Notes: generated by a model from the sequence alone, not told the origin. Counted from the stretch's first letter, positions 1-55,129 are shown. The stretch is DNA of 55,129 nucleotides from a virus (IMGVR_UViG_3300014911_000007:1-55129); one strand, 5' to 3'. Numbers and translations: made by a program.

Positions 1-102
1 ACGCCGCCGGGCTATAGATGGTGCGCTCGTTGTGAGCAATTCAAGCTGCTTAGTGAGTTTTCCAAGTCCGACTCTTACTGCCGAGCATGCCGACGGGAAT
101 AT

Positions 103-309
103 ATGAGAGAGTATCGGGCTAGGACTAAGGGCCGGAAGCCAGTAGAAATCGTTGAGACTAGAATGGTTTTTCTCTGCCCCGAGTGCGGGACAGAGCTTGT
201 AGTCGAAGAAACCAGTAACAACGAGCCGCTTTGGTGTCCGTTCGACAATACAGAATTTCGCGTGTCGTTGAAAGCTAACGTTTATACGGTACCTACCCCC
301 GAAAAGTAG
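103..309 (+). CDS. Small zinc-ribbon protein
   Basis: 68 aa with CPEC...CPFD knuckles. Confidence 0.55.
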   Translation: MREYRARTKGRKPVEIVETRMVFLCPECGTELVVEETSNNEPLWCPFDNTEFRVSLKANVYTVPTPEK

Positions 310-331
310 ACGACACGCCCCCTGAAATCAC

Positions 332-360
332 TTGACATAATAACTGGAGTGTGGTATACT
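332..360 (+). promoter_or_regulatory. Sigma70-type promoter of the packaging/structural operon
   Basis: TTGACA-17 nt-TATACT, with TG upstream of the -10; GGAGG at 383 and ATG at 399 follow. Confidence 0.8.
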
Positions 361-398
361 CCAGCAATAGGCCATCCTTGTTGGAGGGTTATTTTCGT

Positions 399-1184
399 AT
401 GCCCGACCCCATCATCGACTACTTACCTCCGTGGTTCGTCAACTCGCTTGCCGAGCGGTCTAGGAGAAAACTTCGACGCATTCCAGCTTTCGTAGGCGAT
501 ATACCGTGGTACTATCGTCTTTTTGGGCAGGATCGAAGCGGGGACCCGCGCCTTGGTGGATATTATCAGCCGTGGCCGCCTAGATATGTCTGGCTTCGTA
601 CCGTTGACGAGAATGCGACAACTCCGATGCACGAGGCTATTCATGCCATAGACCCTCATCTAGACCCGATACCATGGATAACTGAATCTCCTGACATGCC
701 GGATTGGAGGTACGATCTTATTCATTCGCCGAGATTAGATGAAATCCGCTATTACTACACCGGCGGCGGGGCATCAACGACTTATTGGACAATTGATGAG
801 TTTTTGCCGTTATCTCTTCAAACTCGGCAGTTTGCCTTATCTATGGTTCCGGCTTACGAACGCGCTGCGTGGCTGCGATCTGGGCTGTTCAATCCAATTG
901 CAGCGGTACCAAGGGAAGCCGTCGAGGCCGGGTTTCGATCCTGGCAGCATGAGGGACGAAAGCTAGGCATGGAACCTGTGGCCGAACCGTTCCCGAATGT
1001 CTATCCGCCATCGCCCCCACAATTTACTGCTAAGAGGGCAGTTGATAAGCCACAGAGGATCGCTGATTTATTGAAAGAGCAGCTATTTGAGACCTACGAT
1101 GCTAAGCGACGGCGGCAAATTCGCCAATTGTGGGGTAAAGGATGGACGGCCCCTCCGCCCGCTATCGGGATGGAGCATTACTAA
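399..1184 (+). CDS. Hypothetical protein with HExxH (zincin-like) motif
   Basis: PMHEAIHAID; start moved to ATG 399 because the GTG at 351 lies inside the promoter; stop overlaps the terminase start (TAATG). Confidence 0.55.
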   Translation: MPDPIIDYLPPWFVNSLAERSRRKLRRIPAFVGDIPWYYRLFGQDRSGDPRLGGYYQPWPPRYVWLRTVDENATTPMHEAIHAIDPHLDPIPWITESPDMPDWRYDLIHSPRLDEIRYYYTGGGASTTYWTIDEFLPLSLQTRQFALSMVPAYERAAWLRSGLFNPIAAVPREAVEAGFRSWQHEGRKLGMEPVAEPFPNVYPPSPPQFTAKRAVDKPQRIADLLKEQLFETYDAKRRRQIRQLWGKGWTAPPPAIGMEHY

Positions 1185-2731
1185 TGATATCATTGGTTGA
1201 TTGGATCGAAGCGCCAGACGGCGGATTCTACGTCAAACAGAATTGGGACTGGGAACACAACAAATGGACCGGCCCCAGTCGGCTTCAAATAATGGACTAC
1301 GAGCGTCGCATCTTCCAGCATTGCTTTACGCTAGACCCAGAGAAAGACGCATTCCCTTATGTGACGGTCGTGTTAAGTGCCCCGAAGAAGTCCGGCAAGT
1401 CGTGCTGGGCGGCGATGATTGGTATGTGGTACGCGCTCAATGCCCCGCCCTGCGAGGTGTATGTTCTAGCGAACGACGAGGATCAGGCTCGATCCCGTGT
1501 CTACGAGGATATGACGTTCCATATGAAGTACCACATGGGCCTGCGACCGAAGAAAAATGAGATTATCTTGCCGAACGATACACTCGTCAAGGTTTTATCT
1601 GGTGATTATACTGGTGCCGCTGGTGCTCGTCATGGTTTGACATTGTGGGATGAGTTATGGGGCTTTAGAAATGAGGCTGCTCGCCGACTTTGGGCAGAGA
1701 TGCTCCCGATCCCGACAGTCCCGTACCCGCTGCGTGTGGTCGTGACGTATGCTGGGATCGAGGGCGAATCCGAGCTACTTTGGAACCTGTATGAGGAGGC
1801 TTTTCTGAACGGGACACCGGTGCCGGAACTTGAGGATATCGTGGACGAGGACGGTGAGCCGGTGTGTCGTACAGACGGGAAGGGCACGTTCATTTATTGG
1901 GACACCGTTCCCCGAAAGCCGTGGCAGACACACGAGTATTACGAGCAACAGCTTGCAGACCCGTCTCTACGACCCATGGACTTCCTCCGCCTGCATCGCA
2001 ACCAATGGGTAACTGGCGAGGAGGAATTCATCGCCATTCAATATTGGGATAAGGCGGCGACCCTGAGTGGCCCGATCATTTATGACACTTCGGACGAGCG
2101 GCGGAATTTGCCCGTCTCGGTAGGTGTAGACGCCAGCACGAAACACGATACGACGGCGGTGGTTGGGTGCTATTACGATGCTAACCACAAGAAAGTGGGC
2201 ATCGCCTTCCATCGAATTTGGAAGCCCGCTGGAGGGATTGTGGATTTATCCGAAGTAGAAGAATATATTCTGACTATTGCCAAGGTATGTCACATCAATA
2301 CCTTGGTTTATGACCCAACACAACTTCACCAGATGATGACAAACTTGGCTAAGCGCGGCTTCAAGACGGTCGAGTTTAGCCAAAACTCTAAACTGATGAG
2401 CGCCGCTACTCAGCATCTCTACGAACTCTTTGTGGGTGGGAATATCGAGGTCTATCCAAATGATGAGCTTCGCAATCACATCAAGTTTGCCAAGGTAGAG
2501 ATTAAGGGCGGCGTACCGAGGCTAACGAAATCAAGCAAGCGTAGCAAGAATAAGATTGATGCGGCGGTAGCCCTGGCTATGGCGGCCTATGATGCCGTAC
2601 AGCGGGGCGGGGTGGATACAACGGAACCCATTATCATTGCGTCTCCGTTCTCAGATGCGACTTCCTTCGACCAAAAGACGCCGCAGCAAATCCTTGAGGA
2701 AAAGTACTTACCGGAGGCTTTAAGGAGCTAA
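1184..2731 (+). CDS. terL: Terminase large subunit
   Basis: Walker A APKKSGKS, Walker B TLWDE, RNase H-like nuclease GVDASTKHD, C-terminal KIDAAVA. Confidence 0.93.
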   Translation: MISLVDWIEAPDGGFYVKQNWDWEHNKWTGPSRLQIMDYERRIFQHCFTLDPEKDAFPYVTVVLSAPKKSGKSCWAAMIGMWYALNAPPCEVYVLANDEDQARSRVYEDMTFHMKYHMGLRPKKNEIILPNDTLVKVLSGDYTGAAGARHGLTLWDELWGFRNEAARRLWAEMLPIPTVPYPLRVVVTYAGIEGESELLWNLYEEAFLNGTPVPELEDIVDEDGEPVCRTDGKGTFIYWDTVPRKPWQTHEYYEQQLADPSLRPMDFLRLHRNQWVTGEEEFIAIQYWDKAATLSGPIIYDTSDERRNLPVSVGVDASTKHDTTAVVGCYYDANHKKVGIAFHRIWKPAGGIVDLSEVEEYILTIAKVCHINTLVYDPTQLHQMMTNLAKRGFKTVEFSQNSKLMSAATQHLYELFVGGNIEVYPNDELRNHIKFAKVEIKGGVPRLTKSSKRSKNKIDAAVALAMAAYDAVQRGGVDTTEPIIIASPFSDATSFDQKTPQQILEEKYLPEALRS

Positions 2732-2732
2732 G

Positions 2733-4610
2733 ATGGCGCAGAATATTATTGAACCACAGAAAGTCACTGGCGATCTTCAGTTAGCCGAATTGTTGGCAGA
2801 ATATGCCCGCGCTAAGCGAGAGACCGAGGACTTCCATAAGAATATTATTCGCTGGCGGAATTGGTATAACTTCGAACATTACAAGCGGGACCCACTTCCA
2901 GGCGAGGAGCGGTATACCGATCCAACCCCAACGAATGTGGTGGACACGGCAGTTGGAATTATGTTAAGTCGTGGGGTTCGTTGGGTGGCGTCTGGATTTG
3001 AGCCGTATGCCACTGAGACCGAAGTCGCCAGTAAGATTGAGAAGTACATCGCTGGTACGGTAGAGGCGAACAATATCCGCGAAGAGATGGATGTTCTGGC
3101 GATGGTGGCGACATACTTTATTAGAGACGGCATGGGTGTTATCTACTCTCCGTTTGATCCCATCTTAGCTGATGACTTAGCCACGCAGGTCATGGTTCCG
3201 GCTCCCGGCGGGGACGATGTGATGATTATTGAGGGCTTTATGGAGACGCCGCTTCGGGTTCAGGCTATTGACCCGCTGAACATCGCTCTTCTGCCGGGCG
3301 GCCCTCAGCGGTGGGGGTCGATCTTCAGGACAGAGCGCATGACCGTTTATGATGTGGAGAACCTATATGGCGTTCAACTCAACAACTGGAAGCACCTGAC
3401 CGATCAGCAAAAGATGACCCAGTACGGCCAATTGATTGATATTTGGCGATGGGTTCGCAAGCCGAAGATGGAAGCCGGACAGCTTCCTTTGGATGGCTTT
3501 GAAGGGGAAATGCCGGTTTCCCTGCGGGAAGAGTGGGTGGTCCAACACGCCGTTATCTTTGAGAAGGAGTGGATTTACGAACTAGAGGATACGGATTATC
3601 CAGACATTCCTTATACCATTGGCTTCTTCAAGCCTGTAGACCCGGCAAAGACGAAGAATTGGTCTCATAGTATTATAAGTCCGCTGGAGGATTCGACCGC
3701 CTTCGTCGAGAAGTCCATCAACCGGCGGCAGCGGCAGATTACCATGCTTACCGGTCTGCCTCTTATCGCCCGCTTGATGCAGGGTCGAACCATTGCAGTC
3801 GACGCTTCTATAGCGAACGTGGTAACTATCCACCCAGACGAGAACCTGGAGTTCCCACGCTGGCCTGGAAATCCGCCAGACGTTGAGCAGCAGCTACAGT
3901 TCTTCCAGCGTCGTCAATCGCAGGCAGGCTTCTCCGAGCCTGATTTGACGGGCGGGGCGGCTTCTGGTTACGCGCTATCGCAGGTTGCAGATGCTAACAA
4001 GATCAAGTTGCAGCAGCCTATCCGTCAGTTCGAGTTCCTGCTGACTAACTGGGCGCGTAAGCTGCTGCGCCTGACGGCTAGAATGGCGGCGGGTAAAGCC
4101 ATCCATGTCTATGGTAGTCTGCGTGGGCAGAGCTTTACTGACCAGATTATCGCTCAGGACTTCGCCACTTATCTCGTCCGGGCAAAATTGGAGCCGGAGT
4201 ATCCGGGTGAAGAGGTCCGCAAGAGCGCCCTGGCGACACAGGCTACAGGTAAGATGTCGCTCGAAACTATTATGCAGCGCTACTACAATATCCAGCAGCC
4301 GGATGACGAGATAAAGCGCATGATTAGGGAGCAGGCTAAGATGCACCCATTGGTTATCGAATACGGCATCCGAAAGTACCTCATGGAGCTTGCGGATGAA
4401 GGCGACGAGGCAGCCATTATGACGTTGATGGCTATGGAGCAACAGGCTGGCCGTGGCGGGGGCGGAGCGGCTCCTGGTCCTCAGCCGTTGGGAGGCGTGA
4501 TGTCCGCTACTGGCGAGCCGACGCCACAGGAACGCGGGCGGCGGCCTCCTGGACAGAATGAGGAAGAGGTCGTTGGAAGCCTAGCAAACTTGGCCCCAGG
4601 ATTGGAGTAA
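2733..4610 (+). CDS. Portal (head-tail connector) protein
   Basis: 625 aa directly after TerL; size and motifs (QAIDPLNI, YPDIPY, SIISPLE, AASGYA) fit podovirus portals. Confidence 0.8.
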   Translation: MAQNIIEPQKVTGDLQLAELLAEYARAKRETEDFHKNIIRWRNWYNFEHYKRDPLPGEERYTDPTPTNVVDTAVGIMLSRGVRWVASGFEPYATETEVASKIEKYIAGTVEANNIREEMDVLAMVATYFIRDGMGVIYSPFDPILADDLATQVMVPAPGGDDVMIIEGFMETPLRVQAIDPLNIALLPGGPQRWGSIFRTERMTVYDVENLYGVQLNNWKHLTDQQKMTQYGQLIDIWRWVRKPKMEAGQLPLDGFEGEMPVSLREEWVVQHAVIFEKEWIYELEDTDYPDIPYTIGFFKPVDPAKTKNWSHSIISPLEDSTAFVEKSINRRQRQITMLTGLPLIARLMQGRTIAVDASIANVVTIHPDENLEFPRWPGNPPDVEQQLQFFQRRQSQAGFSEPDLTGGAASGYALSQVADANKIKLQQPIRQFEFLLTNWARKLLRLTARMAAGKAIHVYGSLRGQSFTDQIIAQDFATYLVRAKLEPEYPGEEVRKSALATQATGKMSLETIMQRYYNIQQPDDEIKRMIREQAKMHPLVIEYGIRKYLMELADEGDEAAIMTLMAMEQQAGRGGGGAAPGPQPLGGVMSATGEPTPQERGRRPPGQNEEEVVGSLANLAPGLE

Positions 4611-4618
4611 GGCTTACT
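4606..4618. repeat. AGTAA-N3-TTACT palindrome
   Basis: AGTAAGGCTTACT spanning the portal stop and the next gene start. Confidence 0.85.
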
Positions 4619-4828
4619 ATGAAAGACATTTTCGACGAAGTAGTTAAAGAAGTTAGCAAGGGAATTATCGAGGGGGTTGAGGTGTTTGGTGCAGATCGGG
4701 ACCCCGATCTCCGCGTCTACAATCGCTTGGATCAGGACGCGTTTGACAAGCTGGCGAAGCGTTATGGATTTGAGAATGTAGCCGAATACATTCGACAGAT
4801 GGAATTAAAGCGCTTAGGAGTGAAGTAA
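4619..4828 (+). CDS. Hypothetical virion-module protein
   Basis: 69 aa, tightly packed between its neighbours. Confidence 0.65.
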   Translation: MKDIFDEVVKEVSKGIIEGVEVFGADRDPDLRVYNRLDQDAFDKLAKRYGFENVAEYIRQMELKRLGVK

Positions 4829-4829
4829 C

Positions 4830-5993
4830 ATGGCATTAATTGGACCCTCTAAAATCAGCGGCAGGACTGTCAGAGCATCACGACGTGGGCCGAGATATTC
4901 GTATATGTCTATCAATCCGGGCCTATATCGTCAGCGTCCTAAGCCTCGCATACGAACTGCTGGTCAAAAGAGAACTCTTTCGCCGCGGTTTACGGGGCGC
5001 GGAATTACGACATTCCGGGTGAGACCGCCTACACCGCCATTGACGCCCCCGGACTATTCTAAGCAAGTTCAATATCCCGGCCTCACGCCCGAGGAGAGCT
5101 TCGAGGTCGAGGATATGATGCGTCGCTACAACATACGAACAACGTTCGGCGGTGCGCCGCCGGGATATGTTGAGAATCCTTTCGAAAAGGGCGGTGGGTT
5201 CACTATTACACCGGCAGGGGGTGGGGGTGGCGGCGGGATTCTACCTCCGCCTCCGAGTGAGGAATATGGCTACCAGCCCATAGATGTCGAATGGGTGATC
5301 GGTAATTACGCTGTATCGGACAAAGCTCCATCCTGGTGGAGACCATTCGATATCAAGGATAAGAGCCAGTACAATCGCCCCGATGTGGCATTTACCCTAA
5401 TGGCGAATGCGCTTATCGGCAGCGGCGCGCTAAGCGATGAGGATGCTCGTGCCTTGGCAAAGCAGCTTTATGCGATGTGGGGCCGAGCCGGAGAGAATCC
5501 TTGGGATATCTATTCCGATAAGTTTGCTGACGAGAATCGACCGCCGGGTCGTCGTATTGGAGCACAGGGCCAACCGGCTATTTCCCGCCAATTGGCACTG
5601 ATAGGGCAAACGGCTCCTGGTGGTGTGATTGATGAACGAAGCATCTATTCCCGCGAACGGGCCAACCGAATCCTACAGGCATTGAGTCGTATGCGGGAGG
5701 CTACGGTCGGCGGGAACGTTTGGAAGTTTGGCCCCGGTTACCAGTACCTACAAAATATAGCCGGGGCGCTGGGGACGGCTGGCCCAGTGGCACGGACACG
5801 GGCACAAAGGCTGGAGGTACTCGGAGCGTTAGACCCGCTTCTGGCTCAGGCTAAGAGCGGTGAATTGTCAGCGTTTGCTCCACTGGCCCAAATGATTGCG
5901 CAGCCGTTCTACACCTACGCGCCGCCGAGGGTTTCCCGAACCCAGGAGGGTCGCTACCAGTTTGGACGCCGGTCCAAGTATCTAACATTCTAG
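4830..5993 (+). CDS. Probable internal virion (ejection) protein
   Basis: 387 aa; Arg-rich N-terminus, Gly/Pro tracts, helical Ala-rich C-terminus; lies before the giant protein. Function inferred. Confidence 0.5.
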   Translation: MALIGPSKISGRTVRASRRGPRYSYMSINPGLYRQRPKPRIRTAGQKRTLSPRFTGRGITTFRVRPPTPPLTPPDYSKQVQYPGLTPEESFEVEDMMRRYNIRTTFGGAPPGYVENPFEKGGGFTITPAGGGGGGGILPPPPSEEYGYQPIDVEWVIGNYAVSDKAPSWWRPFDIKDKSQYNRPDVAFTLMANALIGSGALSDEDARALAKQLYAMWGRAGENPWDIYSDKFADENRPPGRRIGAQGQPAISRQLALIGQTAPGGVIDERSIYSRERANRILQALSRMREATVGGNVWKFGPGYQYLQNIAGALGTAGPVARTRAQRLEVLGALDPLLAQAKSGELSAFAPLAQMIAQPFYTYAPPRVSRTQEGRYQFGRRSKYLTF

Positions 5994-6002
5994 GAGGGCA
6001 TA

Positions 6003-6296
6003 ATGAGATACGAATATAAGGTTGAGCGTTTTGATGCTCGCCAACTGAACTATGCGGAGGATAAGCTAAATGTCCTTGGAGATATAGGCTTCAAAGTTGT
6101 TGGTATTCAGCCGACGAATACCTACCATGACTTCATTGTCATTTTGATGAAGGAAGTCGAAGGAGAAGCCAAGAGCAGGGCGAAGGCGAAGGTCATTAAG
6201 CCGATTCGCAAGAAGAACCAAATCAAAACCCCTTCGAAGCCTATGACCAAGGAAGAGCGAGAGGCGCTAGAAAAGCTCCAGGACGAAAAGGAGTAG
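6003..6296 (+). CDS. Hypothetical protein (DUF4177-like N-terminus)
   Basis: MRYEYKV...LNVLGDIGFKVVGI pattern; GGAGG SD. Confidence 0.55.
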   Translation: MRYEYKVERFDARQLNYAEDKLNVLGDIGFKVVGIQPTNTYHDFIVILMKEVEGEAKSRAKAKVIKPIRKKNQIKTPSKPMTKEEREALEKLQDEKE

Positions 6297-6297
6297 T

Positions 6298-9200
6298 ATG
6301 GCAAAACGTCGATACGAAGGCGTGAATCCTGAACTGCGGGTGGAGGACGTGCTTAAGACTATCAAGCGCGTCCCGCCACCGGCGGTTGCCCCATCTACAG
6401 AACCGGCAACAGCCCCGTCTACTGCGCCGTTTTGGAAGACGGATGAGTTTCGCGGGGTCGTGCGGAATATGCAGCCTACATCTCCTTCGCCCAATGTTCC
6501 ACACGCCTTTCTGTACTATGACCCAGATAGCCGACAGCTAACGAATGATAAGACGGATTACCGGGTCTACTATAATCCTTGGGATCGAAGCCTGACGTTG
6601 GAACAGACTAAGATTCCAGCAGTCAATGCTACGCTTCAGGTTATCGACCCGCAATTCGATATCTCTCGGCTGGATGAGCAAATCGAGCCTCGAACGACTG
6701 TCACGCCGCTAGAGGTTGAACAGGTCTTTCCCGAAGCGAGAATGCTTGGGGAGCCAATCCCTGGCTTGCCCGGTACCTACCGTATGTCTGAGGAGGCTGA
6801 GCGGGCCATCCGAGCGGCTTACGGTATTGATGAGCAGGCCGTTAGGCGTAAGGCTATCGCCTCGGTAGAGCTTGAAGACGTTCGCGAGGAGCTTGCGAAC
6901 ATTGACAATCAAATCCTATCGGCGTCGTATCCTTCGCCCACTAAAGGGGCTGGTCCGGTCGTAGACCTATCCGATCTTAGCCGACGCCGGGCCGAGTTGA
7001 AGGAGCGTGAGCGAAGGCTGCTCCAGATCATCGAAGAGACGGAAGAAAGCGAACAGCTTGCCGACGAGGCTATCGATCAATTTTCTGAGATTACCGGATT
7101 GAAGCCACGAGAGGTAATGTACGTTCCGGGTCCTGACGGTACGCCGATTGCCGTCAGCGGTCATGACGATTCAGCTATTCAGCGATGGTGGGACGCTACG
7201 TTCGTTCGCCCCCTCAGGAAGTTCACTGAGGAGGCGGCACAAAACCCCGTCTGGCGAGTACTGGGCACGGGCTTTAGGCTTCTGCGTCGTCTTCCGGGTC
7301 ATATTTGGGGCTACATTAATAATCCGCTTCAAGCGATTCCGGCTGGCTGGCAGGCGGCGAGCGCAACGGAATGGTGGAAGACGCGCAACCCGCCGGAGGA
7401 ACTCCGGGTCCGGTATCCTCTCTACTGGCAACAGGAGATGCGGGCCAGGATTGACGAAGAGGCTCTACAAGAGCAGCGGGATGAGGTCAACTTCTTTGCT
7501 GCCCTATCTGCGTTCGGGGCGGGGTGGGCAGAGGCGTTCAAGACGCGCAACTACGAAGAGACCCTATCGTTCTTCGAAGATACGTGGCTTGGCTTCCAGC
7601 GCGCCGCCGAGGACTTGCGCGAGGGACGGTTCCCGGACACCCTTGAGAAGCCGCGATTTGTCACTCCCGAGTTAGCACACATTCTCTCTCCCGACGCAAC
7701 GCCGGAAGAGGTTCGGGCGTGGATTGAGACCGTCGATGACGACGAGCTTTTCGACTTGCTGGGCGTGAGCAATCCGCACGAGTGGCGAACTAAGTTCTAT
7801 ACGAACACCGTTCGCTGGTATGAAGCGGATAAGGGTATCGCTAACGAATTGGCGCGGGTAGCGGCAGCCCAGGAGAAATATCGAACTGATTTCGAGACTG
7901 ATGAGATATGGCTATATGCGGTAGCTAAGGAAGCCGTTGAAAGGGTCAAGCAATATTACAGGGAGAAGTGGGATATCTCTCGTAGTGACTGGCGATACTA
8001 TGACTTCACGGTCACGTATACCGAGTCGTGGGGACCCGAGGACCCTGAAGTCCTCAGGGACCAAATTACGACGGCGCTGGCTTACGCCACGCTTCAAAAG
8101 GGCGATCTCCTGTCTCCACGCGAGATTGAGCTAATTGCTAGTCGCTTTACAGACCCCGGAACCGAATTCTGGGGAGAGCTTCTATTTGACCTATCAAACC
8201 TCATCCCCGGCGCTGTAATGGATAAGGCCATTCTAACCCCGCTCAAATCGCTGTTCAGATTTGCTGGGAAGGGGGTTGGTAAGTTTGTCGAGACGGTAGC
8301 TCCCGATTTTGCAGCGTGGGCAATCAGGACATTCAAAACCTCATCCATAATCTCCCACAGCTATAAGCTCCGCGCTAAGGCGACTGAGACGCTGGGCAAC
8401 ATCGCCTCTGTGGTACGGTCGCCCGGCGATATGAGAGAAGTACTTACTAAGCTGGTTCGAGGGCAATTGACGCCAGACGAAATGGCGGCCTATCGCCTAA
8501 CGGCTCGTCAAGTCCGGCATATCATGGACCCAACTAACGGCGTGGTTATCGAGGCGGCTTTAGATGATCCTGAGGACTTGGTTTCGCTACTTGACCAAGC
8601 CGTCAGCAGAGTCTACGACCAAGTATATAGGCGGCATTTGGGGGATGGCAAGTCTGTAGAGGAGGCGACCAGGCTCGCGGAGGAGTACATCTCCAACGCC
8701 AAGAATATTGTACCGGAGCTAACTCTCCAACTTCAAACGGCATATCTCCGGGCCAGAGAGGTTCTGCCCGGCACCCGCCTTATGCCGGATACGCTTGTAG
8801 GACGGTTGGCCGAGGCGTTGAAGATAGGCTCACCCCCAGCTAAGATTGAAGTCCTTGGGTCTTACAAACTCCCGAAGAGGGTGATAGAGAACGCCATACG
8901 CGGGTTTGTGCAGGGGGTTGGCTTCGCTCGAAATGCGTGGGCCTCGATGGTATTGACCGCACGCCCTGGCTTCACGATCATCAATTATTTTGACACGGCC
9001 TTCCGCGCCGCCGTTCATGGTGCTAACATGCTGGACGAGCTTCGTTACCTGCGAGAGCTTGTCCCCTATTGGCCGGAGGAAATCCCCGGCGGCTTCATGC
9101 GCGCCCTTACCGAGGACCTAGGCGAGGATATCGCCCACCTCATTCTAAGTGGCGAGATCGAGGCGAACTTCTGGACGGTATTCCGCCGAGTGGCTGGTGA

Positions 9201-12200
9201 CCGGTGGTGGCTACACCCGCTGAAGGGGCTTCGAGGCGTCAACACCGCTTTCGAAACCGTCTTCCGCATGCGGACTTATGTCCCCTTATTCGTGAAAGAC
9301 TGGAACGTTGTCCAGCGGCTTATCCATGAGGCACTGCTCGCTGAGAAAATCCTTGATGACCCTATAGTCAAGGCTATCTTTGAATCCCTATCGGCGGTCG
9401 ACACGGCGGATACTGCCACTATTAACGAAATCCTCCGTACACTAGTAAGGCAGGACCTTGTTGATGCTTCGTACACTCGGTCGTTGTTCTTCCGCACCGG
9501 TTGGTATGATGAGGTATACAAGCGGCTTGGAAGCCATGCTGAGACTAAGGTCTACTTGCGGCGGGTTGCCTCGTCATTAATGGAAGAGGTCCAGAAGGGC
9601 GGCTTGACGCCCGAGGGCGTTCAGCGAGCCTTCCAATCTGTACTGGACGAAATTGATGCCCTCGAACGAGAGGCGGTTGCTGTTGCAGATGCTACTCGCG
9701 GGGTAGACGAGGGCCTCAATACGAAGCCGGATATGGACGACATGCTTGGCGGGGCGGATGAGGTCCGCGAGATTGATCCAGAAGTAGCTGGGGTTCAGAG
9801 GAGCGCCAAGCTAAAGGACGGCTACCTCATGTACCCCGAGGCGGATGGTATCCGTGATGATCAGCACTTGTTGAATGCTATTAATAAGTACAGCGAAGGC
9901 GAGTATAAGAGCTTGGATGAAGTTCCCGTCCGCGTCGCCGAGGACGCCTTGAGTGTCCGTCGTGAGCGGAAGGGTATCACTTATGTCCCGCCTACAAAGG
10001 CCCAGCGGGAGGCGGTTGAGGCGCTAGAGCGGGAAGTTGCGGAACGCGAGGCCAAGCTAGTAGAGGAACGCCTGAAGGCGGTAACGGCCCCTGAGCCGCC
10101 GGAGTCGGCGGTAAGGGCGGCCCCAACTCCTGAAATTCCGTCGTCTCGGGTGGTTAGTGAGGTTCCGGTCGGCTACCACTCCGACCCAACGAAACTCATA
10201 GACCCCGATATGGTGGACCCAGGCTATGAGTATGAGGGGTTATACCACGTAACGACCGCCCGCGATAAGGTTTATGACGAAGGCTTGAAGCCGCGCGCTG
10301 AAACCGGTCGATTGGGATTGGGACCGGGCGGCAGCATAACCGATGATGGCACGCGAGTAAGCCTTACTTACAACTATGCCCACGCCGAAGAGCTTGCTAA
10401 TGGTCTACATCTAGCGGCTAGAGTAGCACAGGGTAAGGCGACCGTTAAGGAGGTAGTCGATTGGACCCTTGATCGCCTTGAAATAGGAGGCGCTTTAATG
10501 GAGCCTCCGACCAATGTTCAGCATGTTTTGAACGAAGCCCTTCCCATCCCGCGTGATGATGCTGGGAGTTGGGATTGGGAGATTTTGGACGATGTTATTT
10601 ATGAACTGGACGACATCCTCAACGACAAAGAAAAGTATGAACTACTTCAGGACCTTGATGATGTAATTTCAGTTCTGATCTCGGATATTTCCTCCATCAG
10701 TGGCCTAGAGGCCCCATATCTCCCTGTCGGCCTAACGGCTCCGTATGAGGCGATGGCCGAGCTAGACCCCAATCAAATCGAAATCCTATCTATCGCTGTC
10801 CGAGATGGTGCAGAGGTTGAGCATATCCCAATAGAGTTTGAGTTCCGCGTGAAGCCGGAGGATTTGGTCGTTATTAGACGGCCAGAAGAAGAGTTTGTTT
10901 CCCCTGTCTCAATCGAGTACAAGGCGATGAAAGAGGCCGGAGCGGATACTCTGCCACCGTTCGTCGGCGGGCCGCTCTCTCACGCCAATTATCAGTGGGA
11001 GATCACCGCTGGCGAGAATATGGGCCGGACAGGGAAGCTCTTGGATCGCCGCATCACGCCTGATGGTAAGGTTCAATACTTAGTTGACATAAGTGAATCC
11101 GCTGATATCGTCCCGTTCCTTGATGAGGATATGGAAGGCTTGCGGGTTTGGGTGGACGCTGCCAATATCCGCGGTAAGCTGCCGGAAGATATCCGTGCCG
11201 CCACCTCCCGCATGGGTCACATCATCAATGCCGTAGTGGAGGAGGGGGAGCAGGTTGACGACTTCGACGAAATCCTCCGTCGCTATCTAAGGCTGTCCGC
11301 CGAGGAGCGTCGCCAGCTTGACCCACGACTAGCGAAAGAATTCGAAGGCGTAGCTGATGAAGTCGTCCAGGAGATGAACTACTACACCTATTGGCGGCGG
11401 AAGTTCTTGACTGGCTATGACGCATCTGACTTTGACGAATCGTTCATTCTGAAGCAGAAAGCCGGGTCGAATTATCCTGATTGGTACCGACGCCTAACCG
11501 AGAAACGGTGGAAGGACCTGCGCCGTGCCCAGGCGCACGCCATGGCGGAGAAGGCGTTCCAGATTCTCGGAGCGGGTGAGCAGCCGAAGTACGCCTATCT
11601 TGTGCAGATTAGAAGTCGAACTGGTGAAGAGGCATGGGAGGTTATCACTAGCGACGCGGCAGTCAAAGATATGGACGAACTTGGCGCGCTCGTCAAGTCG
11701 CTTAAGGGAGAAGATGTAGAGGTCGCCGATGTCGTTAGAAGCCGACGGGCCAAGACTAGGGGCGGTATCTACATCGAGAAGCCACGCAATATGTCACGTG
11801 CCCTCAACAAACTAGCGTATGAGGATGGCGTGGAGGTCGTCCTTGATCGTGCGCTAAGCGAACATGTCGTCATTGATACGGCTATGGAAGGCGCAGGCGA
11901 TGTCGGTTATCCTGTCCCGCCTCGGCCTTACGTTTCCTATTTGGTCGGGAGTGACATGGAAGACGTTCGGGAATATGCTACTCGGTTCTTCACTGAGGAA
12001 GAAGCCGAAAGATTCCTTAAGGACCTGCTTCCAAAGGCCGAGGAGCCTCCGAGCCAAGCCGCTGTGCAGTTTGCAGAGGATGTTGAAGAGGCGGTCGAGG
12101 AGGGCCAGGACGTGCCGCCGGTGCCGGAGCCGACCGACGAAGAGATTGGCCCCGTTGAGCATCAAGAGCCGGTGCCAGAGTCTAAACTGGAAGAATACGA

Positions 12201-15200
12201 AGCAGTCTTTATTGAGAAGACTGAAGACCTACCGAATGAAGTTCAAATCCACTTACGGGATGAATTGGAGCGGGCTAAGGCTCGCTACAAGGAGGCAGGC
12301 GAGGCCGAAGCTAAGGCGCGTGCGCGGGTCAACGAGTTTGCTACCCGCCTAACGGAGGCTATGGCCCGCGTTGCAGATGAGGCGACGGCCAAGACTTTGC
12401 GCGAGGCACTCGCTTACATCCTTCAGTTTGATCGTGATTATACGTGGATGGTCACAAACACCCGCTTCCACGAATGGTTGATTGAAGACTATCTGTTCGC
12501 TGGGAAGCGAAGATACGCAGCGGCCAGCCTACACAACTACATCTATTGGTACGAAATCAAGCGGGAATTCTACGAGGCGATGGGGAAACGCTTCGACGAA
12601 ATCTCCGATCTTATCCGTGCGGGTAACTATGACGAATTGGCTCGCCGGTTTAGAGATGTCGAGTTCCCATCCGTAGTGGACATCTTTGAGGACATCGGCT
12701 TCGAGTTCCAGTTTGATAACGCAGGGAACTTGGTGGGTATGCGCTGGAACAAAGACCTACGCTTCCAGCTTACCGATACCTATTATACCCATTCCAATGG
12801 CCTGTACAGGTTCCAGCAAGCAGTCCGGCGGGTAGGCGAGGAAGAACTAACAGCGCCCTACACTCGTATATTGGATGCTAAGCCCGCATCAGGAATGCCG
12901 GAGGAAGTGGCTAAGGCCATGCCGGTCCCAGAGAGCGAAATAGCGCGGGCGGAAGGTGTAGAGGCCGAAGAGCTTTTGAAGCCGACGGAGCCGCCTGAGG
13001 AGGTCGATGAGATTTGGGAGACCATCCGAGCCAAGCCAGGATATGGTGGGGCCTATAACGAAGCGTCGGCACGCGAGTTAGCGGAAATGGACGAGCCGCT
13101 GCGCGGCCCATCACTGAACTTCATCTATGGCCGAGTAACGGACGACGATGGCGCACCAGTGCTTAGGTCATTTGCGGACTTCGAGCGGTTTATGAAGGCA
13201 TCCATAAGTAAGGCTTACGAGGCTGGCGACACCGCTAAGGCTCAGATTTTAGAATGGCGACTACAAACTGTCCGCCAGGAGTACAATGCGCTTCGAGAGG
13301 CGGCGGGGCTTGCCTCCAGTTCGTACAAGCTGCCGGAGCTTGAAACCCTGCCACGAGACTTCCAGCGGCTAATCTTGGAAGGCACCCAGGCTGTAGACCG
13401 AGCGCAGGTTCTTCGAGAGCTTACTAAAGACTGGATGGATGACCTTATCCGCCGGATTGAGGACGGCGAACCCGCCTTGGTCGCCAACTTGACCGCAGAG
13501 CAGCGAGAGACGCTTGAGCGGCTGCGCCAGCGGTGGACAAAGCTCATTAGTGAGGGTCTTGAGACCGTAAACTATGGCGGAGAATTCCTAGGTGTGAAGT
13601 TCCCCGGAGCGGTTCATGAGACGAATCGCTTCCTGCTGAACTACAACGAGTTCACGCCTTTCGACCAGTGGATGAAGAACTGGGTCCCATTCTGGATGTT
13701 CCCGTCGCGCACGATCCCAATGTGGCTAGAGACGATGGTTCTGCACCCAGAGCTTGCCGCCTTTTATCTGAAATATCTCGGTCTCAGTCGCCGCCAAGCG
13801 TGGCGGGCCGGGCTGACGACCAGAAACGGCGATCAACTACCGTCCGCTAGGGGCTATATCCGCATCCCCGGCACTGAATACTGGGTGAACCTGTTCGGGC
13901 CAATTTCGATGCGGTACGCAATCCCAGCGTATATGCCGTACTCATGGGAGTACGAGGAAGATAAGGATTTGACCATCTTCCAGAAAACAACCCGCTACGC
14001 TTGGGACATACTCAATATGTTCGGCATGTCCCCGAACCCGCTTATCCCGTGGATTTTGCAGCAGGCCGGATGGCTGGATGCCAATGAGGACCCACTCTGG
14101 CCGCTTATTCCACAGCCAGGGCTAGTGCCTCCTAACTTCCAGCGGGTGATTATGAGCCAACTGCGGAAGATCGTCACGACCGCCCCGGATAAGTGGGACC
14201 CAGACGTTGGCTGGAAAGACTTCCTAATCGACAGGGAGATCGTGAACATCGGCCTCCAGCGGGCACTGGCTACTCAGGACCCAGAGGAGCAGATGCGCAT
14301 CTACCTGCAAACAGTAGCGGCGCTGAAGAACCGCAATCGCCGTCTCGTGACTGGCGACCGGGCTGGGGAGTACGTCTCCGCAGAGGGGGCAGAACTATAC
14401 CTGGAGGCCCGAGATGCCGTCGAGTCTCGCGAATATAACCGGCGGGTGTTCGGTTACTTCACAGGTATCTACCCGAAGCAGTTCACCGACGCGCAGGTGC
14501 TACTAATTCAGACCAGGACAGAGTTCAACGCCTTGGCTATGGCACTTAATAGCTTGGTTGGGATGAACATGCTCGAACTCGACCCAGAGGCCGAGAATCG
14601 GTGGGATTTCTGGATTCGAGAACGGTACCACTCGGTAGAGGGCTACTTCTCGACTCTCTACAACATCATCAGCTTCGTGACGGGGCCGGATGGTAAGGAG
14701 GTCTACGACGATGAGCGGTGGGAGATCATCGCCCAAGAGCTAACCCGCGAGGTCGAGACCCACGCTTATTGGGATACGTGGGAGGTTGCTACCAACATTC
14801 GGGATAAGAAGCTGCGGGCGCTCCCGGCAGGGGCGACTTCTGAAATGCGCCGAGCAATCTACGATGAGTTCTATCAAACCCTGGCGACTGTAGAGACCAG
14901 CGGCCTAATGGATGCGGCCCAGCGACCGTGGTTCATTGGATATAAGCCGCCGCGCTTAGTCTGGGAAGATATCGAGAGCTTCTTCTGGCATACGGCGCTG
15001 TCGGCCCTCGAACCTTATGATGCGACTAGAGAGACGTATCCTGAGTACCTAGAGAGACGGGAAGAGTTCCTGAACAATGAAGTGCCCGTTATTGTCAAGT
15101 CTTCGGAGGTTTTGTGGGAGCGGCTTGCTAAGATTGAATATCTCGATCCTTCAGTGAACAAGGTCGACGACATTATCAAGCGCCTGATGGATGTCGCCAG

Positions 15201-16377
15201 CGCCGAAGGCTATGAGGAATGGCGACGGTCGAGGATGACGGTCGATGATGCCATTATGGACTGGTGGGACCGCCATCGCATCCAGCCCTTCTGGGACGAA
15301 GCTGGCGATCTAGACGTGAACGCTAGGGAATTGTGGTTCCGAGAGCACCCTGCGCCAACAGAGGAGGAGATTATTGGCGGCGTCAGGGAAGAGTTCCCGC
15401 AATTCTCGGACGAGGAAATCTACGAGGCCATTCATGGCCGCCAGATTTGGGATGTAAAGGACCGACTGGAGCAAGAAACTATCGAGAAGCGGGGTGAGGA
15501 AATGGGTAAGTTGGAAGAGCGTCTATGGGATGCGATCAACTCCATCCCGCCTGGAAAGATGGATGAGGTACGGAAGGAGTTCGGTCTGCGTGGCGGAGAT
15601 GAGGACTTCCTTGACGAAGCGTTCTCGAAGCGGGTTTCGTTTGATGATCCCGACGAACTCCGTCATCAAGTGCTCATTCTTGAGCGGACTTTGGCCTACA
15701 TGGGATTTGGCCCGCTTGAAACGCTCACAGATGAAGAGCTTGAAGAGCGGTCTCAGGCGAAACAGGAGCAAAACGAATTCAAGGAATGGGTTGATAAGCA
15801 GACGTATCCTGGGTTCTATGAGGAGCGCCAGCATTACTACTCGCTTTCGCCCTCAGTACGTGATGACTATCTGAAGGCTCATCCGAAATTCGCCGCCGCT
15901 CTTGAACGCTATGACGATCTACGAGCGGAGTGGGCCAAATCTCACCCAGTATGGGCGGACTATTATCTCAACGAGGGTTCGACCCGCCGCAGCAGTGGTG
16001 GACGCCGCGGCTCCAGAACCGCCGAGCCATCTGTTGCTCCTCGGGATCAATACCTGCCGCTCGGTAAGCGGGCCACACAAGATGTCACCCAACTCCTGCG
16101 CCCCGGCGCGTTAGGCGCGGCTGGGCCTGGAGGTAAGCTGGTATGGCCTCCTCGCCTCCGCAAGGAAGCCGGACCAGAAATTGTTGAGGCGAGCCGAGAA
16201 GTGGCTAGTGGTAAGCGGTCGTTCACAAAGACGGAACTCGATTACCTCGAAAGGCTCAAGAAGCTATGGGGCGGAAAATACACCGCTTTTATCGACGAGG
16301 TTATACGGATGGGAGCTAAAGAGGGTGAAAGTATCGTCGATGTTATCAAACGTCGACGCCTATTGACCGGTCATTAG
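6298..16377 (+). CDS. Giant polyvalent internal virion/ejection protein (3359 aa)
   Basis: Uninterrupted ORF, mostly helical and acidic; motifs WASMVLTARPGFTIIN and LLNYNEFTPFDQWMKNWVPFW resemble large polyvalent phage proteins; internal ART-like domain. Confidence 0.7.
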   Translation: MAKRRYEGVNPELRVEDVLKTIKRVPPPAVAPSTEPATAPSTAPFWKTDEFRGVVRNMQPTSPSPNVPHAFLYYDPDSRQLTNDKTDYRVYYNPWDRSLTLEQTKIPAVNATLQVIDPQFDISRLDEQIEPRTTVTPLEVEQVFPEARMLGEPIPGLPGTYRMSEEAERAIRAAYGIDEQAVRRKAIASVELEDVREELANIDNQILSASYPSPTKGAGPVVDLSDLSRRRAELKERERRLLQIIEETEESEQLADEAIDQFSEITGLKPREVMYVPGPDGTPIAVSGHDDSAIQRWWDATFVRPLRKFTEEAAQNPVWRVLGTGFRLLRRLPGHIWGYINNPLQAIPAGWQAASATEWWKTRNPPEELRVRYPLYWQQEMRARIDEEALQEQRDEVNFFAALSAFGAGWAEAFKTRNYEETLSFFEDTWLGFQRAAEDLREGRFPDTLEKPRFVTPELAHILSPDATPEEVRAWIETVDDDELFDLLGVSNPHEWRTKFYTNTVRWYEADKGIANELARVAAAQEKYRTDFETDEIWLYAVAKEAVERVKQYYREKWDISRSDWRYYDFTVTYTESWGPEDPEVLRDQITTALAYATLQKGDLLSPREIELIASRFTDPGTEFWGELLFDLSNLIPGAVMDKAILTPLKSLFRFAGKGVGKFVETVAPDFAAWAIRTFKTSSIISHSYKLRAKATETLGNIASVVRSPGDMREVLTKLVRGQLTPDEMAAYRLTARQVRHIMDPTNGVVIEAALDDPEDLVSLLDQAVSRVYDQVYRRHLGDGKSVEEATRLAEEYISNAKNIVPELTLQLQTAYLRAREVLPGTRLMPDTLVGRLAEALKIGSPPAKIEVLGSYKLPKRVIENAIRGFVQGVGFARNAWASMVLTARPGFTIINYFDTAFRAAVHGANMLDELRYLRELVPYWPEEIPGGFMRALTEDLGEDIAHLILSGEIEANFWTVFRRVAGDRWWLHPLKGLRGVNTAFETVFRMRTYVPLFVKDWNVVQRLIHEALLAEKILDDPIVKAIFESLSAVDTADTATINEILRTLVRQDLVDASYTRSLFFRTGWYDEVYKRLGSHAETKVYLRRVASSLMEEVQKGGLTPEGVQRAFQSVLDEIDALEREAVAVADATRGVDEGLNTKPDMDDMLGGADEVREIDPEVAGVQRSAKLKDGYLMYPEADGIRDDQHLLNAINKYSEGEYKSLDEVPVRVAEDALSVRRERKGITYVPPTKAQREAVEALEREVAEREAKLVEERLKAVTAPEPPESAVRAAPTPEIPSSRVVSEVPVGYHSDPTKLIDPDMVDPGYEYEGLYHVTTARDKVYDEGLKPRAETGRLGLGPGGSITDDGTRVSLTYNYAHAEELANGLHLAARVAQGKATVKEVVDWTLDRLEIGGALMEPPTNVQHVLNEALPIPRDDAGSWDWEILDDVIYELDDILNDKEKYELLQDLDDVISVLISDISSISGLEAPYLPVGLTAPYEAMAELDPNQIEILSIAVRDGAEVEHIPIEFEFRVKPEDLVVIRRPEEEFVSPVSIEYKAMKEAGADTLPPFVGGPLSHANYQWEITAGENMGRTGKLLDRRITPDGKVQYLVDISESADIVPFLDEDMEGLRVWVDAANIRGKLPEDIRAATSRMGHIINAVVEEGEQVDDFDEILRRYLRLSAEERRQLDPRLAKEFEGVADEVVQEMNYYTYWRRKFLTGYDASDFDESFILKQKAGSNYPDWYRRLTEKRWKDLRRAQAHAMAEKAFQILGAGEQPKYAYLVQIRSRTGEEAWEVITSDAAVKDMDELGALVKSLKGEDVEVADVVRSRRAKTRGGIYIEKPRNMSRALNKLAYEDGVEVVLDRALSEHVVIDTAMEGAGDVGYPVPPRPYVSYLVGSDMEDVREYATRFFTEEEAERFLKDLLPKAEEPPSQAAVQFAEDVEEAVEEGQDVPPVPEPTDEEIGPVEHQEPVPESKLEEYEAVFIEKTEDLPNEVQIHLRDELERAKARYKEAGEAEAKARARVNEFATRLTEAMARVADEATAKTLREALAYILQFDRDYTWMVTNTRFHEWLIEDYLFAGKRRYAAASLHNYIYWYEIKREFYEAMGKRFDEISDLIRAGNYDELARRFRDVEFPSVVDIFEDIGFEFQFDNAGNLVGMRWNKDLRFQLTDTYYTHSNGLYRFQQAVRRVGEEELTAPYTRILDAKPASGMPEEVAKAMPVPESEIARAEGVEAEELLKPTEPPEEVDEIWETIRAKPGYGGAYNEASARELAEMDEPLRGPSLNFIYGRVTDDDGAPVLRSFADFERFMKASISKAYEAGDTAKAQILEWRLQTVRQEYNALREAAGLASSSYKLPELETLPRDFQRLILEGTQAVDRAQVLRELTKDWMDDLIRRIEDGEPALVANLTAEQRETLERLRQRWTKLISEGLETVNYGGEFLGVKFPGAVHETNRFLLNYNEFTPFDQWMKNWVPFWMFPSRTIPMWLETMVLHPELAAFYLKYLGLSRRQAWRAGLTTRNGDQLPSARGYIRIPGTEYWVNLFGPISMRYAIPAYMPYSWEYEEDKDLTIFQKTTRYAWDILNMFGMSPNPLIPWILQQAGWLDANEDPLWPLIPQPGLVPPNFQRVIMSQLRKIVTTAPDKWDPDVGWKDFLIDREIVNIGLQRALATQDPEEQMRIYLQTVAALKNRNRRLVTGDRAGEYVSAEGAELYLEARDAVESREYNRRVFGYFTGIYPKQFTDAQVLLIQTRTEFNALAMALNSLVGMNMLELDPEAENRWDFWIRERYHSVEGYFSTLYNIISFVTGPDGKEVYDDERWEIIAQELTREVETHAYWDTWEVATNIRDKKLRALPAGATSEMRRAIYDEFYQTLATVETSGLMDAAQRPWFIGYKPPRLVWEDIESFFWHTALSALEPYDATRETYPEYLERREEFLNNEVPVIVKSSEVLWERLAKIEYLDPSVNKVDDIIKRLMDVASAEGYEEWRRSRMTVDDAIMDWWDRHRIQPFWDEAGDLDVNARELWFREHPAPTEEEIIGGVREEFPQFSDEEIYEAIHGRQIWDVKDRLEQETIEKRGEEMGKLEERLWDAINSIPPGKMDEVRKEFGLRGGDEDFLDEAFSKRVSFDDPDELRHQVLILERTLAYMGFGPLETLTDEELEERSQAKQEQNEFKEWVDKQTYPGFYEERQHYYSLSPSVRDDYLKAHPKFAAALERYDDLRAEWAKSHPVWADYYLNEGSTRRSSGGRRGSRTAEPSVAPRDQYLPLGKRATQDVTQLLRPGALGAAGPGGKLVWPPRLRKEAGPEIVEASREVASGKRSFTKTELDYLERLKKLWGGKYTAFIDEVIRMGAKEGESIVDVIKRRRLLTGH
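10231..10875 (+). other. ADP-ribosyltransferase-like domain within the giant protein
   Basis: LYHVTT...EGLKP...RVSLT...HIPIEFEFRV, in the order of ART-fold core strands. Confidence 0.6.
10356..10368. repeat. AGTAA-N3-TTACT palindrome (reverse orientation, intragenic)
   Basis: AGTAAGCCTTACT. Confidence 0.8.
13207..13219. repeat. AGTAA-N3-TTACT palindrome, 1 mismatch
   Basis: AGTAAGGCTTACG. Confidence 0.7.
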
Positions 16378-16380
16378 GTC

Positions 16381-16414
16381 TTGACATAATATAGAATTTA
16401 TGGTATTATGTCAA
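16381..16414. promoter_or_regulatory. Capsid-operon promoter, symmetric on both strands
   Basis: TTGACA-17-TATTAT on both strands, produced by an 11-bp inverted repeat TTGACATAATA...TATTATGTCAA. Confidence 0.8.
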
Positions 16415-16439
16415 TCTAGTAGCGTAAGGAGGCTTAACA

Positions 16440-17291
16440 ATGGGAGTTCTCAATGACCCTGATGAAGGGGTTCTCAATCCTGAGGATGCCCTTCAGAACT
16501 TGGGAGTTTCGTCCGAAGGCGAACAGGGGGAACAGCCAACAGGCGAGATGGCCCAGGCGGGCGCTGAGGATGTCGAAAAGCTGAAGGCAGAGCTTGAGGC
16601 CGAGCGACAGCGAAGCCAAACTCTTGAGCAGGATATTAACAAGCTCCGCTCAAGCCTCGACAGACGGCTACACGAGACGACAGCGGAATATGAGGCTCGT
16701 GTCAGGGAAGCCGAAGAACGGTGGGCGCAAGCAGCCATGGCTAACATGGACGAGCAGGAACGACTTGAGTTCCAGCTACAGTTAGCCCGCGAGCGAGCGG
16801 CCCGCCTTGAAGAGCAAACTCGTCAATACGAGGAAATGCTTCAGGCGACCCAGGCCATGAATCAGTACGCCCAATGGTACATGCAGCAGGGCGTTCCGTA
16901 CACGGACCTCGACTTCTCCAGCCCCGACGCCCTGATTGCGTCCGGCACTAAGGCAATGGAACGGATCAACCAGGAGCGCATGAAGGAATTGGAGGAGTTG
17001 CGAAAGCAGGTTGAAGAGTACAAGAAGCGTGAGATGACATCGACGCAAGCAACGCAAACGCCCGCTCAGGCTCTTCTCCAGCAGCAACCTACGGAACAGC
17101 CAAAGACGACACCAGTCGTCACGCAGCATGGGGCCGCTCAGACCAAGAAGGTCTCCCCGTCGGAGGTCCTCCAGGCATTAGAGGCTCAATATCCCGGTCG
17201 TAAGTTCACCTTGGATGACCTGCTCACCATGGTTGAACAAAGACAAATTGATCCCAAGATATTGGAGAGTATCGACTGGGATAAGCCCTAA
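16440..17291 (+). CDS. Capsid scaffolding protein
   Basis: Acidic, coiled-coil, 283 aa, immediately upstream of the capsid gene; AGGAGG SD. Confidence 0.75.
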   Translation: MGVLNDPDEGVLNPEDALQNLGVSSEGEQGEQPTGEMAQAGAEDVEKLKAELEAERQRSQTLEQDINKLRSSLDRRLHETTAEYEARVREAEERWAQAAMANMDEQERLEFQLQLARERAARLEEQTRQYEEMLQATQAMNQYAQWYMQQGVPYTDLDFSSPDALIASGTKAMERINQERMKELEELRKQVEEYKKREMTSTQATQTPAQALLQQQPTEQPKTTPVVTQHGAAQTKKVSPSEVLQALEAQYPGRKFTLDDLLTMVEQRQIDPKILESIDWDKP

Positions 17292-17292
17292 A

Positions 17293-17305
17293 AGTAAGGC
17301 TTACT
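17293..17305. repeat. AGTAA-N3-TTACT palindrome
   Basis: AGTAAGGCTTACT between the scaffold and capsid genes. Confidence 0.85.
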
Positions 17306-17363
17306 CCTCACAACCGCATATCTAAATGCCGTCGATGCTCTCCGTTAGCCGGAGGAAATCGAC

Positions 17364-18362
17364 ATGGCTAATATAACCCGAACTCGAATGAGCGCCTCGG
17401 TCAAGACGGCGTACGACCGCCGGTTGCTGATGCGCGCCTTGCCACGATTGCTTCACGGTCGCTGGGGTCGTCCTGCTACCTTTGATGGGTACAAGAACTG
17501 GGAAATCCGCCGGATGGAAGGCTTCACTGACACCGGCATTACCCCTCTGACGGAGGGGGTGGACCCGGTTGAGCATGCGGCTCCTGCAATCTCGACCTAT
17601 ACTCTCGAACCTCAGTGGTACGGTACGTATGTGCAGTACACCGAGGAAGTGAGTATGCAGACCATTGACCCGGTTATCCTGGAGACTTCTCGTATTCTGG
17701 GTGAACATGCCGGGAAGATGATCGACATTCTCATTCGAGACGAGATCACCGCTAACGCTACGGCTGACTATGCGGGTGGTGCCTCTGCTGACACCGACAT
17801 CGACACGACCAATGACAAGATTAGCTATGCTGATCTGGTCCAGGATGTCGCGCTGTTGCAGGCGAATGGCGCTCTACCCGCGGAGAACGGCTACTATCCC
17901 GTCATCATCCACCCCTACTCTTGGGCGACGCTGATGCAGGATACCACGTTCGTGGCTCTCTTCACTCGTGAGGGCGGCGAGTCCATCCGCAATGGTCTGA
18001 TTGGCCGCGTCCTGAACTGCGAACTCTACACGACCTACAACGCGAAGATCAGCGAAGGCGCTGGTGCCGACACGACCGTGGATGTGTACCACGCGCTGTT
18101 CATCGGCGAAGAGTCCTATGGTCTGGCTGGTATGACCGGCCTGTCCCCGAACTGGAATCCCGATGGTGGTCCGCCTGTGGTGTGGGGCCAAGGGACTGGG
18201 AAGAGCGTGAATGTGGCCGAGATCATCGTGAAGGACCTTGGCGAGACGGGCTTCGACCCGCTGAACCGGCGCGGCACGATTGGCTGGAAGGCGACGCACG
18301 ATCAGATTGTTCTCCAGTCTAACTGGATTGTGTCGCTGCATCACGCGAACGACTTCTCCTAA
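17364..18362 (+). CDS. Major capsid protein, N4-gp56 family
   Basis: PLTEGVDP, QWYGTYVQYTE, LGEHAG, IIHPY and DPLNRRGTIGWK motifs. Confidence 0.88.
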   Translation: MANITRTRMSASVKTAYDRRLLMRALPRLLHGRWGRPATFDGYKNWEIRRMEGFTDTGITPLTEGVDPVEHAAPAISTYTLEPQWYGTYVQYTEEVSMQTIDPVILETSRILGEHAGKMIDILIRDEITANATADYAGGASADTDIDTTNDKISYADLVQDVALLQANGALPAENGYYPVIIHPYSWATLMQDTTFVALFTREGGESIRNGLIGRVLNCELYTTYNAKISEGAGADTTVDVYHALFIGEESYGLAGMTGLSPNWNPDGGPPVVWGQGTGKSVNVAEIIVKDLGETGFDPLNRRGTIGWKATHDQIVLQSNWIVSLHHANDFS

Positions 18363-18397
18363 GTCGTAGCCAACTAAACTAACCTAGGAGGAAAACT

Positions 18398-18889
18398 ATG
18401 GCTGGCACGCCTGTTCCCATCCCCCAGCTTGGGGAAGCTAATCTTCCGCATGGGGTGTATGTGGCTCGTTGCCGCTTCGGATACGGGAATTCCGCCTCGG
18501 ACGGCCTGGATGTCTATACCGATACGCAGGGTACTTTTGCCCTGTTCAATATCAACAGTTCAGGCGTTCTCGTCCACAAGGTGGATGCAGCTATCCTGAC
18601 GGCCTTCAACGCCGGTGTGACTCTGACCGTTGGCGATGGCGCGGATGCGGACGGGTTCCTGCGAAGCACGGAGATTGCTGCTACGGTGGTGTCTTCGGGC
18701 CTCGTTCGCAGCCCCGGCACGGATGCGCCCATCTCCTGGTTCACGTCACGGCTGTATATCTCCACGGACTCGATTGATGTTGTAGTTGGCGGGGCTGACC
18801 CGACGGCGGGCATCATGGAAGTCTATGTGATGTACAGCTATGCGCCGCAGGAAGCCTACCCGGACACCGGTGGTAGCGTGAACACATAA
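18398..18889 (+). CDS. Capsid decoration/cement-like protein
   Basis: Beta-rich 163 aa after the capsid gene; AFNAGVTLTVGDGADADGF pattern. Confidence 0.6.
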   Translation: MAGTPVPIPQLGEANLPHGVYVARCRFGYGNSASDGLDVYTDTQGTFALFNINSSGVLVHKVDAAILTAFNAGVTLTVGDGADADGFLRSTEIAATVVSSGLVRSPGTDAPISWFTSRLYISTDSIDVVVGGADPTAGIMEVYVMYSYAPQEAYPDTGGSVNT

Positions 18890-18917
18890 GCCGCATAGCC
18901 TAACATAAAATCAGTCT

Positions 18918-18955
18918 CGGTGTGACCGGCGAAGCCCTCCTAGCCGGTCACACCG
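18918..18955 (+). terminator. 13-bp GC-rich stem-loop (terminator/attenuator-like)
   Basis: CGGTGTGACCGGC / GCCGGTCACACCG with a 12-nt loop; no U-tract; abuts the SD of the next gene. Confidence 0.55.
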
Positions 18956-18971
18956 GGGAGGGAGTGAAACG

Positions 18972-20060
18972 ATGGCTTTCTACAGACCTGATTTGGTCAA
19001 AAAGATTGACAAGTTTCCTACTGAGCATCTGAAGTGGCTGGCTAAACAACGCAAGGGAAAAAGGACGGTAGCCATCGTGGGCTTTGCGCCCTCGTCCCGT
19101 CACCTTGCCCCATATGACGACCCCAATGTAGAGATTTGGGGTGTTAACGAAGCCTACGCCCACAACTTCATGGTGGACTCGAATGGAAACTTCCGGGCGG
19201 ACCGGTGGTTCCAGCTTCACAAGCCTTGGTCGTACAAGCGGGATAACAATCGAAACGACCCGGACCACTGGAAATGGCTTCAGCAAGAACACCCGTTTCC
19301 AATCTACATGCAGGAGAAGGACCCTCTTGTTCCTTCTTCGGTCAAGTATCCCCTAGAAGAAATCATAGAGAAATACTTGGCTGGTAAGGTCTGGCGGGGC
19401 GAAGAAGTCTGCCGGTACTTTACCAGTTCGTTCGCCTATATGTGCGCCCTGGCCCTGTACCTGGGCTTTGAGCGCATCGAGGTCTATGGCTTCGAGATGG
19501 CGACGATGACTGAGTATACCTACCAGAAAGGCTCCACCGAGTTCTGGCTCGGATTAGCTGCCGGACTGGGTGTGGAAGTACAACTCGTTGAAAACTGCCA
19601 GTTGCTTAAAGGTGCAATGTATGGTTATGAGGTGACACAGATGATCAACAGACAAGAACTCGAAGCGCGTCTGGCTGGGCTGAATAAAGTCGAAGCCGAG
19701 GCTGTAGGGGTGCTGAACCAAGCCGCCGGACGCCGACAGGCTTTGGAGAAACAAATCAACGATATGACGATGGAGCTTCAAAAGCTCAATCCTAAGAGTA
19801 AGCGTTACAAGCGGCTCCAAAAGGACATCGCCAAGCGAATCCAGGAACGCAATGTGGCGCTTCAGGATGAGCTAAATAAACTCGGTCGGGCGAATGCCAT
19901 CGCCGGTGCACGCCAAGAGATCCAAATGCTCATCGGCTACATCGACGCGCAGTACAACCTGCCCGATGTCGAGATAGACCAATCGGCTATGCCAATTGCG
20001 CAAATTGGTATCCAGCAAGTCAACGAAGAGTTAGAGGAAGGAGGGTTAGACGGTGGCTAG
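18972..20060 (+). CDS. Sialyltransferase/Maf-like (GT-A variant) protein with C-terminal coiled coil
   Basis: VAIVGFAPS...IWGVNEAY...FTSSFAYMCALALYLGFERIEVYGFEM matches the CstII/Maf/GT29-like pattern (GxGPS...N...TS...A...G...I...G.D). Confidence 0.6.
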   Translation: MAFYRPDLVKKIDKFPTEHLKWLAKQRKGKRTVAIVGFAPSSRHLAPYDDPNVEIWGVNEAYAHNFMVDSNGNFRADRWFQLHKPWSYKRDNNRNDPDHWKWLQQEHPFPIYMQEKDPLVPSSVKYPLEEIIEKYLAGKVWRGEEVCRYFTSSFAYMCALALYLGFERIEVYGFEMATMTEYTYQKGSTEFWLGLAAGLGVEVQLVENCQLLKGAMYGYEVTQMINRQELEARLAGLNKVEAEAVGVLNQAAGRRQALEKQINDMTMELQKLNPKSKRYKRLQKDIAKRIQERNVALQDELNKLGRANAIAGARQEIQMLIGYIDAQYNLPDVEIDQSAMPIAQIGIQQVNEELEEGGLDGG

Positions 20061-20862
20061 AGGACGCAAGAAGCGCCGAATGGCGCACCGAACGCATGTG
20101 CTTCTGGAGAAGCGGGATGTTCAGCGAGAACGAGAGTTCCTAGATTCCGAAGTGGATCTGAACCACCTCGGCCACTATGGAGACGACGCCATCGTCCGGG
20201 CGCTCATCTATGAACTCCCGACGGCGAGCGAGGCGAGGGCGCTGGAAATCGCTCTTGCTCTTCAAAAGCGTCTCCGCGGAGAAGCGTCGCTCTTGGAGAA
20301 CCCCGATGCTGGCGAGACTATCAGCCAGCTACGAGAGCAGGCAGAGAAGGCGGACAAAGCAGCCGAGGCTTTCTCCAAGAATAGTGTGAAGTTCGTAGAG
20401 GAAGTCATCGACCGCGCCCCCAAGCTCTCGGAAGCCGAGCGCGAAAAGGCCCGCCAGCGCGGGATCAAGTACTATCAAGACACGCTGAACAAGATGAAGG
20501 CCGGGAGGCACGTCAGTCAGTTGAAGCTGTTTGACTCATTGAAGGACGAGCCGCTCGAAACCATTCACGTTACGGGCCGAACCGTCCGGCGTAATGGTCG
20601 CCTAGAAACGCTGCCCGATGAGATTATGGTTCGCGGCGTGCGGGTAACATTGAGGCCGGGGACCCGCGAGGTTCCACAGACAATCGCCCGCGAATACCAG
20701 AAGCTCCAACAGCAGCGTGCATATCTTGCTGCTAAGAAGGCGGTATGGGCTGGGCAGGATTCTCCAGAGGGTCTATACGATATCCAGACGCTCCATCGCA
20801 AATTGGCGGCCATTAATAAACAATATCGGGTTCGAGAGAACTATGATGTAAACTTGAGATAA
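20053..20862 (+). CDS. Hypothetical protein
   Basis: 269 aa, GTG start with GGAGG SD, overlaps the upstream stop. Confidence 0.7.
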   Translation: MARGRKKRRMAHRTHVLLEKRDVQREREFLDSEVDLNHLGHYGDDAIVRALIYELPTASEARALEIALALQKRLRGEASLLENPDAGETISQLREQAEKADKAAEAFSKNSVKFVEEVIDRAPKLSEAEREKARQRGIKYYQDTLNKMKAGRHVSQLKLFDSLKDEPLETIHVTGRTVRRNGRLETLPDEIMVRGVRVTLRPGTREVPQTIAREYQKLQQQRAYLAAKKAVWAGQDSPEGLYDIQTLHRKLAAINKQYRVRENYDVNLR

Positions 20863-20876
20863 TGAGGCTTTAGTCC

Positions 20877-22016
20877 ATGGCAGAACCTACTTATACACGT
20901 AAAGAACTACGGCGGGCAATCTGCGCTGAGGCGCGGATGGAGTTCTATAAGCGATATCCTGATTACGAACTCACCCCGGATTCTGACTGCTCTACTACCA
21001 CACTCAAATGTAGCAAGCTGGTTCAAGCGGCGAATAGCTGGAAGTCCAGCTACATTTGGGTTATGTCTACGGATAACGCCCGAGACGGCCTCGAACGTTA
21101 CATTACGGCCTCTGGAACGGATGGAAGCCTGACGCTCGAATGGCCCTGTGACACCGATCAAGTTCCAAGTACGGATGATACATTCGAGATTATCTCTATG
21201 TGGCCGCCATCCTTTATCCACGAGAAAATCAACGATGTAGTCCGCGACGAGTTTCGTGTCTATCCAAATGTAGTGACGGATGAGTCTATTGTTATTCAGG
21301 AAGAGAAGCTGGAATATGATCTGACGGGCCTTGTACCGTTGCCGTGGCAAATCCTACAGGTCTATGTCGAGCGCACGACTTCTGGGCTATATGGGACCAT
21401 CACGTCCTGGAGCACAGACGGCTCCCAGTTTGGCGACACGACTATGGACCTGAGCGGCATAGATACTGACTGGAAAGCGTCCTTCTACTACGGGAGCGGG
21501 GCCGGGCAGCTATTCTCAATACAGTCTGTAGATACGGCAACGAGTCTAATCACGCCCGCTGCTCCGGCTACGGACATGCCCGGCACCGACACCAAGCTCA
21601 TGCTTTGGGATCCGACGGACCAGGACTTGGCGTGGTATCCGTACCTGTATTGCCGCTTTGATCAGACGGAGTTCCCGGACAAGCTCTACCTCTATGAGGA
21701 CCCGTCCGCCTCTTACGGCCTGCGGCTCAGGCTGGTCTACCTAGCGCAGAGTACCGAGATGGAGGCGGATAGTGACGTGACTACGGTCCCGAAGTACTTC
21801 GTTGTCCACAAGGTGCTGGCGATGTTACATGACTCGCTGGCGGAAGACAACCGCGCCGACCACCGGCATCACACTACTACGGCTGAAAAGCACGACCAGT
21901 TAGCGCGGGACTTCGCCGCACGGAACCCACGACGCATTCCACAGCGGTTCTTATGGCAGGAGCCTAGGAGCTACGCAACTGGACGGGCGCTACAAATCAA
22001 CCCATTGGATTGGTAG
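20877..22016 (+). CDS. Head-tail adaptor / tail tubular protein A-like
   Basis: TRKELRRAI N-terminus and VPKYFVVHKVLA helix; position before the nozzle-sized gene. Confidence 0.6.
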   Translation: MAEPTYTRKELRRAICAEARMEFYKRYPDYELTPDSDCSTTTLKCSKLVQAANSWKSSYIWVMSTDNARDGLERYITASGTDGSLTLEWPCDTDQVPSTDDTFEIISMWPPSFIHEKINDVVRDEFRVYPNVVTDESIVIQEEKLEYDLTGLVPLPWQILQVYVERTTSGLYGTITSWSTDGSQFGDTTMDLSGIDTDWKASFYYGSGAGQLFSIQSVDTATSLITPAAPATDMPGTDTKLMLWDPTDQDLAWYPYLYCRFDQTEFPDKLYLYEDPSASYGLRLRLVYLAQSTEMEADSDVTTVPKYFVVHKVLAMLHDSLAEDNRADHRHHTTTAEKHDQLARDFAARNPRRIPQRFLWQEPRSYATGRALQINPLDW

Positions 22017-22024
22017 GGTAGATA

Positions 22025-23893
22025 ATGGATTTTGGGCACGTCAAAATCAATGGCTTAGCATATCCGATTGACTTACGGTCTTACCGTGTGAGGGACATCA
22101 CCGACTTCAGTCCGCGTACTGCCGAGGCCGGAAACCCAGTCTACGCCGAACTGGGACTATATCAAACCCTGTCCTTTGATAACTGGCAGGGCGGGTTTGG
22201 TACGCCTTGGCATACCGCTGAGCGGACCAACGTCTATATGCGCACCGATGGGCAGGTGGATACTCGTCATTACGGTATCGCTATGCTTATGACGAAGCCT
22301 ACCAAGTCTTCCTCAGATATCCGGGCGGATGGGTTCTTAGAGTTCGGCGGAGATTTCTACGCCTATAGCTCAGACGGCGTTGCTAAATTCAACGGCACGT
22401 CATGGTCCGTTGTATCTACCGATGATGTTGTAGACCTATGGCACAATGGCTACTATATCTTCGCTGCACGCCGAAACGATACGCTTATCTACGCGTCCTC
22501 TTCATGCGCCGCATCTAGCGACTGGACCGAAACCGGAGGCTCTACAGACCAAAAGGGCTTTAAGTGGATTCAACACCACGATGGCTACGTCTATGCTGGG
22601 CAGTTCTCCGGCCCCGACGGGTCTAGCGGCCATTACGTCTCCTACGACGACAGTATTGACCTAAGCGATATCTACACTGTCTCGTCTGACGACCCGCAGA
22701 TTATTCCAGTCGGCGTGAACGGTATGGAGACGAAGAAAGGCATCAGCTTCAGGGGCGACTTCCTTATCCCTCGACCGGATGGTATTTATCGCGTCGATAA
22801 AGACCGCAGTGCGGCCCGTCGTGTCTTGAACTATGCCGACCAAACCTCGACGGATAACTTCAGGTCCTACGCCGAGTTCAACGGCCAGCTAGTCTATCCA
22901 GTAAGGGACGTACTTCTACAATGGAATGGCTCACGAGAGGTCCCAATCAGCGTCCCATACCTAACAGATACTTGGCCTTACGTGAGCTATGGGCGATACG
23001 ACAATCTTGTTCGAGTTGGGCGGTTCCTGTTCCTAACAGCCCGCACTAACGAGACGCCGTACGAGGAGCATATCCTGTGTTGGGACAACGTTGGTTGGCA
23101 TAAGATGGCGGAGCCTGTCACCGATGGAGCTTCGACCATCATTGCTATGGGTTACGACACAACGAACAATCGGCTGTGGTACTGTGTAGAGGATGGCTCG
23201 GGTGATTGTGAAATCTATTACATTCCCCTCCAAGACAACTCCGAGTTCCCATATCCTGACTTCCCAACGACTGGTACCCACAGTCTCATCTTCCCGCGCA
23301 TTGCCGCAGGATTTCGGCAAATCACCAAGTCGTCTCCGGGCTTTCTAATCCGGGCAAGCAACTGCGACACCGACTCCTATCTGAAAATCTACTACGCGCT
23401 AGACGGCGGGGGCTGGACGGCATGGGGTGGAAATGACGGCGTGTCGAATGTGATGTCCTCAGATGGAGTCAAGGCGTTCACTAATCCATTGGGATCTACC
23501 GGCGGACACTCAACGATTGAGTACAAATATATCCAGTTCCGGATCGACTTCGTTACCAATGTTTCTACCGGCACGCCGGTCCTGGAGGGCTTCTATCCTC
23601 GATTGCTTCTACGACCCGAAACCCTACTCGGTTGGTCCATACAAATCCCCGTAGCCAAGGATAAGCAGTACGGGACCATGAAGCTAGAGCGGTCGCCAAA
23701 GGAGGCTATTGATGCTCTCAAAGCGGCCCGCGATAGCAAGGCCCCGGTTGACTTCGTAGATATCTGGGGCGACACTTACAAAGTCTACGTTACAGCAGTT
23801 GAGGAGCAGGCAGTCGAGGAGCATATCGACAGGGAAGGCCCGTACTCGGATATTGAATTCGTAGCGAGAATCAATCTCGTACAGGTAGGCTAA
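22025..23893 (+). CDS. Tail nozzle / tubular protein B-like (beta-propeller)
   Basis: 622 aa, beta-rich repeats (FGGDFY, HDGYVY, FNGQLVY), DNWQGGFG and YIQFRIDF motifs. Confidence 0.6.
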   Translation: MDFGHVKINGLAYPIDLRSYRVRDITDFSPRTAEAGNPVYAELGLYQTLSFDNWQGGFGTPWHTAERTNVYMRTDGQVDTRHYGIAMLMTKPTKSSSDIRADGFLEFGGDFYAYSSDGVAKFNGTSWSVVSTDDVVDLWHNGYYIFAARRNDTLIYASSSCAASSDWTETGGSTDQKGFKWIQHHDGYVYAGQFSGPDGSSGHYVSYDDSIDLSDIYTVSSDDPQIIPVGVNGMETKKGISFRGDFLIPRPDGIYRVDKDRSAARRVLNYADQTSTDNFRSYAEFNGQLVYPVRDVLLQWNGSREVPISVPYLTDTWPYVSYGRYDNLVRVGRFLFLTARTNETPYEEHILCWDNVGWHKMAEPVTDGASTIIAMGYDTTNNRLWYCVEDGSGDCEIYYIPLQDNSEFPYPDFPTTGTHSLIFPRIAAGFRQITKSSPGFLIRASNCDTDSYLKIYYALDGGGWTAWGGNDGVSNVMSSDGVKAFTNPLGSTGGHSTIEYKYIQFRIDFVTNVSTGTPVLEGFYPRLLLRPETLLGWSIQIPVAKDKQYGTMKLERSPKEAIDALKAARDSKAPVDFVDIWGDTYKVYVTAVEEQAVEEHIDREGPYSDIEFVARINLVQVG

Positions 23894-24594
23894 TGGGTGT
23901 TAGACCTGGAACCGGTAAGCGATATCAACGACTGACGCCGAGGGAGGGCATTCGGCCCGACTCTCGTGTCCGGCGCATTCGCATTCCGCAGCCAGAGAAG
24001 CGTCCGATAAGGCTTACTACCAGGGACGTAATCCGCCAGGAACTTCTTGAAGAGGACCCATGGTGGTTCGTAACCCACCGCCGCGGCGTCAGGCGACCGT
24101 GGGTTGGTCTAGACCCACTTGAAGCGCGGGCGGTCAGCGAGAAGTCAGTACGAGGCTACCTGCGAGAACGCATTGTTTACAAGTGGCTATTGGTGGCTGG
24201 GTTCCGAGAGGGGGTGGACTTCGATTTCCAGTCAAGTCAAGAGGGCGGGCGGATGGAACTAGGCGGTCTGGTCGTAGACTTCTTGTTCCCTAACCTGAAA
24301 ATTGCCCTTAGTGTCGAAGGGCCTCAGCACGAGAACCTCCTACGAGCACGGAAGGACGAGGAACAACGATCCATCCTTGCAGACATGGGCTACACCTACT
24401 ATAGCCTACCGACTTATATCGTCGATAACGCGTCAGAGTTTGACATCTGGATGCGGCGGGTGTTCTTCAAGTATTCGCCCACGCCTACCAGGGTCCAAGT
24501 CATGGCATTGTACGACGCGCCGGACTTATCGATCTGGGCCGAAATTCTCGACCGGCTTAATACTATGACTGAAATTGTGAGGTCTATAGGATAG
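23893..24594 (+). CDS. DUF559/Vsr-like PD-(D/E)XK-fold protein
   Basis: VVDFLFPNLKIALSVEGPQH...KDEEQRSILADMGY. Confidence 0.6.
   Translation: MGVRPGTGKRYQRLTPREGIRPDSRVRRIRIPQPEKRPIRLTTRDVIRQELLEEDPWWFVTHRRGVRRPWVGLDPLEARAVSEKSVRGYLRERIVYKWLLVAGFREGVDFDFQSSQEGGRMELGGLVVDFLFPNLKIALSVEGPQHENLLRARKDEEQRSILADMGYTYYSLPTYIVDNASEFDIWMRRVFFKYSPTPTRVQVMALYDAPDLSIWAEILDRLNTMTEIVRSIG
24006..24018. repeat. AGTAA-N3-TTACT palindrome, degenerate
   Basis: GATAAGGCTTACT (11 of 13 match). Confidence 0.55.
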
Positions 24595-24595
24595 A

Positions 24596-27500
24596 ATGAC
24601 AACTCCAACGCCCGATGAAATCCTCCAAGCAGTAGTCGAACTCCAGCGAGAGGTGGAGGATTTGCCGCGCCGTCTAATTATGGCGGGCGATCAGATCATC
24701 GTTGTAGGTGGCCTCTCTGACATTAGCGAAAATCTCGGCCTGATGTCGGCGGGGGAATTGCGCATCGGAGAAGGCGTACCAGGTAAGGGTGATGGCTTCA
24801 CCGGGTTGCGGATCGCCTATCCCGCCTTATCCTACAACAACGAAGACTGGCATCTAGCTGGATTGAACGCCGATGCTCTTCAAGTTGGTATCCGTGCTAC
24901 GGACGGTAAGTTACTAGCAGGTGGAGGGGCAGTCATCTTAGACGAGACGGGGATTACCGCTACCGCTGGAGTCATTGGCGGCTGGACAATTGGTACCGAT
25001 ACTCTTACTGCCGGGACTACCAACATCGTTCTCGACTCGTCCAATAAGAGCATCAGCATTAATGACGGCACGTTCGGGAATAAGGGCATCCAGCTAGAGT
25101 ACAACTCCGGTACGCCGCGCCTCTACGTAGGCGATGGGGCCAATGCTTATCTACAGTTCGACGGGACTAAGCTCACTTGGAAGGCCGCCAACACCGAGCT
25201 AGATTCGTCTGGTAATCTGACCGCCTCATCTGCCACAATCAGCGGCACAATTACAGCATCCGCGGGCGCAATCGGCGGGTGGGATATCAACGCCACCGCT
25301 ATCGAGAAGCTGTCGTCCGATATCGGCATCATCCTCAACAGCGCCACGCCATCTATTCAGGTGGGCGACACCTCCAGCACACATATCGTTATTGACGGCG
25401 CTAACAAATACATCCAATCATCCAACTTCTCGGCGGGCGCGAGCGGGTTCAGAATTGAGGCCGACACAGGCAACGCAGAGTTCAACTACATTACAGCACG
25501 CGGAGCCGTCCGCACCGCCGTATTCATCAAGGACCATATCTCCGCAGTAAGCGGGAACTTCCTCGTCCTGGACAGCGATGTATTAGCGGTTGATATGACC
25601 GCCGCCGACAACTCTACCCTTACCATCGAAGGTAATACCACCTTTGCTGTAGGTGATATACTCCGTATCAAAGACGACACCGACGATGAGTGGCTAGAGG
25701 TCACGGATGTCACTAACGCCCCAACTTACACAGTCACGCGAGACAAGGCAGGATCCTACGCCGCCAACAGCAATCCGGCCTGGAAGAGGGGCGCTACTGT
25801 AGTCAACTACACTCAATCAGGCGGCGGTGGCGTTCGGCTTATCAGCGGGACCAATCCATCTCTATCTGTGTTCACTCATGCAGGGTCGCCGTGGTCCGAG
25901 ATTACTGAGCACGTGCGGCTAGAAGAAACCATCTCCAAATTCGGGGCCGACGTGTCGTCTGCTGCTACTACGGCCCTCGCTATTATTCACTCCGCTCAAA
26001 CCTACAACTCTGAATCGCTTGGCGCTGGCGACCTGCTTATTGGGGACAACTCCACCAACAAGGCCAACATCTTGTGGGACGCAAGCGAGGGGAAACTCCT
26101 GTTCCGAGGCGCAACAGCCGCCCAATTAGAATTGTCCGCCGGTGGTCGGTTAAAGGGCGGCTTAGATGCCATATATGGTCAGGCCGAAACGTGGATTGAC
26201 AAAACCGGTCTGCGGCTCTTCAAAGGATGGGGAACCGTTCGGGCACAAATTCCATATCATACGTCCGCCCAAACTGCATATAATCGTACTGGATTTCATG
26301 CGGCCAGTGGAACATCGTTCAACATCCTTACTACCTGCCCAACCTATGAGAACATAGTTATCTTCTATGCATTTGTATTGGACGGCGGCGCAGAAATCAC
26401 CAGTATTACCGGTTATAGAGACAACCCGCTTACGCGCGTTCGTCGAGACGCTATCGCTGGTGGCATATGCACAGAAATATGGTATGATGTAGTAGGCGAC
26501 TTTACAACACCTTCTCAATGGAATATTACGGTCACGCTGAATCAAGCCGCAAATGTCGTATACTACTATCAGCCTTATCATTCGGTTGACCAAACAACAC
26601 CCGTGTTGGACCACAGCGGAGGGACGGCAACTTCTGCAACATCAATCTCTTACATTCACACTACGTCCGAGAACGGACACCACGGGTTCTCGGTTGCTGG
26701 GACAGACACTCCAGGAAAAAAGATTCGATACGGTACACTAAACCGCACTGTGGATTCAAACTACCCGGATAACTCTGTCCTATCCACCGGCCTAAATTTG
26801 GATGAAGAGCTATCTAGTAACCCTACAGTTACGTTTTTGACCAGCGATTCAAGTGCCGTTGATTGGGCCAGTTCAACGATTACACCAAACCCGATACCGA
26901 ATCCTCTAAACCTAACGATTCACGCCGGTCGTAGTGCACTGCGAATATCTAACAATCATGCGATTGTATGGGGCCATGCCTGGATGGACGCCGCACGCAT
27001 TTGGGGTAATGTCGGTAACGATGGTAGTGGACATCTAGCCATAGACGTATTTATGGCAGATAACGTTTCCACTAGCGGTGGTGCTGTTAGCCCTGCCAAT
27101 TCAACGTTCACAATTACAACGCACGGCCTTGACGGGAGTCCCACCCTCAAACTGTATGGCTATGACAGCAACTATCCAACACTCCTACAATTTAAAAACT
27201 CCGTTGGACGTACCCATCTGACTATTACCGAGGGCGAGGTAATTGTCAATGAGGACGGACTGAATGGCGGCTTTCGAGTCGCTGGTTCCGCTGACATTGG
27301 CGACCATCTCTTCCAAGTTACTACAAGCAGAGTCAATATTGGCGACAGTACGGCAGGAACCATTGCCGCGTTCTCCATTGCAGGAATTGTATTCAATGAA
27401 AACGGCTTAGACCGGGATTTTCGCGTCGAGGGCGACACCGAGCCAAATCTACTATTCGTGGACGCGGGGAACGACCGGATTGGAATCAAGACGGCGACGC

Positions 27501-29575
27501 CCGGCTCAGACATGGATGTGGACGGGATTATCTTCGCTAACACGCCGATATCCACTTCGGATTTACGATCCGTAGTCAATAGGGAATATGTAGATCTAGC
27601 AGTCACTTCGCTCGGCGCGTCCTTCTATCTGTACGACGAGGACGACGCCACTGGATACAAGATATGCTACCTTGACCCGTCGGGAGACGCCGAGGCGTGC
27701 ATTGAAGTCGCTAACCTTGACGATAACGACTACATTGCGGGCTGGATTTCGGCACCGAGCCAGACGCCGGATAAGCTCCTAAAGGGCATTTTCAGCTTCT
27801 ACGTCACAATGAGTAAGTTAGCCGGCAACAAAACATTGCGGGTCTATTGGAAGCTATTCGAGCGCAAGTTGGACACCTCCGAGGTCGAAATAGCTACATC
27901 TGCGGCTTCTAACGAGATTACATCCCCGGCGGCTTACATTATCCCCCTCCAGCTAGATAGCGACTACCTCCGAGACACCGGCAGCCGGATAGTCGGGAAG
28001 CTCTATGCGGACGTATCGGGTAGCGGCAATGCACCCACCATACGGATTTGCTACCAGGGCAACACACTAAGCAGGTGGGAAATTCCCGCGAACAGCGAGA
28101 TATTCAAGAACATCTTTGTGCCTTACAGCGGGGCTGTGCAGGATGTGGACCTTGGGGCGCATTCACTTACTGCCGCCGGGCTAACGCTAACTGGCAACAT
28201 CACAATGCCCGACGGCGGGACTATCGGGCAGGCCGCGGGGCCATTGCTGACATTCGATGATACCAATGATTACTTGGAGATTACAGGCTGTTCTGTTGGC
28301 ATTGGGACAGCGACGCCCGGAGCGGATTTGGAAGTCAATGGGACTATCGCCGCCCCTGGTGTCCCATTCGGCGTAGCCGCCCACCACTACAAGCTCCTCT
28401 GTCGCTTCGATACCAGCACTACCGACTTCTTCGGAACCACGCCCTCAACTGCCACCGGTGGCATCATCTTCCCCACGCACATCACGCCGCAGGTGGGGGC
28501 GGGCGCGGTACAGTTGGCCGAGGCGACGACGAACTACTGCACGAATCCCTCTGCCGAGACGAATACGAGCGGTTGGTCAGCGACAAGGGTGGCTTTTGAA
28601 CGCTCGTCTGACCGCGCTTATATTGGGTCATATTCGTTCAAGCTAACAGGAGATAACAACGGCAACACTGATGCCTTTATAGCAATGTATCCCTCTGGCT
28701 GGAGCGCCGGCGGATATATCACAGCCCAAGCGAGGATTTGGATCCCGTCAGTTTGGACGCCACCCCACGGCCGCGGCCTGAAAATCGTCATCTTTGATTA
28801 CAACGGCTCAACATACGAAGAGATTGGGTCTCCTCAATGTCAAACTGCTGGCGAATGGGTGTTCTTGACAGTTACGAAGCAAATCCGCGCCGACGCCACA
28901 CAGGTCTTTGTGCGCTTATATCTCGGCGACGACGACCCCACCAAATACTGCTATTGGGATGCCATACAATTTGAGTATAAACAGTATCCCACCCCCTACT
29001 GCGACGGCTCCCTCGGCGACGGCCACTCCTGGAGCGGCACGCCGCACGCCAGCACGAGCAGCCGGACGGCGACGGAACTAGAGTACAATGCGGACACCGC
29101 GGGCATCTCAGAGACGGAGGGTAGCTTCGCGGCGTGGGTGATGCTGCCGTACACGCCGGGCGACCCCGGCGACAACGACATGATATTCGCTTGGTGGGAT
29201 GCTTGGAATACGGAATCGCTCTACCTCAATATCACCACTACCGGCCTTCTGTCTTTCTCATCATTCGCCGGAAGTGTCAGTCAAGGCAGCATCTACCACG
29301 ACATCACCGACTGGCAACCATTTGAGTGGCATCATGTTGTCTGTATCTGGAAGGAAAACGACCGCCGCCTATATGTTGATGGGGTATTAGAAGGAACCGA
29401 TACCGATTGGACTCCGCCGTCCATCGCGGACACACAATTTGTACTTGGAGCAGACACCGATGGTGGCAATCACGCCAATCTATGGATAGACGACGTAGTA
29501 GTGCTAGACCGCGCGCTGACGGATGAGGAAGCGTATGCTCTCTACAAGAGCGGGGTGCCGATGTACGCAGGCTAG
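24596..29575 (+). CDS. Tail fibre / receptor-binding protein with carbohydrate-binding and C-terminal LamG domains
   Basis: Gly/Thr/Ser-rich; IGGW repeats; GIxTATPG repeats; NPSAET...W CBM-like module; WHHVV...LYVDG...IDDVVVLDRALT LamG signature. Confidence 0.85.
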   Translation: MTTPTPDEILQAVVELQREVEDLPRRLIMAGDQIIVVGGLSDISENLGLMSAGELRIGEGVPGKGDGFTGLRIAYPALSYNNEDWHLAGLNADALQVGIRATDGKLLAGGGAVILDETGITATAGVIGGWTIGTDTLTAGTTNIVLDSSNKSISINDGTFGNKGIQLEYNSGTPRLYVGDGANAYLQFDGTKLTWKAANTELDSSGNLTASSATISGTITASAGAIGGWDINATAIEKLSSDIGIILNSATPSIQVGDTSSTHIVIDGANKYIQSSNFSAGASGFRIEADTGNAEFNYITARGAVRTAVFIKDHISAVSGNFLVLDSDVLAVDMTAADNSTLTIEGNTTFAVGDILRIKDDTDDEWLEVTDVTNAPTYTVTRDKAGSYAANSNPAWKRGATVVNYTQSGGGGVRLISGTNPSLSVFTHAGSPWSEITEHVRLEETISKFGADVSSAATTALAIIHSAQTYNSESLGAGDLLIGDNSTNKANILWDASEGKLLFRGATAAQLELSAGGRLKGGLDAIYGQAETWIDKTGLRLFKGWGTVRAQIPYHTSAQTAYNRTGFHAASGTSFNILTTCPTYENIVIFYAFVLDGGAEITSITGYRDNPLTRVRRDAIAGGICTEIWYDVVGDFTTPSQWNITVTLNQAANVVYYYQPYHSVDQTTPVLDHSGGTATSATSISYIHTTSENGHHGFSVAGTDTPGKKIRYGTLNRTVDSNYPDNSVLSTGLNLDEELSSNPTVTFLTSDSSAVDWASSTITPNPIPNPLNLTIHAGRSALRISNNHAIVWGHAWMDAARIWGNVGNDGSGHLAIDVFMADNVSTSGGAVSPANSTFTITTHGLDGSPTLKLYGYDSNYPTLLQFKNSVGRTHLTITEGEVIVNEDGLNGGFRVAGSADIGDHLFQVTTSRVNIGDSTAGTIAAFSIAGIVFNENGLDRDFRVEGDTEPNLLFVDAGNDRIGIKTATPGSDMDVDGIIFANTPISTSDLRSVVNREYVDLAVTSLGASFYLYDEDDATGYKICYLDPSGDAEACIEVANLDDNDYIAGWISAPSQTPDKLLKGIFSFYVTMSKLAGNKTLRVYWKLFERKLDTSEVEIATSAASNEITSPAAYIIPLQLDSDYLRDTGSRIVGKLYADVSGSGNAPTIRICYQGNTLSRWEIPANSEIFKNIFVPYSGAVQDVDLGAHSLTAAGLTLTGNITMPDGGTIGQAAGPLLTFDDTNDYLEITGCSVGIGTATPGADLEVNGTIAAPGVPFGVAAHHYKLLCRFDTSTTDFFGTTPSTATGGIIFPTHITPQVGAGAVQLAEATTNYCTNPSAETNTSGWSATRVAFERSSDRAYIGSYSFKLTGDNNGNTDAFIAMYPSGWSAGGYITAQARIWIPSVWTPPHGRGLKIVIFDYNGSTYEEIGSPQCQTAGEWVFLTVTKQIRADATQVFVRLYLGDDDPTKYCYWDAIQFEYKQYPTPYCDGSLGDGHSWSGTPHASTSSRTATELEYNADTAGISETEGSFAAWVMLPYTPGDPGDNDMIFAWWDAWNTESLYLNITTTGLLSFSSFAGSVSQGSIYHDITDWQPFEWHHVVCIWKENDRRLYVDGVLEGTDTDWTPPSIADTQFVLGADTDGGNHANLWIDDVVVLDRALTDEEAYALYKSGVPMYAG

Positions 29576-29577
29576 AC

Positions 29578-29606
29578 TTGAAACGTAACATGGCCTATAG
29601 TATAAT
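29578..29606 (+). promoter_or_regulatory. Promoter of the lysis cassette (probably a leaderless transcript)
   Basis: TTGAAA-17-TATAAT; ATG at 29613, 7 nt after the -10, with no SD. Confidence 0.75.
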
Positions 29607-29612
29607 AGACAA

Positions 29613-29966
29613 ATGGAAAAGCGAAACCGATTTGAAGACTGGAAAAGGAGGGCACGTATGTTCTACAAAGCAGATCGTGTAGTAATTGGATGGCTTCTCA
29701 CTACCGTCCAGGGCGTCAACCGGACCGACGCCCGAATCGTGGCGAAATTGCGAAGCGCCTTTGATATCGAAAACCTCGATACTGTCAAGAATAAAGAGGC
29801 ACGAGATGAATATGAGGCTGAGGTTAGTGACTTGGAGCTTCGCTGGGTCCTGGACATCATTGACAAGCGGTTCGACGAGAGCGCCGTGCCGACAAATCTA
29901 GCCGCTTACGTGCTGGACTTCGAAGAGCGAGCTAAGAAGATGCTGGAGGCTTCAAAGGATAAATAA
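29613..29966 (+). CDS. Hypothetical protein (possible fibre chaperone)
   Basis: 117 aa between the fibre and lysin genes. Confidence 0.6.
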   Translation: MEKRNRFEDWKRRARMFYKADRVVIGWLLTTVQGVNRTDARIVAKLRSAFDIENLDTVKNKEARDEYEAEVSDLELRWVLDIIDKRFDESAVPTNLAAYVLDFEERAKKMLEASKDK

Positions 29967-30700
29967 TGACGGCTTATCTGCTTGGCGGGGATTCATCGCA
30001 TTGGAATATCGACTACATTCGGCATCACCTACGGGACCTGTGGGACCAGGGATATCGCTATCTCTACATCAAAGTGACGGATGGCGATGTCTGGGAAGAC
30101 CCCGAATGGCAAAACATCTACAGGATCGCCAAGCGCATTGGGTTCAAGGTTGGCCCATACCACTACTTCCATCCCACGAAGAATGGCATTCGTCAAGCGG
30201 CGTGGTTCTATAACTGCGCCATGGACCAAACCTGGGACTGTCCGCCCGCACTAGACGTTGAGGAACCAAATGTTATCGAGACGGTTCCAAGCAAGCCAAT
30301 CTACGGCGCGCGGGTGAAGGCATGTTTGCAGGAGATCGAAGAGCTATTTGGGAAGCGGCCTATTGTCTACACCAGCGCCTATAAGTGGAACACCTACGTC
30401 GATGTCTATGTTCCTAATGATCTGTGGGTAGCCCATTACACGACCCGCCCGGAGCCGCTTCTACCGCGGACGTGGCAGTCCGGGCGTGGTTGGACCTTCT
30501 GGCAGTATACCACCACACCTATTGACACGAATAGATTTCGGGGGGACTGGAACGAATTTCTCGGGTATATAGGGGAAGAGGAGGAAGAACCGACTCCCCA
30601 GCCGCCGTCCGATCTAGAGCAGCGGATAGAGAAGCTGGAGGCAGACACCAAAGCTATCAAGGAGTGGATTACCAGCTATGACCAGCGAGGAAGTCAATAG
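29966..30700 (+). CDS. Endolysin, GH25 muramidase
   Basis: GGDSSHWN, YIKVTDG, GPYHYF, ALDVE, PIVYTS, LWVAHY, WTFWQYT, DTN. Confidence 0.92.
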   Translation: MTAYLLGGDSSHWNIDYIRHHLRDLWDQGYRYLYIKVTDGDVWEDPEWQNIYRIAKRIGFKVGPYHYFHPTKNGIRQAAWFYNCAMDQTWDCPPALDVEEPNVIETVPSKPIYGARVKACLQEIEELFGKRPIVYTSAYKWNTYVDVYVPNDLWVAHYTTRPEPLLPRTWQSGRGWTFWQYTTTPIDTNRFRGDWNEFLGYIGEEEEEPTPQPPSDLEQRIEKLEADTKAIKEWITSYDQRGSQ

Positions 30701-30905
30701 AGCCATACTTGAAACCAACGTCGAATATCACGAAAACCGGATTTCTCGCATCGAGGAATCCATCATAACCCTGAACCACGAGATGGGCGAAGTGCAACGG
30801 TCCCTCGGTAAGATCGAGGGGCGCGTTGGTATGCTCGTTTGGTTGATGGGCGCAACCGGCTTAGTTATTCTGGCCGAGTTTATTCGCTCTCTTCTGGTTC
30901 GATAA
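30678..30905 (+). CDS. Holin/XhlA-like membrane protein
   Basis: Coiled coil plus one C-terminal hydrophobic segment; follows the lysin. Confidence 0.55.
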   Translation: MTSEEVNRAILETNVEYHENRISRIEESIITLNHEMGEVQRSLGKIEGRVGMLVWLMGATGLVILAEFIRSLLVR

Positions 30906-32175
30906 GCTCGAACACGATGTCCAAATCTTCGGGCTTCGTACTGAGTTCCTCAATTTCCGGCTGCGGCCAGTTCTTATAATCGTCGTCAATCTCCGGGAAC
31001 GGGATGAAGTGGTATCCTACCGGAGCCGGGCGTGCCAACCGGTCAAACCCGAGTTCAAGGATAGTACCGCCGATCTTCGGATATAAGCCCTTACGTTTGA
31101 GATAATTTGTCTGTCCTTCAAAGCATCCTGGCAGACCGCCCATGATGGGATAGTCTGGTACCCACCCGGCGAGATGATAGTGGCCCATCATAATAATACT
31201 TACCTTTGGCTCCTCTTCCCGTTCAATCGCTGACATTAGCGCATTTATCGCCTGCTGTTCGATGGCCTTCTGAACCTTGTAACTGACAGCGTAAGCCGGT
31301 CCGCCTGTCGGGTGGATGAGCTTCAAGTAGGTCTTTTCAGTCAGAGGGATAGAACACGCATCATATCCCAGATACCGGATGTCATCTCGTAGTTTACATA
31401 ACTTACGTACCGGGTCAAGGCCCGTGTTGACAATCATGGAGTAGTCATGGTTCCCACCAAGCGCCCAATAAGTCACGCCGTCTATGCGAGGAATGTACTT
31501 GTCCGCAGTCCAGACTGCCCGATCTACTACCAGATGTGCAAGACTGCGGTTCTGCGGGCGTCCGGCTGGGATAAGGTCCTGTTCTTGTCCCCGATAAACA
31601 TAGACACCAGCAAAGATATCACCAGGGATAAATACATGCTCAACTCCGTGTTGCTCAACGGCATAATATAGGAAGCTATTCAAGGCCGTCGGCTGAGCGC
31701 ATACGCTCATTACATGTAGGTCGCTAACAAACGCAATAGACACGCGATGGAAATCGGTATCCGCTATCACAACATCTTTGAGCGTGACCTTTGGAGCGCC
31801 ATAATGGACGGGGGCTACAAAGGATTCGTCCTGCTCGATTATGTTGTAGCCATCCGCTATCATCTCGTCGATAATACGCCGGACCTCCTTGGGAGGCAGG
31901 TCCAGTTTATCACACAAGACCCGCAAGGTCGTGGGATTATCCCGCAGAATGGTATAGACTTTCTGGGTTTGGTCCCGTCCTGTCAGGTCCTTAATGGCAA
32001 CTGGCGGTCGGCCTTGGCGCAATCGGTCAGCCTTGCTTGGGTAGGCTCGTGCCCCTCGGTCGGGGAAGCCAGCCTCGATCATTCTTGTTCTAATTTCCTC
32101 ATATCCTAAACCCAGGGTAAGTAGTTTCTCAAAGAAGTCCTGCTCTTCCTGCGGCCATTTCTTCATAGTACTCAT
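30880..32175 (-). CDS. Calcineurin-like metallophosphoesterase with N-terminal HTH region
   Basis: SDLH, PGDIFAG, GGNHD, IHP, MGHYH motifs; start moved to MSTMKK. Confidence 0.85.
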   Translation of the reverse strand: MSTMKKWPQEEQDFFEKLLTLGLGYEEIRTRMIEAGFPDRGARAYPSKADRLRQGRPPVAIKDLTGRDQTQKVYTILRDNPTTLRVLCDKLDLPPKEVRRIIDEMIADGYNIIEQDESFVAPVHYGAPKVTLKDVVIADTDFHRVSIAFVSDLHVMSVCAQPTALNSFLYYAVEQHGVEHVFIPGDIFAGVYVYRGQEQDLIPAGRPQNRSLAHLVVDRAVWTADKYIPRIDGVTYWALGGNHDYSMIVNTGLDPVRKLCKLRDDIRYLGYDACSIPLTEKTYLKLIHPTGGPAYAVSYKVQKAIEQQAINALMSAIEREEEPKVSIIMMGHYHLAGWVPDYPIMGGLPGCFEGQTNYLKRKGLYPKIGGTILELGFDRLARPAPVGYHFIPFPEIDDDYKNWPQPEIEELSTKPEDLDIVFELIEPEESE

Positions 32176-32497
32176 ACTCCCGTGAAACGTAGTAGACTCC
32201 AGCCCCGCTTTCAACATCGTGGGCCGGGACGCGGTAAACCCGCCATCCGAGGGCGGTGGCTTCGTTATACTTCTCGATATCTCCAAGATACCCACTACCG
32301 CGGGTATGCCTCCCCTGTGCCCATACTGACCCTTCGATCTCCACTGCCACCTTTATCTCCGGCCAAGCAAAATCGAAGCGCCACTTGCGGGTAGGATGGA
32401 AGCGATACTCCCGTTCTGGCTCTGGAAGTCCCGCTTCTCGTACCTGTTCTAGGAATGCTTCCTCCGCATCCTTTTTAGTTCTTGATACCTTCGCCAT
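32129..32497 (-). CDS. PD-(D/E)XK endonuclease (Vsr/DUF559-like)
   Basis: REYRFHPTRKWRFDFAWPEIKVAVEIEG...GRH...DIEKYNEA..LGWRV. Confidence 0.8.
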   Translation of the reverse strand: MAKVSRTKKDAEEAFLEQVREAGLPEPEREYRFHPTRKWRFDFAWPEIKVAVEIEGSVWAQGRHTRGSGYLGDIEKYNEATALGWRVYRVPAHDVESGAGVYYVSREYEYYEEMAAGRAGLL

Positions 32498-32924
32498 GAA
32501 ACACTCCAAAGATAGCGGCATACATGCGCATGATAGCGCGCAGCGATTCAAGCTCCTCCGCCAAACTGACAATCTCATCCTCCAGTTCGGCCATGTCTCG
32601 TTCCTTATCGTAGACGGAGGCCCGCGCTTTACCGAATTCCAAATCCTGTTCAAGCGCGTGCTCCAGCAAGAACCTTGACCACTCCCTCGTTGGCTCCCCA
32701 GCGAATGGATCCGCCGCCTGGGAGACTTCCGGCAATTGGGCCAAAGCAATCATCCGCTTACGGCGAACCATCTCAGCGTAGTCCCGCTCGCGTGTAACAA
32801 TCTCGGCGGCTTCTCTATGTTTCTCCCGAAGGCCCGCCAAAGTCTCGACGATTTCAATCGCTCTCTTCTTCAGTCCCTCCGCTTCCTTCATCATCTGCTC
32901 GATTTTCTTCCTGTCCATCTTCAT
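32475..32924 (-). CDS. Coiled-coil hypothetical protein
   Basis: 149 aa downstream of recA; the position recalls recombination mediators (inference). Confidence 0.65.
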   Translation of the reverse strand: MKMDRKKIEQMMKEAEGLKKRAIEIVETLAGLREKHREAAEIVTRERDYAEMVRRKRMIALAQLPEVSQAADPFAGEPTREWSRFLLEHALEQDLEFGKARASVYDKERDMAELEDEIVSLAEELESLRAIMRMYAAIFGVFHGEGIKN

Positions 32925-33930
32925 CCTCCAATAATTGTTTTTCGTAGTCCTTTAGCAAGATATGAAACGGCTCGAAGATTTCCGTTTCGCCTTCCATCTC
33001 AGCCTCAATCAACTCCGCCATCCGGCCCACCGCCACCCACTCGTCCCCCTCTTTGTAGCGAACCCACCCACCCGTACGGTTAGCCAGCTTCAGGCGGAAA
33101 CAATCCATTACTGCGGTCATATGCGGAGCCACCCCGAAGGCCGGGATGAAGAACACTTGTCCTATCCGCTCCTTATAAGTGCCTCCAACTCGGAGCTTCT
33201 CAACCCGCACTTCAATCTGCCAACATCCATAAGGGAACTGCCGGTCGTTCACGTACATATAGAGCGCCACCCCGCGGGCGAAGTTCTTTGTCTTACCGCC
33301 GGGCGAGTAATGCCCGCCGACGCCAAAGGATTGAAGGCTATGATTCACTAGAATTACGGCTTTCGGGGGAGTGTGATACACTATAAGATGCGAGGCGGCC
33401 CGGCGTACAAGCTGAGCGATGTTCTGTGCGCGGCGGCCCATATTGGCATCGCCAATATCACCAGCAGCTTCCGCCGGGGGAATCCACATACCGATACTAT
33501 CTAGGATGACGGCATTGAATTCGTTCTGGGTGAGATAATCTGCAAGCTCCGTACCCATCTCGCTATGCTGGCGCGGAACTAGATTACCTTTCTTATCCTT
33601 CTTAGCCGAGTCCACCACCTTGACAACTCCGTGGAACCCAGCGCGAGCGAAGTGCTGACGTAAGTAATCCTTACTTAGCGCGCCCTCCGTGTCCATAATA
33701 CCAACCCGCCCGTCTTCCCGAACGCTTGCAGCCATCCAATAAGCCAGCGACGATTTCCCAATATGTTCATTACCGTACAACTCAATAATATTCCGAAGCG
33801 GGAAGCCTAATTCCCCGGCGTGTGAAAGGGCTAGGTCAAGAGAGAATAGACCCGTCCTGCATCGGATTACGTCCGGTATTGTTCCCCCTTCAATTGTCGG
33901 ATAGAGAATGTCATCTATGTCCATAGTCAT
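32854..33930 (-). CDS. recA: RecA/UvsX-like recombinase
   Basis: TGLFSLDLAL, ELYGNEHIGKS, MDTEGAL, ILDSI, SPGG motifs. Confidence 0.85.
   Translation of the reverse strand: MTMDIDDILYPTIEGGTIPDVIRCRTGLFSLDLALSHAGELGFPLRNIIELYGNEHIGKSSLAYWMAASVREDGRVGIMDTEGALSKDYLRQHFARAGFHGVVKVVDSAKKDKKGNLVPRQHSEMGTELADYLTQNEFNAVILDSIGMWIPPAEAAGDIGDANMGRRAQNIAQLVRRAASHLIVYHTPPKAVILVNHSLQSFGVGGHYSPGGKTKNFARGVALYMYVNDRQFPYGCWQIEVRVEKLRVGGTYKERIGQVFFIPAFGVAPHMTAVMDCFRLKLANRTGGWVRYKEGDEWVAVGRMAELIEAEMEGETEIFEPFHILLKDYEKQLLEDEDGQEENRADDEGSGGTEEESD
33661..33677. repeat. AGTAA-N3-TTACT palindrome (extended, intragenic)
   Basis: TAAGTAATCCTTACTTA. Confidence 0.8.
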
Positions 33931-33946
33931 CCTATTAGTTAGCCGC

Positions 33947-33983
33947 GCCCGCGGATGTGGCCCTCCCATTCACATCCGCGGGC
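33947..33983 (-). terminator. 13-bp GC-rich stem-loop upstream of recA
   Basis: GCCCGCGGATGTG / CACATCCGCGGGC with an 11-nt loop, intergenic. Confidence 0.6.
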
Positions 33984-33992
33984 ATCGGCGTG

Positions 33993-34259
33993 TCAGCTTC
34001 TCTGCCTAGCGGCATCGTAGCCGAGAACGTATCCCAATGCCACTATCTTCTTTAGAAGAAGGGGTTTGTCGTCTGTCACGTCACCAAGAACATCGCAGGC
34101 GTAAGCAAGGACCGAGAGAGCGTCGTCATCCTCTTCGCGAACTGCCGCATAGATATCATTGTCGTTGAGGATATTAACGACATCTACTAACGCCATGTTG
34201 TCTTTCTTCACCAGCCGATCACTCAATTCCTTTAGTGTTTCGCTTAGAGTCTTGCTCAT
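33993..34259 (-). CDS. Hypothetical protein
   Basis: 88 aa, AGGAGG SD. Confidence 0.7.
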   Translation of the reverse strand: MSKTLSETLKELSDRLVKKDNMALVDVVNILNDNDIYAAVREEDDDALSVLAYACDVLGDVTDDKPLLLKKIVALGYVLGYDAARQRS

Positions 34260-34260
34260 T

Positions 34261-35133
34261 TTAGCCTCCTCTCAGTTTCTTCCGAACGGCTTCCTCGCTC
34301 GGATACAGGCGCTTTCGACCATCTCCGCGAGCCTCCTCGAAGTCTCTAATATACTTTACCAGCCGCCGGAAGCCGTGCGGCTCCACGCTCGCGGCTTGGT
34401 CGGTTCCCCACATGGCCCGGTCCAGGGTGATATGTCGCTCCACAACTTGTGCTCCTAACGCCACGGCACAAACAGTCGTGACAAGACCTGTCTCGTGGCC
34501 GCTATAGCCAATCACCAAGTCGGGGTAATTGCGCTTGTAGAAATCCCGAATTGCGTATAGGTTTAGCTCCTTCAGCGGACACGGATAGGTGCTTGTACAG
34601 TGCATCACCACCAACCTTTCCGGGTCAATCATAGATAGATAGAAATCTATAGCCTCCTCCACCTCCTTCTCTGTAGACATCCCTGTCGAAATGATGATAG
34701 GAACACAGGGATATAGATCGGCCACTGCACGCGCTAAATCGCGGTCCGTCAATTTAGCCGACGGAATCTTAATCCACGGCGGTTTATATTGTACCATAAA
34801 TTCTGCTGAAGGTCTATCCCAAACCGACGCTGACCAATCCATGCCAAGGGCCTTGCAAGTAAGGCTTACAACGTTATAGGCCCCCTGCCCAAGCTCGATG
34901 CGCTCTTTATACTCGATATAGGGCATAATACCCCACGGCGTTTCCTTGGGCCGATCCCATTCGTCGCGGGGAACTGCGATACGTGGAACCCGCTTCTGAA
35001 ACTTGACAGCATCCGCACCGGCTTCGTGCGCGGCCTTAATTAGCTCCAAGGCAACATCAATGCTTCCGCAGTGGTTGATACCAATCTCCGCGATGATGTA
35101 AGTTTGATTCTTCTCCAACCTAGTCTGTAGCAC
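34261..35133 (-). CDS. neuB: N-acetylneuraminate/nonulosonate synthase (short NeuB, no SAF domain)
   Basis: IIAEIGINHCG, GADAVKFQ, IKIPSA, IISTGMS, MHCTSTYP, GYSGHE, VERHITLDR, GTDQAAS. Confidence 0.95.
   Translation of the reverse strand: MLQTRLEKNQTYIIAEIGINHCGSIDVALELIKAAHEAGADAVKFQKRVPRIAVPRDEWDRPKETPWGIMPYIEYKERIELGQGAYNVVSLTCKALGMDWSASVWDRPSAEFMVQYKPPWIKIPSAKLTDRDLARAVADLYPCVPIIISTGMSTEKEVEEAIDFYLSMIDPERLVVMHCTSTYPCPLKELNLYAIRDFYKRNYPDLVIGYSGHETGLVTTVCAVALGAQVVERHITLDRAMWGTDQAASVEPHGFRRLVKYIRDFEEARGDGRKRLYPSEEAVRKKLRGG
34858..34870. repeat. AGTAA-N3-TTACT palindrome, 1 mismatch
   Basis: AGTAAGGCTTACA inside neuB. Confidence 0.7.
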
Positions 35134-35134
35134 A

Positions 35135-35815
35135 TCACACCTCCTCGATGACTACACCCATCCGTTCCAGCCTGCTAAGGATGCGCTTACAAAGCTCGCT
35201 ATCATCTCGCTTGATGAAGCCGCGTTCTTCGTAGCTGTCATCGCCAATCCGTGCCCACAAGACGCCGCCCTTATCAAGGCGCATGAAAAGGCGGTTGGCC
35301 GTTGAGGTCTGGAACCCACGTAGGCGGTCACGGATGACGCGTAGTGCAGCGACGTTTGGGGCCTTAGCCGCCTCCTCCCAGTCATCCGGTGTCATCAGTC
35401 CCTCGCGGGCAGGAACCCGCAGGTACATCAACCCCTGGATGGGTTTGCATAGCAGGGCCTCATAAAGCTCCGGGTGTTCCTGAACATACGGATGAAGAAG
35501 CACGCTCTCCCAAGTATCTACATACTTGTGATATGTCTGCCCGGAAATTCCCATCTCGTACTCAACGAACGTCTGACAATCATCCGCTATGTCAAATTGA
35601 TCCCAAGCTGCCCGCAGGCCGTAAAGCAGTTTAGCCAACCCGACACCCGCTACGTGCTGGGCCATCCGTAGTTTAATGCCCAAATGCAGCGCCGCCATTG
35701 GATTACGGTTTCGTATAGACTGCTCTAGGGCCTCATCAACCGCGCGTAAGACCGACAATTCAGCCTCACTCAACGGATATGCTGAATCTAAAGATGTTGT
35801 AATTTCCTCTGCCAT
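35135..35815 (-). CDS. Hypothetical protein
   Basis: ~226 aa packed between udg and neuB. Confidence 0.7.
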   Translation of the reverse strand: MAEEITTSLDSAYPLSEAELSVLRAVDEALEQSIRNRNPMAALHLGIKLRMAQHVAGVGLAKLLYGLRAAWDQFDIADDCQTFVEYEMGISGQTYHKYVDTWESVLLHPYVQEHPELYEALLCKPIQGLMYLRVPAREGLMTPDDWEEAAKAPNVAALRVIRDRLRGFQTSTANRLFMRLDKGGVLWARIGDDSYEERGFIKRDDSELCKRILSRLERMGVVIEEV

Positions 35816-35817
35816 AC

Positions 35818-36381
35818 TTACACTCTCCAATAAGGCCGACTCTTTTCGGCAAATACTTTGAACGCCTCCCGCACTGGACCCACAACTGCATCTTCATCCA
35901 GCAACGACGCTGGGTTTCGAGATGGCACGCACACTTGGATATGCTTTGGAATAAGCGGCGATGTCATCAGCAATCCCTCAACATCTGATACCGCTTCGTC
36001 CAGAAGCAAGGCAGATGGAAGGCTGCCCATCAATAGTACAGCACGCCGATTAGGATTGTTCAGTTCTTTAATAGCTTGGTTGAAGTGCCAATCCAATTCC
36101 TCCTTATAGCGTGGGTCTTTCTCTTCCAACGGACTGTGAAGCCATATGTTTGTAACCCGGCAGGTAGAGTAATTGATACCTACCAAGCGAAGCTCCGTAT
36201 GCAGAACCTCGCCAGCCCTCCCAACCCACGGGATTCCGCTACGCACCTCCTCCATACCAGGATATGCCCCGATGAGAAGGAGCGGCGAATCCTTTGGCCC
36301 GACCACCCTGACGAGGGCGGCTCCACAGATAGGACATCTAGGTCTGGTTATTGTCAGCATACCACTCAATGGTTGATTCAT
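35818..36381 (-). CDS. Uracil-DNA glycosylase family 4-like protein
   Basis: CPIC...LLIGAYPGMEE...PWVGRAG...VTN...LLMG...NPAS. Confidence 0.8.
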   Translation of the reverse strand: MNQPLSGMLTITRPRCPICGAALVRVVGPKDSPLLLIGAYPGMEEVRSGIPWVGRAGEVLHTELRLVGINYSTCRVTNIWLHSPLEEKDPRYKEELDWHFNQAIKELNNPNRRAVLLMGSLPSALLLDEAVSDVEGLLMTSPLIPKHIQVCVPSRNPASLLDEDAVVGPVREAFKVFAEKSRPYWRV

Positions 36382-36592
36382 TGACACGCCTCCACCATTC
36401 TTCTTCGTTGATAAGCTCCTGATGCCAGGACCAATAGAAATTGTTCCGGTCCCATCCATCAGGATCGACGACTATTAGCTTGTCTATAAACTCCTGCTGC
36501 CATTCCTCGCTTGTTTTGAGCATGTTACCCTCCTTGTCGAACGTCGGCCATCCTTTCTTTGGTGGGCCAAAGAAGTAATTGTGGATGCTCAT
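36338..36592 (-). CDS. Hypothetical protein
   Basis: 84 aa, DPDGWDR motif, coupled to the polA stop. Confidence 0.6.
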   Translation of the reverse strand: MSIHNYFFGPPKKGWPTFDKEGNMLKTSEEWQQEFIDKLIVVDPDGWDRNNFYWSWHQELINEEEWWRRVNESTIEWYADNNQT

Positions 36593-38304
36593 TCGTCCTC
36601 CTTCTTAGCGGCCCAGGTACGGCCAGTATGGACATCTACCTCAATTGGTATGCCCGGTATGATACGCTCTCCAGCGTCTACCCATGCCGCCCGAGTGATC
36701 TCCTCGTACTGCGGAACAAGCGCCGGTTCTCCGATATCAGCCACGATCTCGTCGTGAATCATCATCGTCACTGGAAACAGAAGACCCTCACTCTTGCAAT
36801 ACTCGCGGATTTTCACACATGCCAACTTCATATGATCGCCACCACTACCCTGAATTGGACCGTTGACAGCATTATTGCGCCACTTGTAATTGTAAGGATT
36901 GAGCCAGATAGGGCGGCCAGTCGTAGTCGTGACGTACCCATCTCGCTTTGCTCTTTGTCTCATCCTCTTGATATAGGCATGAACCCCACGGAACTTCTTG
37001 AAGTAGTCATCAAGCCGCTTCTTCGCTTCTTCGTTAGAAATCTGAAGCCTTGCCGCCAATCCATAGGGTGACATCCCGTAGCTCATTCCGTAGTTCAATG
37101 TCTTAGCGGTATCTCGGTCCGTACCCTGTTCCTTTGCGGTCCACTCGTGGACATCCTCGCCCGACCGGAAAGCCTCTAACAGGAGTGGGTCCTTTGAGAG
37201 ATAAGCGTTGATGCGAAGCTCCTGCTGGGCCACATCCGAGACGAGGATAACGCCATTCGGATACTGAGAAATAAAGGCCCGCCGGTAGCGAATGTCCCTA
37301 CGTACCGGCACATTCTGGAGGCTCGGTTTACGACAAGCGGTGCGTCCGGTCTCGGCCCCAGTTACAATCCAATCAGGAATGATAAGTCCACCCTTGCGAA
37401 CGTACTTCTCAATCCAATTCGCCCCATAAGACGAAGCCTGCTTGCGCCACTTCCGAGCCTCCAAAATCTCCTCGACAAGTTCCGCATCCTCCTCGCGTCC
37501 GCGGTGTCGAAGGTCCTCTGCAACACCTTTCAGGATTGATGCTCCAGCTTTATCAAGCTCTCTCCCAACCAGCTTACCAACAAACTCTCTAACTTGGGGG
37601 TGGCTGTAGACATTCAGTCCAAGTTTCTTTTCCAAGTCCCGTCCCCTTTTGCTGCTCTCGTCTCGAAGCATCATCCAAAGGTCGACATCCAGCTTGACTG
37701 GTAAGAAGTCCAACACTGCCCAAATACATGGGGCATCAATCTCCCAATACCAAACGGGATTGATATCGTTCTCCGTTACATACTCCAACTGCCTTATAGC
37801 AACACGAAGCGTAGCCCACGCATCCCTAGCGGCATATTCCTCCATCTCCGGCGTAAAGTCGGTAGCAGTCCTGAATTTGTCTCGGATGTCCTTTCGAAGC
37901 CTAACTCCTAACCACCTGCGAGCCAAAGCATCCAGGCCAAACTTGTCGTAATATCCGCCGAACAGATCACGTTCAAATATCTGTGTATCAAGGATTAGGT
38001 GGTCATCCACTTCGCAAATCATCTTCAGCCTACGCAGGTCGTAGGTGGCATTGTGAAAGACCCACACCCCTTTATCCATACGGCGCAAAAGCTCCGGCAC
38101 TTGCCTCCAGTCCCGTATAAAGTACACCACGTCCGGGTTTCCCATCATGCACACGGTAATACATGCAAACTCCCCACTGTCTACAAGATTAGTATCGAAC
38201 CCAAAGACCTCAATATCCATCGCTACTAGCTCGTCTTCGAGTGCGTCACGTGGTGGCAAACCACGAACAATCTTAAGCTGAGTAGAGCCTAATTGGTTGA
38301 TCAT
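36589..38304 (-). CDS. polA: DNA polymerase family A with 3'-5' exonuclease
   Basis: Exo motifs MDIE, FHNATYD, YAARDA; TGR, LQNVP; motif A SDVAQQELR, motif B KTLNYGMSYG, motif C IHDE. Confidence 0.95.
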   Translation of the reverse strand: MINQLGSTQLKIVRGLPPRDALEDELVAMDIEVFGFDTNLVDSGEFACITVCMMGNPDVVYFIRDWRQVPELLRRMDKGVWVFHNATYDLRRLKMICEVDDHLILDTQIFERDLFGGYYDKFGLDALARRWLGVRLRKDIRDKFRTATDFTPEMEEYAARDAWATLRVAIRQLEYVTENDINPVWYWEIDAPCIWAVLDFLPVKLDVDLWMMLRDESSKRGRDLEKKLGLNVYSHPQVREFVGKLVGRELDKAGASILKGVAEDLRHRGREEDAELVEEILEARKWRKQASSYGANWIEKYVRKGGLIIPDWIVTGAETGRTACRKPSLQNVPVRRDIRYRRAFISQYPNGVILVSDVAQQELRINAYLSKDPLLLEAFRSGEDVHEWTAKEQGTDRDTAKTLNYGMSYGMSPYGLAARLQISNEEAKKRLDDYFKKFRGVHAYIKRMRQRAKRDGYVTTTTGRPIWLNPYNYKWRNNAVNGPIQGSGGDHMKLACVKIREYCKSEGLLFPVTMMIHDEIVADIGEPALVPQYEEITRAAWVDAGERIIPGIPIEVDVHTGRTWAAKKEDE

Positions 38305-39448
38305 ACTTTTCTCCCCATCCCTTTTCTCCATCCCACTCAATTGGGATGGCGATAGGCCCGCCATACTTATACCCATAGCGCGCCTTACCGTGAATGAGCG
38401 CCGCTCGATTCTCGCCCAGGAACCCTAGCTCATCGTCTGACTGGTCCACGTCCAATTGGTTCGGGTTGTAGATGAGAAACACCGACGCACCCAGCGCCTC
38501 GATTAGCCGTGACCCACGCAAGTGGTTCACCCTCGGACGCCCGCCAACATACTGATAATTCAACTGTGATAAGACGACGACGGGGATACCAGTCAACTTA
38601 GCCAGCGCCGCCAATTGTTTGTAGGTTTCATCAATGACATCGACACCATTATCGCCTCGCGTCCTCCAACTTGGAAGAATCATATCGGCGAAGTCAACGC
38701 CTATCATATACAGATCAGGGTAGGTGTTCGCCATCCGCATACCCTCGGAGTAGATTTCCGAAAGCGTTAGGGCACGCTCAGCTACCAGCACTCGTTCGCG
38801 CTTCGTCATATGGCTCATCGTCTCATCAAGCTGGATGAAGCGGTAAAGAATCTGCGACGCCGACATCTCCAGTGAGGCCAGCCATACTCGCTTCCCTCGG
38901 CGAACGGCAGAAATCATCAGCCGCCCCAGGAAGATAGTCTTACCAGTTCCAGGCGGGCCGCCGATAACAGTCAGCGACGACGCCGGTAGGCCCCTGCAAT
39001 TATCATCCAGCGGTGGGTAGAATGTAGGCACAAATACCGCCTCCTCTGGTTCGACATCGGCCAGCGAACGAGTGATAACGATGTCGGTCTGGACTTCATT
39101 CAGCGCCTCCAACGCCCTCTCATAGTCGCCGTCTTGTGATTCACCTGCTGACCACCGCTTGACTATTGGTGCCAGCTTCGTACCAGCCCGAACACGCCGC
39201 GCCGACTCTCGACACGCAGCAACATAGGTATTGACATCAGCGGTAACATTCTCGGCTGCGGCCCTCGCTCCGCTAAGAGCCACAATCCCCACAACATCTA
39301 GCAAGTCCGCTTCGCTGCCGCCATCCCGCAACTTTCGTAGACCCGCATCGAATGGCGGATGAAGGATTTCTGGCTCGATGGCGTGAGGGCTAATCTCCCC
39401 AGCGAGAACCTTACCGAACAGGGTTTCGCTTCGATTTAGCCACTCCAT
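38273..39448 (-). CDS. DnaB-like replicative helicase
   Basis: GPPGTGKT, SLEMS, IPVVVLSQLN, LRGS, KARYG. Confidence 0.9.
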   Translation of the reverse strand: MEWLNRSETLFGKVLAGEISPHAIEPEILHPPFDAGLRKLRDGGSEADLLDVVGIVALSGARAAAENVTADVNTYVAACRESARRVRAGTKLAPIVKRWSAGESQDGDYERALEALNEVQTDIVITRSLADVEPEEAVFVPTFYPPLDDNCRGLPASSLTVIGGPPGTGKTIFLGRLMISAVRRGKRVWLASLEMSASQILYRFIQLDETMSHMTKRERVLVAERALTLSEIYSEGMRMANTYPDLYMIGVDFADMILPSWRTRGDNGVDVIDETYKQLAALAKLTGIPVVVLSQLNYQYVGGRPRVNHLRGSRLIEALGASVFLIYNPNQLDVDQSDDELGFLGENRAALIHGKARYGYKYGGPIAIPIEWDGEKGWGEKYDQPIRLYSA

Positions 39449-39463
39449 AGTTCGCCTCGCCCG

Positions 39464-39661
39464 CTAACGAAGATAATCAAGTTCGGCTGCTTCTCTGTCT
39501 TGTTCGATTTCCCAAACTTCTAGCCAGCGGACAAGGCTTTCCAAGCAATGCTCTGCCGTCGCCTGGACGATTATTGCAATAGCATATTCCAGGTGTTTGA
39601 TATCTTCCTCACTTAGTTCGAAGTTATACGTTGCTGTCTCTAATACATTACTCACACCCAT
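39464..39661 (-). CDS. Hypothetical protein
   Basis: 65 aa between the primase and helicase genes. Confidence 0.5.
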   Translation of the reverse strand: MGVSNVLETATYNFELSEEDIKHLEYAIAIIVQATAEHCLESLVRWLEVWEIEQDREAAELDYLR

Positions 39662-40515
39662 TTTGCTAACTCCCGCAGAAGTAAGTCTTTCTTACCACTT
39701 GATAGATAGTCGGCGGGATCAGCCAACTCGCCCGGATAACTCAGGGTTACTAGTCGTCCTCGCCCGCCGATAGCATTTGCATGCTTCAATGCCGTCTCTT
39801 CCTCCCCTTGATCTGGAACGAAGCAGACGCGTGCTGGTAGGCCGGATAGCCACTCCGGTTTGAACGAGTCCTTACCGGATGTAGGCGTAGCAACCGGCAA
39901 GCGTAGAACCGCTAAAGCCAAAGCATCAATCATCCCATATACGACAAAAACTGACCGCGCCCGAAGGAACAACGGCCAGTCCGGTACGAACAGCGTAGGC
40001 GTTCCAGGACTGAGGTAGCGCAGGCCGGTCTCTTCCTGGATATGACGACCCGCTCGAAGGACAAGCGTATCAAAGTCGCCATATCGGTTATAGACCGGAA
40101 TCGTAGCCCAACCATCCCAGTAACCCAGGAGGTTGGACTCGATGCGCTCCTCTACGCCGCGCAGTTCCCAATACCACCGCATCGCCCGATTTTTCATAAC
40201 CGCTTCGTGGGCGTTTAGGGCAAGATGCTCCCGGCCCTCTTTGGTCTTAGGAACAATAGGCAGGCTATACGAGCTTGCCCCTGTACCAACAGTCTGTGGA
40301 GCCATACCATTCAAGGCGTCGTATAGCCTGCTCCATGTTCCTTGTTCCCCACACGCCAGACATCGGAACCATCCCTCACGCGCCGTTGGGTCCTTCTCGT
40401 ACACCAACAACGACGGACGGTTATCATCGTGGAACGGGCATAGGCCCGCGATGTATCCATCGTAGCGCGTTGCCTGAGGTAGTCGTTCCGCAATACTATC
40501 CAGCGTTAGTAACAT
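39652..40515 (-). CDS. DNA primase-like protein (CHC2 zinc finger + TOPRIM)
   Basis: CPFHDD.RPS...FRCLACG; VVYGMIDA; VPDQGE; DPAD. Confidence 0.85.
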   Translation of the reverse strand: MLLTLDSIAERLPQATRYDGYIAGLCPFHDDNRPSLLVYEKDPTAREGWFRCLACGEQGTWSRLYDALNGMAPQTVGTGASSYSLPIVPKTKEGREHLALNAHEAVMKNRAMRWYWELRGVEERIESNLLGYWDGWATIPVYNRYGDFDTLVLRAGRHIQEETGLRYLSPGTPTLFVPDWPLFLRARSVFVVYGMIDALALAVLRLPVATPTSGKDSFKPEWLSGLPARVCFVPDQGEEETALKHANAIGGRGRLVTLSYPGELADPADYLSSGKKDLLLRELAKWV

Positions 40516-41245
40516 CGGTCACTCCTGGGATGATTACGCCATCGGCCAACTTCTCAAAGCCCTTGACGTAGCCCCTCTCATTCACAACCACCTCAAACGG
40601 CGGACGAGTTTCCAAGAGCTTCTGGTCAAGAGCCTCTAAGATAACGTATGGGTCGTCCGACCAGGGGATATTCTCGTTCTGGAAGTCGAGACCGGCACAC
40701 CGCAATAGGGCCTCCATCTGACGCGCCCAGCCGCTCCACCACCTGCCGTGGCCTACAATCTTGGTCGTTCCGTCGCCCTTAGGCCGGAACACCCACACCG
40801 CACGATGGCGCAGATAGCCACCCTTCCATTCGGTATTGAGAATCTCAAACTGCATTGGGATAATTTGATGTTCTGGGAGCCACCCTTGATGCCCATTCTT
40901 AAACCTGATGGCACGACCACCATCATCATACATTCTGGGTTCTCCCGTTTCTTGGTCCCTTTCGATACCGCTGTACCGAACGATGAATTTCGTTCGTGTT
41001 TCGGTACCCATCGGGCTGACTTGGTACAACGAATCCCCTTCGCCAGACAACCGGAAATAGGCCGGTTCGTACACAGTATTCGGAGCCAAGTTCTCAGGAA
41101 GCGGCCAGAATACCTTATCAAAGGGGATGACGAAGGTGCGTCCCATGTCCTCGCCGTCCATTTTGATAATCTGAACAGCACCCTCCAGGATAATCATCTT
41201 ACCACGACCACTCGGTCCACTCTCGCCACGGATATCAACGTCCAT
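40496..41245 (-). CDS. Hypothetical protein (possible ssDNA-binding protein)
   Basis: 249 aa, beta- and aromatic-rich, in the replication cluster; function is a guess from position. Confidence 0.6.
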   Translation of the reverse strand: MDVDIRGESGPSGRGKMIILEGAVQIIKMDGEDMGRTFVIPFDKVFWPLPENLAPNTVYEPAYFRLSGEGDSLYQVSPMGTETRTKFIVRYSGIERDQETGEPRMYDDGGRAIRFKNGHQGWLPEHQIIPMQFEILNTEWKGGYLRHRAVWVFRPKGDGTTKIVGHGRWWSGWARQMEALLRCAGLDFQNENIPWSDDPYVILEALDQKLLETRPPFEVVVNERGYVKGFEKLADGVIIPGVTDVTNAG

Positions 41246-41411
41246 CTTGCATTTCCTCCTTGTGATCTTCCAGTCTCATTACACCATAGTAGACATTCAT
41301 CGCCCGTCTAGCCAACCAATACCTCTCAACCGCGTTGGCTACAGAATCAACAACAAGAGACAGTCTTGCCACTTGCTTGATTAGCTCGTTCAGCCTCTCG
41401 ACATCATCCAT
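41235..41411 (-). CDS. Small hypothetical protein (58 aa, not in the ORF track)
   Basis: MDDVERLNELIKQVARL...DGR; GGAGG SD; fills the gap exactly. Confidence 0.55.
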   Translation of the reverse strand: MDDVERLNELIKQVARLSLVVDSVANAVERYWLARRAMNVYYGVMRLEDHKEEMQDGR

Positions 41412-41850
41412 TCCCCTCCTCCTGCTTTTGTTTTAGCAAAGCCTTCTGCTTGGCAAACAAGTCGGCGGCAATATTCGAGACACGCTCCCGCTCTGCCTCT
41501 ATTGCCTCTGGCGTAGGTAGGTCCAGTAGCTCTTGTTTCGCCGTGTGAACGTCCTTCTCCACTACCGGCGTTGCCGTAACAATCGGCGGTGTCTCAACTT
41601 CCGACAAACTAGGAGCGTATGGCGGCTTTACATTAGCCCGTCCACCCTGATGGACAAACGGCCCAACCACCTGATTGTAGACCTCAACCAGCGCGCCGGG
41701 CTGAAGCACAACCATGCCGCCTTCCTCCCGAATTAGATGGTCAGGGATTTCAATTTCGACATAGGTTTGCTGAGGCCGCAAAATGGGCCTAAACGGCTTA
41801 TAGCGTTTCGCGTCCGGTTCAACTGATTCGATCTGCCACAATAGTTTCAT
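41404..41850 (-). CDS. Hypothetical protein
   Basis: Start MKLLWQ with GGAGG SD. Confidence 0.65.
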   Translation of the reverse strand: MKLLWQIESVEPDAKRYKPFRPILRPQQTYVEIEIPDHLIREEGGMVVLQPGALVEVYNQVVGPFVHQGGRANVKPPYAPSLSEVETPPIVTATPVVEKDVHTAKQELLDLPTPEAIEAERERVSNIAADLFAKQKALLKQKQEEGNG

Positions 41851-42569
41851 CCTACACCTCCGCACTTCACTCGATATAGGTCAATCTCGTATTGGAATTT
41901 CAGTCGGTACGGTTCGGGGACCTCCTTCCCTTCAAGGAATCGCTGGAGCCAATACGCTTCCAGCCCTCGCAGGAACATAAGCCACTCTGTATCCAACCTG
42001 TTAGGGTACTGATAAGTATGCACGCATCCCGCCTCTTTGTCAAGATGTAGCAGATAGAGTTTCGGGTACACGCCCTTGTGGATACGAAGAAGCTCGGCGT
42101 ACGAAGCAAGCTGAATGCGGTGCTCCATCCAGATGGATGATGATGTCTTGAAGTCGATGAGGGAGTACATGCCATCCACAACCGCCTCGAAGTCAATGGT
42201 CCCGCCATAGTATAGGTCCTTGTGGGTTAGCTGTACCTCGCTGCCAACCGCCTCCACGTTGTTCTTCTCCACCCATTCCTCAAAGCCTCCCAAGCATCCC
42301 TCCGCAGTCTCGACATACGCTGGCGGGTACTCGCCGCGCGGGAACTCCCGTCCCGTTAGAAGCTCCTCAATAAGGCCGTGCGCTATCGTCCCGATATCTG
42401 CCGCTTCGTCTCGTACCTTGAACGGGTCTTCGCCTGCCAATGCCGTCTTCCGTGCCCAACCAATTAACGCTCTCTTATTGTAGCCCAGCACATCAACAAC
42501 TGTCGTAGCTCCGGGCACCCGCAAGCCATCAACATAGTAACGCTGGTGCGCCTTAGTTCTTCCGCCCAT
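41847..42569 (-). CDS. PD-(D/E)XK exonuclease (RecB/Cas4-like fold)
   Basis: PGATTV, GTIAH, SE...YGGTID...IDFKTS...QLASYA. Confidence 0.88.
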   Translation of the reverse strand: MGGRTKAHQRYYVDGLRVPGATTVVDVLGYNKRALIGWARKTALAGEDPFKVRDEAADIGTIAHGLIEELLTGREFPRGEYPPAYVETAEGCLGGFEEWVEKNNVEAVGSEVQLTHKDLYYGGTIDFEAVVDGMYSLIDFKTSSSIWMEHRIQLASYAELLRIHKGVYPKLYLLHLDKEAGCVHTYQYPNRLDTEWLMFLRGLEAYWLQRFLEGKEVPEPYRLKFQYEIDLYRVKCGGVG

Positions 42570-42880
42570 TACACCCTACTCCTTTCCGGCTTAACAAACC
42601 GTGACCACATGGCATCCCAGAACCACCTGCGTGTATCCCGATCAAACCAAGAGATAGCCCGTGCATGGGCAATCTTCCGTCCAAGTGCAAGATCGTACTT
42701 GTAATGCGGCGGGTGAACGGCGACGCCCTGCGTCACGTGGTGCCACACCCCCTGGTCGCGGCGATAAATATCACAGACCAGCACACAACGTCCGTTCCCG
42801 TTGATTCTATGCTCGTCGAACGTCACTTTGTAGGTGTGCCCATCCACTTCCAATTGGTAGAGTCCAGCACTAGTTAACAT
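42569..42880 (-). CDS. Hypothetical protein
   Basis: GVAVHPP..YD...GRKIA..RA pattern. Confidence 0.6.
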   Translation of the reverse strand: MLTSAGLYQLEVDGHTYKVTFDEHRINGNGRCVLVCDIYRRDQGVWHHVTQGVAVHPPHYKYDLALGRKIAHARAISWFDRDTRRWFWDAMWSRFVKPERSRV

Positions 42881-43085
42881 CTTTCCCTTCCTCCTCTTGT
42901 CTCCACGTCTCGCTGTATACACCGAGAGAGAAATCTTCCAGCGAGTACGGTACGTCCGCCAATCTATCCCTTAGAAAGTCTATAAGGGTGGCAACTACTC
43001 GCCGAAGCTGCTGAACCTGTTCGTCCAATTTATCAACGCGCTCTCTCAGTGTGACATCCTGAAAGATATCAGGCTCCGTCTTCAT
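42870..43085 (-). CDS. Hypothetical protein
   Basis: 71 aa, GGAGG SD. Confidence 0.6.
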   Translation of the reverse strand: MKTEPDIFQDVTLRERVDKLDEQVQQLRRVVATLIDFLRDRLADVPYSLEDFSLGVYSETWRQEEEGKDVN

Positions 43086-43096
43086 CTTCCTCCTCC

Positions 43097-43303
43097 TTAC
43101 TCGCCTCCCTCGTCGTTAAAACAGATCGCGTCAAGCATGCTCATCACCCTCACCTGCTCAGCATCTATCGCCTTCACGCGCTCCTCTCTCTCCGCCATAT
43201 AGATACACACGGCGCATGGCTCGACAAGAATTCGGCCATCATCCTCCTCATAGCGTAAAGGGATGCCACACTTCAAGCATCGAACCCTCAACTTATCGCC
43301 CAT
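43097..43303 (-). CDS. Small zinc-ribbon protein
   Basis: CLKC...CAVC. Confidence 0.6.
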   Translation of the reverse strand: MGDKLRVRCLKCGIPLRYEEDDGRILVEPCAVCIYMAEREERVKAIDAEQVRVMSMLDAICFNDEGGE

Positions 43304-44921
43304 CACGCACCTCCTTGAGAATATCCCACACAATGCTTTGGGGCTCGTCAATGCCAATAATATCGCCTAGTATTTTGCGCTTCCTCTCGATAAGCGCAGC
43401 CATGTGCTCGTCGATTGTATTCTCCGCAACCAAATACCACGCTGTCACCGCGTTCTTCTGACCCATTCGATGTAGACGGCTCTCCATCTGCTCCTCTTTC
43501 GCGGGCGTCCACTCCCGCTCTACAAAGAGGATATCAGCGATAGTAATACCGTCCACTCCAAATAGGTCAATTCCTTCTCCTCCAGCAGATGTTGTAATGA
43601 GGATTCTAGGCGTTTCTTGGCTCTGAAACCTAGTGACCCTTTCATCTCGTGTCTTAGCATCGACACTACCTGTGATAGTTGTGACCTCATAGTCAAGCCT
43701 CCTTTCCAACTCCTCCACTGTCTCGTGGTGGTGGCAGTATACCACAAGTTTCTCGCCACCGCTCGCAAGGAAATCGTGAATCCATTCGACTGCTATTGGC
43801 ACCTTATTCTTACCAACCGCCCGACGTAGCAGGTTCAAGCGGTCCAATGCGTTGACGTAGAACCCCTTGTGGTTTGGGTCCATGTTCTTGATAGCTTCTC
43901 GGACCGACGCCGACAGCCTCCGATACTCTGTCATCTCAGGAATTCGAATCGGTATGTTAATCCTCGTAAGCTCTGGTAGCTGATCAAGCACTTGCTGCTT
44001 CAAGCGCCTAATCATATACGGCACTAGCCGCTCCGTAAGTTCCTCCCGGTTTGTCGCCCCGCGCCACTCATCCCGCTGACCACCACAATAGCGAATTCCA
44101 AACGGATAGAAATAAACCCACTCATTCGCATTTAGAAAGTGGAGCATATTCCATAGCTCCGCTGGTCGGCTTAGAAACGGCGTGCCACTCAGACCAAGAA
44201 GGTAAGGCGACTTGAAGGCTAACATCTGCGCAGCCTGTACGCGGAGCGTTTTGTTCTTTCGCCCCTTCAAGTAGTGGCACTCGTCAAAGATAGTGAGGTC
44301 GTAGCCCCACTCCATAAGTTCCAGCACGCGCCGCCGCATGATATCATAAGACATGATGTGTAAGCGACCATGCTCTAGCGGCGTCTTACTAGTCGAGATG
44401 ACCTGCGGCTCGAAGCGTGACCACCTCCGCACCTCTCGCTCCCACTTATAGATAACAGATGCCGGGGCGACTACCAGCACGGTGGTAATGTCGTTGTGCA
44501 GATCAGCCCATGTTAGCGAGACGACCGTTTTGCCGAGGCCCATAGCATCCCCAACTAGACACCGACCACCAGCCTCTTCGATATAACAGACCGCGGCTGT
44601 CTGGTAGGGCCTCAGCCGCGGAATAGAGATTTGGTCGGTTGGATCAAGGATTTCGCGCATAGCTTTCAAGCGATGGTATTTGTCTACAAGGTCATGTACC
44701 TCCTTCGTAGCGATCTCACACTTCGGCACAACCTTCATCGCGTACCAGGGAGTAGCAGGGACAGTCCAGTACCCTCCCTTCATATGAGCGTCGCGACAGA
44801 ACGCACACCTACAACGCTTTCTATGCCACTTGGATTCAGGAAGCGATTTGACCCAGGCAATTTTGGACCTGTCGAACTGAAATGTCAAGATGATACGATG
44901 TTTGTAGACACGAGCAATCAC
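43293..44921 (-). CDS. SNF2-family (SMARCAL1/HARP-like) helicase
   Basis: LRPYQ, DAMGLGKT, FDECH, LSGTP, GGEGIDL, QMESRLHRMGQ. Confidence 0.92.
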   Translation of the reverse strand: MIARVYKHRIILTFQFDRSKIAWVKSLPESKWHRKRCRCAFCRDAHMKGGYWTVPATPWYAMKVVPKCEIATKEVHDLVDKYHRLKAMREILDPTDQISIPRLRPYQTAAVCYIEEAGGRCLVGDAMGLGKTVVSLTWADLHNDITTVLVVAPASVIYKWEREVRRWSRFEPQVISTSKTPLEHGRLHIMSYDIMRRRVLELMEWGYDLTIFDECHYLKGRKNKTLRVQAAQMLAFKSPYLLGLSGTPFLSRPAELWNMLHFLNANEWVYFYPFGIRYCGGQRDEWRGATNREELTERLVPYMIRRLKQQVLDQLPELTRINIPIRIPEMTEYRRLSASVREAIKNMDPNHKGFYVNALDRLNLLRRAVGKNKVPIAVEWIHDFLASGGEKLVVYCHHHETVEELERRLDYEVTTITGSVDAKTRDERVTRFQSQETPRILITTSAGGEGIDLFGVDGITIADILFVEREWTPAKEEQMESRLHRMGQKNAVTAWYLVAENTIDEHMAALIERKRKILGDIIGIDEPQSIVWDILKEVRDGR

Positions 44922-44956
44922 AAGACCTCCCTTCGTGCAGAGGAGATTCCGATGCT

Positions 44957-44985
44957 ATTATACCCAAGGCAAATTGGCCTGTCAA
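44957..44985 (-). promoter_or_regulatory. Perfect-consensus promoter of the replication operon
   Basis: Minus strand TTGACA-17-TATAAT. Confidence 0.88.
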
Positions 44986-45006
44986 GCGGAATCTCCAGGC
45001 AGTTGA

Positions 45007-45024
45007 TTGTGAATTTCTTCACAG
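45007..45024. promoter_or_regulatory. Rex/CRP-like operator 1
   Basis: TTGTGAA-TTTC-TTCACAG; 1 mismatch to TTGTGAA-N4-TTCACAA; contains TGTGA-N6-TCACA. Confidence 0.7.
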
Positions 45025-45090
45025 CCCGTATTGTTTAAGGATTTAAGTATTTAATTAATTAACCCTTAAGATTCATTAAATAGATACAGG
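45025..45090. other. AT-rich core (possible origin or UP elements)
   Basis: TTTAAGGATTTAAGTATTTAATTAATTAACCCTTAAGATTCATTAAAT in an otherwise GC-rich genome. Confidence 0.5.
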
Positions 45091-45108
45091 TTGTGACTAA
45101 TTTCACAA
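45091..45108. promoter_or_regulatory. Rex/CRP-like operator 2
   Basis: TTGTGAC-TAAT-TTCACAA; contains TGTGA-N6-TCACA. Confidence 0.7.
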
Positions 45109-45117
45109 ACTCCTAAG

Positions 45118-45130
45118 AGTAAGGCTTACT
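45118..45130. repeat. AGTAA-N3-TTACT palindrome touching a -35 box
   Basis: AGTAAGGCTTACT; its last base is the first base of TTGCCT. Confidence 0.85.
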
Positions 45131-45158
45131 TGCCTTGCCTGCTAATCCGTGCTATAAT
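45130..45158 (+). promoter_or_regulatory. Promoter of the HNH gene
   Basis: TTGCCT-17-TATAAT with extended -10 (TG-C-TATAAT). Confidence 0.75.
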
Positions 45159-45163
45159 TCGAT

Positions 45164-45379
45164 TTGATGGTAACGAACTCGGCCTACTACCCACTTGGCA
45201 TGTGTCAACGATGCAGGTGTAAGCCTGCTGTAGTTCGTCATCATATTGTCCCTCGTGGAATGGGCGGCTCCGATGATCCGGACAACCTCATCCCGCTCTG
45301 CCTTGAGTGTCATGAATGGGTACACGCCCACGGCCCTCAAAGGCTTGTAGATTACCTTCGTTCCCTCCTTGACAGCTAG
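45164..45379 (+). CDS. HNH endonuclease
   Basis: CQRC...HHIVPRGMGGSDDPDNLIPLCLECHEWVH. Confidence 0.9.
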   Translation: MMVTNSAYYPLGMCQRCRCKPAVVRHHIVPRGMGGSDDPDNLIPLCLECHEWVHAHGPQRLVDYLRSLLDS

Positions 45380-45397
45380 ACACCAGTATAGTAAACT
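45369..45397 (+). promoter_or_regulatory. Promoter facing a non-coding structured region
   Basis: TTGACA-17-TAAACT. Confidence 0.7.
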
Positions 45398-45403
45398 CTG
45401 AGT

Positions 45404-45610
45404 GCGTCTATCCGCGGGCACCCCGTGCTTCCTAGCTCGTCTCGCCAGCGGGCTTCACTGCGATAGAAAGCGGGTCGCTCCCGCTTTCGAGGGTGGCACC
45501 CGGTGCAGTGACGAGATAGAACGAGGTCAGGAGGGGTGTCCCCTGGTGGACCGAGGCGTCAGCGTGCAAGTTATTTAGTTTGGCCCGCGCGCCTCGGTCC
45601 ATCTTGGTTT
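45404..45610 (+). ncRNA. Candidate ~200-nt structured non-coding RNA
   Basis: Nested complementary segments plus a terminal 12-bp stem; no credible ORF; own promoter. Confidence 0.55.
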
Positions 45611-45611
45611 A

Positions 45612-45899
45612 CTAGTCTACGACGGTGAAGCCTGCGTTGTTTAGTGCCTTCTCGTGGTCCATCCCGCCCCGAAATGAGCCTTCCAGTTCGAGCCAATCAA
45701 GGACGTTTCCATCCTTGTCGCACGGGAAGATATAGGTTTCGGGCAGGCCGGTGTCGGGGGCGAACGAAATAGCGGACACGGCGACAAACTTTGTCTCGCC
45801 CTTCTCCGTCCATCCGTACTCAACTGGCTCTGACAACTCGTAGAGTTTGGCGCGGCCCCTCCATCCTTCCAGCTTCTTAATAAAGCGTGCAGTCTTCAT
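45612..45899 (-). CDS. Hypothetical early protein
   Basis: 95 aa, AGGAGG SD, ETYIFPCD..G.V.DW.EL.GS motif. Confidence 0.75.
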   Translation of the reverse strand: MKTARFIKKLEGWRGRAKLYELSEPVEYGWTEKGETKFVAVSAISFAPDTGLPETYIFPCDKDGNVLDWLELEGSFRGGMDHEKALNNAGFTVVD

Positions 45900-45927
45900 G
45901 TTACACCTCCTTTGTTTATATGCGCCC

Positions 45928-46269
45928 TTACCACCAGCCTATGAGCGAAGCTCCCACGTCTGCATAGCCCTTGAACATACGGACTAGATCGTCCCATTCC
46001 TTCATGCTCAGGATGTTATGCCTCTCTAGCCACTCCTCCGTGGGTTCGTAGGCTGCCAAGGCGTCAGCGATCCGCTTTACGTCTTCCGGCTTCATCTGCT
46101 CCTGGTACAGCGACACCCCAGACACCTCCTCAATGGCACAATTGTAGACCTTCCCTCTGAAGCTGCCTTCTCCGTGGCCTGAGAACATACCACCGCATAG
46201 CTGCAATGGCGGGTCAAATGTTGGCTTCTTTGTGTCCTCAGGTACTTCCCAAAAGCTATCTAATCCCAT
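45928..46269 (-). CDS. Hypothetical early protein
   Basis: 113 aa, MGLD start, AGGAGG SD. Confidence 0.75.
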   Translation of the reverse strand: MGLDSFWEVPEDTKKPTFDPPLQLCGGMFSGHGEGSFRGKVYNCAIEEVSGVSLYQEQMKPEDVKRIADALAAYEPTEEWLERHNILSMKEWDDLVRMFKGYADVGASLIGWW

Positions 46270-46271
46270 CG

Positions 46272-46481
46272 TTAGCCTCCTTTCGTGGTTAGGTTATCAT
46301 AGCCGACGAGTTCCCACACATCTACCCACTCAGCTTTGCAGTCGTGGCACACTACGTCGGCGTATCCCGTAGCACCATCGGCCTCAATGTAGCCCGAGGC
46401 AATGTTGTCGCTGCCGCAGGCCGGACAGCGGTATCCTCCCTCAGCAACGTATTGTTTGCTAAGAAGTTTCGGTGTACTCAT
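46272..46481 (-). CDS. Zinc-ribbon protein
   Basis: CPACGS...CHDC. Confidence 0.7.
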   Translation of the reverse strand: MSTPKLLSKQYVAEGGYRCPACGSDNIASGYIEADGATGYADVVCHDCKAEWVDVWELVGYDNLTTKGG

Positions 46482-46503
46482 CTTTGCCTCCTTTTTGATG
46501 CTC

Positions 46504-46532
46504 TTGACATAATTTAGGTTTTGTGGTATATA
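46504..46532 (+). promoter_or_regulatory. Promoter-like element antisense to the early genes
   Basis: TTGACA-17-TATATA; shares CTTGACATAAT...TGGTAT with the promoters at 332 and 16381. Confidence 0.65.
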
Positions 46533-46729
46533 GTAAGTGTCTCCTCTCCTCCCTTCGTTCGCTCCGTGGCGGTATCCCCACCCTCACGGAGCGTCTTCTT
46601 AAGGGCATTGTATCGTCGCGCCCACTTGCACCGGTTGCATTCGCAGCCGCTCCATGAGTGGTCGATGATGAACGAGTACGCCTCGTCCAGTAGCTCGACG
46701 GCGATCTTTAGCAGGTAACGTTCGACCAT
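46514..46729 (-). CDS. Hypothetical protein
   Basis: 71 aa, H...CECNRC, AGGAG SD. Confidence 0.6.
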   Translation of the reverse strand: MVERYLLKIAVELLDEAYSFIIDHSWSGCECNRCKWARRYNALKKTLREGGDTATERTKGGEETLTIYHKT

Positions 46730-46748
46730 TCTACGCTCCTTTTCCGGC

Positions 46749-46934
46749 TCACTTGTTTAGCCACGCTGCGAACAGGTGGTAGGCAGCACGAAAGTTCAGT
46801 AATGCTAGGGCAATCTCCAAAATCCCCATAGTAATGGGGAGGATGCCGTCGGGCGTTTTGAGCCAGCATATGCCGACGGCTGCGAGTGCGCCTCCTACAA
46901 CTAGGAAGAGTATGGCAAACAGTAAGTTAATCAT
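46749..46934 (-). CDS. Small membrane protein (2 TM)
   Basis: Two hydrophobic segments. Confidence 0.65.
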   Translation of the reverse strand: MINLLFAILFLVVGGALAAVGICWLKTPDGILPITMGILEIALALLNFRAAYHLFAAWLNK

Positions 46935-47233
46935 TGTTTTCCTCCTTCCTCGACAGTCCTGTCAATGATAGCTTCTTCGATGTTGTCATATTTGTCTAGG
47001 TCGATTAGCCCTTTACCCAGTGCCCAGGCAAGGGCGACGCTAGTTTTGGCGACTTCCCGAGCGAGGAACAAGTCACTAGAAGCGCCTAGTAGAGCGACGA
47101 TGCGATTCAGCACCACACGCTCTGCAAGTGGGATGGAGGTGTTGGATGCCTTCATCTCCTTGACCATCTTGTTGCACTCTTCCACAACCGCGTCGATGTT
47201 TTCTATTCCAATAGCCTCGTCGTATGTAATCAT
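46931..47233 (-). CDS. Hypothetical protein, paralog C of the MIT...LGxGL family
   Basis: MITYDEAI...LAERVVLNR...LGKGLIDLDKYDN. Confidence 0.7.
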   Translation of the reverse strand: MITYDEAIGIENIDAVVEECNKMVKEMKASNTSIPLAERVVLNRIVALLGASSDLFLAREVAKTSVALAWALGKGLIDLDKYDNIEEAIIDRTVEEGGKQ

Positions 47234-47619
47234 GATTCTTTCCTCCTTTCCAAGAGTAGTCTCAATAGCCACTTTTCGATCTCCGCCTGCATTTCGACCA
47301 CCGTCTTTCCGCGGATTAGAAGATATGGGATGCCATGCTTCTCGCAGTACTCGCGCTTGCGACGGATGGTGCGCTTGTATTTGCTGCCGGGGTGCATGTT
47401 AGGCAGGTCGATAAATACAAGCTCGCCATCTACGTCTGCGGCTATGTTAATCCAGCCGTACCAGTCCCCATCGCTGATTTCGTACTCCAGGCCGACGATT
47501 TTCAGGCGGCTTTTCATGACCGCTTGGATTAGCCGCCACTCCATCTGCGATGGGTGCTCGCGCTTGTAATCGTGAATCATGCGCGCCCGTTTGTAACCTG
47601 CTTCACGAAATTTATTCAT
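47230..47619 (-). CDS. Degenerate Vsr/DUF559-like nuclease-fold protein
   Basis: SQME...EYEI...INIA...FID...KREYCEKHGIPYLLI. Confidence 0.55.
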   Translation of the reverse strand: MNKFREAGYKRARMIHDYKREHPSQMEWRLIQAVMKSRLKIVGLEYEISDGDWYGWINIAADVDGELVFIDLPNMHPGSKYKRTIRRKREYCEKHGIPYLLIRGKTVVEMQAEIEKWLLRLLLERRKES

Positions 47620-47623
47620 TGCT

Positions 47624-47920
47624 TTATTGTTCCCTCCTTTTTGCGGAAAAGAACCCCGGTCTTAGCTCGTCAATAGCTAAGATTAGAAGTTCGGCAAGGC
47701 GGCTCAGGCTGAGTACGGCGTCGACGTATCCTGTGCCATCGCACTTTTTGCACTTTCGGCGGTTGTCTGTCAATTTGTCCGGCGGGTGGGCGCAGCCGTG
47801 TGTTGGCGTAGGGTCGTTCAAGCAATAGCCGCAGGCGTCGCAGTACCATCCACCGATGAAACCGGTACCGCGACAGTTAGAACACGGGACCCTGGCTTTA
47901 ATTTGGTATTCTCTGTCCAT
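47624..47920 (-). CDS. DnaJ-type zinc-finger protein
   Basis: CSNCRGTG...CDAC...CKKCDGTG. Confidence 0.7.
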   Translation of the reverse strand: MDREYQIKARVPCSNCRGTGFIGGWYCDACGYCLNDPTPTHGCAHPPDKLTDNRRKCKKCDGTGYVDAVLSLSRLAELLILAIDELRPGFFSAKRREQ

Positions 47921-47932
47921 TTGACTCTCCTT

Positions 47933-48271
47933 TCAGTCTTCGGCGACCCATTCGGGTACGTTGTCAAACTCATCTAGCGGCAGAAGTCCGCGACCAAGCG
48001 CCACGAGAAGGTGCGTAAGCTGCTCGATGGTCGAGTCGGTCTGATATACTAGCAAGCTGCGAGTAAGCGGGTCCTTCTCGTTAGCGATTAACATCATCAT
48101 AGATATTATCGCTACGTGGCATCGGTTGATGACGACCGCCTCCGGTGTCGTGTTGGTTAGGTCCTCCATTGGCATATCTTTTATATGGTCGGCTGCGGCG
48201 GTCGCCATGTCCGCTAGTACTTTCCAAAGCTGCGGGTCGAGTGGGTTGATGGCCTCGTGTTTGGTAATCAT
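47933..48271 (-). CDS. Hypothetical protein, paralog B of the MIT...LGxGL family
   Basis: MITKHEAINPLDPQLW...LGRGLLPLDEFDNVPEW. Confidence 0.75.
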   Translation of the reverse strand: MITKHEAINPLDPQLWKVLADMATAAADHIKDMPMEDLTNTTPEAVVINRCHVAIISMMMLIANEKDPLTRSLLVYQTDSTIEQLTHLLVALGRGLLPLDEFDNVPEWVAED

Positions 48272-48621
48272 TGTGCGCCTCCTTTCTTGGGTCTACCCCA
48301 TATATTGAAGATGACCTCTAGAACGAGTCGACCATCCTTATTAAAGGCGATATCTTTGACAACCCAACCTGGGTTCCAAATGGCGATGTCCTTCATAGGA
48401 TCGCCCGTTGGCTTACGGGCACGGATGTATTGCTGTCGCTCGTCTACTAGGTGGCCGTCCTTCCACATGCGCTTTTTGATGAGGTCGTAGCCTTGCGCGT
48501 TCAGCGTCTTTTTGATGTGGTAAAGGATGCGGCTCTCACCGTAGATGCGAGGCTCACCGTCCTCTAATTCTACAATACAACGCCCAATGTCTTCGTATAC
48601 ACGCTCAATGGTTACGTTCAT
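48268..48621 (-). CDS. Hypothetical protein
   Basis: 117 aa; GYDLIKKRMWKDGHLVD. Confidence 0.75.
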   Translation of the reverse strand: MNVTIERVYEDIGRCIVELEDGEPRIYGESRILYHIKKTLNAQGYDLIKKRMWKDGHLVDERQQYIRARKPTGDPMKDIAIWNPGWVVKDIAFNKDGRLVLEVIFNIWGRPKKGGAQ

Positions 48622-48667
48622 GTTAGCCTCCCTTCAAATACCACGTGACCAGCGGCCAGAGTACGTG

Positions 48668-49006
48668 CTAATCCTCCTTGTCGATCCACTCTGGAACGTT
48701 ATCGAAGTCCTCTAACGGCAGAAGTCCTCGGCCTAGCATAAATGCCATGTCGACTATGACTTCTGTAACGAACCGAAGCTCGTTTAGTAGTCTAAGCTGA
48801 ATGAACCCTTGGGCGGCGGCTGTTGCAAGGGCGTAAGACCCCATAGCTGCTGAAAGTCGGGTCATTATGACGCGCTCGGCCAAGGTCATTTCCCTCTCTT
48901 CCTGCGGAAGATTCTTCGCTGCTTCCTGGGCTATATCTCTCATTTCTACAAGAGTGGTCCAGACCTTCGGGTCTCTTGGGTCGATAGTCTCATCGTAGGT
49001 AATCAT
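48668..49006 (-). CDS. Hypothetical protein, paralog A of the MIT...LGxGL family
   Basis: MITYDETIDPRDPKVW...LGRGLLPLEDFDNVPEW. Confidence 0.75.
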   Translation of the reverse strand: MITYDETIDPRDPKVWTTLVEMRDIAQEAAKNLPQEEREMTLAERVIMTRLSAAMGSYALATAAAQGFIQLRLLNELRFVTEVIVDMAFMLGRGLLPLEDFDNVPEWIDKED

Positions 49007-49197
49007 CGTCCTTCTCCTTTCTTGTTTGCGGGCTTTGGCGTGAATAATAGGCAGCTATTCGCTTCGTTATTCTCGACAATACGAGAAATGTCCTCCGAGA
49101 TGAGCCACGCCCACGGCGGGAGTGGAACATTACAAATGCCCCACGTCTTGCCACCTTCTACGAAGTACTTACAATTGCTACATGATTTCTTGCCCAC
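49003..49197 (-). CDS. Small Cys-rich protein
   Basis: CSNCKYF...GIC...C; GGAGG SD. Confidence 0.6.
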   Translation of the reverse strand: MGKKSCSNCKYFVEGGKTWGICNVPLPPWAWLISEDISRIVENNEANSCLLFTPKPANKKGEGR

Positions 49198-49245
49198 TGT
49201 TCGCCTCCTCTCTATACTTTGCGGGGGCTTACGCTTTGTCTCCCC

Positions 49246-49839
49246 TTAAGCTAGGCCGCGCTCGACTATGGTGTTGAATGCGGCTTTGGCTTCTTCTTCC
49301 ATACGGTCAATATCGAAGTATCCCCAGCGGCTTTCAATTACCTCGTCGTGGGTGTAGCCTAGGTTGCAGGTTTTTCGTTGCAGGATTGCCCAGCCGTACA
49401 CCTCACCGCGCAGGTATTTGTCGTACTCTTTCACCTCTGCGATGATGCTTTTGCGGATGTCCTGCGGGTCTCTATTTTCAATACCGAGTAGGTCTAGCTG
49501 TTCTTGGGTGGTGAATACGAAACCGACCTGGCCCCAGTCCCAGCCTTGGGGGTCTACACTGGAAAACCCGCGGTCTGCGCGGAGCCAAAGCTGTGAATGG
49601 TCAAGCAGGTAGAGGGGCATGATTTCAATACCTCCAAGCTCGTCCTTGATGTACTCGTAGACTTCATCCCAGGATGAGAATCTTTCGGTGTCGATCTGTT
49701 CGTCTCCCAGGGCATAGCGTTTGTGGGCACAAAGCATGATGCTCAGATTGTCCCACAGTCGCGGGTTGGGTGGTTGCTGGTCGTAGTGGTATTCAAGGAT
49801 GTATTCCCCGTGTTCTATTCGCTCGAAGCAGGTGCCCAT
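49246..49839 (-). CDS. Conserved-looking phage/MGE hypothetical protein
   Basis: NPR.WDNL...HKRY.LGD...LYLLDHS...WDWGQVG...YLRGEVYG. Confidence 0.75.
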   Translation of the reverse strand: MGTCFERIEHGEYILEYHYDQQPPNPRLWDNLSIMLCAHKRYALGDEQIDTERFSSWDEVYEYIKDELGGIEIMPLYLLDHSQLWLRADRGFSSVDPQGWDWGQVGFVFTTQEQLDLLGIENRDPQDIRKSIIAEVKEYDKYLRGEVYGWAILQRKTCNLGYTHDEVIESRWGYFDIDRMEEEAKAAFNTIVERGLA

Positions 49840-49852
49840 CGGATGCCTCCTT

Positions 49853-50281
49853 TCATTCGTCTGCTTTTTCGCGTAGGAAGTCTAGCACGATGTCGAACAC
49901 TTCATCTTTTTCGAGTTGCTGTGCTAAAGTGAGGAGTGCGTTGAAGTTTTGGATCAAACTTCCGTACTCTTGGATTATTTCATCAGCATATGCTTGACGG
50001 TTGAGGTTACTTGCAATCCATGTCAATAGGTCTGATGTATAGATGTCGGCCTCTGGCGGCTCGGCGTCCTTCCCATCGCCTACAATATTCCAAAGGGCCT
50101 CAATTGTAAAGCGGTAGCGGTGATCATCTGGGAGTAGCTCCCCATTGTCGTGCGCAGCATAAACTAGGCTGCGCACCCACTCCGGCGCGTCGTTCTGCAC
50201 CCTCCAGTATTCGGAGCCATCCTCTCGTGTGGCTTTTTCAAAGTAGCTGGCGGCTTCGTTTGCTAGGTCTTGAACGTCCAT
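49853..50281 (-). CDS. Acidic protein, possible Ocr-like DNA mimic
   Basis: ADIYTSDLLTWIAS resembles T7 Ocr PHYYADIFSVMAS; D/E-rich. Confidence 0.45.
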   Translation of the reverse strand: MDVQDLANEAASYFEKATREDGSEYWRVQNDAPEWVRSLVYAAHDNGELLPDDHRYRFTIEALWNIVGDGKDAEPPEADIYTSDLLTWIASNLNRQAYADEIIQEYGSLIQNFNALLTLAQQLEKDEVFDIVLDFLREKADE

Positions 50282-50292
50282 CGTTTCACCTC

Positions 50293-50649
50293 CTAGATTT
50301 CGCCCTTTCGCACTCGTTCGTACCACGCGCCAATGGCTGCGCGGTAGTTAGAGTATAGGCCGACTTCTTCGATCTCCTTGAGGTTGGTGGGCTGTGGTTT
50401 ACAGTTGATCCAATCGCAGCACTTCCACAATGCCCATCCGCCGTACTCATCATGTGGGGGCCAGTAGAAGCTAATCCAGAAGCAGTGTCTAATCTCGTCT
50501 GAGCAAGCAGAGGTCCATCCGATAAGCTCGCGATGCTCACCTTGCTCTCGTGGGATACGGGTTAGTGGGTCCATACTATTCCCTCCCTTCGTCTTCCCTG
50601 GCGGCTTAGACCTCCTCGGCTTGCCGAAGTAAGGTTTACTTACTGGCAT
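50293..50649 (-). CDS. Hypothetical protein
   Basis: SD-backed starts at 50649 and 50574. Confidence 0.6.
   Translation of the reverse strand: MPVSKPYFGKPRRSKPPGKTKGGNSMDPLTRIPREQGEHRELIGWTSACSDEIRHCFWISFYWPPHDEYGGWALWKCCDWINCKPQPTNLKEIEEVGLYSNYRAAIGAWYERVRKGEI
50627..50641. repeat. AGTAA-N3-TTACT palindrome
   Basis: AAGTAAGGTTTACTT. Confidence 0.8.
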
Positions 50650-50658
50650 CGGCCTCCG

Positions 50659-50856
50659 TTAGTCTGCGAAGTAAATACGGTTGGGGTATTTATGTCCCAG
50701 CTTGACGGTTTGGCGGATGCCGTGTTGAGTGTATTCGACGACTAGGAATCCACCCCAAAAGCCCTCAATTTCCACCTCGCTTTCGTCCGACACCTCTATT
50801 CTGATGCGCTTTTTGAAGCCGAGCGGCCTATCATATTCGCAAATTAATGTTCTCAT
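50659..50856 (-). CDS. Hypothetical protein
   Basis: 65 aa, AGGAGG SD. Confidence 0.65.
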   Translation of the reverse strand: MRTLICEYDRPLGFKKRIRIEVSDESEVEIEGFWGGFLVVEYTQHGIRQTVKLGHKYPNRIYFAD

Positions 50857-50877
50857 ATCAGCCTCCTTTTTCTTCTT

Positions 50878-50896
50878 CCAAGTAAGGATTACTTGG
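50878..50896. repeat. AGTAA-N3-TTACT palindrome (longest, 8-bp arms)
   Basis: CCAAGTAAGGATTACTTGG, intergenic. Confidence 0.85.
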
Positions 50897-50934
50897 TGTC
50901 CTTGGTGGTCTCCCCTCCCATTATATACGGTGGC

Positions 50935-51096
50935 TTAGGCTCGCCAGATAATGGGATATGGGGTGTTAGGTGGAAGTCCTTTAGCTGTAGCCTCTCGCGC
51001 TCTTCGGCGTATTTTCATCGCGTATTTGCTGCGCTTGGGCTTGACTCCTCCGGCTGCTTTCTTGGCGGCTAGGGTCTTCTTGTGTTTCTTTGTCAT
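50935..51096 (-). CDS. Small Lys/Arg/Ala-rich basic protein (53 aa, not in the ORF track)
   Basis: MTKKHKKTLAAKKAAGGVKPKRSKYAMKIRRRAREATAKGLPPNTPYPIIWRA; AGGAG SD. Confidence 0.65.
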   Translation of the reverse strand: MTKKHKKTLAAKKAAGGVKPKRSKYAMKIRRRAREATAKGLPPNTPYPIIWRA

Positions 51097-51114
51097 GGTT
51101 TGATCTCCTCTCCT

Positions 51115-51129
51115 AAGTAAGGATTACTT
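51115..51129. repeat. AGTAA-N3-TTACT palindrome
   Basis: AAGTAAGGATTACTT, intergenic. Confidence 0.85.
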
Positions 51130-51186
51130 GGTATCCGTGCCGGCGGGCATCCGTCATAATTCGAGCGGCACAATCCTTACATAGTC

Positions 51187-51306
51187 TCAGCGTATCCCGT
51201 TCAACGTCGTTGTATAGATAATCGTAAGGGTGACAGTGGCGGGCGTGCCGCATAGGTGCCCGCTGATTATGCGGTTATCGTGATTATCACAGATGGCGTG
51301 ATTCAT
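51187..51306 (-). CDS. Possible 39-aa protein
   Basis: AGGAGG SD, then MNHAICDNHD... Confidence 0.4.
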   Translation of the reverse strand: MNHAICDNHDNRIISGHLCGTPATVTLTIIYTTTLNGIR

Positions 51307-51344
51307 TTCGTGCCTCCTATCTTGAAAGTTTGGCTTTCGGGGGT

Positions 51345-51602
51345 TTATACTCCCTCGCCATCGTCCAATAGGGCATCCCGCAGTGCGTCGAAGTCTATCC
51401 GGTCCACTGCGTCTTGGAGCAAATCCCAAGCAAGGTCCGCGGGTGGGCGTGCGTGTAGGTCTAGCACGTCCTCACGAATGAAATCATAAAGGGCTTCCTT
51501 TCCCTCTTGGGCTGCTTGGCGGGCTAGACTCCACGTCACGGAGTCATTGCCAATCCATGTAAAGGTCGTCCACGTTTCCTTATTTGCCCATCCGTTGTAC
51601 AT
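51345..51602 (-). CDS. Conserved-looking phage hypothetical protein
   Basis: MYNGWANKETW...W..ND N-terminus; GGAGG SD. Confidence 0.75.
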   Translation of the reverse strand: MYNGWANKETWTTFTWIGNDSVTWSLARQAAQEGKEALYDFIREDVLDLHARPPADLAWDLLQDAVDRIDFDALRDALLDDGEGV

Positions 51603-51633
51603 GCTTCACCTCCGGCAGATATCGGGATAGGGT

Positions 51634-51903
51634 CTACTCTCTAAAGTAGAGATATCGGCGCGTTTCATCTCCGAGATAGTGGTCTTTACATTCCGGCTCC
51701 CCGTCCATGCGCCATGCTTCGAATCCCCATTCGTCCCAATCACAATATTGGAATCCTCTATAGGCTCCTGCGTCCATTAGGATTCCCTGGACGAGATAAA
51801 AAACGGCATTGCGCGCCTCAGGCGTAATGTTCGGGTTCGATGTGATTCTGTTCGCACGTTCTACTAGCTTTCGCAGTGGATAAGTTTTCCTTGTCCTTGG
51901 CAT
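51634..51903 (-). CDS. Hypothetical early protein
   Basis: 89 aa, AGGAG SD. Confidence 0.7.
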   Translation of the reverse strand: MPRTRKTYPLRKLVERANRITSNPNITPEARNAVFYLVQGILMDAGAYRGFQYCDWDEWGFEAWRMDGEPECKDHYLGDETRRYLYFRE

Positions 51904-51946
51904 GACTTTCTCCTTTCTGCAAATGCCTTCCTTAAGTTACGGGGGC

Positions 51947-52207
51947 TTATGCAAATTGCCAAGTTGCGGCAACCTGTATCACTTGGGCGACGTTGCCCCA
52001 TTCTCGGCGGATGATCCCCGCTCTCCCGACAAGCTTCATTTCGCGGCGTAGCTCGTCAAAGTGGCGGCTGCATAGGTACTCTGTTTTCCATTCGCCGCGC
52101 CTCCGATAGCCTGGGCCGATGTCGATGATTCGCATTGTAACCGCATAGCGCGGCTTCATCTTGCAGAAGTGCCCGCGCGTGGTCTGGGTTCGGCAGGTTC
52201 GCTCCAT
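51947..52207 (-). CDS. Hypothetical protein with C-x9-C...C-x2-H motif
   Basis: CRTQTTRGHFC...YLCSRH; GGAGG SD. Confidence 0.65.
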   Translation of the reverse strand: MERTCRTQTTRGHFCKMKPRYAVTMRIIDIGPGYRRRGEWKTEYLCSRHFDELRREMKLVGRAGIIRREWGNVAQVIQVAATWQFA

Positions 52208-52211
52208 TGCT

Positions 52212-52391
52212 TTACCTCCGGTCCTCTAGTTCGGTTAGAATCTCGCCAAGGCCGAGGGCCAAGGTGAGGATGGCATACAATAGCAGTTCATCTTTCACCT
52301 TTGAAAAGTAGCCGCAGTCTGCGGCTCGTTCCACTTTCGAGATGAGGTCCTCGACGCTGTCGGCGTATTTCTTCGCTCGGTTTTTCATCAT
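52212..52391 (-). CDS. Small hypothetical protein (59 aa, not in the ORF track)
   Basis: MMKNRAKKYADSVEDLI...EDRR; GGAGG SD; fills the gap. Confidence 0.55.
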   Translation of the reverse strand: MMKNRAKKYADSVEDLISKVERAADCGYFSKVKDELLLYAILTLALGLGEILTELEDRR

Positions 52392-52579
52392 TCTTCCCTC
52401 CGTCTTCCGTTCTTCCGGTCCTTGCGACGGCGGCGCTCCGCGTCATTCTGGCAGGCGCGGGAGCAATATACGTAGCCGTCGGGTGCCATGTAGGCGCGGT
52501 CTCCGATATAAAGCGGATATCCGCACTCATCGCACTCCGTTTCCTCGGTGCGGCGGCTGATCTTGTACCACGTGCCCAT
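52388..52579 (-). CDS. Treble-clef zinc-finger protein
   Basis: CDECG...YCSRAC. Confidence 0.7.
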   Translation of the reverse strand: MGTWYKISRRTEETECDECGYPLYIGDRAYMAPDGYVYCSRACQNDAERRRRKDRKNGRRREE

Positions 52580-52627
52580 GTTTCCCTCCGTTCTCTGAGT
52601 GTTCGGCTTTCTACGAATTGCGGGGGC

Positions 52628-53212
52628 TTACAGTATTCGGCAAGCGGTCCAGAATGGCTTGCCCTTGTCTGCCCACATGCTATCTTTTCCCTCGATGTCT
52701 ACTCCGATACAGTATTCCCGTTCCTGAGGTTGGCCTAGGATTGTGAGCTTGATTCCGAATGCCTGCGACTTCCATTTGAATGGTGGCGCTTTTTTCAGTG
52801 GGAGGGTGAAGCGGAGTCGCTCATCCCATGAGGCCCACGCGCGGCTGACCTCTGGGCATCCGCACGCGTGCCCGTGGTCTTCCGGCGTTGGGCATGTCGG
52901 ATAGAACATATAATAGTCTAGTAATAGTGTTATGCCTTTGTACCGTCTAATGCGGGCCTTTCCGATACTCTTCCAGACGGGTTCCAAGCTCGGCGCTCGT
53001 GGTATGTAGTAAGTCGATTTGCCTTGGGGGAGCTTTCTTTCTGTCAGTCTGTAAGCGTCCCTACGTAATAATCGATCCGGTTCTATTCTTATCGTCTGTC
53101 CACTGCCCATGAGGTAGTGGCCTAGGAAGTAAAGATGCTGAAAGCGTTTCCACTTCCAGAGGCCAATTGCTTTCAGCATTGCTCCAAATAGATAGCAGAG
53201 GATTCGCTTCAT
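52628..53212 (-). CDS. Hypothetical protein
   Basis: 194 aa; GAGG SD. Confidence 0.7.
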   Translation of the reverse strand: MKRILCYLFGAMLKAIGLWKWKRFQHLYFLGHYLMGSGQTIRIEPDRLLRRDAYRLTERKLPQGKSTYYIPRAPSLEPVWKSIGKARIRRYKGITLLLDYYMFYPTCPTPEDHGHACGCPEVSRAWASWDERLRFTLPLKKAPPFKWKSQAFGIKLTILGQPQEREYCIGVDIEGKDSMWADKGKPFWTACRIL

Positions 53213-53240
53213 GGTGCATCCTCTCTTCGTTTTCGGGGGC

Positions 53241-53471
53241 CTATTTAGCAGCTAGGGCGACGTGGCGGCAATTCCAAGCGATGCCTAGCAAGTAGCTAAA
53301 CGGGCCTCCGCCTGTGAAGTGCGCTCCGGCCTCAGTGAGGGGCGGCTTGTCTGTGCCATGCCTCTTGGCGTGCATGATATCGGCTATCGCTTCACTCTCT
53401 GATAGGATAGCCGTCCATTGCAGGGCGCGGATCAGTCGCGGGTATCGGCGGCGGATTTCTTCACGGTTCAT
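53241..53471 (-). CDS. Hypothetical protein
   Basis: 76 aa; GGAGG SD. Confidence 0.65.
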   Translation of the reverse strand: MNREEIRRRYPRLIRALQWTAILSESEAIADIMHAKRHGTDKPPLTEAGAHFTGGGPFSYLLGIAWNCRHVALAAK

Positions 53472-53499
53472 GGGTCCCTCCCTTCTCAGTTTCAGGGGC

Positions 53500-53718
53500 C
53501 TACATCTCGCCTCTGTATCCGTGGCGGGCGAGGTCTAGGGCTTCCTGGATAGCCTGAGCCTCCGTCCAGTGCGGTTTGGGCTTCACTGTCATTTCGTGGT
53601 ATTCAACCTCGAATACTTCCAGTGGGAGCGGTGAGGTCTTGGCGAAGTTGTCGGCCTCGTCGCGGCTGTCAAATATCCCTGCTGGCGTGCTCTCGGTCAC
53701 GGCTATAAAGTAGCGCAT
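53500..53718 (-). CDS. Hypothetical protein
   Basis: 72 aa; GGAGG SD; GIFDSRDEA motif. Confidence 0.65.
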   Translation of the reverse strand: MRYFIAVTESTPAGIFDSRDEADNFAKTSPLPLEVFEVEYHEMTVKPKPHWTEAQAIQEALDLARHGYRGEM

Positions 53719-53887
53719 CTTCGCCTCCGTCCACTAGTTGCGGGGGCTTATATCCTCCGCTCAATTCTAATAAGCATCGACTCCATTGTAGGCGCTCCGC
53801 CTCATCTTTTGGCGGCTGGTATGCTATCAGTGCTGCGGCGGCAATAGCAAGGATTCGATCAGGGGTCTTTCGGCTGGGATATTGCAT
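53669..53887 (-). CDS. Hypothetical protein
   Basis: 72 aa; GGAGG SD. Confidence 0.55.
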   Translation of the reverse strand: MQYPSRKTPDRILAIAAAALIAYQPPKDEAERLQWSRCLLELSGGYKPPQLVDGGEDALLYSRDREHASRDI

Positions 53888-53899
53888 GAATGTGCCTCC

Positions 53900-53914
53900 A
53901 AGTAAGGCTTACTT
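53900..53914. repeat. AGTAA-N3-TTACT palindrome
   Basis: AAGTAAGGCTTACTT next to the SD of the gene starting at 53887. Confidence 0.85.
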
Positions 53915-53918
53915 TAGG

Positions 53919-53957
53919 GGCCGGGCCGCGCGGCCTATGGGTCCGCGCTGCCCGGCC
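53919..53957 (-). terminator. GC-rich intergenic hairpin
   Basis: GGCCGGGC...GCCCGGCC with additional inner pairing. Confidence 0.5.
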
Positions 53958-53967
53958 TTTATTCCGC

Positions 53968-54354
53968 TTAGGCGTGAGGGTGCCAGTCCTCTAGGCGGGC
54001 GAGGGCTGCATCCTCTGTCGGTCGGCTTATGGGGCCGTGATAGTGGCGGTTATCGGCGTATGGCTCCCAGACGAGAAGGGCGCGGTTCCAATCCCGCGTA
54101 CCGCGTGCGGGGGCCGGAGGGTTGAACATCCCTTCGACTGTCCGCGGGGCCTTCCTGCGTGGGGCTGTAGTGTCGCCTCGCCATGTCACGGTTACGGCTT
54201 TGCGGTGGTACGTCTTGCGGGCCCTGCGCATCCGCTGGCCTACAATGAGGCGGGCGAATCCTGGTAGCAATCCTTGCGCATCCGCGGGCAGTTCCGGCGG
54301 TGGTTCTATCGACCTGGGAGCGGGGCCGAATTCAAGGTGCAATTGCTCGGTCAT
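53968..54354 (-). CDS. Hypothetical protein
   Basis: 128 aa; GGAGG SD. Confidence 0.6.
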   Translation of the reverse strand: MTEQLHLEFGPAPRSIEPPPELPADAQGLLPGFARLIVGQRMRRARKTYHRKAVTVTWRGDTTAPRRKAPRTVEGMFNPPAPARGTRDWNRALLVWEPYADNRHYHGPISRPTEDAALARLEDWHPHA

Positions 54355-54550
54355 CCTTCCTCCAGTATGTCACGGGCTTGATGGTGGCGATGGGCGCTCG
54401 GCCTAGGGCTTTCAGCGGGCGGCTGATCTCGTCTGCCCATGCCATCGCGTCGCGCATGTTGTCATGGGCGCTGGCGTCGAAGAGGCGGCCATTCTCCAAG
54501 ACAATCACGGCTTGATAACGGATGTATGGCTGCATAGGTGCCTCCTTCAC
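54332..54550 (-). CDS. Hypothetical protein
   Basis: Likely start MQPYIR with AGGAGG SD. Confidence 0.6.
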   Translation of the reverse strand: MKEAPMQPYIRYQAVIVLENGRLFDASAHDNMRDAMAWADEISRPLKALGRAPIATIKPVTYWRKDDRAIAP

Positions 54551-54567
54551 AATATGCGGGGGATTAG

Positions 54568-54592
54568 GGGAGGCCGCGCGTGGCGGCCTCCC
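54568..54592 (-). terminator. 10-bp GC hairpin
   Basis: GGGAGGCCGC-GCGTG-GCGGCCTCCC just after the stop at 54595. Confidence 0.55.
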
Positions 54593-54594
54593 GG

Positions 54595-54930
54595 CTAGTT
54601 GGCCTCCTCCTGGCTGACCTGCTGGTAGGCATTCCAGATTTCCGGCGCGGCCTCTATGATGTCATTCAGGCTCTCGGTGATGTTGTCGTAGGTGATGTGG
54701 GCCTGGGTGTACTGCTCCGGCTCTAGGCGGCGGAGGTCATCAAGTGCCCAGTGGAGTCGGCGGGCGATGTATTCAGCGACCCTCCTTTCGACTGTGGTGC
54801 CTTCGTGCCAGAGATATCGGCAGAGGCGGTCACGGCTGGATCGGGTGAGATGGTAGGTTCTGGGGTTGCTGAGCCTGGTGAAGGTGGCGACGTTCTCGCG
54901 CCAATTGACGGTTACGGCTTTCGCTCGCAT
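54595..54930 (-). CDS. Hypothetical early protein
   Basis: 111 aa; GGAGG SD. Confidence 0.7.
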   Translation of the reverse strand: MRAKAVTVNWRENVATFTRLSNPRTYHLTRSSRDRLCRYLWHEGTTVERRVAEYIARRLHWALDDLRRLEPEQYTQAHITYDNITESLNDIIEAAPEIWNAYQQVSQEEAN

Positions 54931-55129
54931 GACATCCTCCGTTTAGGTTGTGAAGGTGCGGATTAGGTGCATGGGCGCACCGCGGGCGCGTCCTGGCGGG
55001 CAGGGCGCGCCTCCGTTGAGCCTATGCGTCGGGGTCAGTCCAGCGTGGGCGGTGAGGCTCTCGCAGTGCCATCGGCACGCGCAGGCGGGCGAAGTCCTGC
55101 GCCATGCGGTCATATCGTCGGCGGTAGTG

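Follow-up and report, generated by a model that had tools for sequence, protein, structure and literature searches.

Described sets of dispersed short sites

To our knowledge, few phages have sets of identical short sites spread over the whole genome, and each of the sets that have been studied, namely stoperators, N4 hairpin promoters and nick motifs, exposed an unusual mechanism. The stoperators of cluster A mycobacteriophages, which are recognized by a repressor of the L5 gp71 type, are 13-mers present at more than 20 dispersed sites, at promoters and in short intergenic spaces, and are proposed to stop initiation and elongation alike (PMC9283540). They are asymmetric, bound by a monomer and oriented with transcription. 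On the ~60-kb IncP-1 plasmid RK2, twelve OB sites have been mapped, some distant from any promoter (PMC13768133), and an OB oligonucleotide (GGGATATTTTAGCGGCTAAAAGGA) is printed in PMC11790492. The protein that binds OB in RK2 and R751, KorB, is a ParB-family CTPase clamp that works together with KorA. We read the core of this oligonucleotide as a 13-bp 6-1-6 word, TTTAGCGGCTAAA.

Promoters of the N4 vRNAP consist of a 5-7-bp stem and a 3-nt loop just upstream of early genes and are read on the template strand, where the loop begins with 5' G-G or G-A and contacts are made with -11(A/G), -10G, -8G and +1C (PMC4496689). Localized single-strand nicks in packaged DNA, known from T5, phiKMV-like and tf/LUZ24-like phages, mark short words (TACT/RTGMC in tf) that occur 13-14 times in a ~45-kb genome, always on the same strand regardless of transcription; the words are kept among phages with little nucleotide similarity, and tf has two convergent gene sets (PMC3517423; PMC11780129).

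The window analyzed here is the whole 55,129-nt stretch of a viral contig (IMGVR_UViG_3300014911_000007), and it contains 12 copies of a 13-bp motif, AGTAA-GGN-TTACT, that resembles each of these sets in part. Like stoperators, the sites are 13 bp long and dispersed in many copies, most of them in short intergenic spaces and one against a promoter; unlike stoperators, their arms are palindromic and their orientation does not follow transcription. The resemblance to OB is closest in form, as both sites are palindromic and their format and copy number (12 in 55 kb here) are nearly identical if our reading of the 13-bp OB core is right, but the sequences differ and the KorB system belongs to a plasmid and not to a phage. 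The motif shares with N4 promoters a short stem, a 3-nt loop and a position ahead of early genes, whereas N4 has three promoters, all at one genome end, with stems that vary between promoters, C:G closing pairs, G-R-A loops that make the hairpins unusually stable and a recognizable giant virion polymerase with a T7-like catalytic domain; the window stems are invariant, A:T-closed and distributed genome-wide, and no such polymerase was found. With nick motifs it has in common the copy number, a one-strand bias regardless of gene direction and conservation of the word, although nick motifs are asymmetric, strictly confined to one strand and located inside and outside genes without intergenic bias (PMC11780129).

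Copy number, word and placement of the motif

A search of the window with the pattern AGTAANNNTTACT returned nine perfect occurrences of AGTAA-NNN-TTACT, where 0.02-0.03 were expected. These begin at 4606, 10356, 17293, 33663, 45118, 50628, 50881, 51116 and 53901, exactly the coordinates listed in the initial annotation, and the three near-perfect copies that it added are also real, with one arm mismatch at 13207 and 34858 and two at 24006. Two other one-mismatch matches, at 19797 and 39680, were left out of the count; their middles are GCG and GTC, and ~0.8 such matches are expected by chance. A reversed control pattern had no match in the window. Dinucleotide shuffles (n = 100) contained 0.03 perfect copies on average and never more than one, against the nine seen, and a third-order Markov model predicted 0.021 copies if the middle is left free and 0.004 if it must be GGN/NCC. 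When all genes were shuffled among synonymous codons (n = 1000), the mean was 0.01, with at least one copy in 10 shuffles and at least two in none, compared with two perfect intragenic copies observed. The enrichment survives both the Markov and the codon model, and the earlier hand estimate of ~0.02 chance matches was right.

In all 12 copies the middle is GGC (eight copies), GGA (three) or GGT (one) on one strand, as the initial annotation had stated. Eight copies form a full 6-1-6 palindrome, AGTAAG-S-CTTACT; the remaining four deviate at one inner position, all have an extra outer A...T pair, and their middle is always GG-N and never G-C-N. Covariation within the stem is absent throughout, and the three near-perfect copies (13207, 24006 and 34858) break pairing without compensation, as would be expected of base-specific reading rather than of an element defined by structure only. 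A comparison of flanks between copies found no common sequence and thus does not suggest spread by copy-and-paste.

Non-coding DNA accounts for 5.2% of positions, and seven of the 12 copies reach into it (P 6.5e-7); these mostly lie directly upstream of a ribosome-binding site. In the late region, the copy at 4606..4618 (+; AGTAAGGCTTACT) shares bases with the TAA stop codon of the portal gene (2733-4610) and runs right up to the ATG (4619) of a 69-aa ORF, where its loop is the sole source of an SD-like AAGG, and the copy at 17293..17305 (+) is intergenic over its full length, starting 2 nt past the stop codon of ORF 16440-17291, with 58 nt between its end and the major capsid gene (17364). 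The copy at 45118..45130 (+) lies in a 230-nt gap between early and replication genes, and its last base is the first of a -35 box. Four intergenic copies with GG on the + strand precede early genes on the - strand: 50628..50640 (GGT), 53 nt before the ATG at 50574; 50881..50893 (GGA), 24 nt before the ATG of ORF 50659-50856 and extended by its flanks to an 8-bp stem; 51116..51128 (GGA), 19 nt before the ATG of ORF 50935-51096, which encodes a very basic, arginine/lysine-rich protein of 53 aa; and 53901..53913 (GGC), 13 nt before the ATG of ORF 53669-53887 and directly preceded by a GC-rich stem-loop. The other five copies are inside ORFs. Two of them, at 10356..10368 (GG on -) and 13207..13219 (+; AGTAAGGCTTACG, one mismatch), fall in an ORF of 3359 aa (6298..16377, +); the others are at 24006..24018 (+; GATAAGGCTTACT, two mismatches) in ORF 23893-24594, at 33663..33675 (GGA, GG on -) in a RecA-like gene (32854-33969) and at 34858..34870 (+; AGTAAGGCTTACA, one mismatch) in a NeuB-family gene (34261-35133). 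This distribution is as first described, with copies at gene junctions, against a -35 box and within ORFs.

GG falls on the + strand for 10 of 12 copies (P 0.039), among them all seven junction copies (P 0.016). At 4606 and 17293 this is the sense strand; for the four copies from 50628 to 53901 it is the template strand. The initial annotation held that orientation does not track transcription; this is correct overall but overlooks both the + strand bias and the template-strand GG at the four early-gene copies, and it is the latter that keeps a reading as N4-like hairpin promoters alive. A symmetric dimer leaves unexplained the + strand preference, overall and at the junctions, as well as the use of GG-N and never G-C-N.

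Relatives, promoters and the search for a cognate protein

A related contig, G002, encodes a TerL with 54% identity, a portal protein with 51%, a capsid protein with 67% and a giant protein with 35%, and has a GC content of 47% compared with 54% in the window. Its 22.6 kb contain two exact copies of the motif, one per orientation, at 132 and 17819. Both sit at gene junctions without a homologous counterpart among the window sites; the copy at 132 directly follows a strong stem-loop, and that at 17819 falls within the first codons of an ORF. The exact word is therefore conserved in a relative whose proteins are 35-67% identical. More distant relatives, including those with the giant protein, were searched for the motif and had none. 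Enrichment over the Markov and codon models together with recurrence in G002 identifies the motif as a selected recognition element.

Consensus sigma-70 promoters precede late, lysis and replication genes, including a perfect TTGACA-17-TATAAT at 44957..44985 (-) upstream of the replication genes, which indicates that the host RNA polymerase transcribes the phage. The phage thus depends on the host sigma-70 RNA polymerase at least for these three gene groups. A sigma-70-like promoter at 45130..45158 (+; TTGCCT-17-TATAAT, with TG ahead of the -10 box) is directed at a gene for a 71-aa HNH endonuclease (45164..45379, +; PF01844, E 2.1e-10, 41 bits, cut-off 21.4) that is on the strand opposite to all its neighbours and starts 33 nt from the 45118 copy. 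A sigma-70-like -35 hexamer abuts both this copy and the G002 copy at 17819, and scores of at least 9/12 were obtained for 2 of 28 site-directions (window and G002) versus a background of 0.0038. Promoter-like overlap concerns one of the 12 window copies, and the promoter-like site in G002, which lies within a predicted ORF, may be due to chance.

No DNA-binding domain (HTH, RHH or ParB), integrase or immunity repressor was found in the 54 window ORFs searched against Pfam or the 19 searched against PHROGs, from a record that is 86% complete and misses ~12 kb, and no DNA-binding domain was found in the 10 ORFs examined in G002. The remark that there is no obvious cognate repressor stands in the sense that none can be named among these ORFs. 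Stoperator systems come with a cognate immunity repressor (HTH plus stoperator domain) and a temperate life style; the phage looks lytic. The likeness to matS/parS that had been suggested lacks any backing, as the scanned ORFs of this incomplete record gave no ParB-like Pfam match. The cognate protein could be an orphan early protein, a product of the missing ~12 kb or a host factor.

Proposed operator-like sites and competing readings

With the same word present in a distant relative, the motif almost certainly serves as a recognition site for a protein. Our tentative preference, with a probability of roughly 0.4, is that (a)AGTAAG-S-CTTACT(t) represents operator-like sites of a dimeric DNA-binding protein that acts at gene junctions throughout the genome. 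The motif is over-represented and concentrated in short gaps, its arms are invariant, and it is exactly conserved in a distant relative at non-homologous junctions. The two half-sites of 6 bp would be read by a homodimer on duplex DNA. Protein bound at about -47 to -35 of the HNH promoter could occlude or assist the host RNA polymerase; at junctions that lack a promoter, the site might serve as a roadblock or loading site, like mycobacteriophage stoperators or KorB OB sites. As the host polymerase transcribes the phage, a DNA-binding regulator would be an ordinary way of timing its genes. Of the dispersed protein-binding system proposed by the initial annotation, the selected recognition element is borne out by the enrichment and the conservation in G002, and binding of a protein to double-stranded DNA is something we infer.

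The main rival is a set of N4-type DNA-hairpin promoters, since P1 and P2 of N4 are similar in geometry, in the loop G-G of the template strand and in lying ahead of early genes. Negative supercoiling would extrude a 5-8-bp stem with a 3-nt loop, and a phage RNA polymerase, possibly virion-borne, would read the 5'-GG of the template-strand loop and initiate early transcription a few bases downstream. The N4 genome (EF056009) has the hairpin GTTGC-TTC-GCAAC before gp1 and (AA)GAAGC-TCC-GCTTC(TT) before gp2, the latter ending 12 nt before the gp2 ATG; we take these to be P1 and P2. At 50881 and 51116 the sense strand reads AAGTAA-TCC-TTACTT, 24 and 19 nt before the ATG (13 nt for the 53901 copy), and the invariant loop bases 5'-GG, followed by a variable third base, correspond to N4 -10 and -11. 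The copies at 53901 and G002:132, directly after strong stem-loops, have a terminator-then-promoter layout, and there is a superficial likeness to N4 in the 3359-aa virion-module protein, the ~67.5-kb contig on record and the convergent gene arms. We nevertheless consider this reading unlikely. Stem covariation is absent, the loops are closed by A:T and eight of them are GGC where N4 loops are of the G-N-A type, and most copies have a predicted stability of -1.4 to -2.5 kcal/mol compared with -3.7 and -5.2 for N4. The 4606 copy abuts an ATG and cannot serve the next gene, GG is on the sense strand in the junction copies of the late region, the copies of G002 face opposite ways, and the motif is missing from relatives that have the giant protein. 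A search with PF00940, which recovered N4 RNAPII (E 1e-14) and, weakly, N4 vRNAP (E 0.007), found no RNA polymerase candidate in G000, G001 (96% complete), G002 or G003. The sole candidate for a hidden virion RNA polymerase, the 3359-aa protein, has no PHROG, Pfam or PDB-sequence match, no BLASTP match to N4 gp50 and no match to the polymerase motif patterns tried; its two conserved parts, outside the central third, are predicted with low confidence to be all-helix (pLDDT 54 and 52) without a Foldseek match at E <= 0.001, and conservation is lowest in its centre (about aa 1000-2300). That the copies are hairpin promoters of a novel polymerase in or with this protein, 10 of 12 of them pointing leftward from the early end and some antisense to late genes, such that transcription from one hairpin after another would both express early genes and pull the entire genome into the cell, is a very long shot.

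The element might instead act in RNA, as a transcribed hairpin near the ribosome-binding site that an RNA-binding protein uses as a translational operator, an antiterminator-loading (nut-like) site or a processing/stability signal. Seven of nine junction copies in the window and G002 have a start codon no more than about 26 nt away, and two of these, 4606 (0 nt) and G002:17819 (first codons), overlap the initiation region; the SD-like AAGG at 4606 comes from the loop, and the arginine/lysine-rich 53-aa ORF immediately follows 51116. This reading is improbable, because the RNA loops of the 14 copies in the window and G002 are inconsistent (five GGC, five GCC, two UCC, one ACC and one GGA), and the conserved GG is a property of a DNA strand and not of a transcript; the 5-bp A/U-rich stem is marginal (as computed with DNA parameters), five copies are deep within ORFs, and covariation is absent. 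We give similarly poor odds to sites for a phage endonuclease that nicks packaged DNA, with the adjacent HNH protein as a possible enzyme. The + strand GG, the word kept in G002 and the HNH gene start near one copy would fit such sites, but the palindromic arms, the strongly intergenic placement, the two reversed window copies, the one copy per orientation in G002 and the lack of an evident specificity domain in the 71-aa HNH core would not. A chance or compositional artefact, or a tiny functionless selfish repeat, could be entertained on the grounds that unrelated IMG/VR contigs occasionally have two copies (L037/G006, both inside ORFs; G005, a 104-kb fragment). It is effectively refuted by the null models, all three of which predict 0.01-0.03 copies, and by the relationship to G002: among 139 loci from scans with the GGC word, the sole window-related contig is also a two-copy contig. 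The copies also share no flanks.

Operator-like sites of a dimeric protein remain our preferred reading, and the options are narrowed to four testable mechanisms. The set is a clean one, with 12 copies of an invariant word kept across phages at 35-67% protein identity, in an uncultured lineage with an orphan 3359-aa virion protein. If the copies were promoters of a polymerase in or with that protein, this would be a second, independent lineage with the N4 strategy. The motif could act as bait for its cognate factor and give insight into gene timing in these phages.

Counts, sequence and placement of the palindrome

We compared the number of AGTAA-NNN-TTACT palindromes in the window with several background models. 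AGTAANNNTTACT occurs perfectly nine times (4606, 10356, 17293, 33663, 45118, 50628, 50881, 51116 and 53901), exactly where the initial annotation had placed it, against 0.03 occurrences expected from dinucleotide shuffles, and no other word in the window comes close to it in over-representation. A third-order Markov model predicts 0.021 copies with any middle and 0.004 when the middle is limited to the observed GGN/NCC forms. When synonymous codons were shuffled within all genes, 0.01 copies per genome resulted, and none of 1000 shuffles reached the two perfect intragenic copies observed. Enrichment over Markov and codon models, which had been proposed earlier as a check, holds under both, and a chance origin of the motif set is excluded.

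The three near-perfect copies proposed earlier are also present, with one mismatch each at 13207 and 34858 (at the outermost base) and two at 24006. One strand of all 12 accepted copies reads AGTAAGG-N-TTACT, in agreement with the GG(C/A/T) spacer previously described, with N being C in eight copies, A in three and T in one. Because N is C in eight, 8 of the 12 form a perfect 6-1-6 palindrome, AGTAAG-S-CTTACT; each of the remaining four (33663, 50628, 50881 and 51116) is extended by an outer A...T pair. One-mismatch matches at 19797 and 39680 were rejected as copies, as their middles are unrelated and their number fits the chance expectation of 0.8. We know of no host-regulator motif (LexA variants, NarL or others) that resembles this palindrome.

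Non-coding DNA is touched by 7 of 12 copies, compared with 5.2% of 13-mer positions (binomial P 6.5e-7). The - strand readings of copies 53901, 51116 and 50881 end 13, 19 and 24 nt before an ATG, respectively, with a Shine-Dalgarno sequence between, and that of copy 50628 ends 53 nt before an ATG; copy 53901 lies directly behind a GC-rich stem-loop. Copy 4606 overlaps the stop codon of the portal gene and runs right up to the following ATG, copy 17293 lies behind a stop codon and 58 nt before the capsid gene, and copy 45118 falls within an AT-rich gap of 230 nt that separates the early genes from the replication genes. Orientation does not track transcription, as had been stated, yet it is not random: the + strand carries the GG side of 10 of the 12 copies (two-sided P 0.039) and of every one of the seven junction copies (P 0.016).

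Right after copy 51116, a 53-aa - strand ORF (50935-51096) encodes a very basic, lysine/arginine-rich product containing KIRRRAREA; its composition is that of a nucleic-acid binder, and it had no PHROG match. A second - strand junction motif, TA(A/G)-N-CCCCCG(C/A)AA, opens with an early gene's stop codon and lies 15-40 nt ahead of the following start. It is present in at least three exact copies (12-mer at 49219, 52618 and 53738) and at least four variants (in gaps ending at 51344, 53240, 53499 and 54594). Another word, GGCGGGCGA, occurs five times on the + strand in the last 1.6 kb of the record (53523, 53994, 54249, 54759 and 55084) and also at 24682 and, reversed, 39760; these repeats may reflect coding bias or be iteron-like repeats near the truncated end.

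Genome layout and promoter-like sites

The window, 55,129 bases long, is an entire IMG/VR virus record with an estimated completeness of 86% and no end repeats. Its giant protein is also encoded on a contig of 67,571 bases, so the window lacks about 12 kb. Virion and lysis genes lie on the + strand from 1 to 30.9 kb and include the large terminase (1142-2731), portal (2733-4610, a weak Pfam portal match), a 3359-aa giant ORF (6298-16377), capsid (17364-18362), a 1659-aa fibre (24596-29575) and a GH25 lysozyme (29966-30700). Between 30.9 and 45 kb, the - strand is occupied by replication and recombination genes (exonuclease, family-A DNA polymerase, DnaB-like helicase, SNF2 helicase, RecA-like protein, NeuB, UDG and DnaG-type primase). 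These are followed on the same strand, from 45 to 55.1 kb, by some 35 small orphan ORFs whose ribosome-binding sites are good. Contigs from three DNA runs are near-identical, low-depth variants of the window; a 260-base variant contig over copy 53901 has 10 differences, and the seven that are listed all fall outside the motif. None of the RNA datasets sought for the early region was listed as containing it.

The giant protein belongs to an orphan family with homologues in L006, L134, L136 and L137. It had two matches in 5.8 billion clustered proteins, one being itself, plus a few contigs, and a search for known domains found none. Its conserved parts (aa 560-1010 and 2290-3310) were predicted to be all-helical with low confidence in two models, and its centre gave no usable match in the ESM Atlas. 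Foldseek retrieved no structural neighbour for the first model, a weak result given that model's low confidence. The protein may serve in ejection or be an internal component of the virion.

A perfect TTGACA-17-TATAAT at 44985-44957 points leftward and precedes the SNF2 and replication genes. Rightward, a TTGCCT-17-TATAAT with a TG extension begins on the last base of motif copy 45118, where a -35 box had been noted; this is the only copy in the window adjoining a promoter-like site. The promoter points at + strand ORF 45164-45379, which encodes a 71-aa HNH endonuclease (PF01844, E 2.1e-10), and given this identity the overlapping - strand ORF 45152-45421 is probably spurious. The HNH gene, which has a sigma-70-like promoter of its own and runs against an array of genes that otherwise all lie on the - strand, looks like a free-standing mobile endonuclease gene.

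Consensus-grade sigma-70 sites are also found in the gaps at 332, 16381 and 29578. Because such sites lie in these gaps and before the replication genes, the late, lysis and replication genes are clearly transcribed by the host RNA polymerase. The early-region gaps within the window contain no good - strand sigma-70 site; the start of this region lies beyond the window end. The word TTGACATAAT occurs four times (332, 16381, and in reverse at 16405 and 46504). In the gap that follows the giant ORF, two of these (16381-16414) form a mirrored pair of overlapping consensus promoters, each strand reading TTGACA-17-TATTAT.

Relatives and conservation of the word

No relative of the window was found in INPHARED, or in IMG/VR searched with the SNF2 protein alone. 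A handful of relatives share the giant protein: P0002, G001 (61.8 kb, 96% complete), G002 (22.6 kb), G003, L137 (a 71-kb metagenome contig) and G004:C1 (a contig of 68.7 kb assigned by binning to a MAG titled Anaerolineales). G002, found by the motif word, turned out to be the closest (TerL 54%, portal 51%, capsid 67% and giant protein 35% identity; GC 47% vs 54%), and it alone was syntenic to the window among 139 loci listed by GGC-word scans. G004:C1 (L244; 68,720 bases) is also syntenic, with identities of 45% (TerL), 46% (capsid) and 41% (DNA polymerase). It is one contig of a MAG titled uncultured Anaerolineales bacterium, and this binning is a weak hint at the host. Because its genes stand in a permuted order compared with those of the window, G004:C1 is probably a complete phage genome. 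The window has a NeuB-family (sialic/nonulosonic acid synthase) gene at 34261-35133 (- strand), and G002 has a methyltransferase, GT2 glycosyltransferase, hexapeptide transferase and MptE-like gene cluster upstream of terminase (L018 7293-10205); both phages seem to carry sugar-modification genes.

G002 contains two exact AGTAAGGCTTACT, both at junctions not homologous to the window sites. One lies right after a hairpin with a 13-bp stem behind the capsid gene, 26 nt before the next ATG. The loop of this hairpin (G002:150-185, L132), just upstream in the sense direction of copy G002:132, is AAGTAA, one motif arm. The other copy, upstream of the terminase region, is situated where a stop and a start codon overlap (ATGA) and abuts a -35-like TTGAAA-17-TAAACT, itself inside a predicted ORF. 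Together with copy 45118, 2 of 28 site-directions score at least 9 of 12 for an abutting promoter-like site (background rate 0.0038).

The word is absent from G001, from G003 and from the 21 kb examined of L137, and a single intragenic copy in G004:C1 has GGG as its middle. Across 1.06 Mb of capsid-related loci, a GGN/NCC middle was seen in G002's own copy (L134) alone, and two further loci have perfect arms around unrelated middles. The conservation in relatives that the initial annotation had raised as a check is seen in the two exact G002 copies but not in G001, G003 or the 21 kb of L137. Because the other relatives lack it, the word is a property of the window/G002 clade, and on this comparison it has been kept letter for letter while positions and surrounding DNA changed.

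Among the matches listed in IMG/VR motif-word scans, including those with the 14-mer and the GGA word, almost all are single chance matches, and at least 10 loci carry two AGTAANNNTTACT, mostly AT-rich with random middles. L037/G006 carries two exact copies, each within an ORF, and its proteins show no similarity to those of the window; the 104 kb of G005 contain two copies. We found no palindrome family of their own (at least three copies) in G001, G002, L136, L137, L140 or G004:C1, a blank that says little about hairpin promoters because the detector also misses those of coliphage N4.

Possible functions of the palindrome

We place first the reading that the motif is the operator of a dimeric DNA-binding protein, with a probability of about 0.4. 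That the ten arm bases are invariant, that compensatory changes are lacking, that the motif is palindromic and that it favours junctions would all be expected of a site read base by base, most ordinarily by such a protein. The KorB OB operators of IncP-1 plasmids are similar, as a 13-bp 6-1-6 palindrome (the core being our reading of the oligonucleotide printed in PMC11790492) in a dozen copies on a replicon of about 60 kb (PMC13768133). The copies in short promoter-less gaps are placed as mycobacteriophage stoperators are (PMC9283540). The dispersed protein-binding system suggested in the initial annotation is partly supported. Searches of 54 window ORFs against Pfam and of 19 ORFs against PHROGs detected no DNA-binding domain, and the 10 ORFs that precede the G002 terminase encode sugar- and methyl-transferases rather than regulators.

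The main rival, which we consider unlikely, is that the copies are DNA-hairpin promoters for a virion RNA polymerase. Those of N4 are described in PMC4496689 as hairpins with a 5-7-bp stem and 3-nt loop, read on the template strand through contacts at -10G and a -11 purine, and the anatomy of the window copies fits well. In the N4 sequence, the sense strand before gp2 reads AAGAAGC-TCC-GCTTCTT, 12 nt before the ATG; the early window copies read AAGTAA-(T/G/A)CC-TTACTT, 13-24 nt before the ATG, with the template-strand GG in all four. However, PF00940 found nothing in G000-G003, yet detected both N4 polymerases. The giant ORF, the sole candidate for a hidden polymerase, gave no match of that kind in the searches made; its conserved thirds model as all-helical (low confidence) without a structural neighbour, and its centre is its least conserved part. 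Moreover, the window stems are weak and show no covariation, the loops differ from the stabilising G-N-A type, there is no space for a start site at copy 4606, and half of the non-early copies are in the wrong orientation.

An element acting at the RNA level is still less probable, as the loops are mixed when read as RNA and the conserved GG is a feature of a DNA strand. We give similarly little weight to nick sites. Copy number, strand bias, conservation among distant relatives and convergent layout do recall the nick motifs of phage tf and its kin (PMC3517423, PMC11780129), and an HNH gene adjoins one copy, but the nick words described so far lack symmetry and show no intergenic bias (PMC11780129), whereas the window word is palindromic and junction-biased. 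The operator of a dimeric protein is thus our tentative first choice, and the motif itself is a real, clean dispersed recognition site of an uncultured phage lineage.
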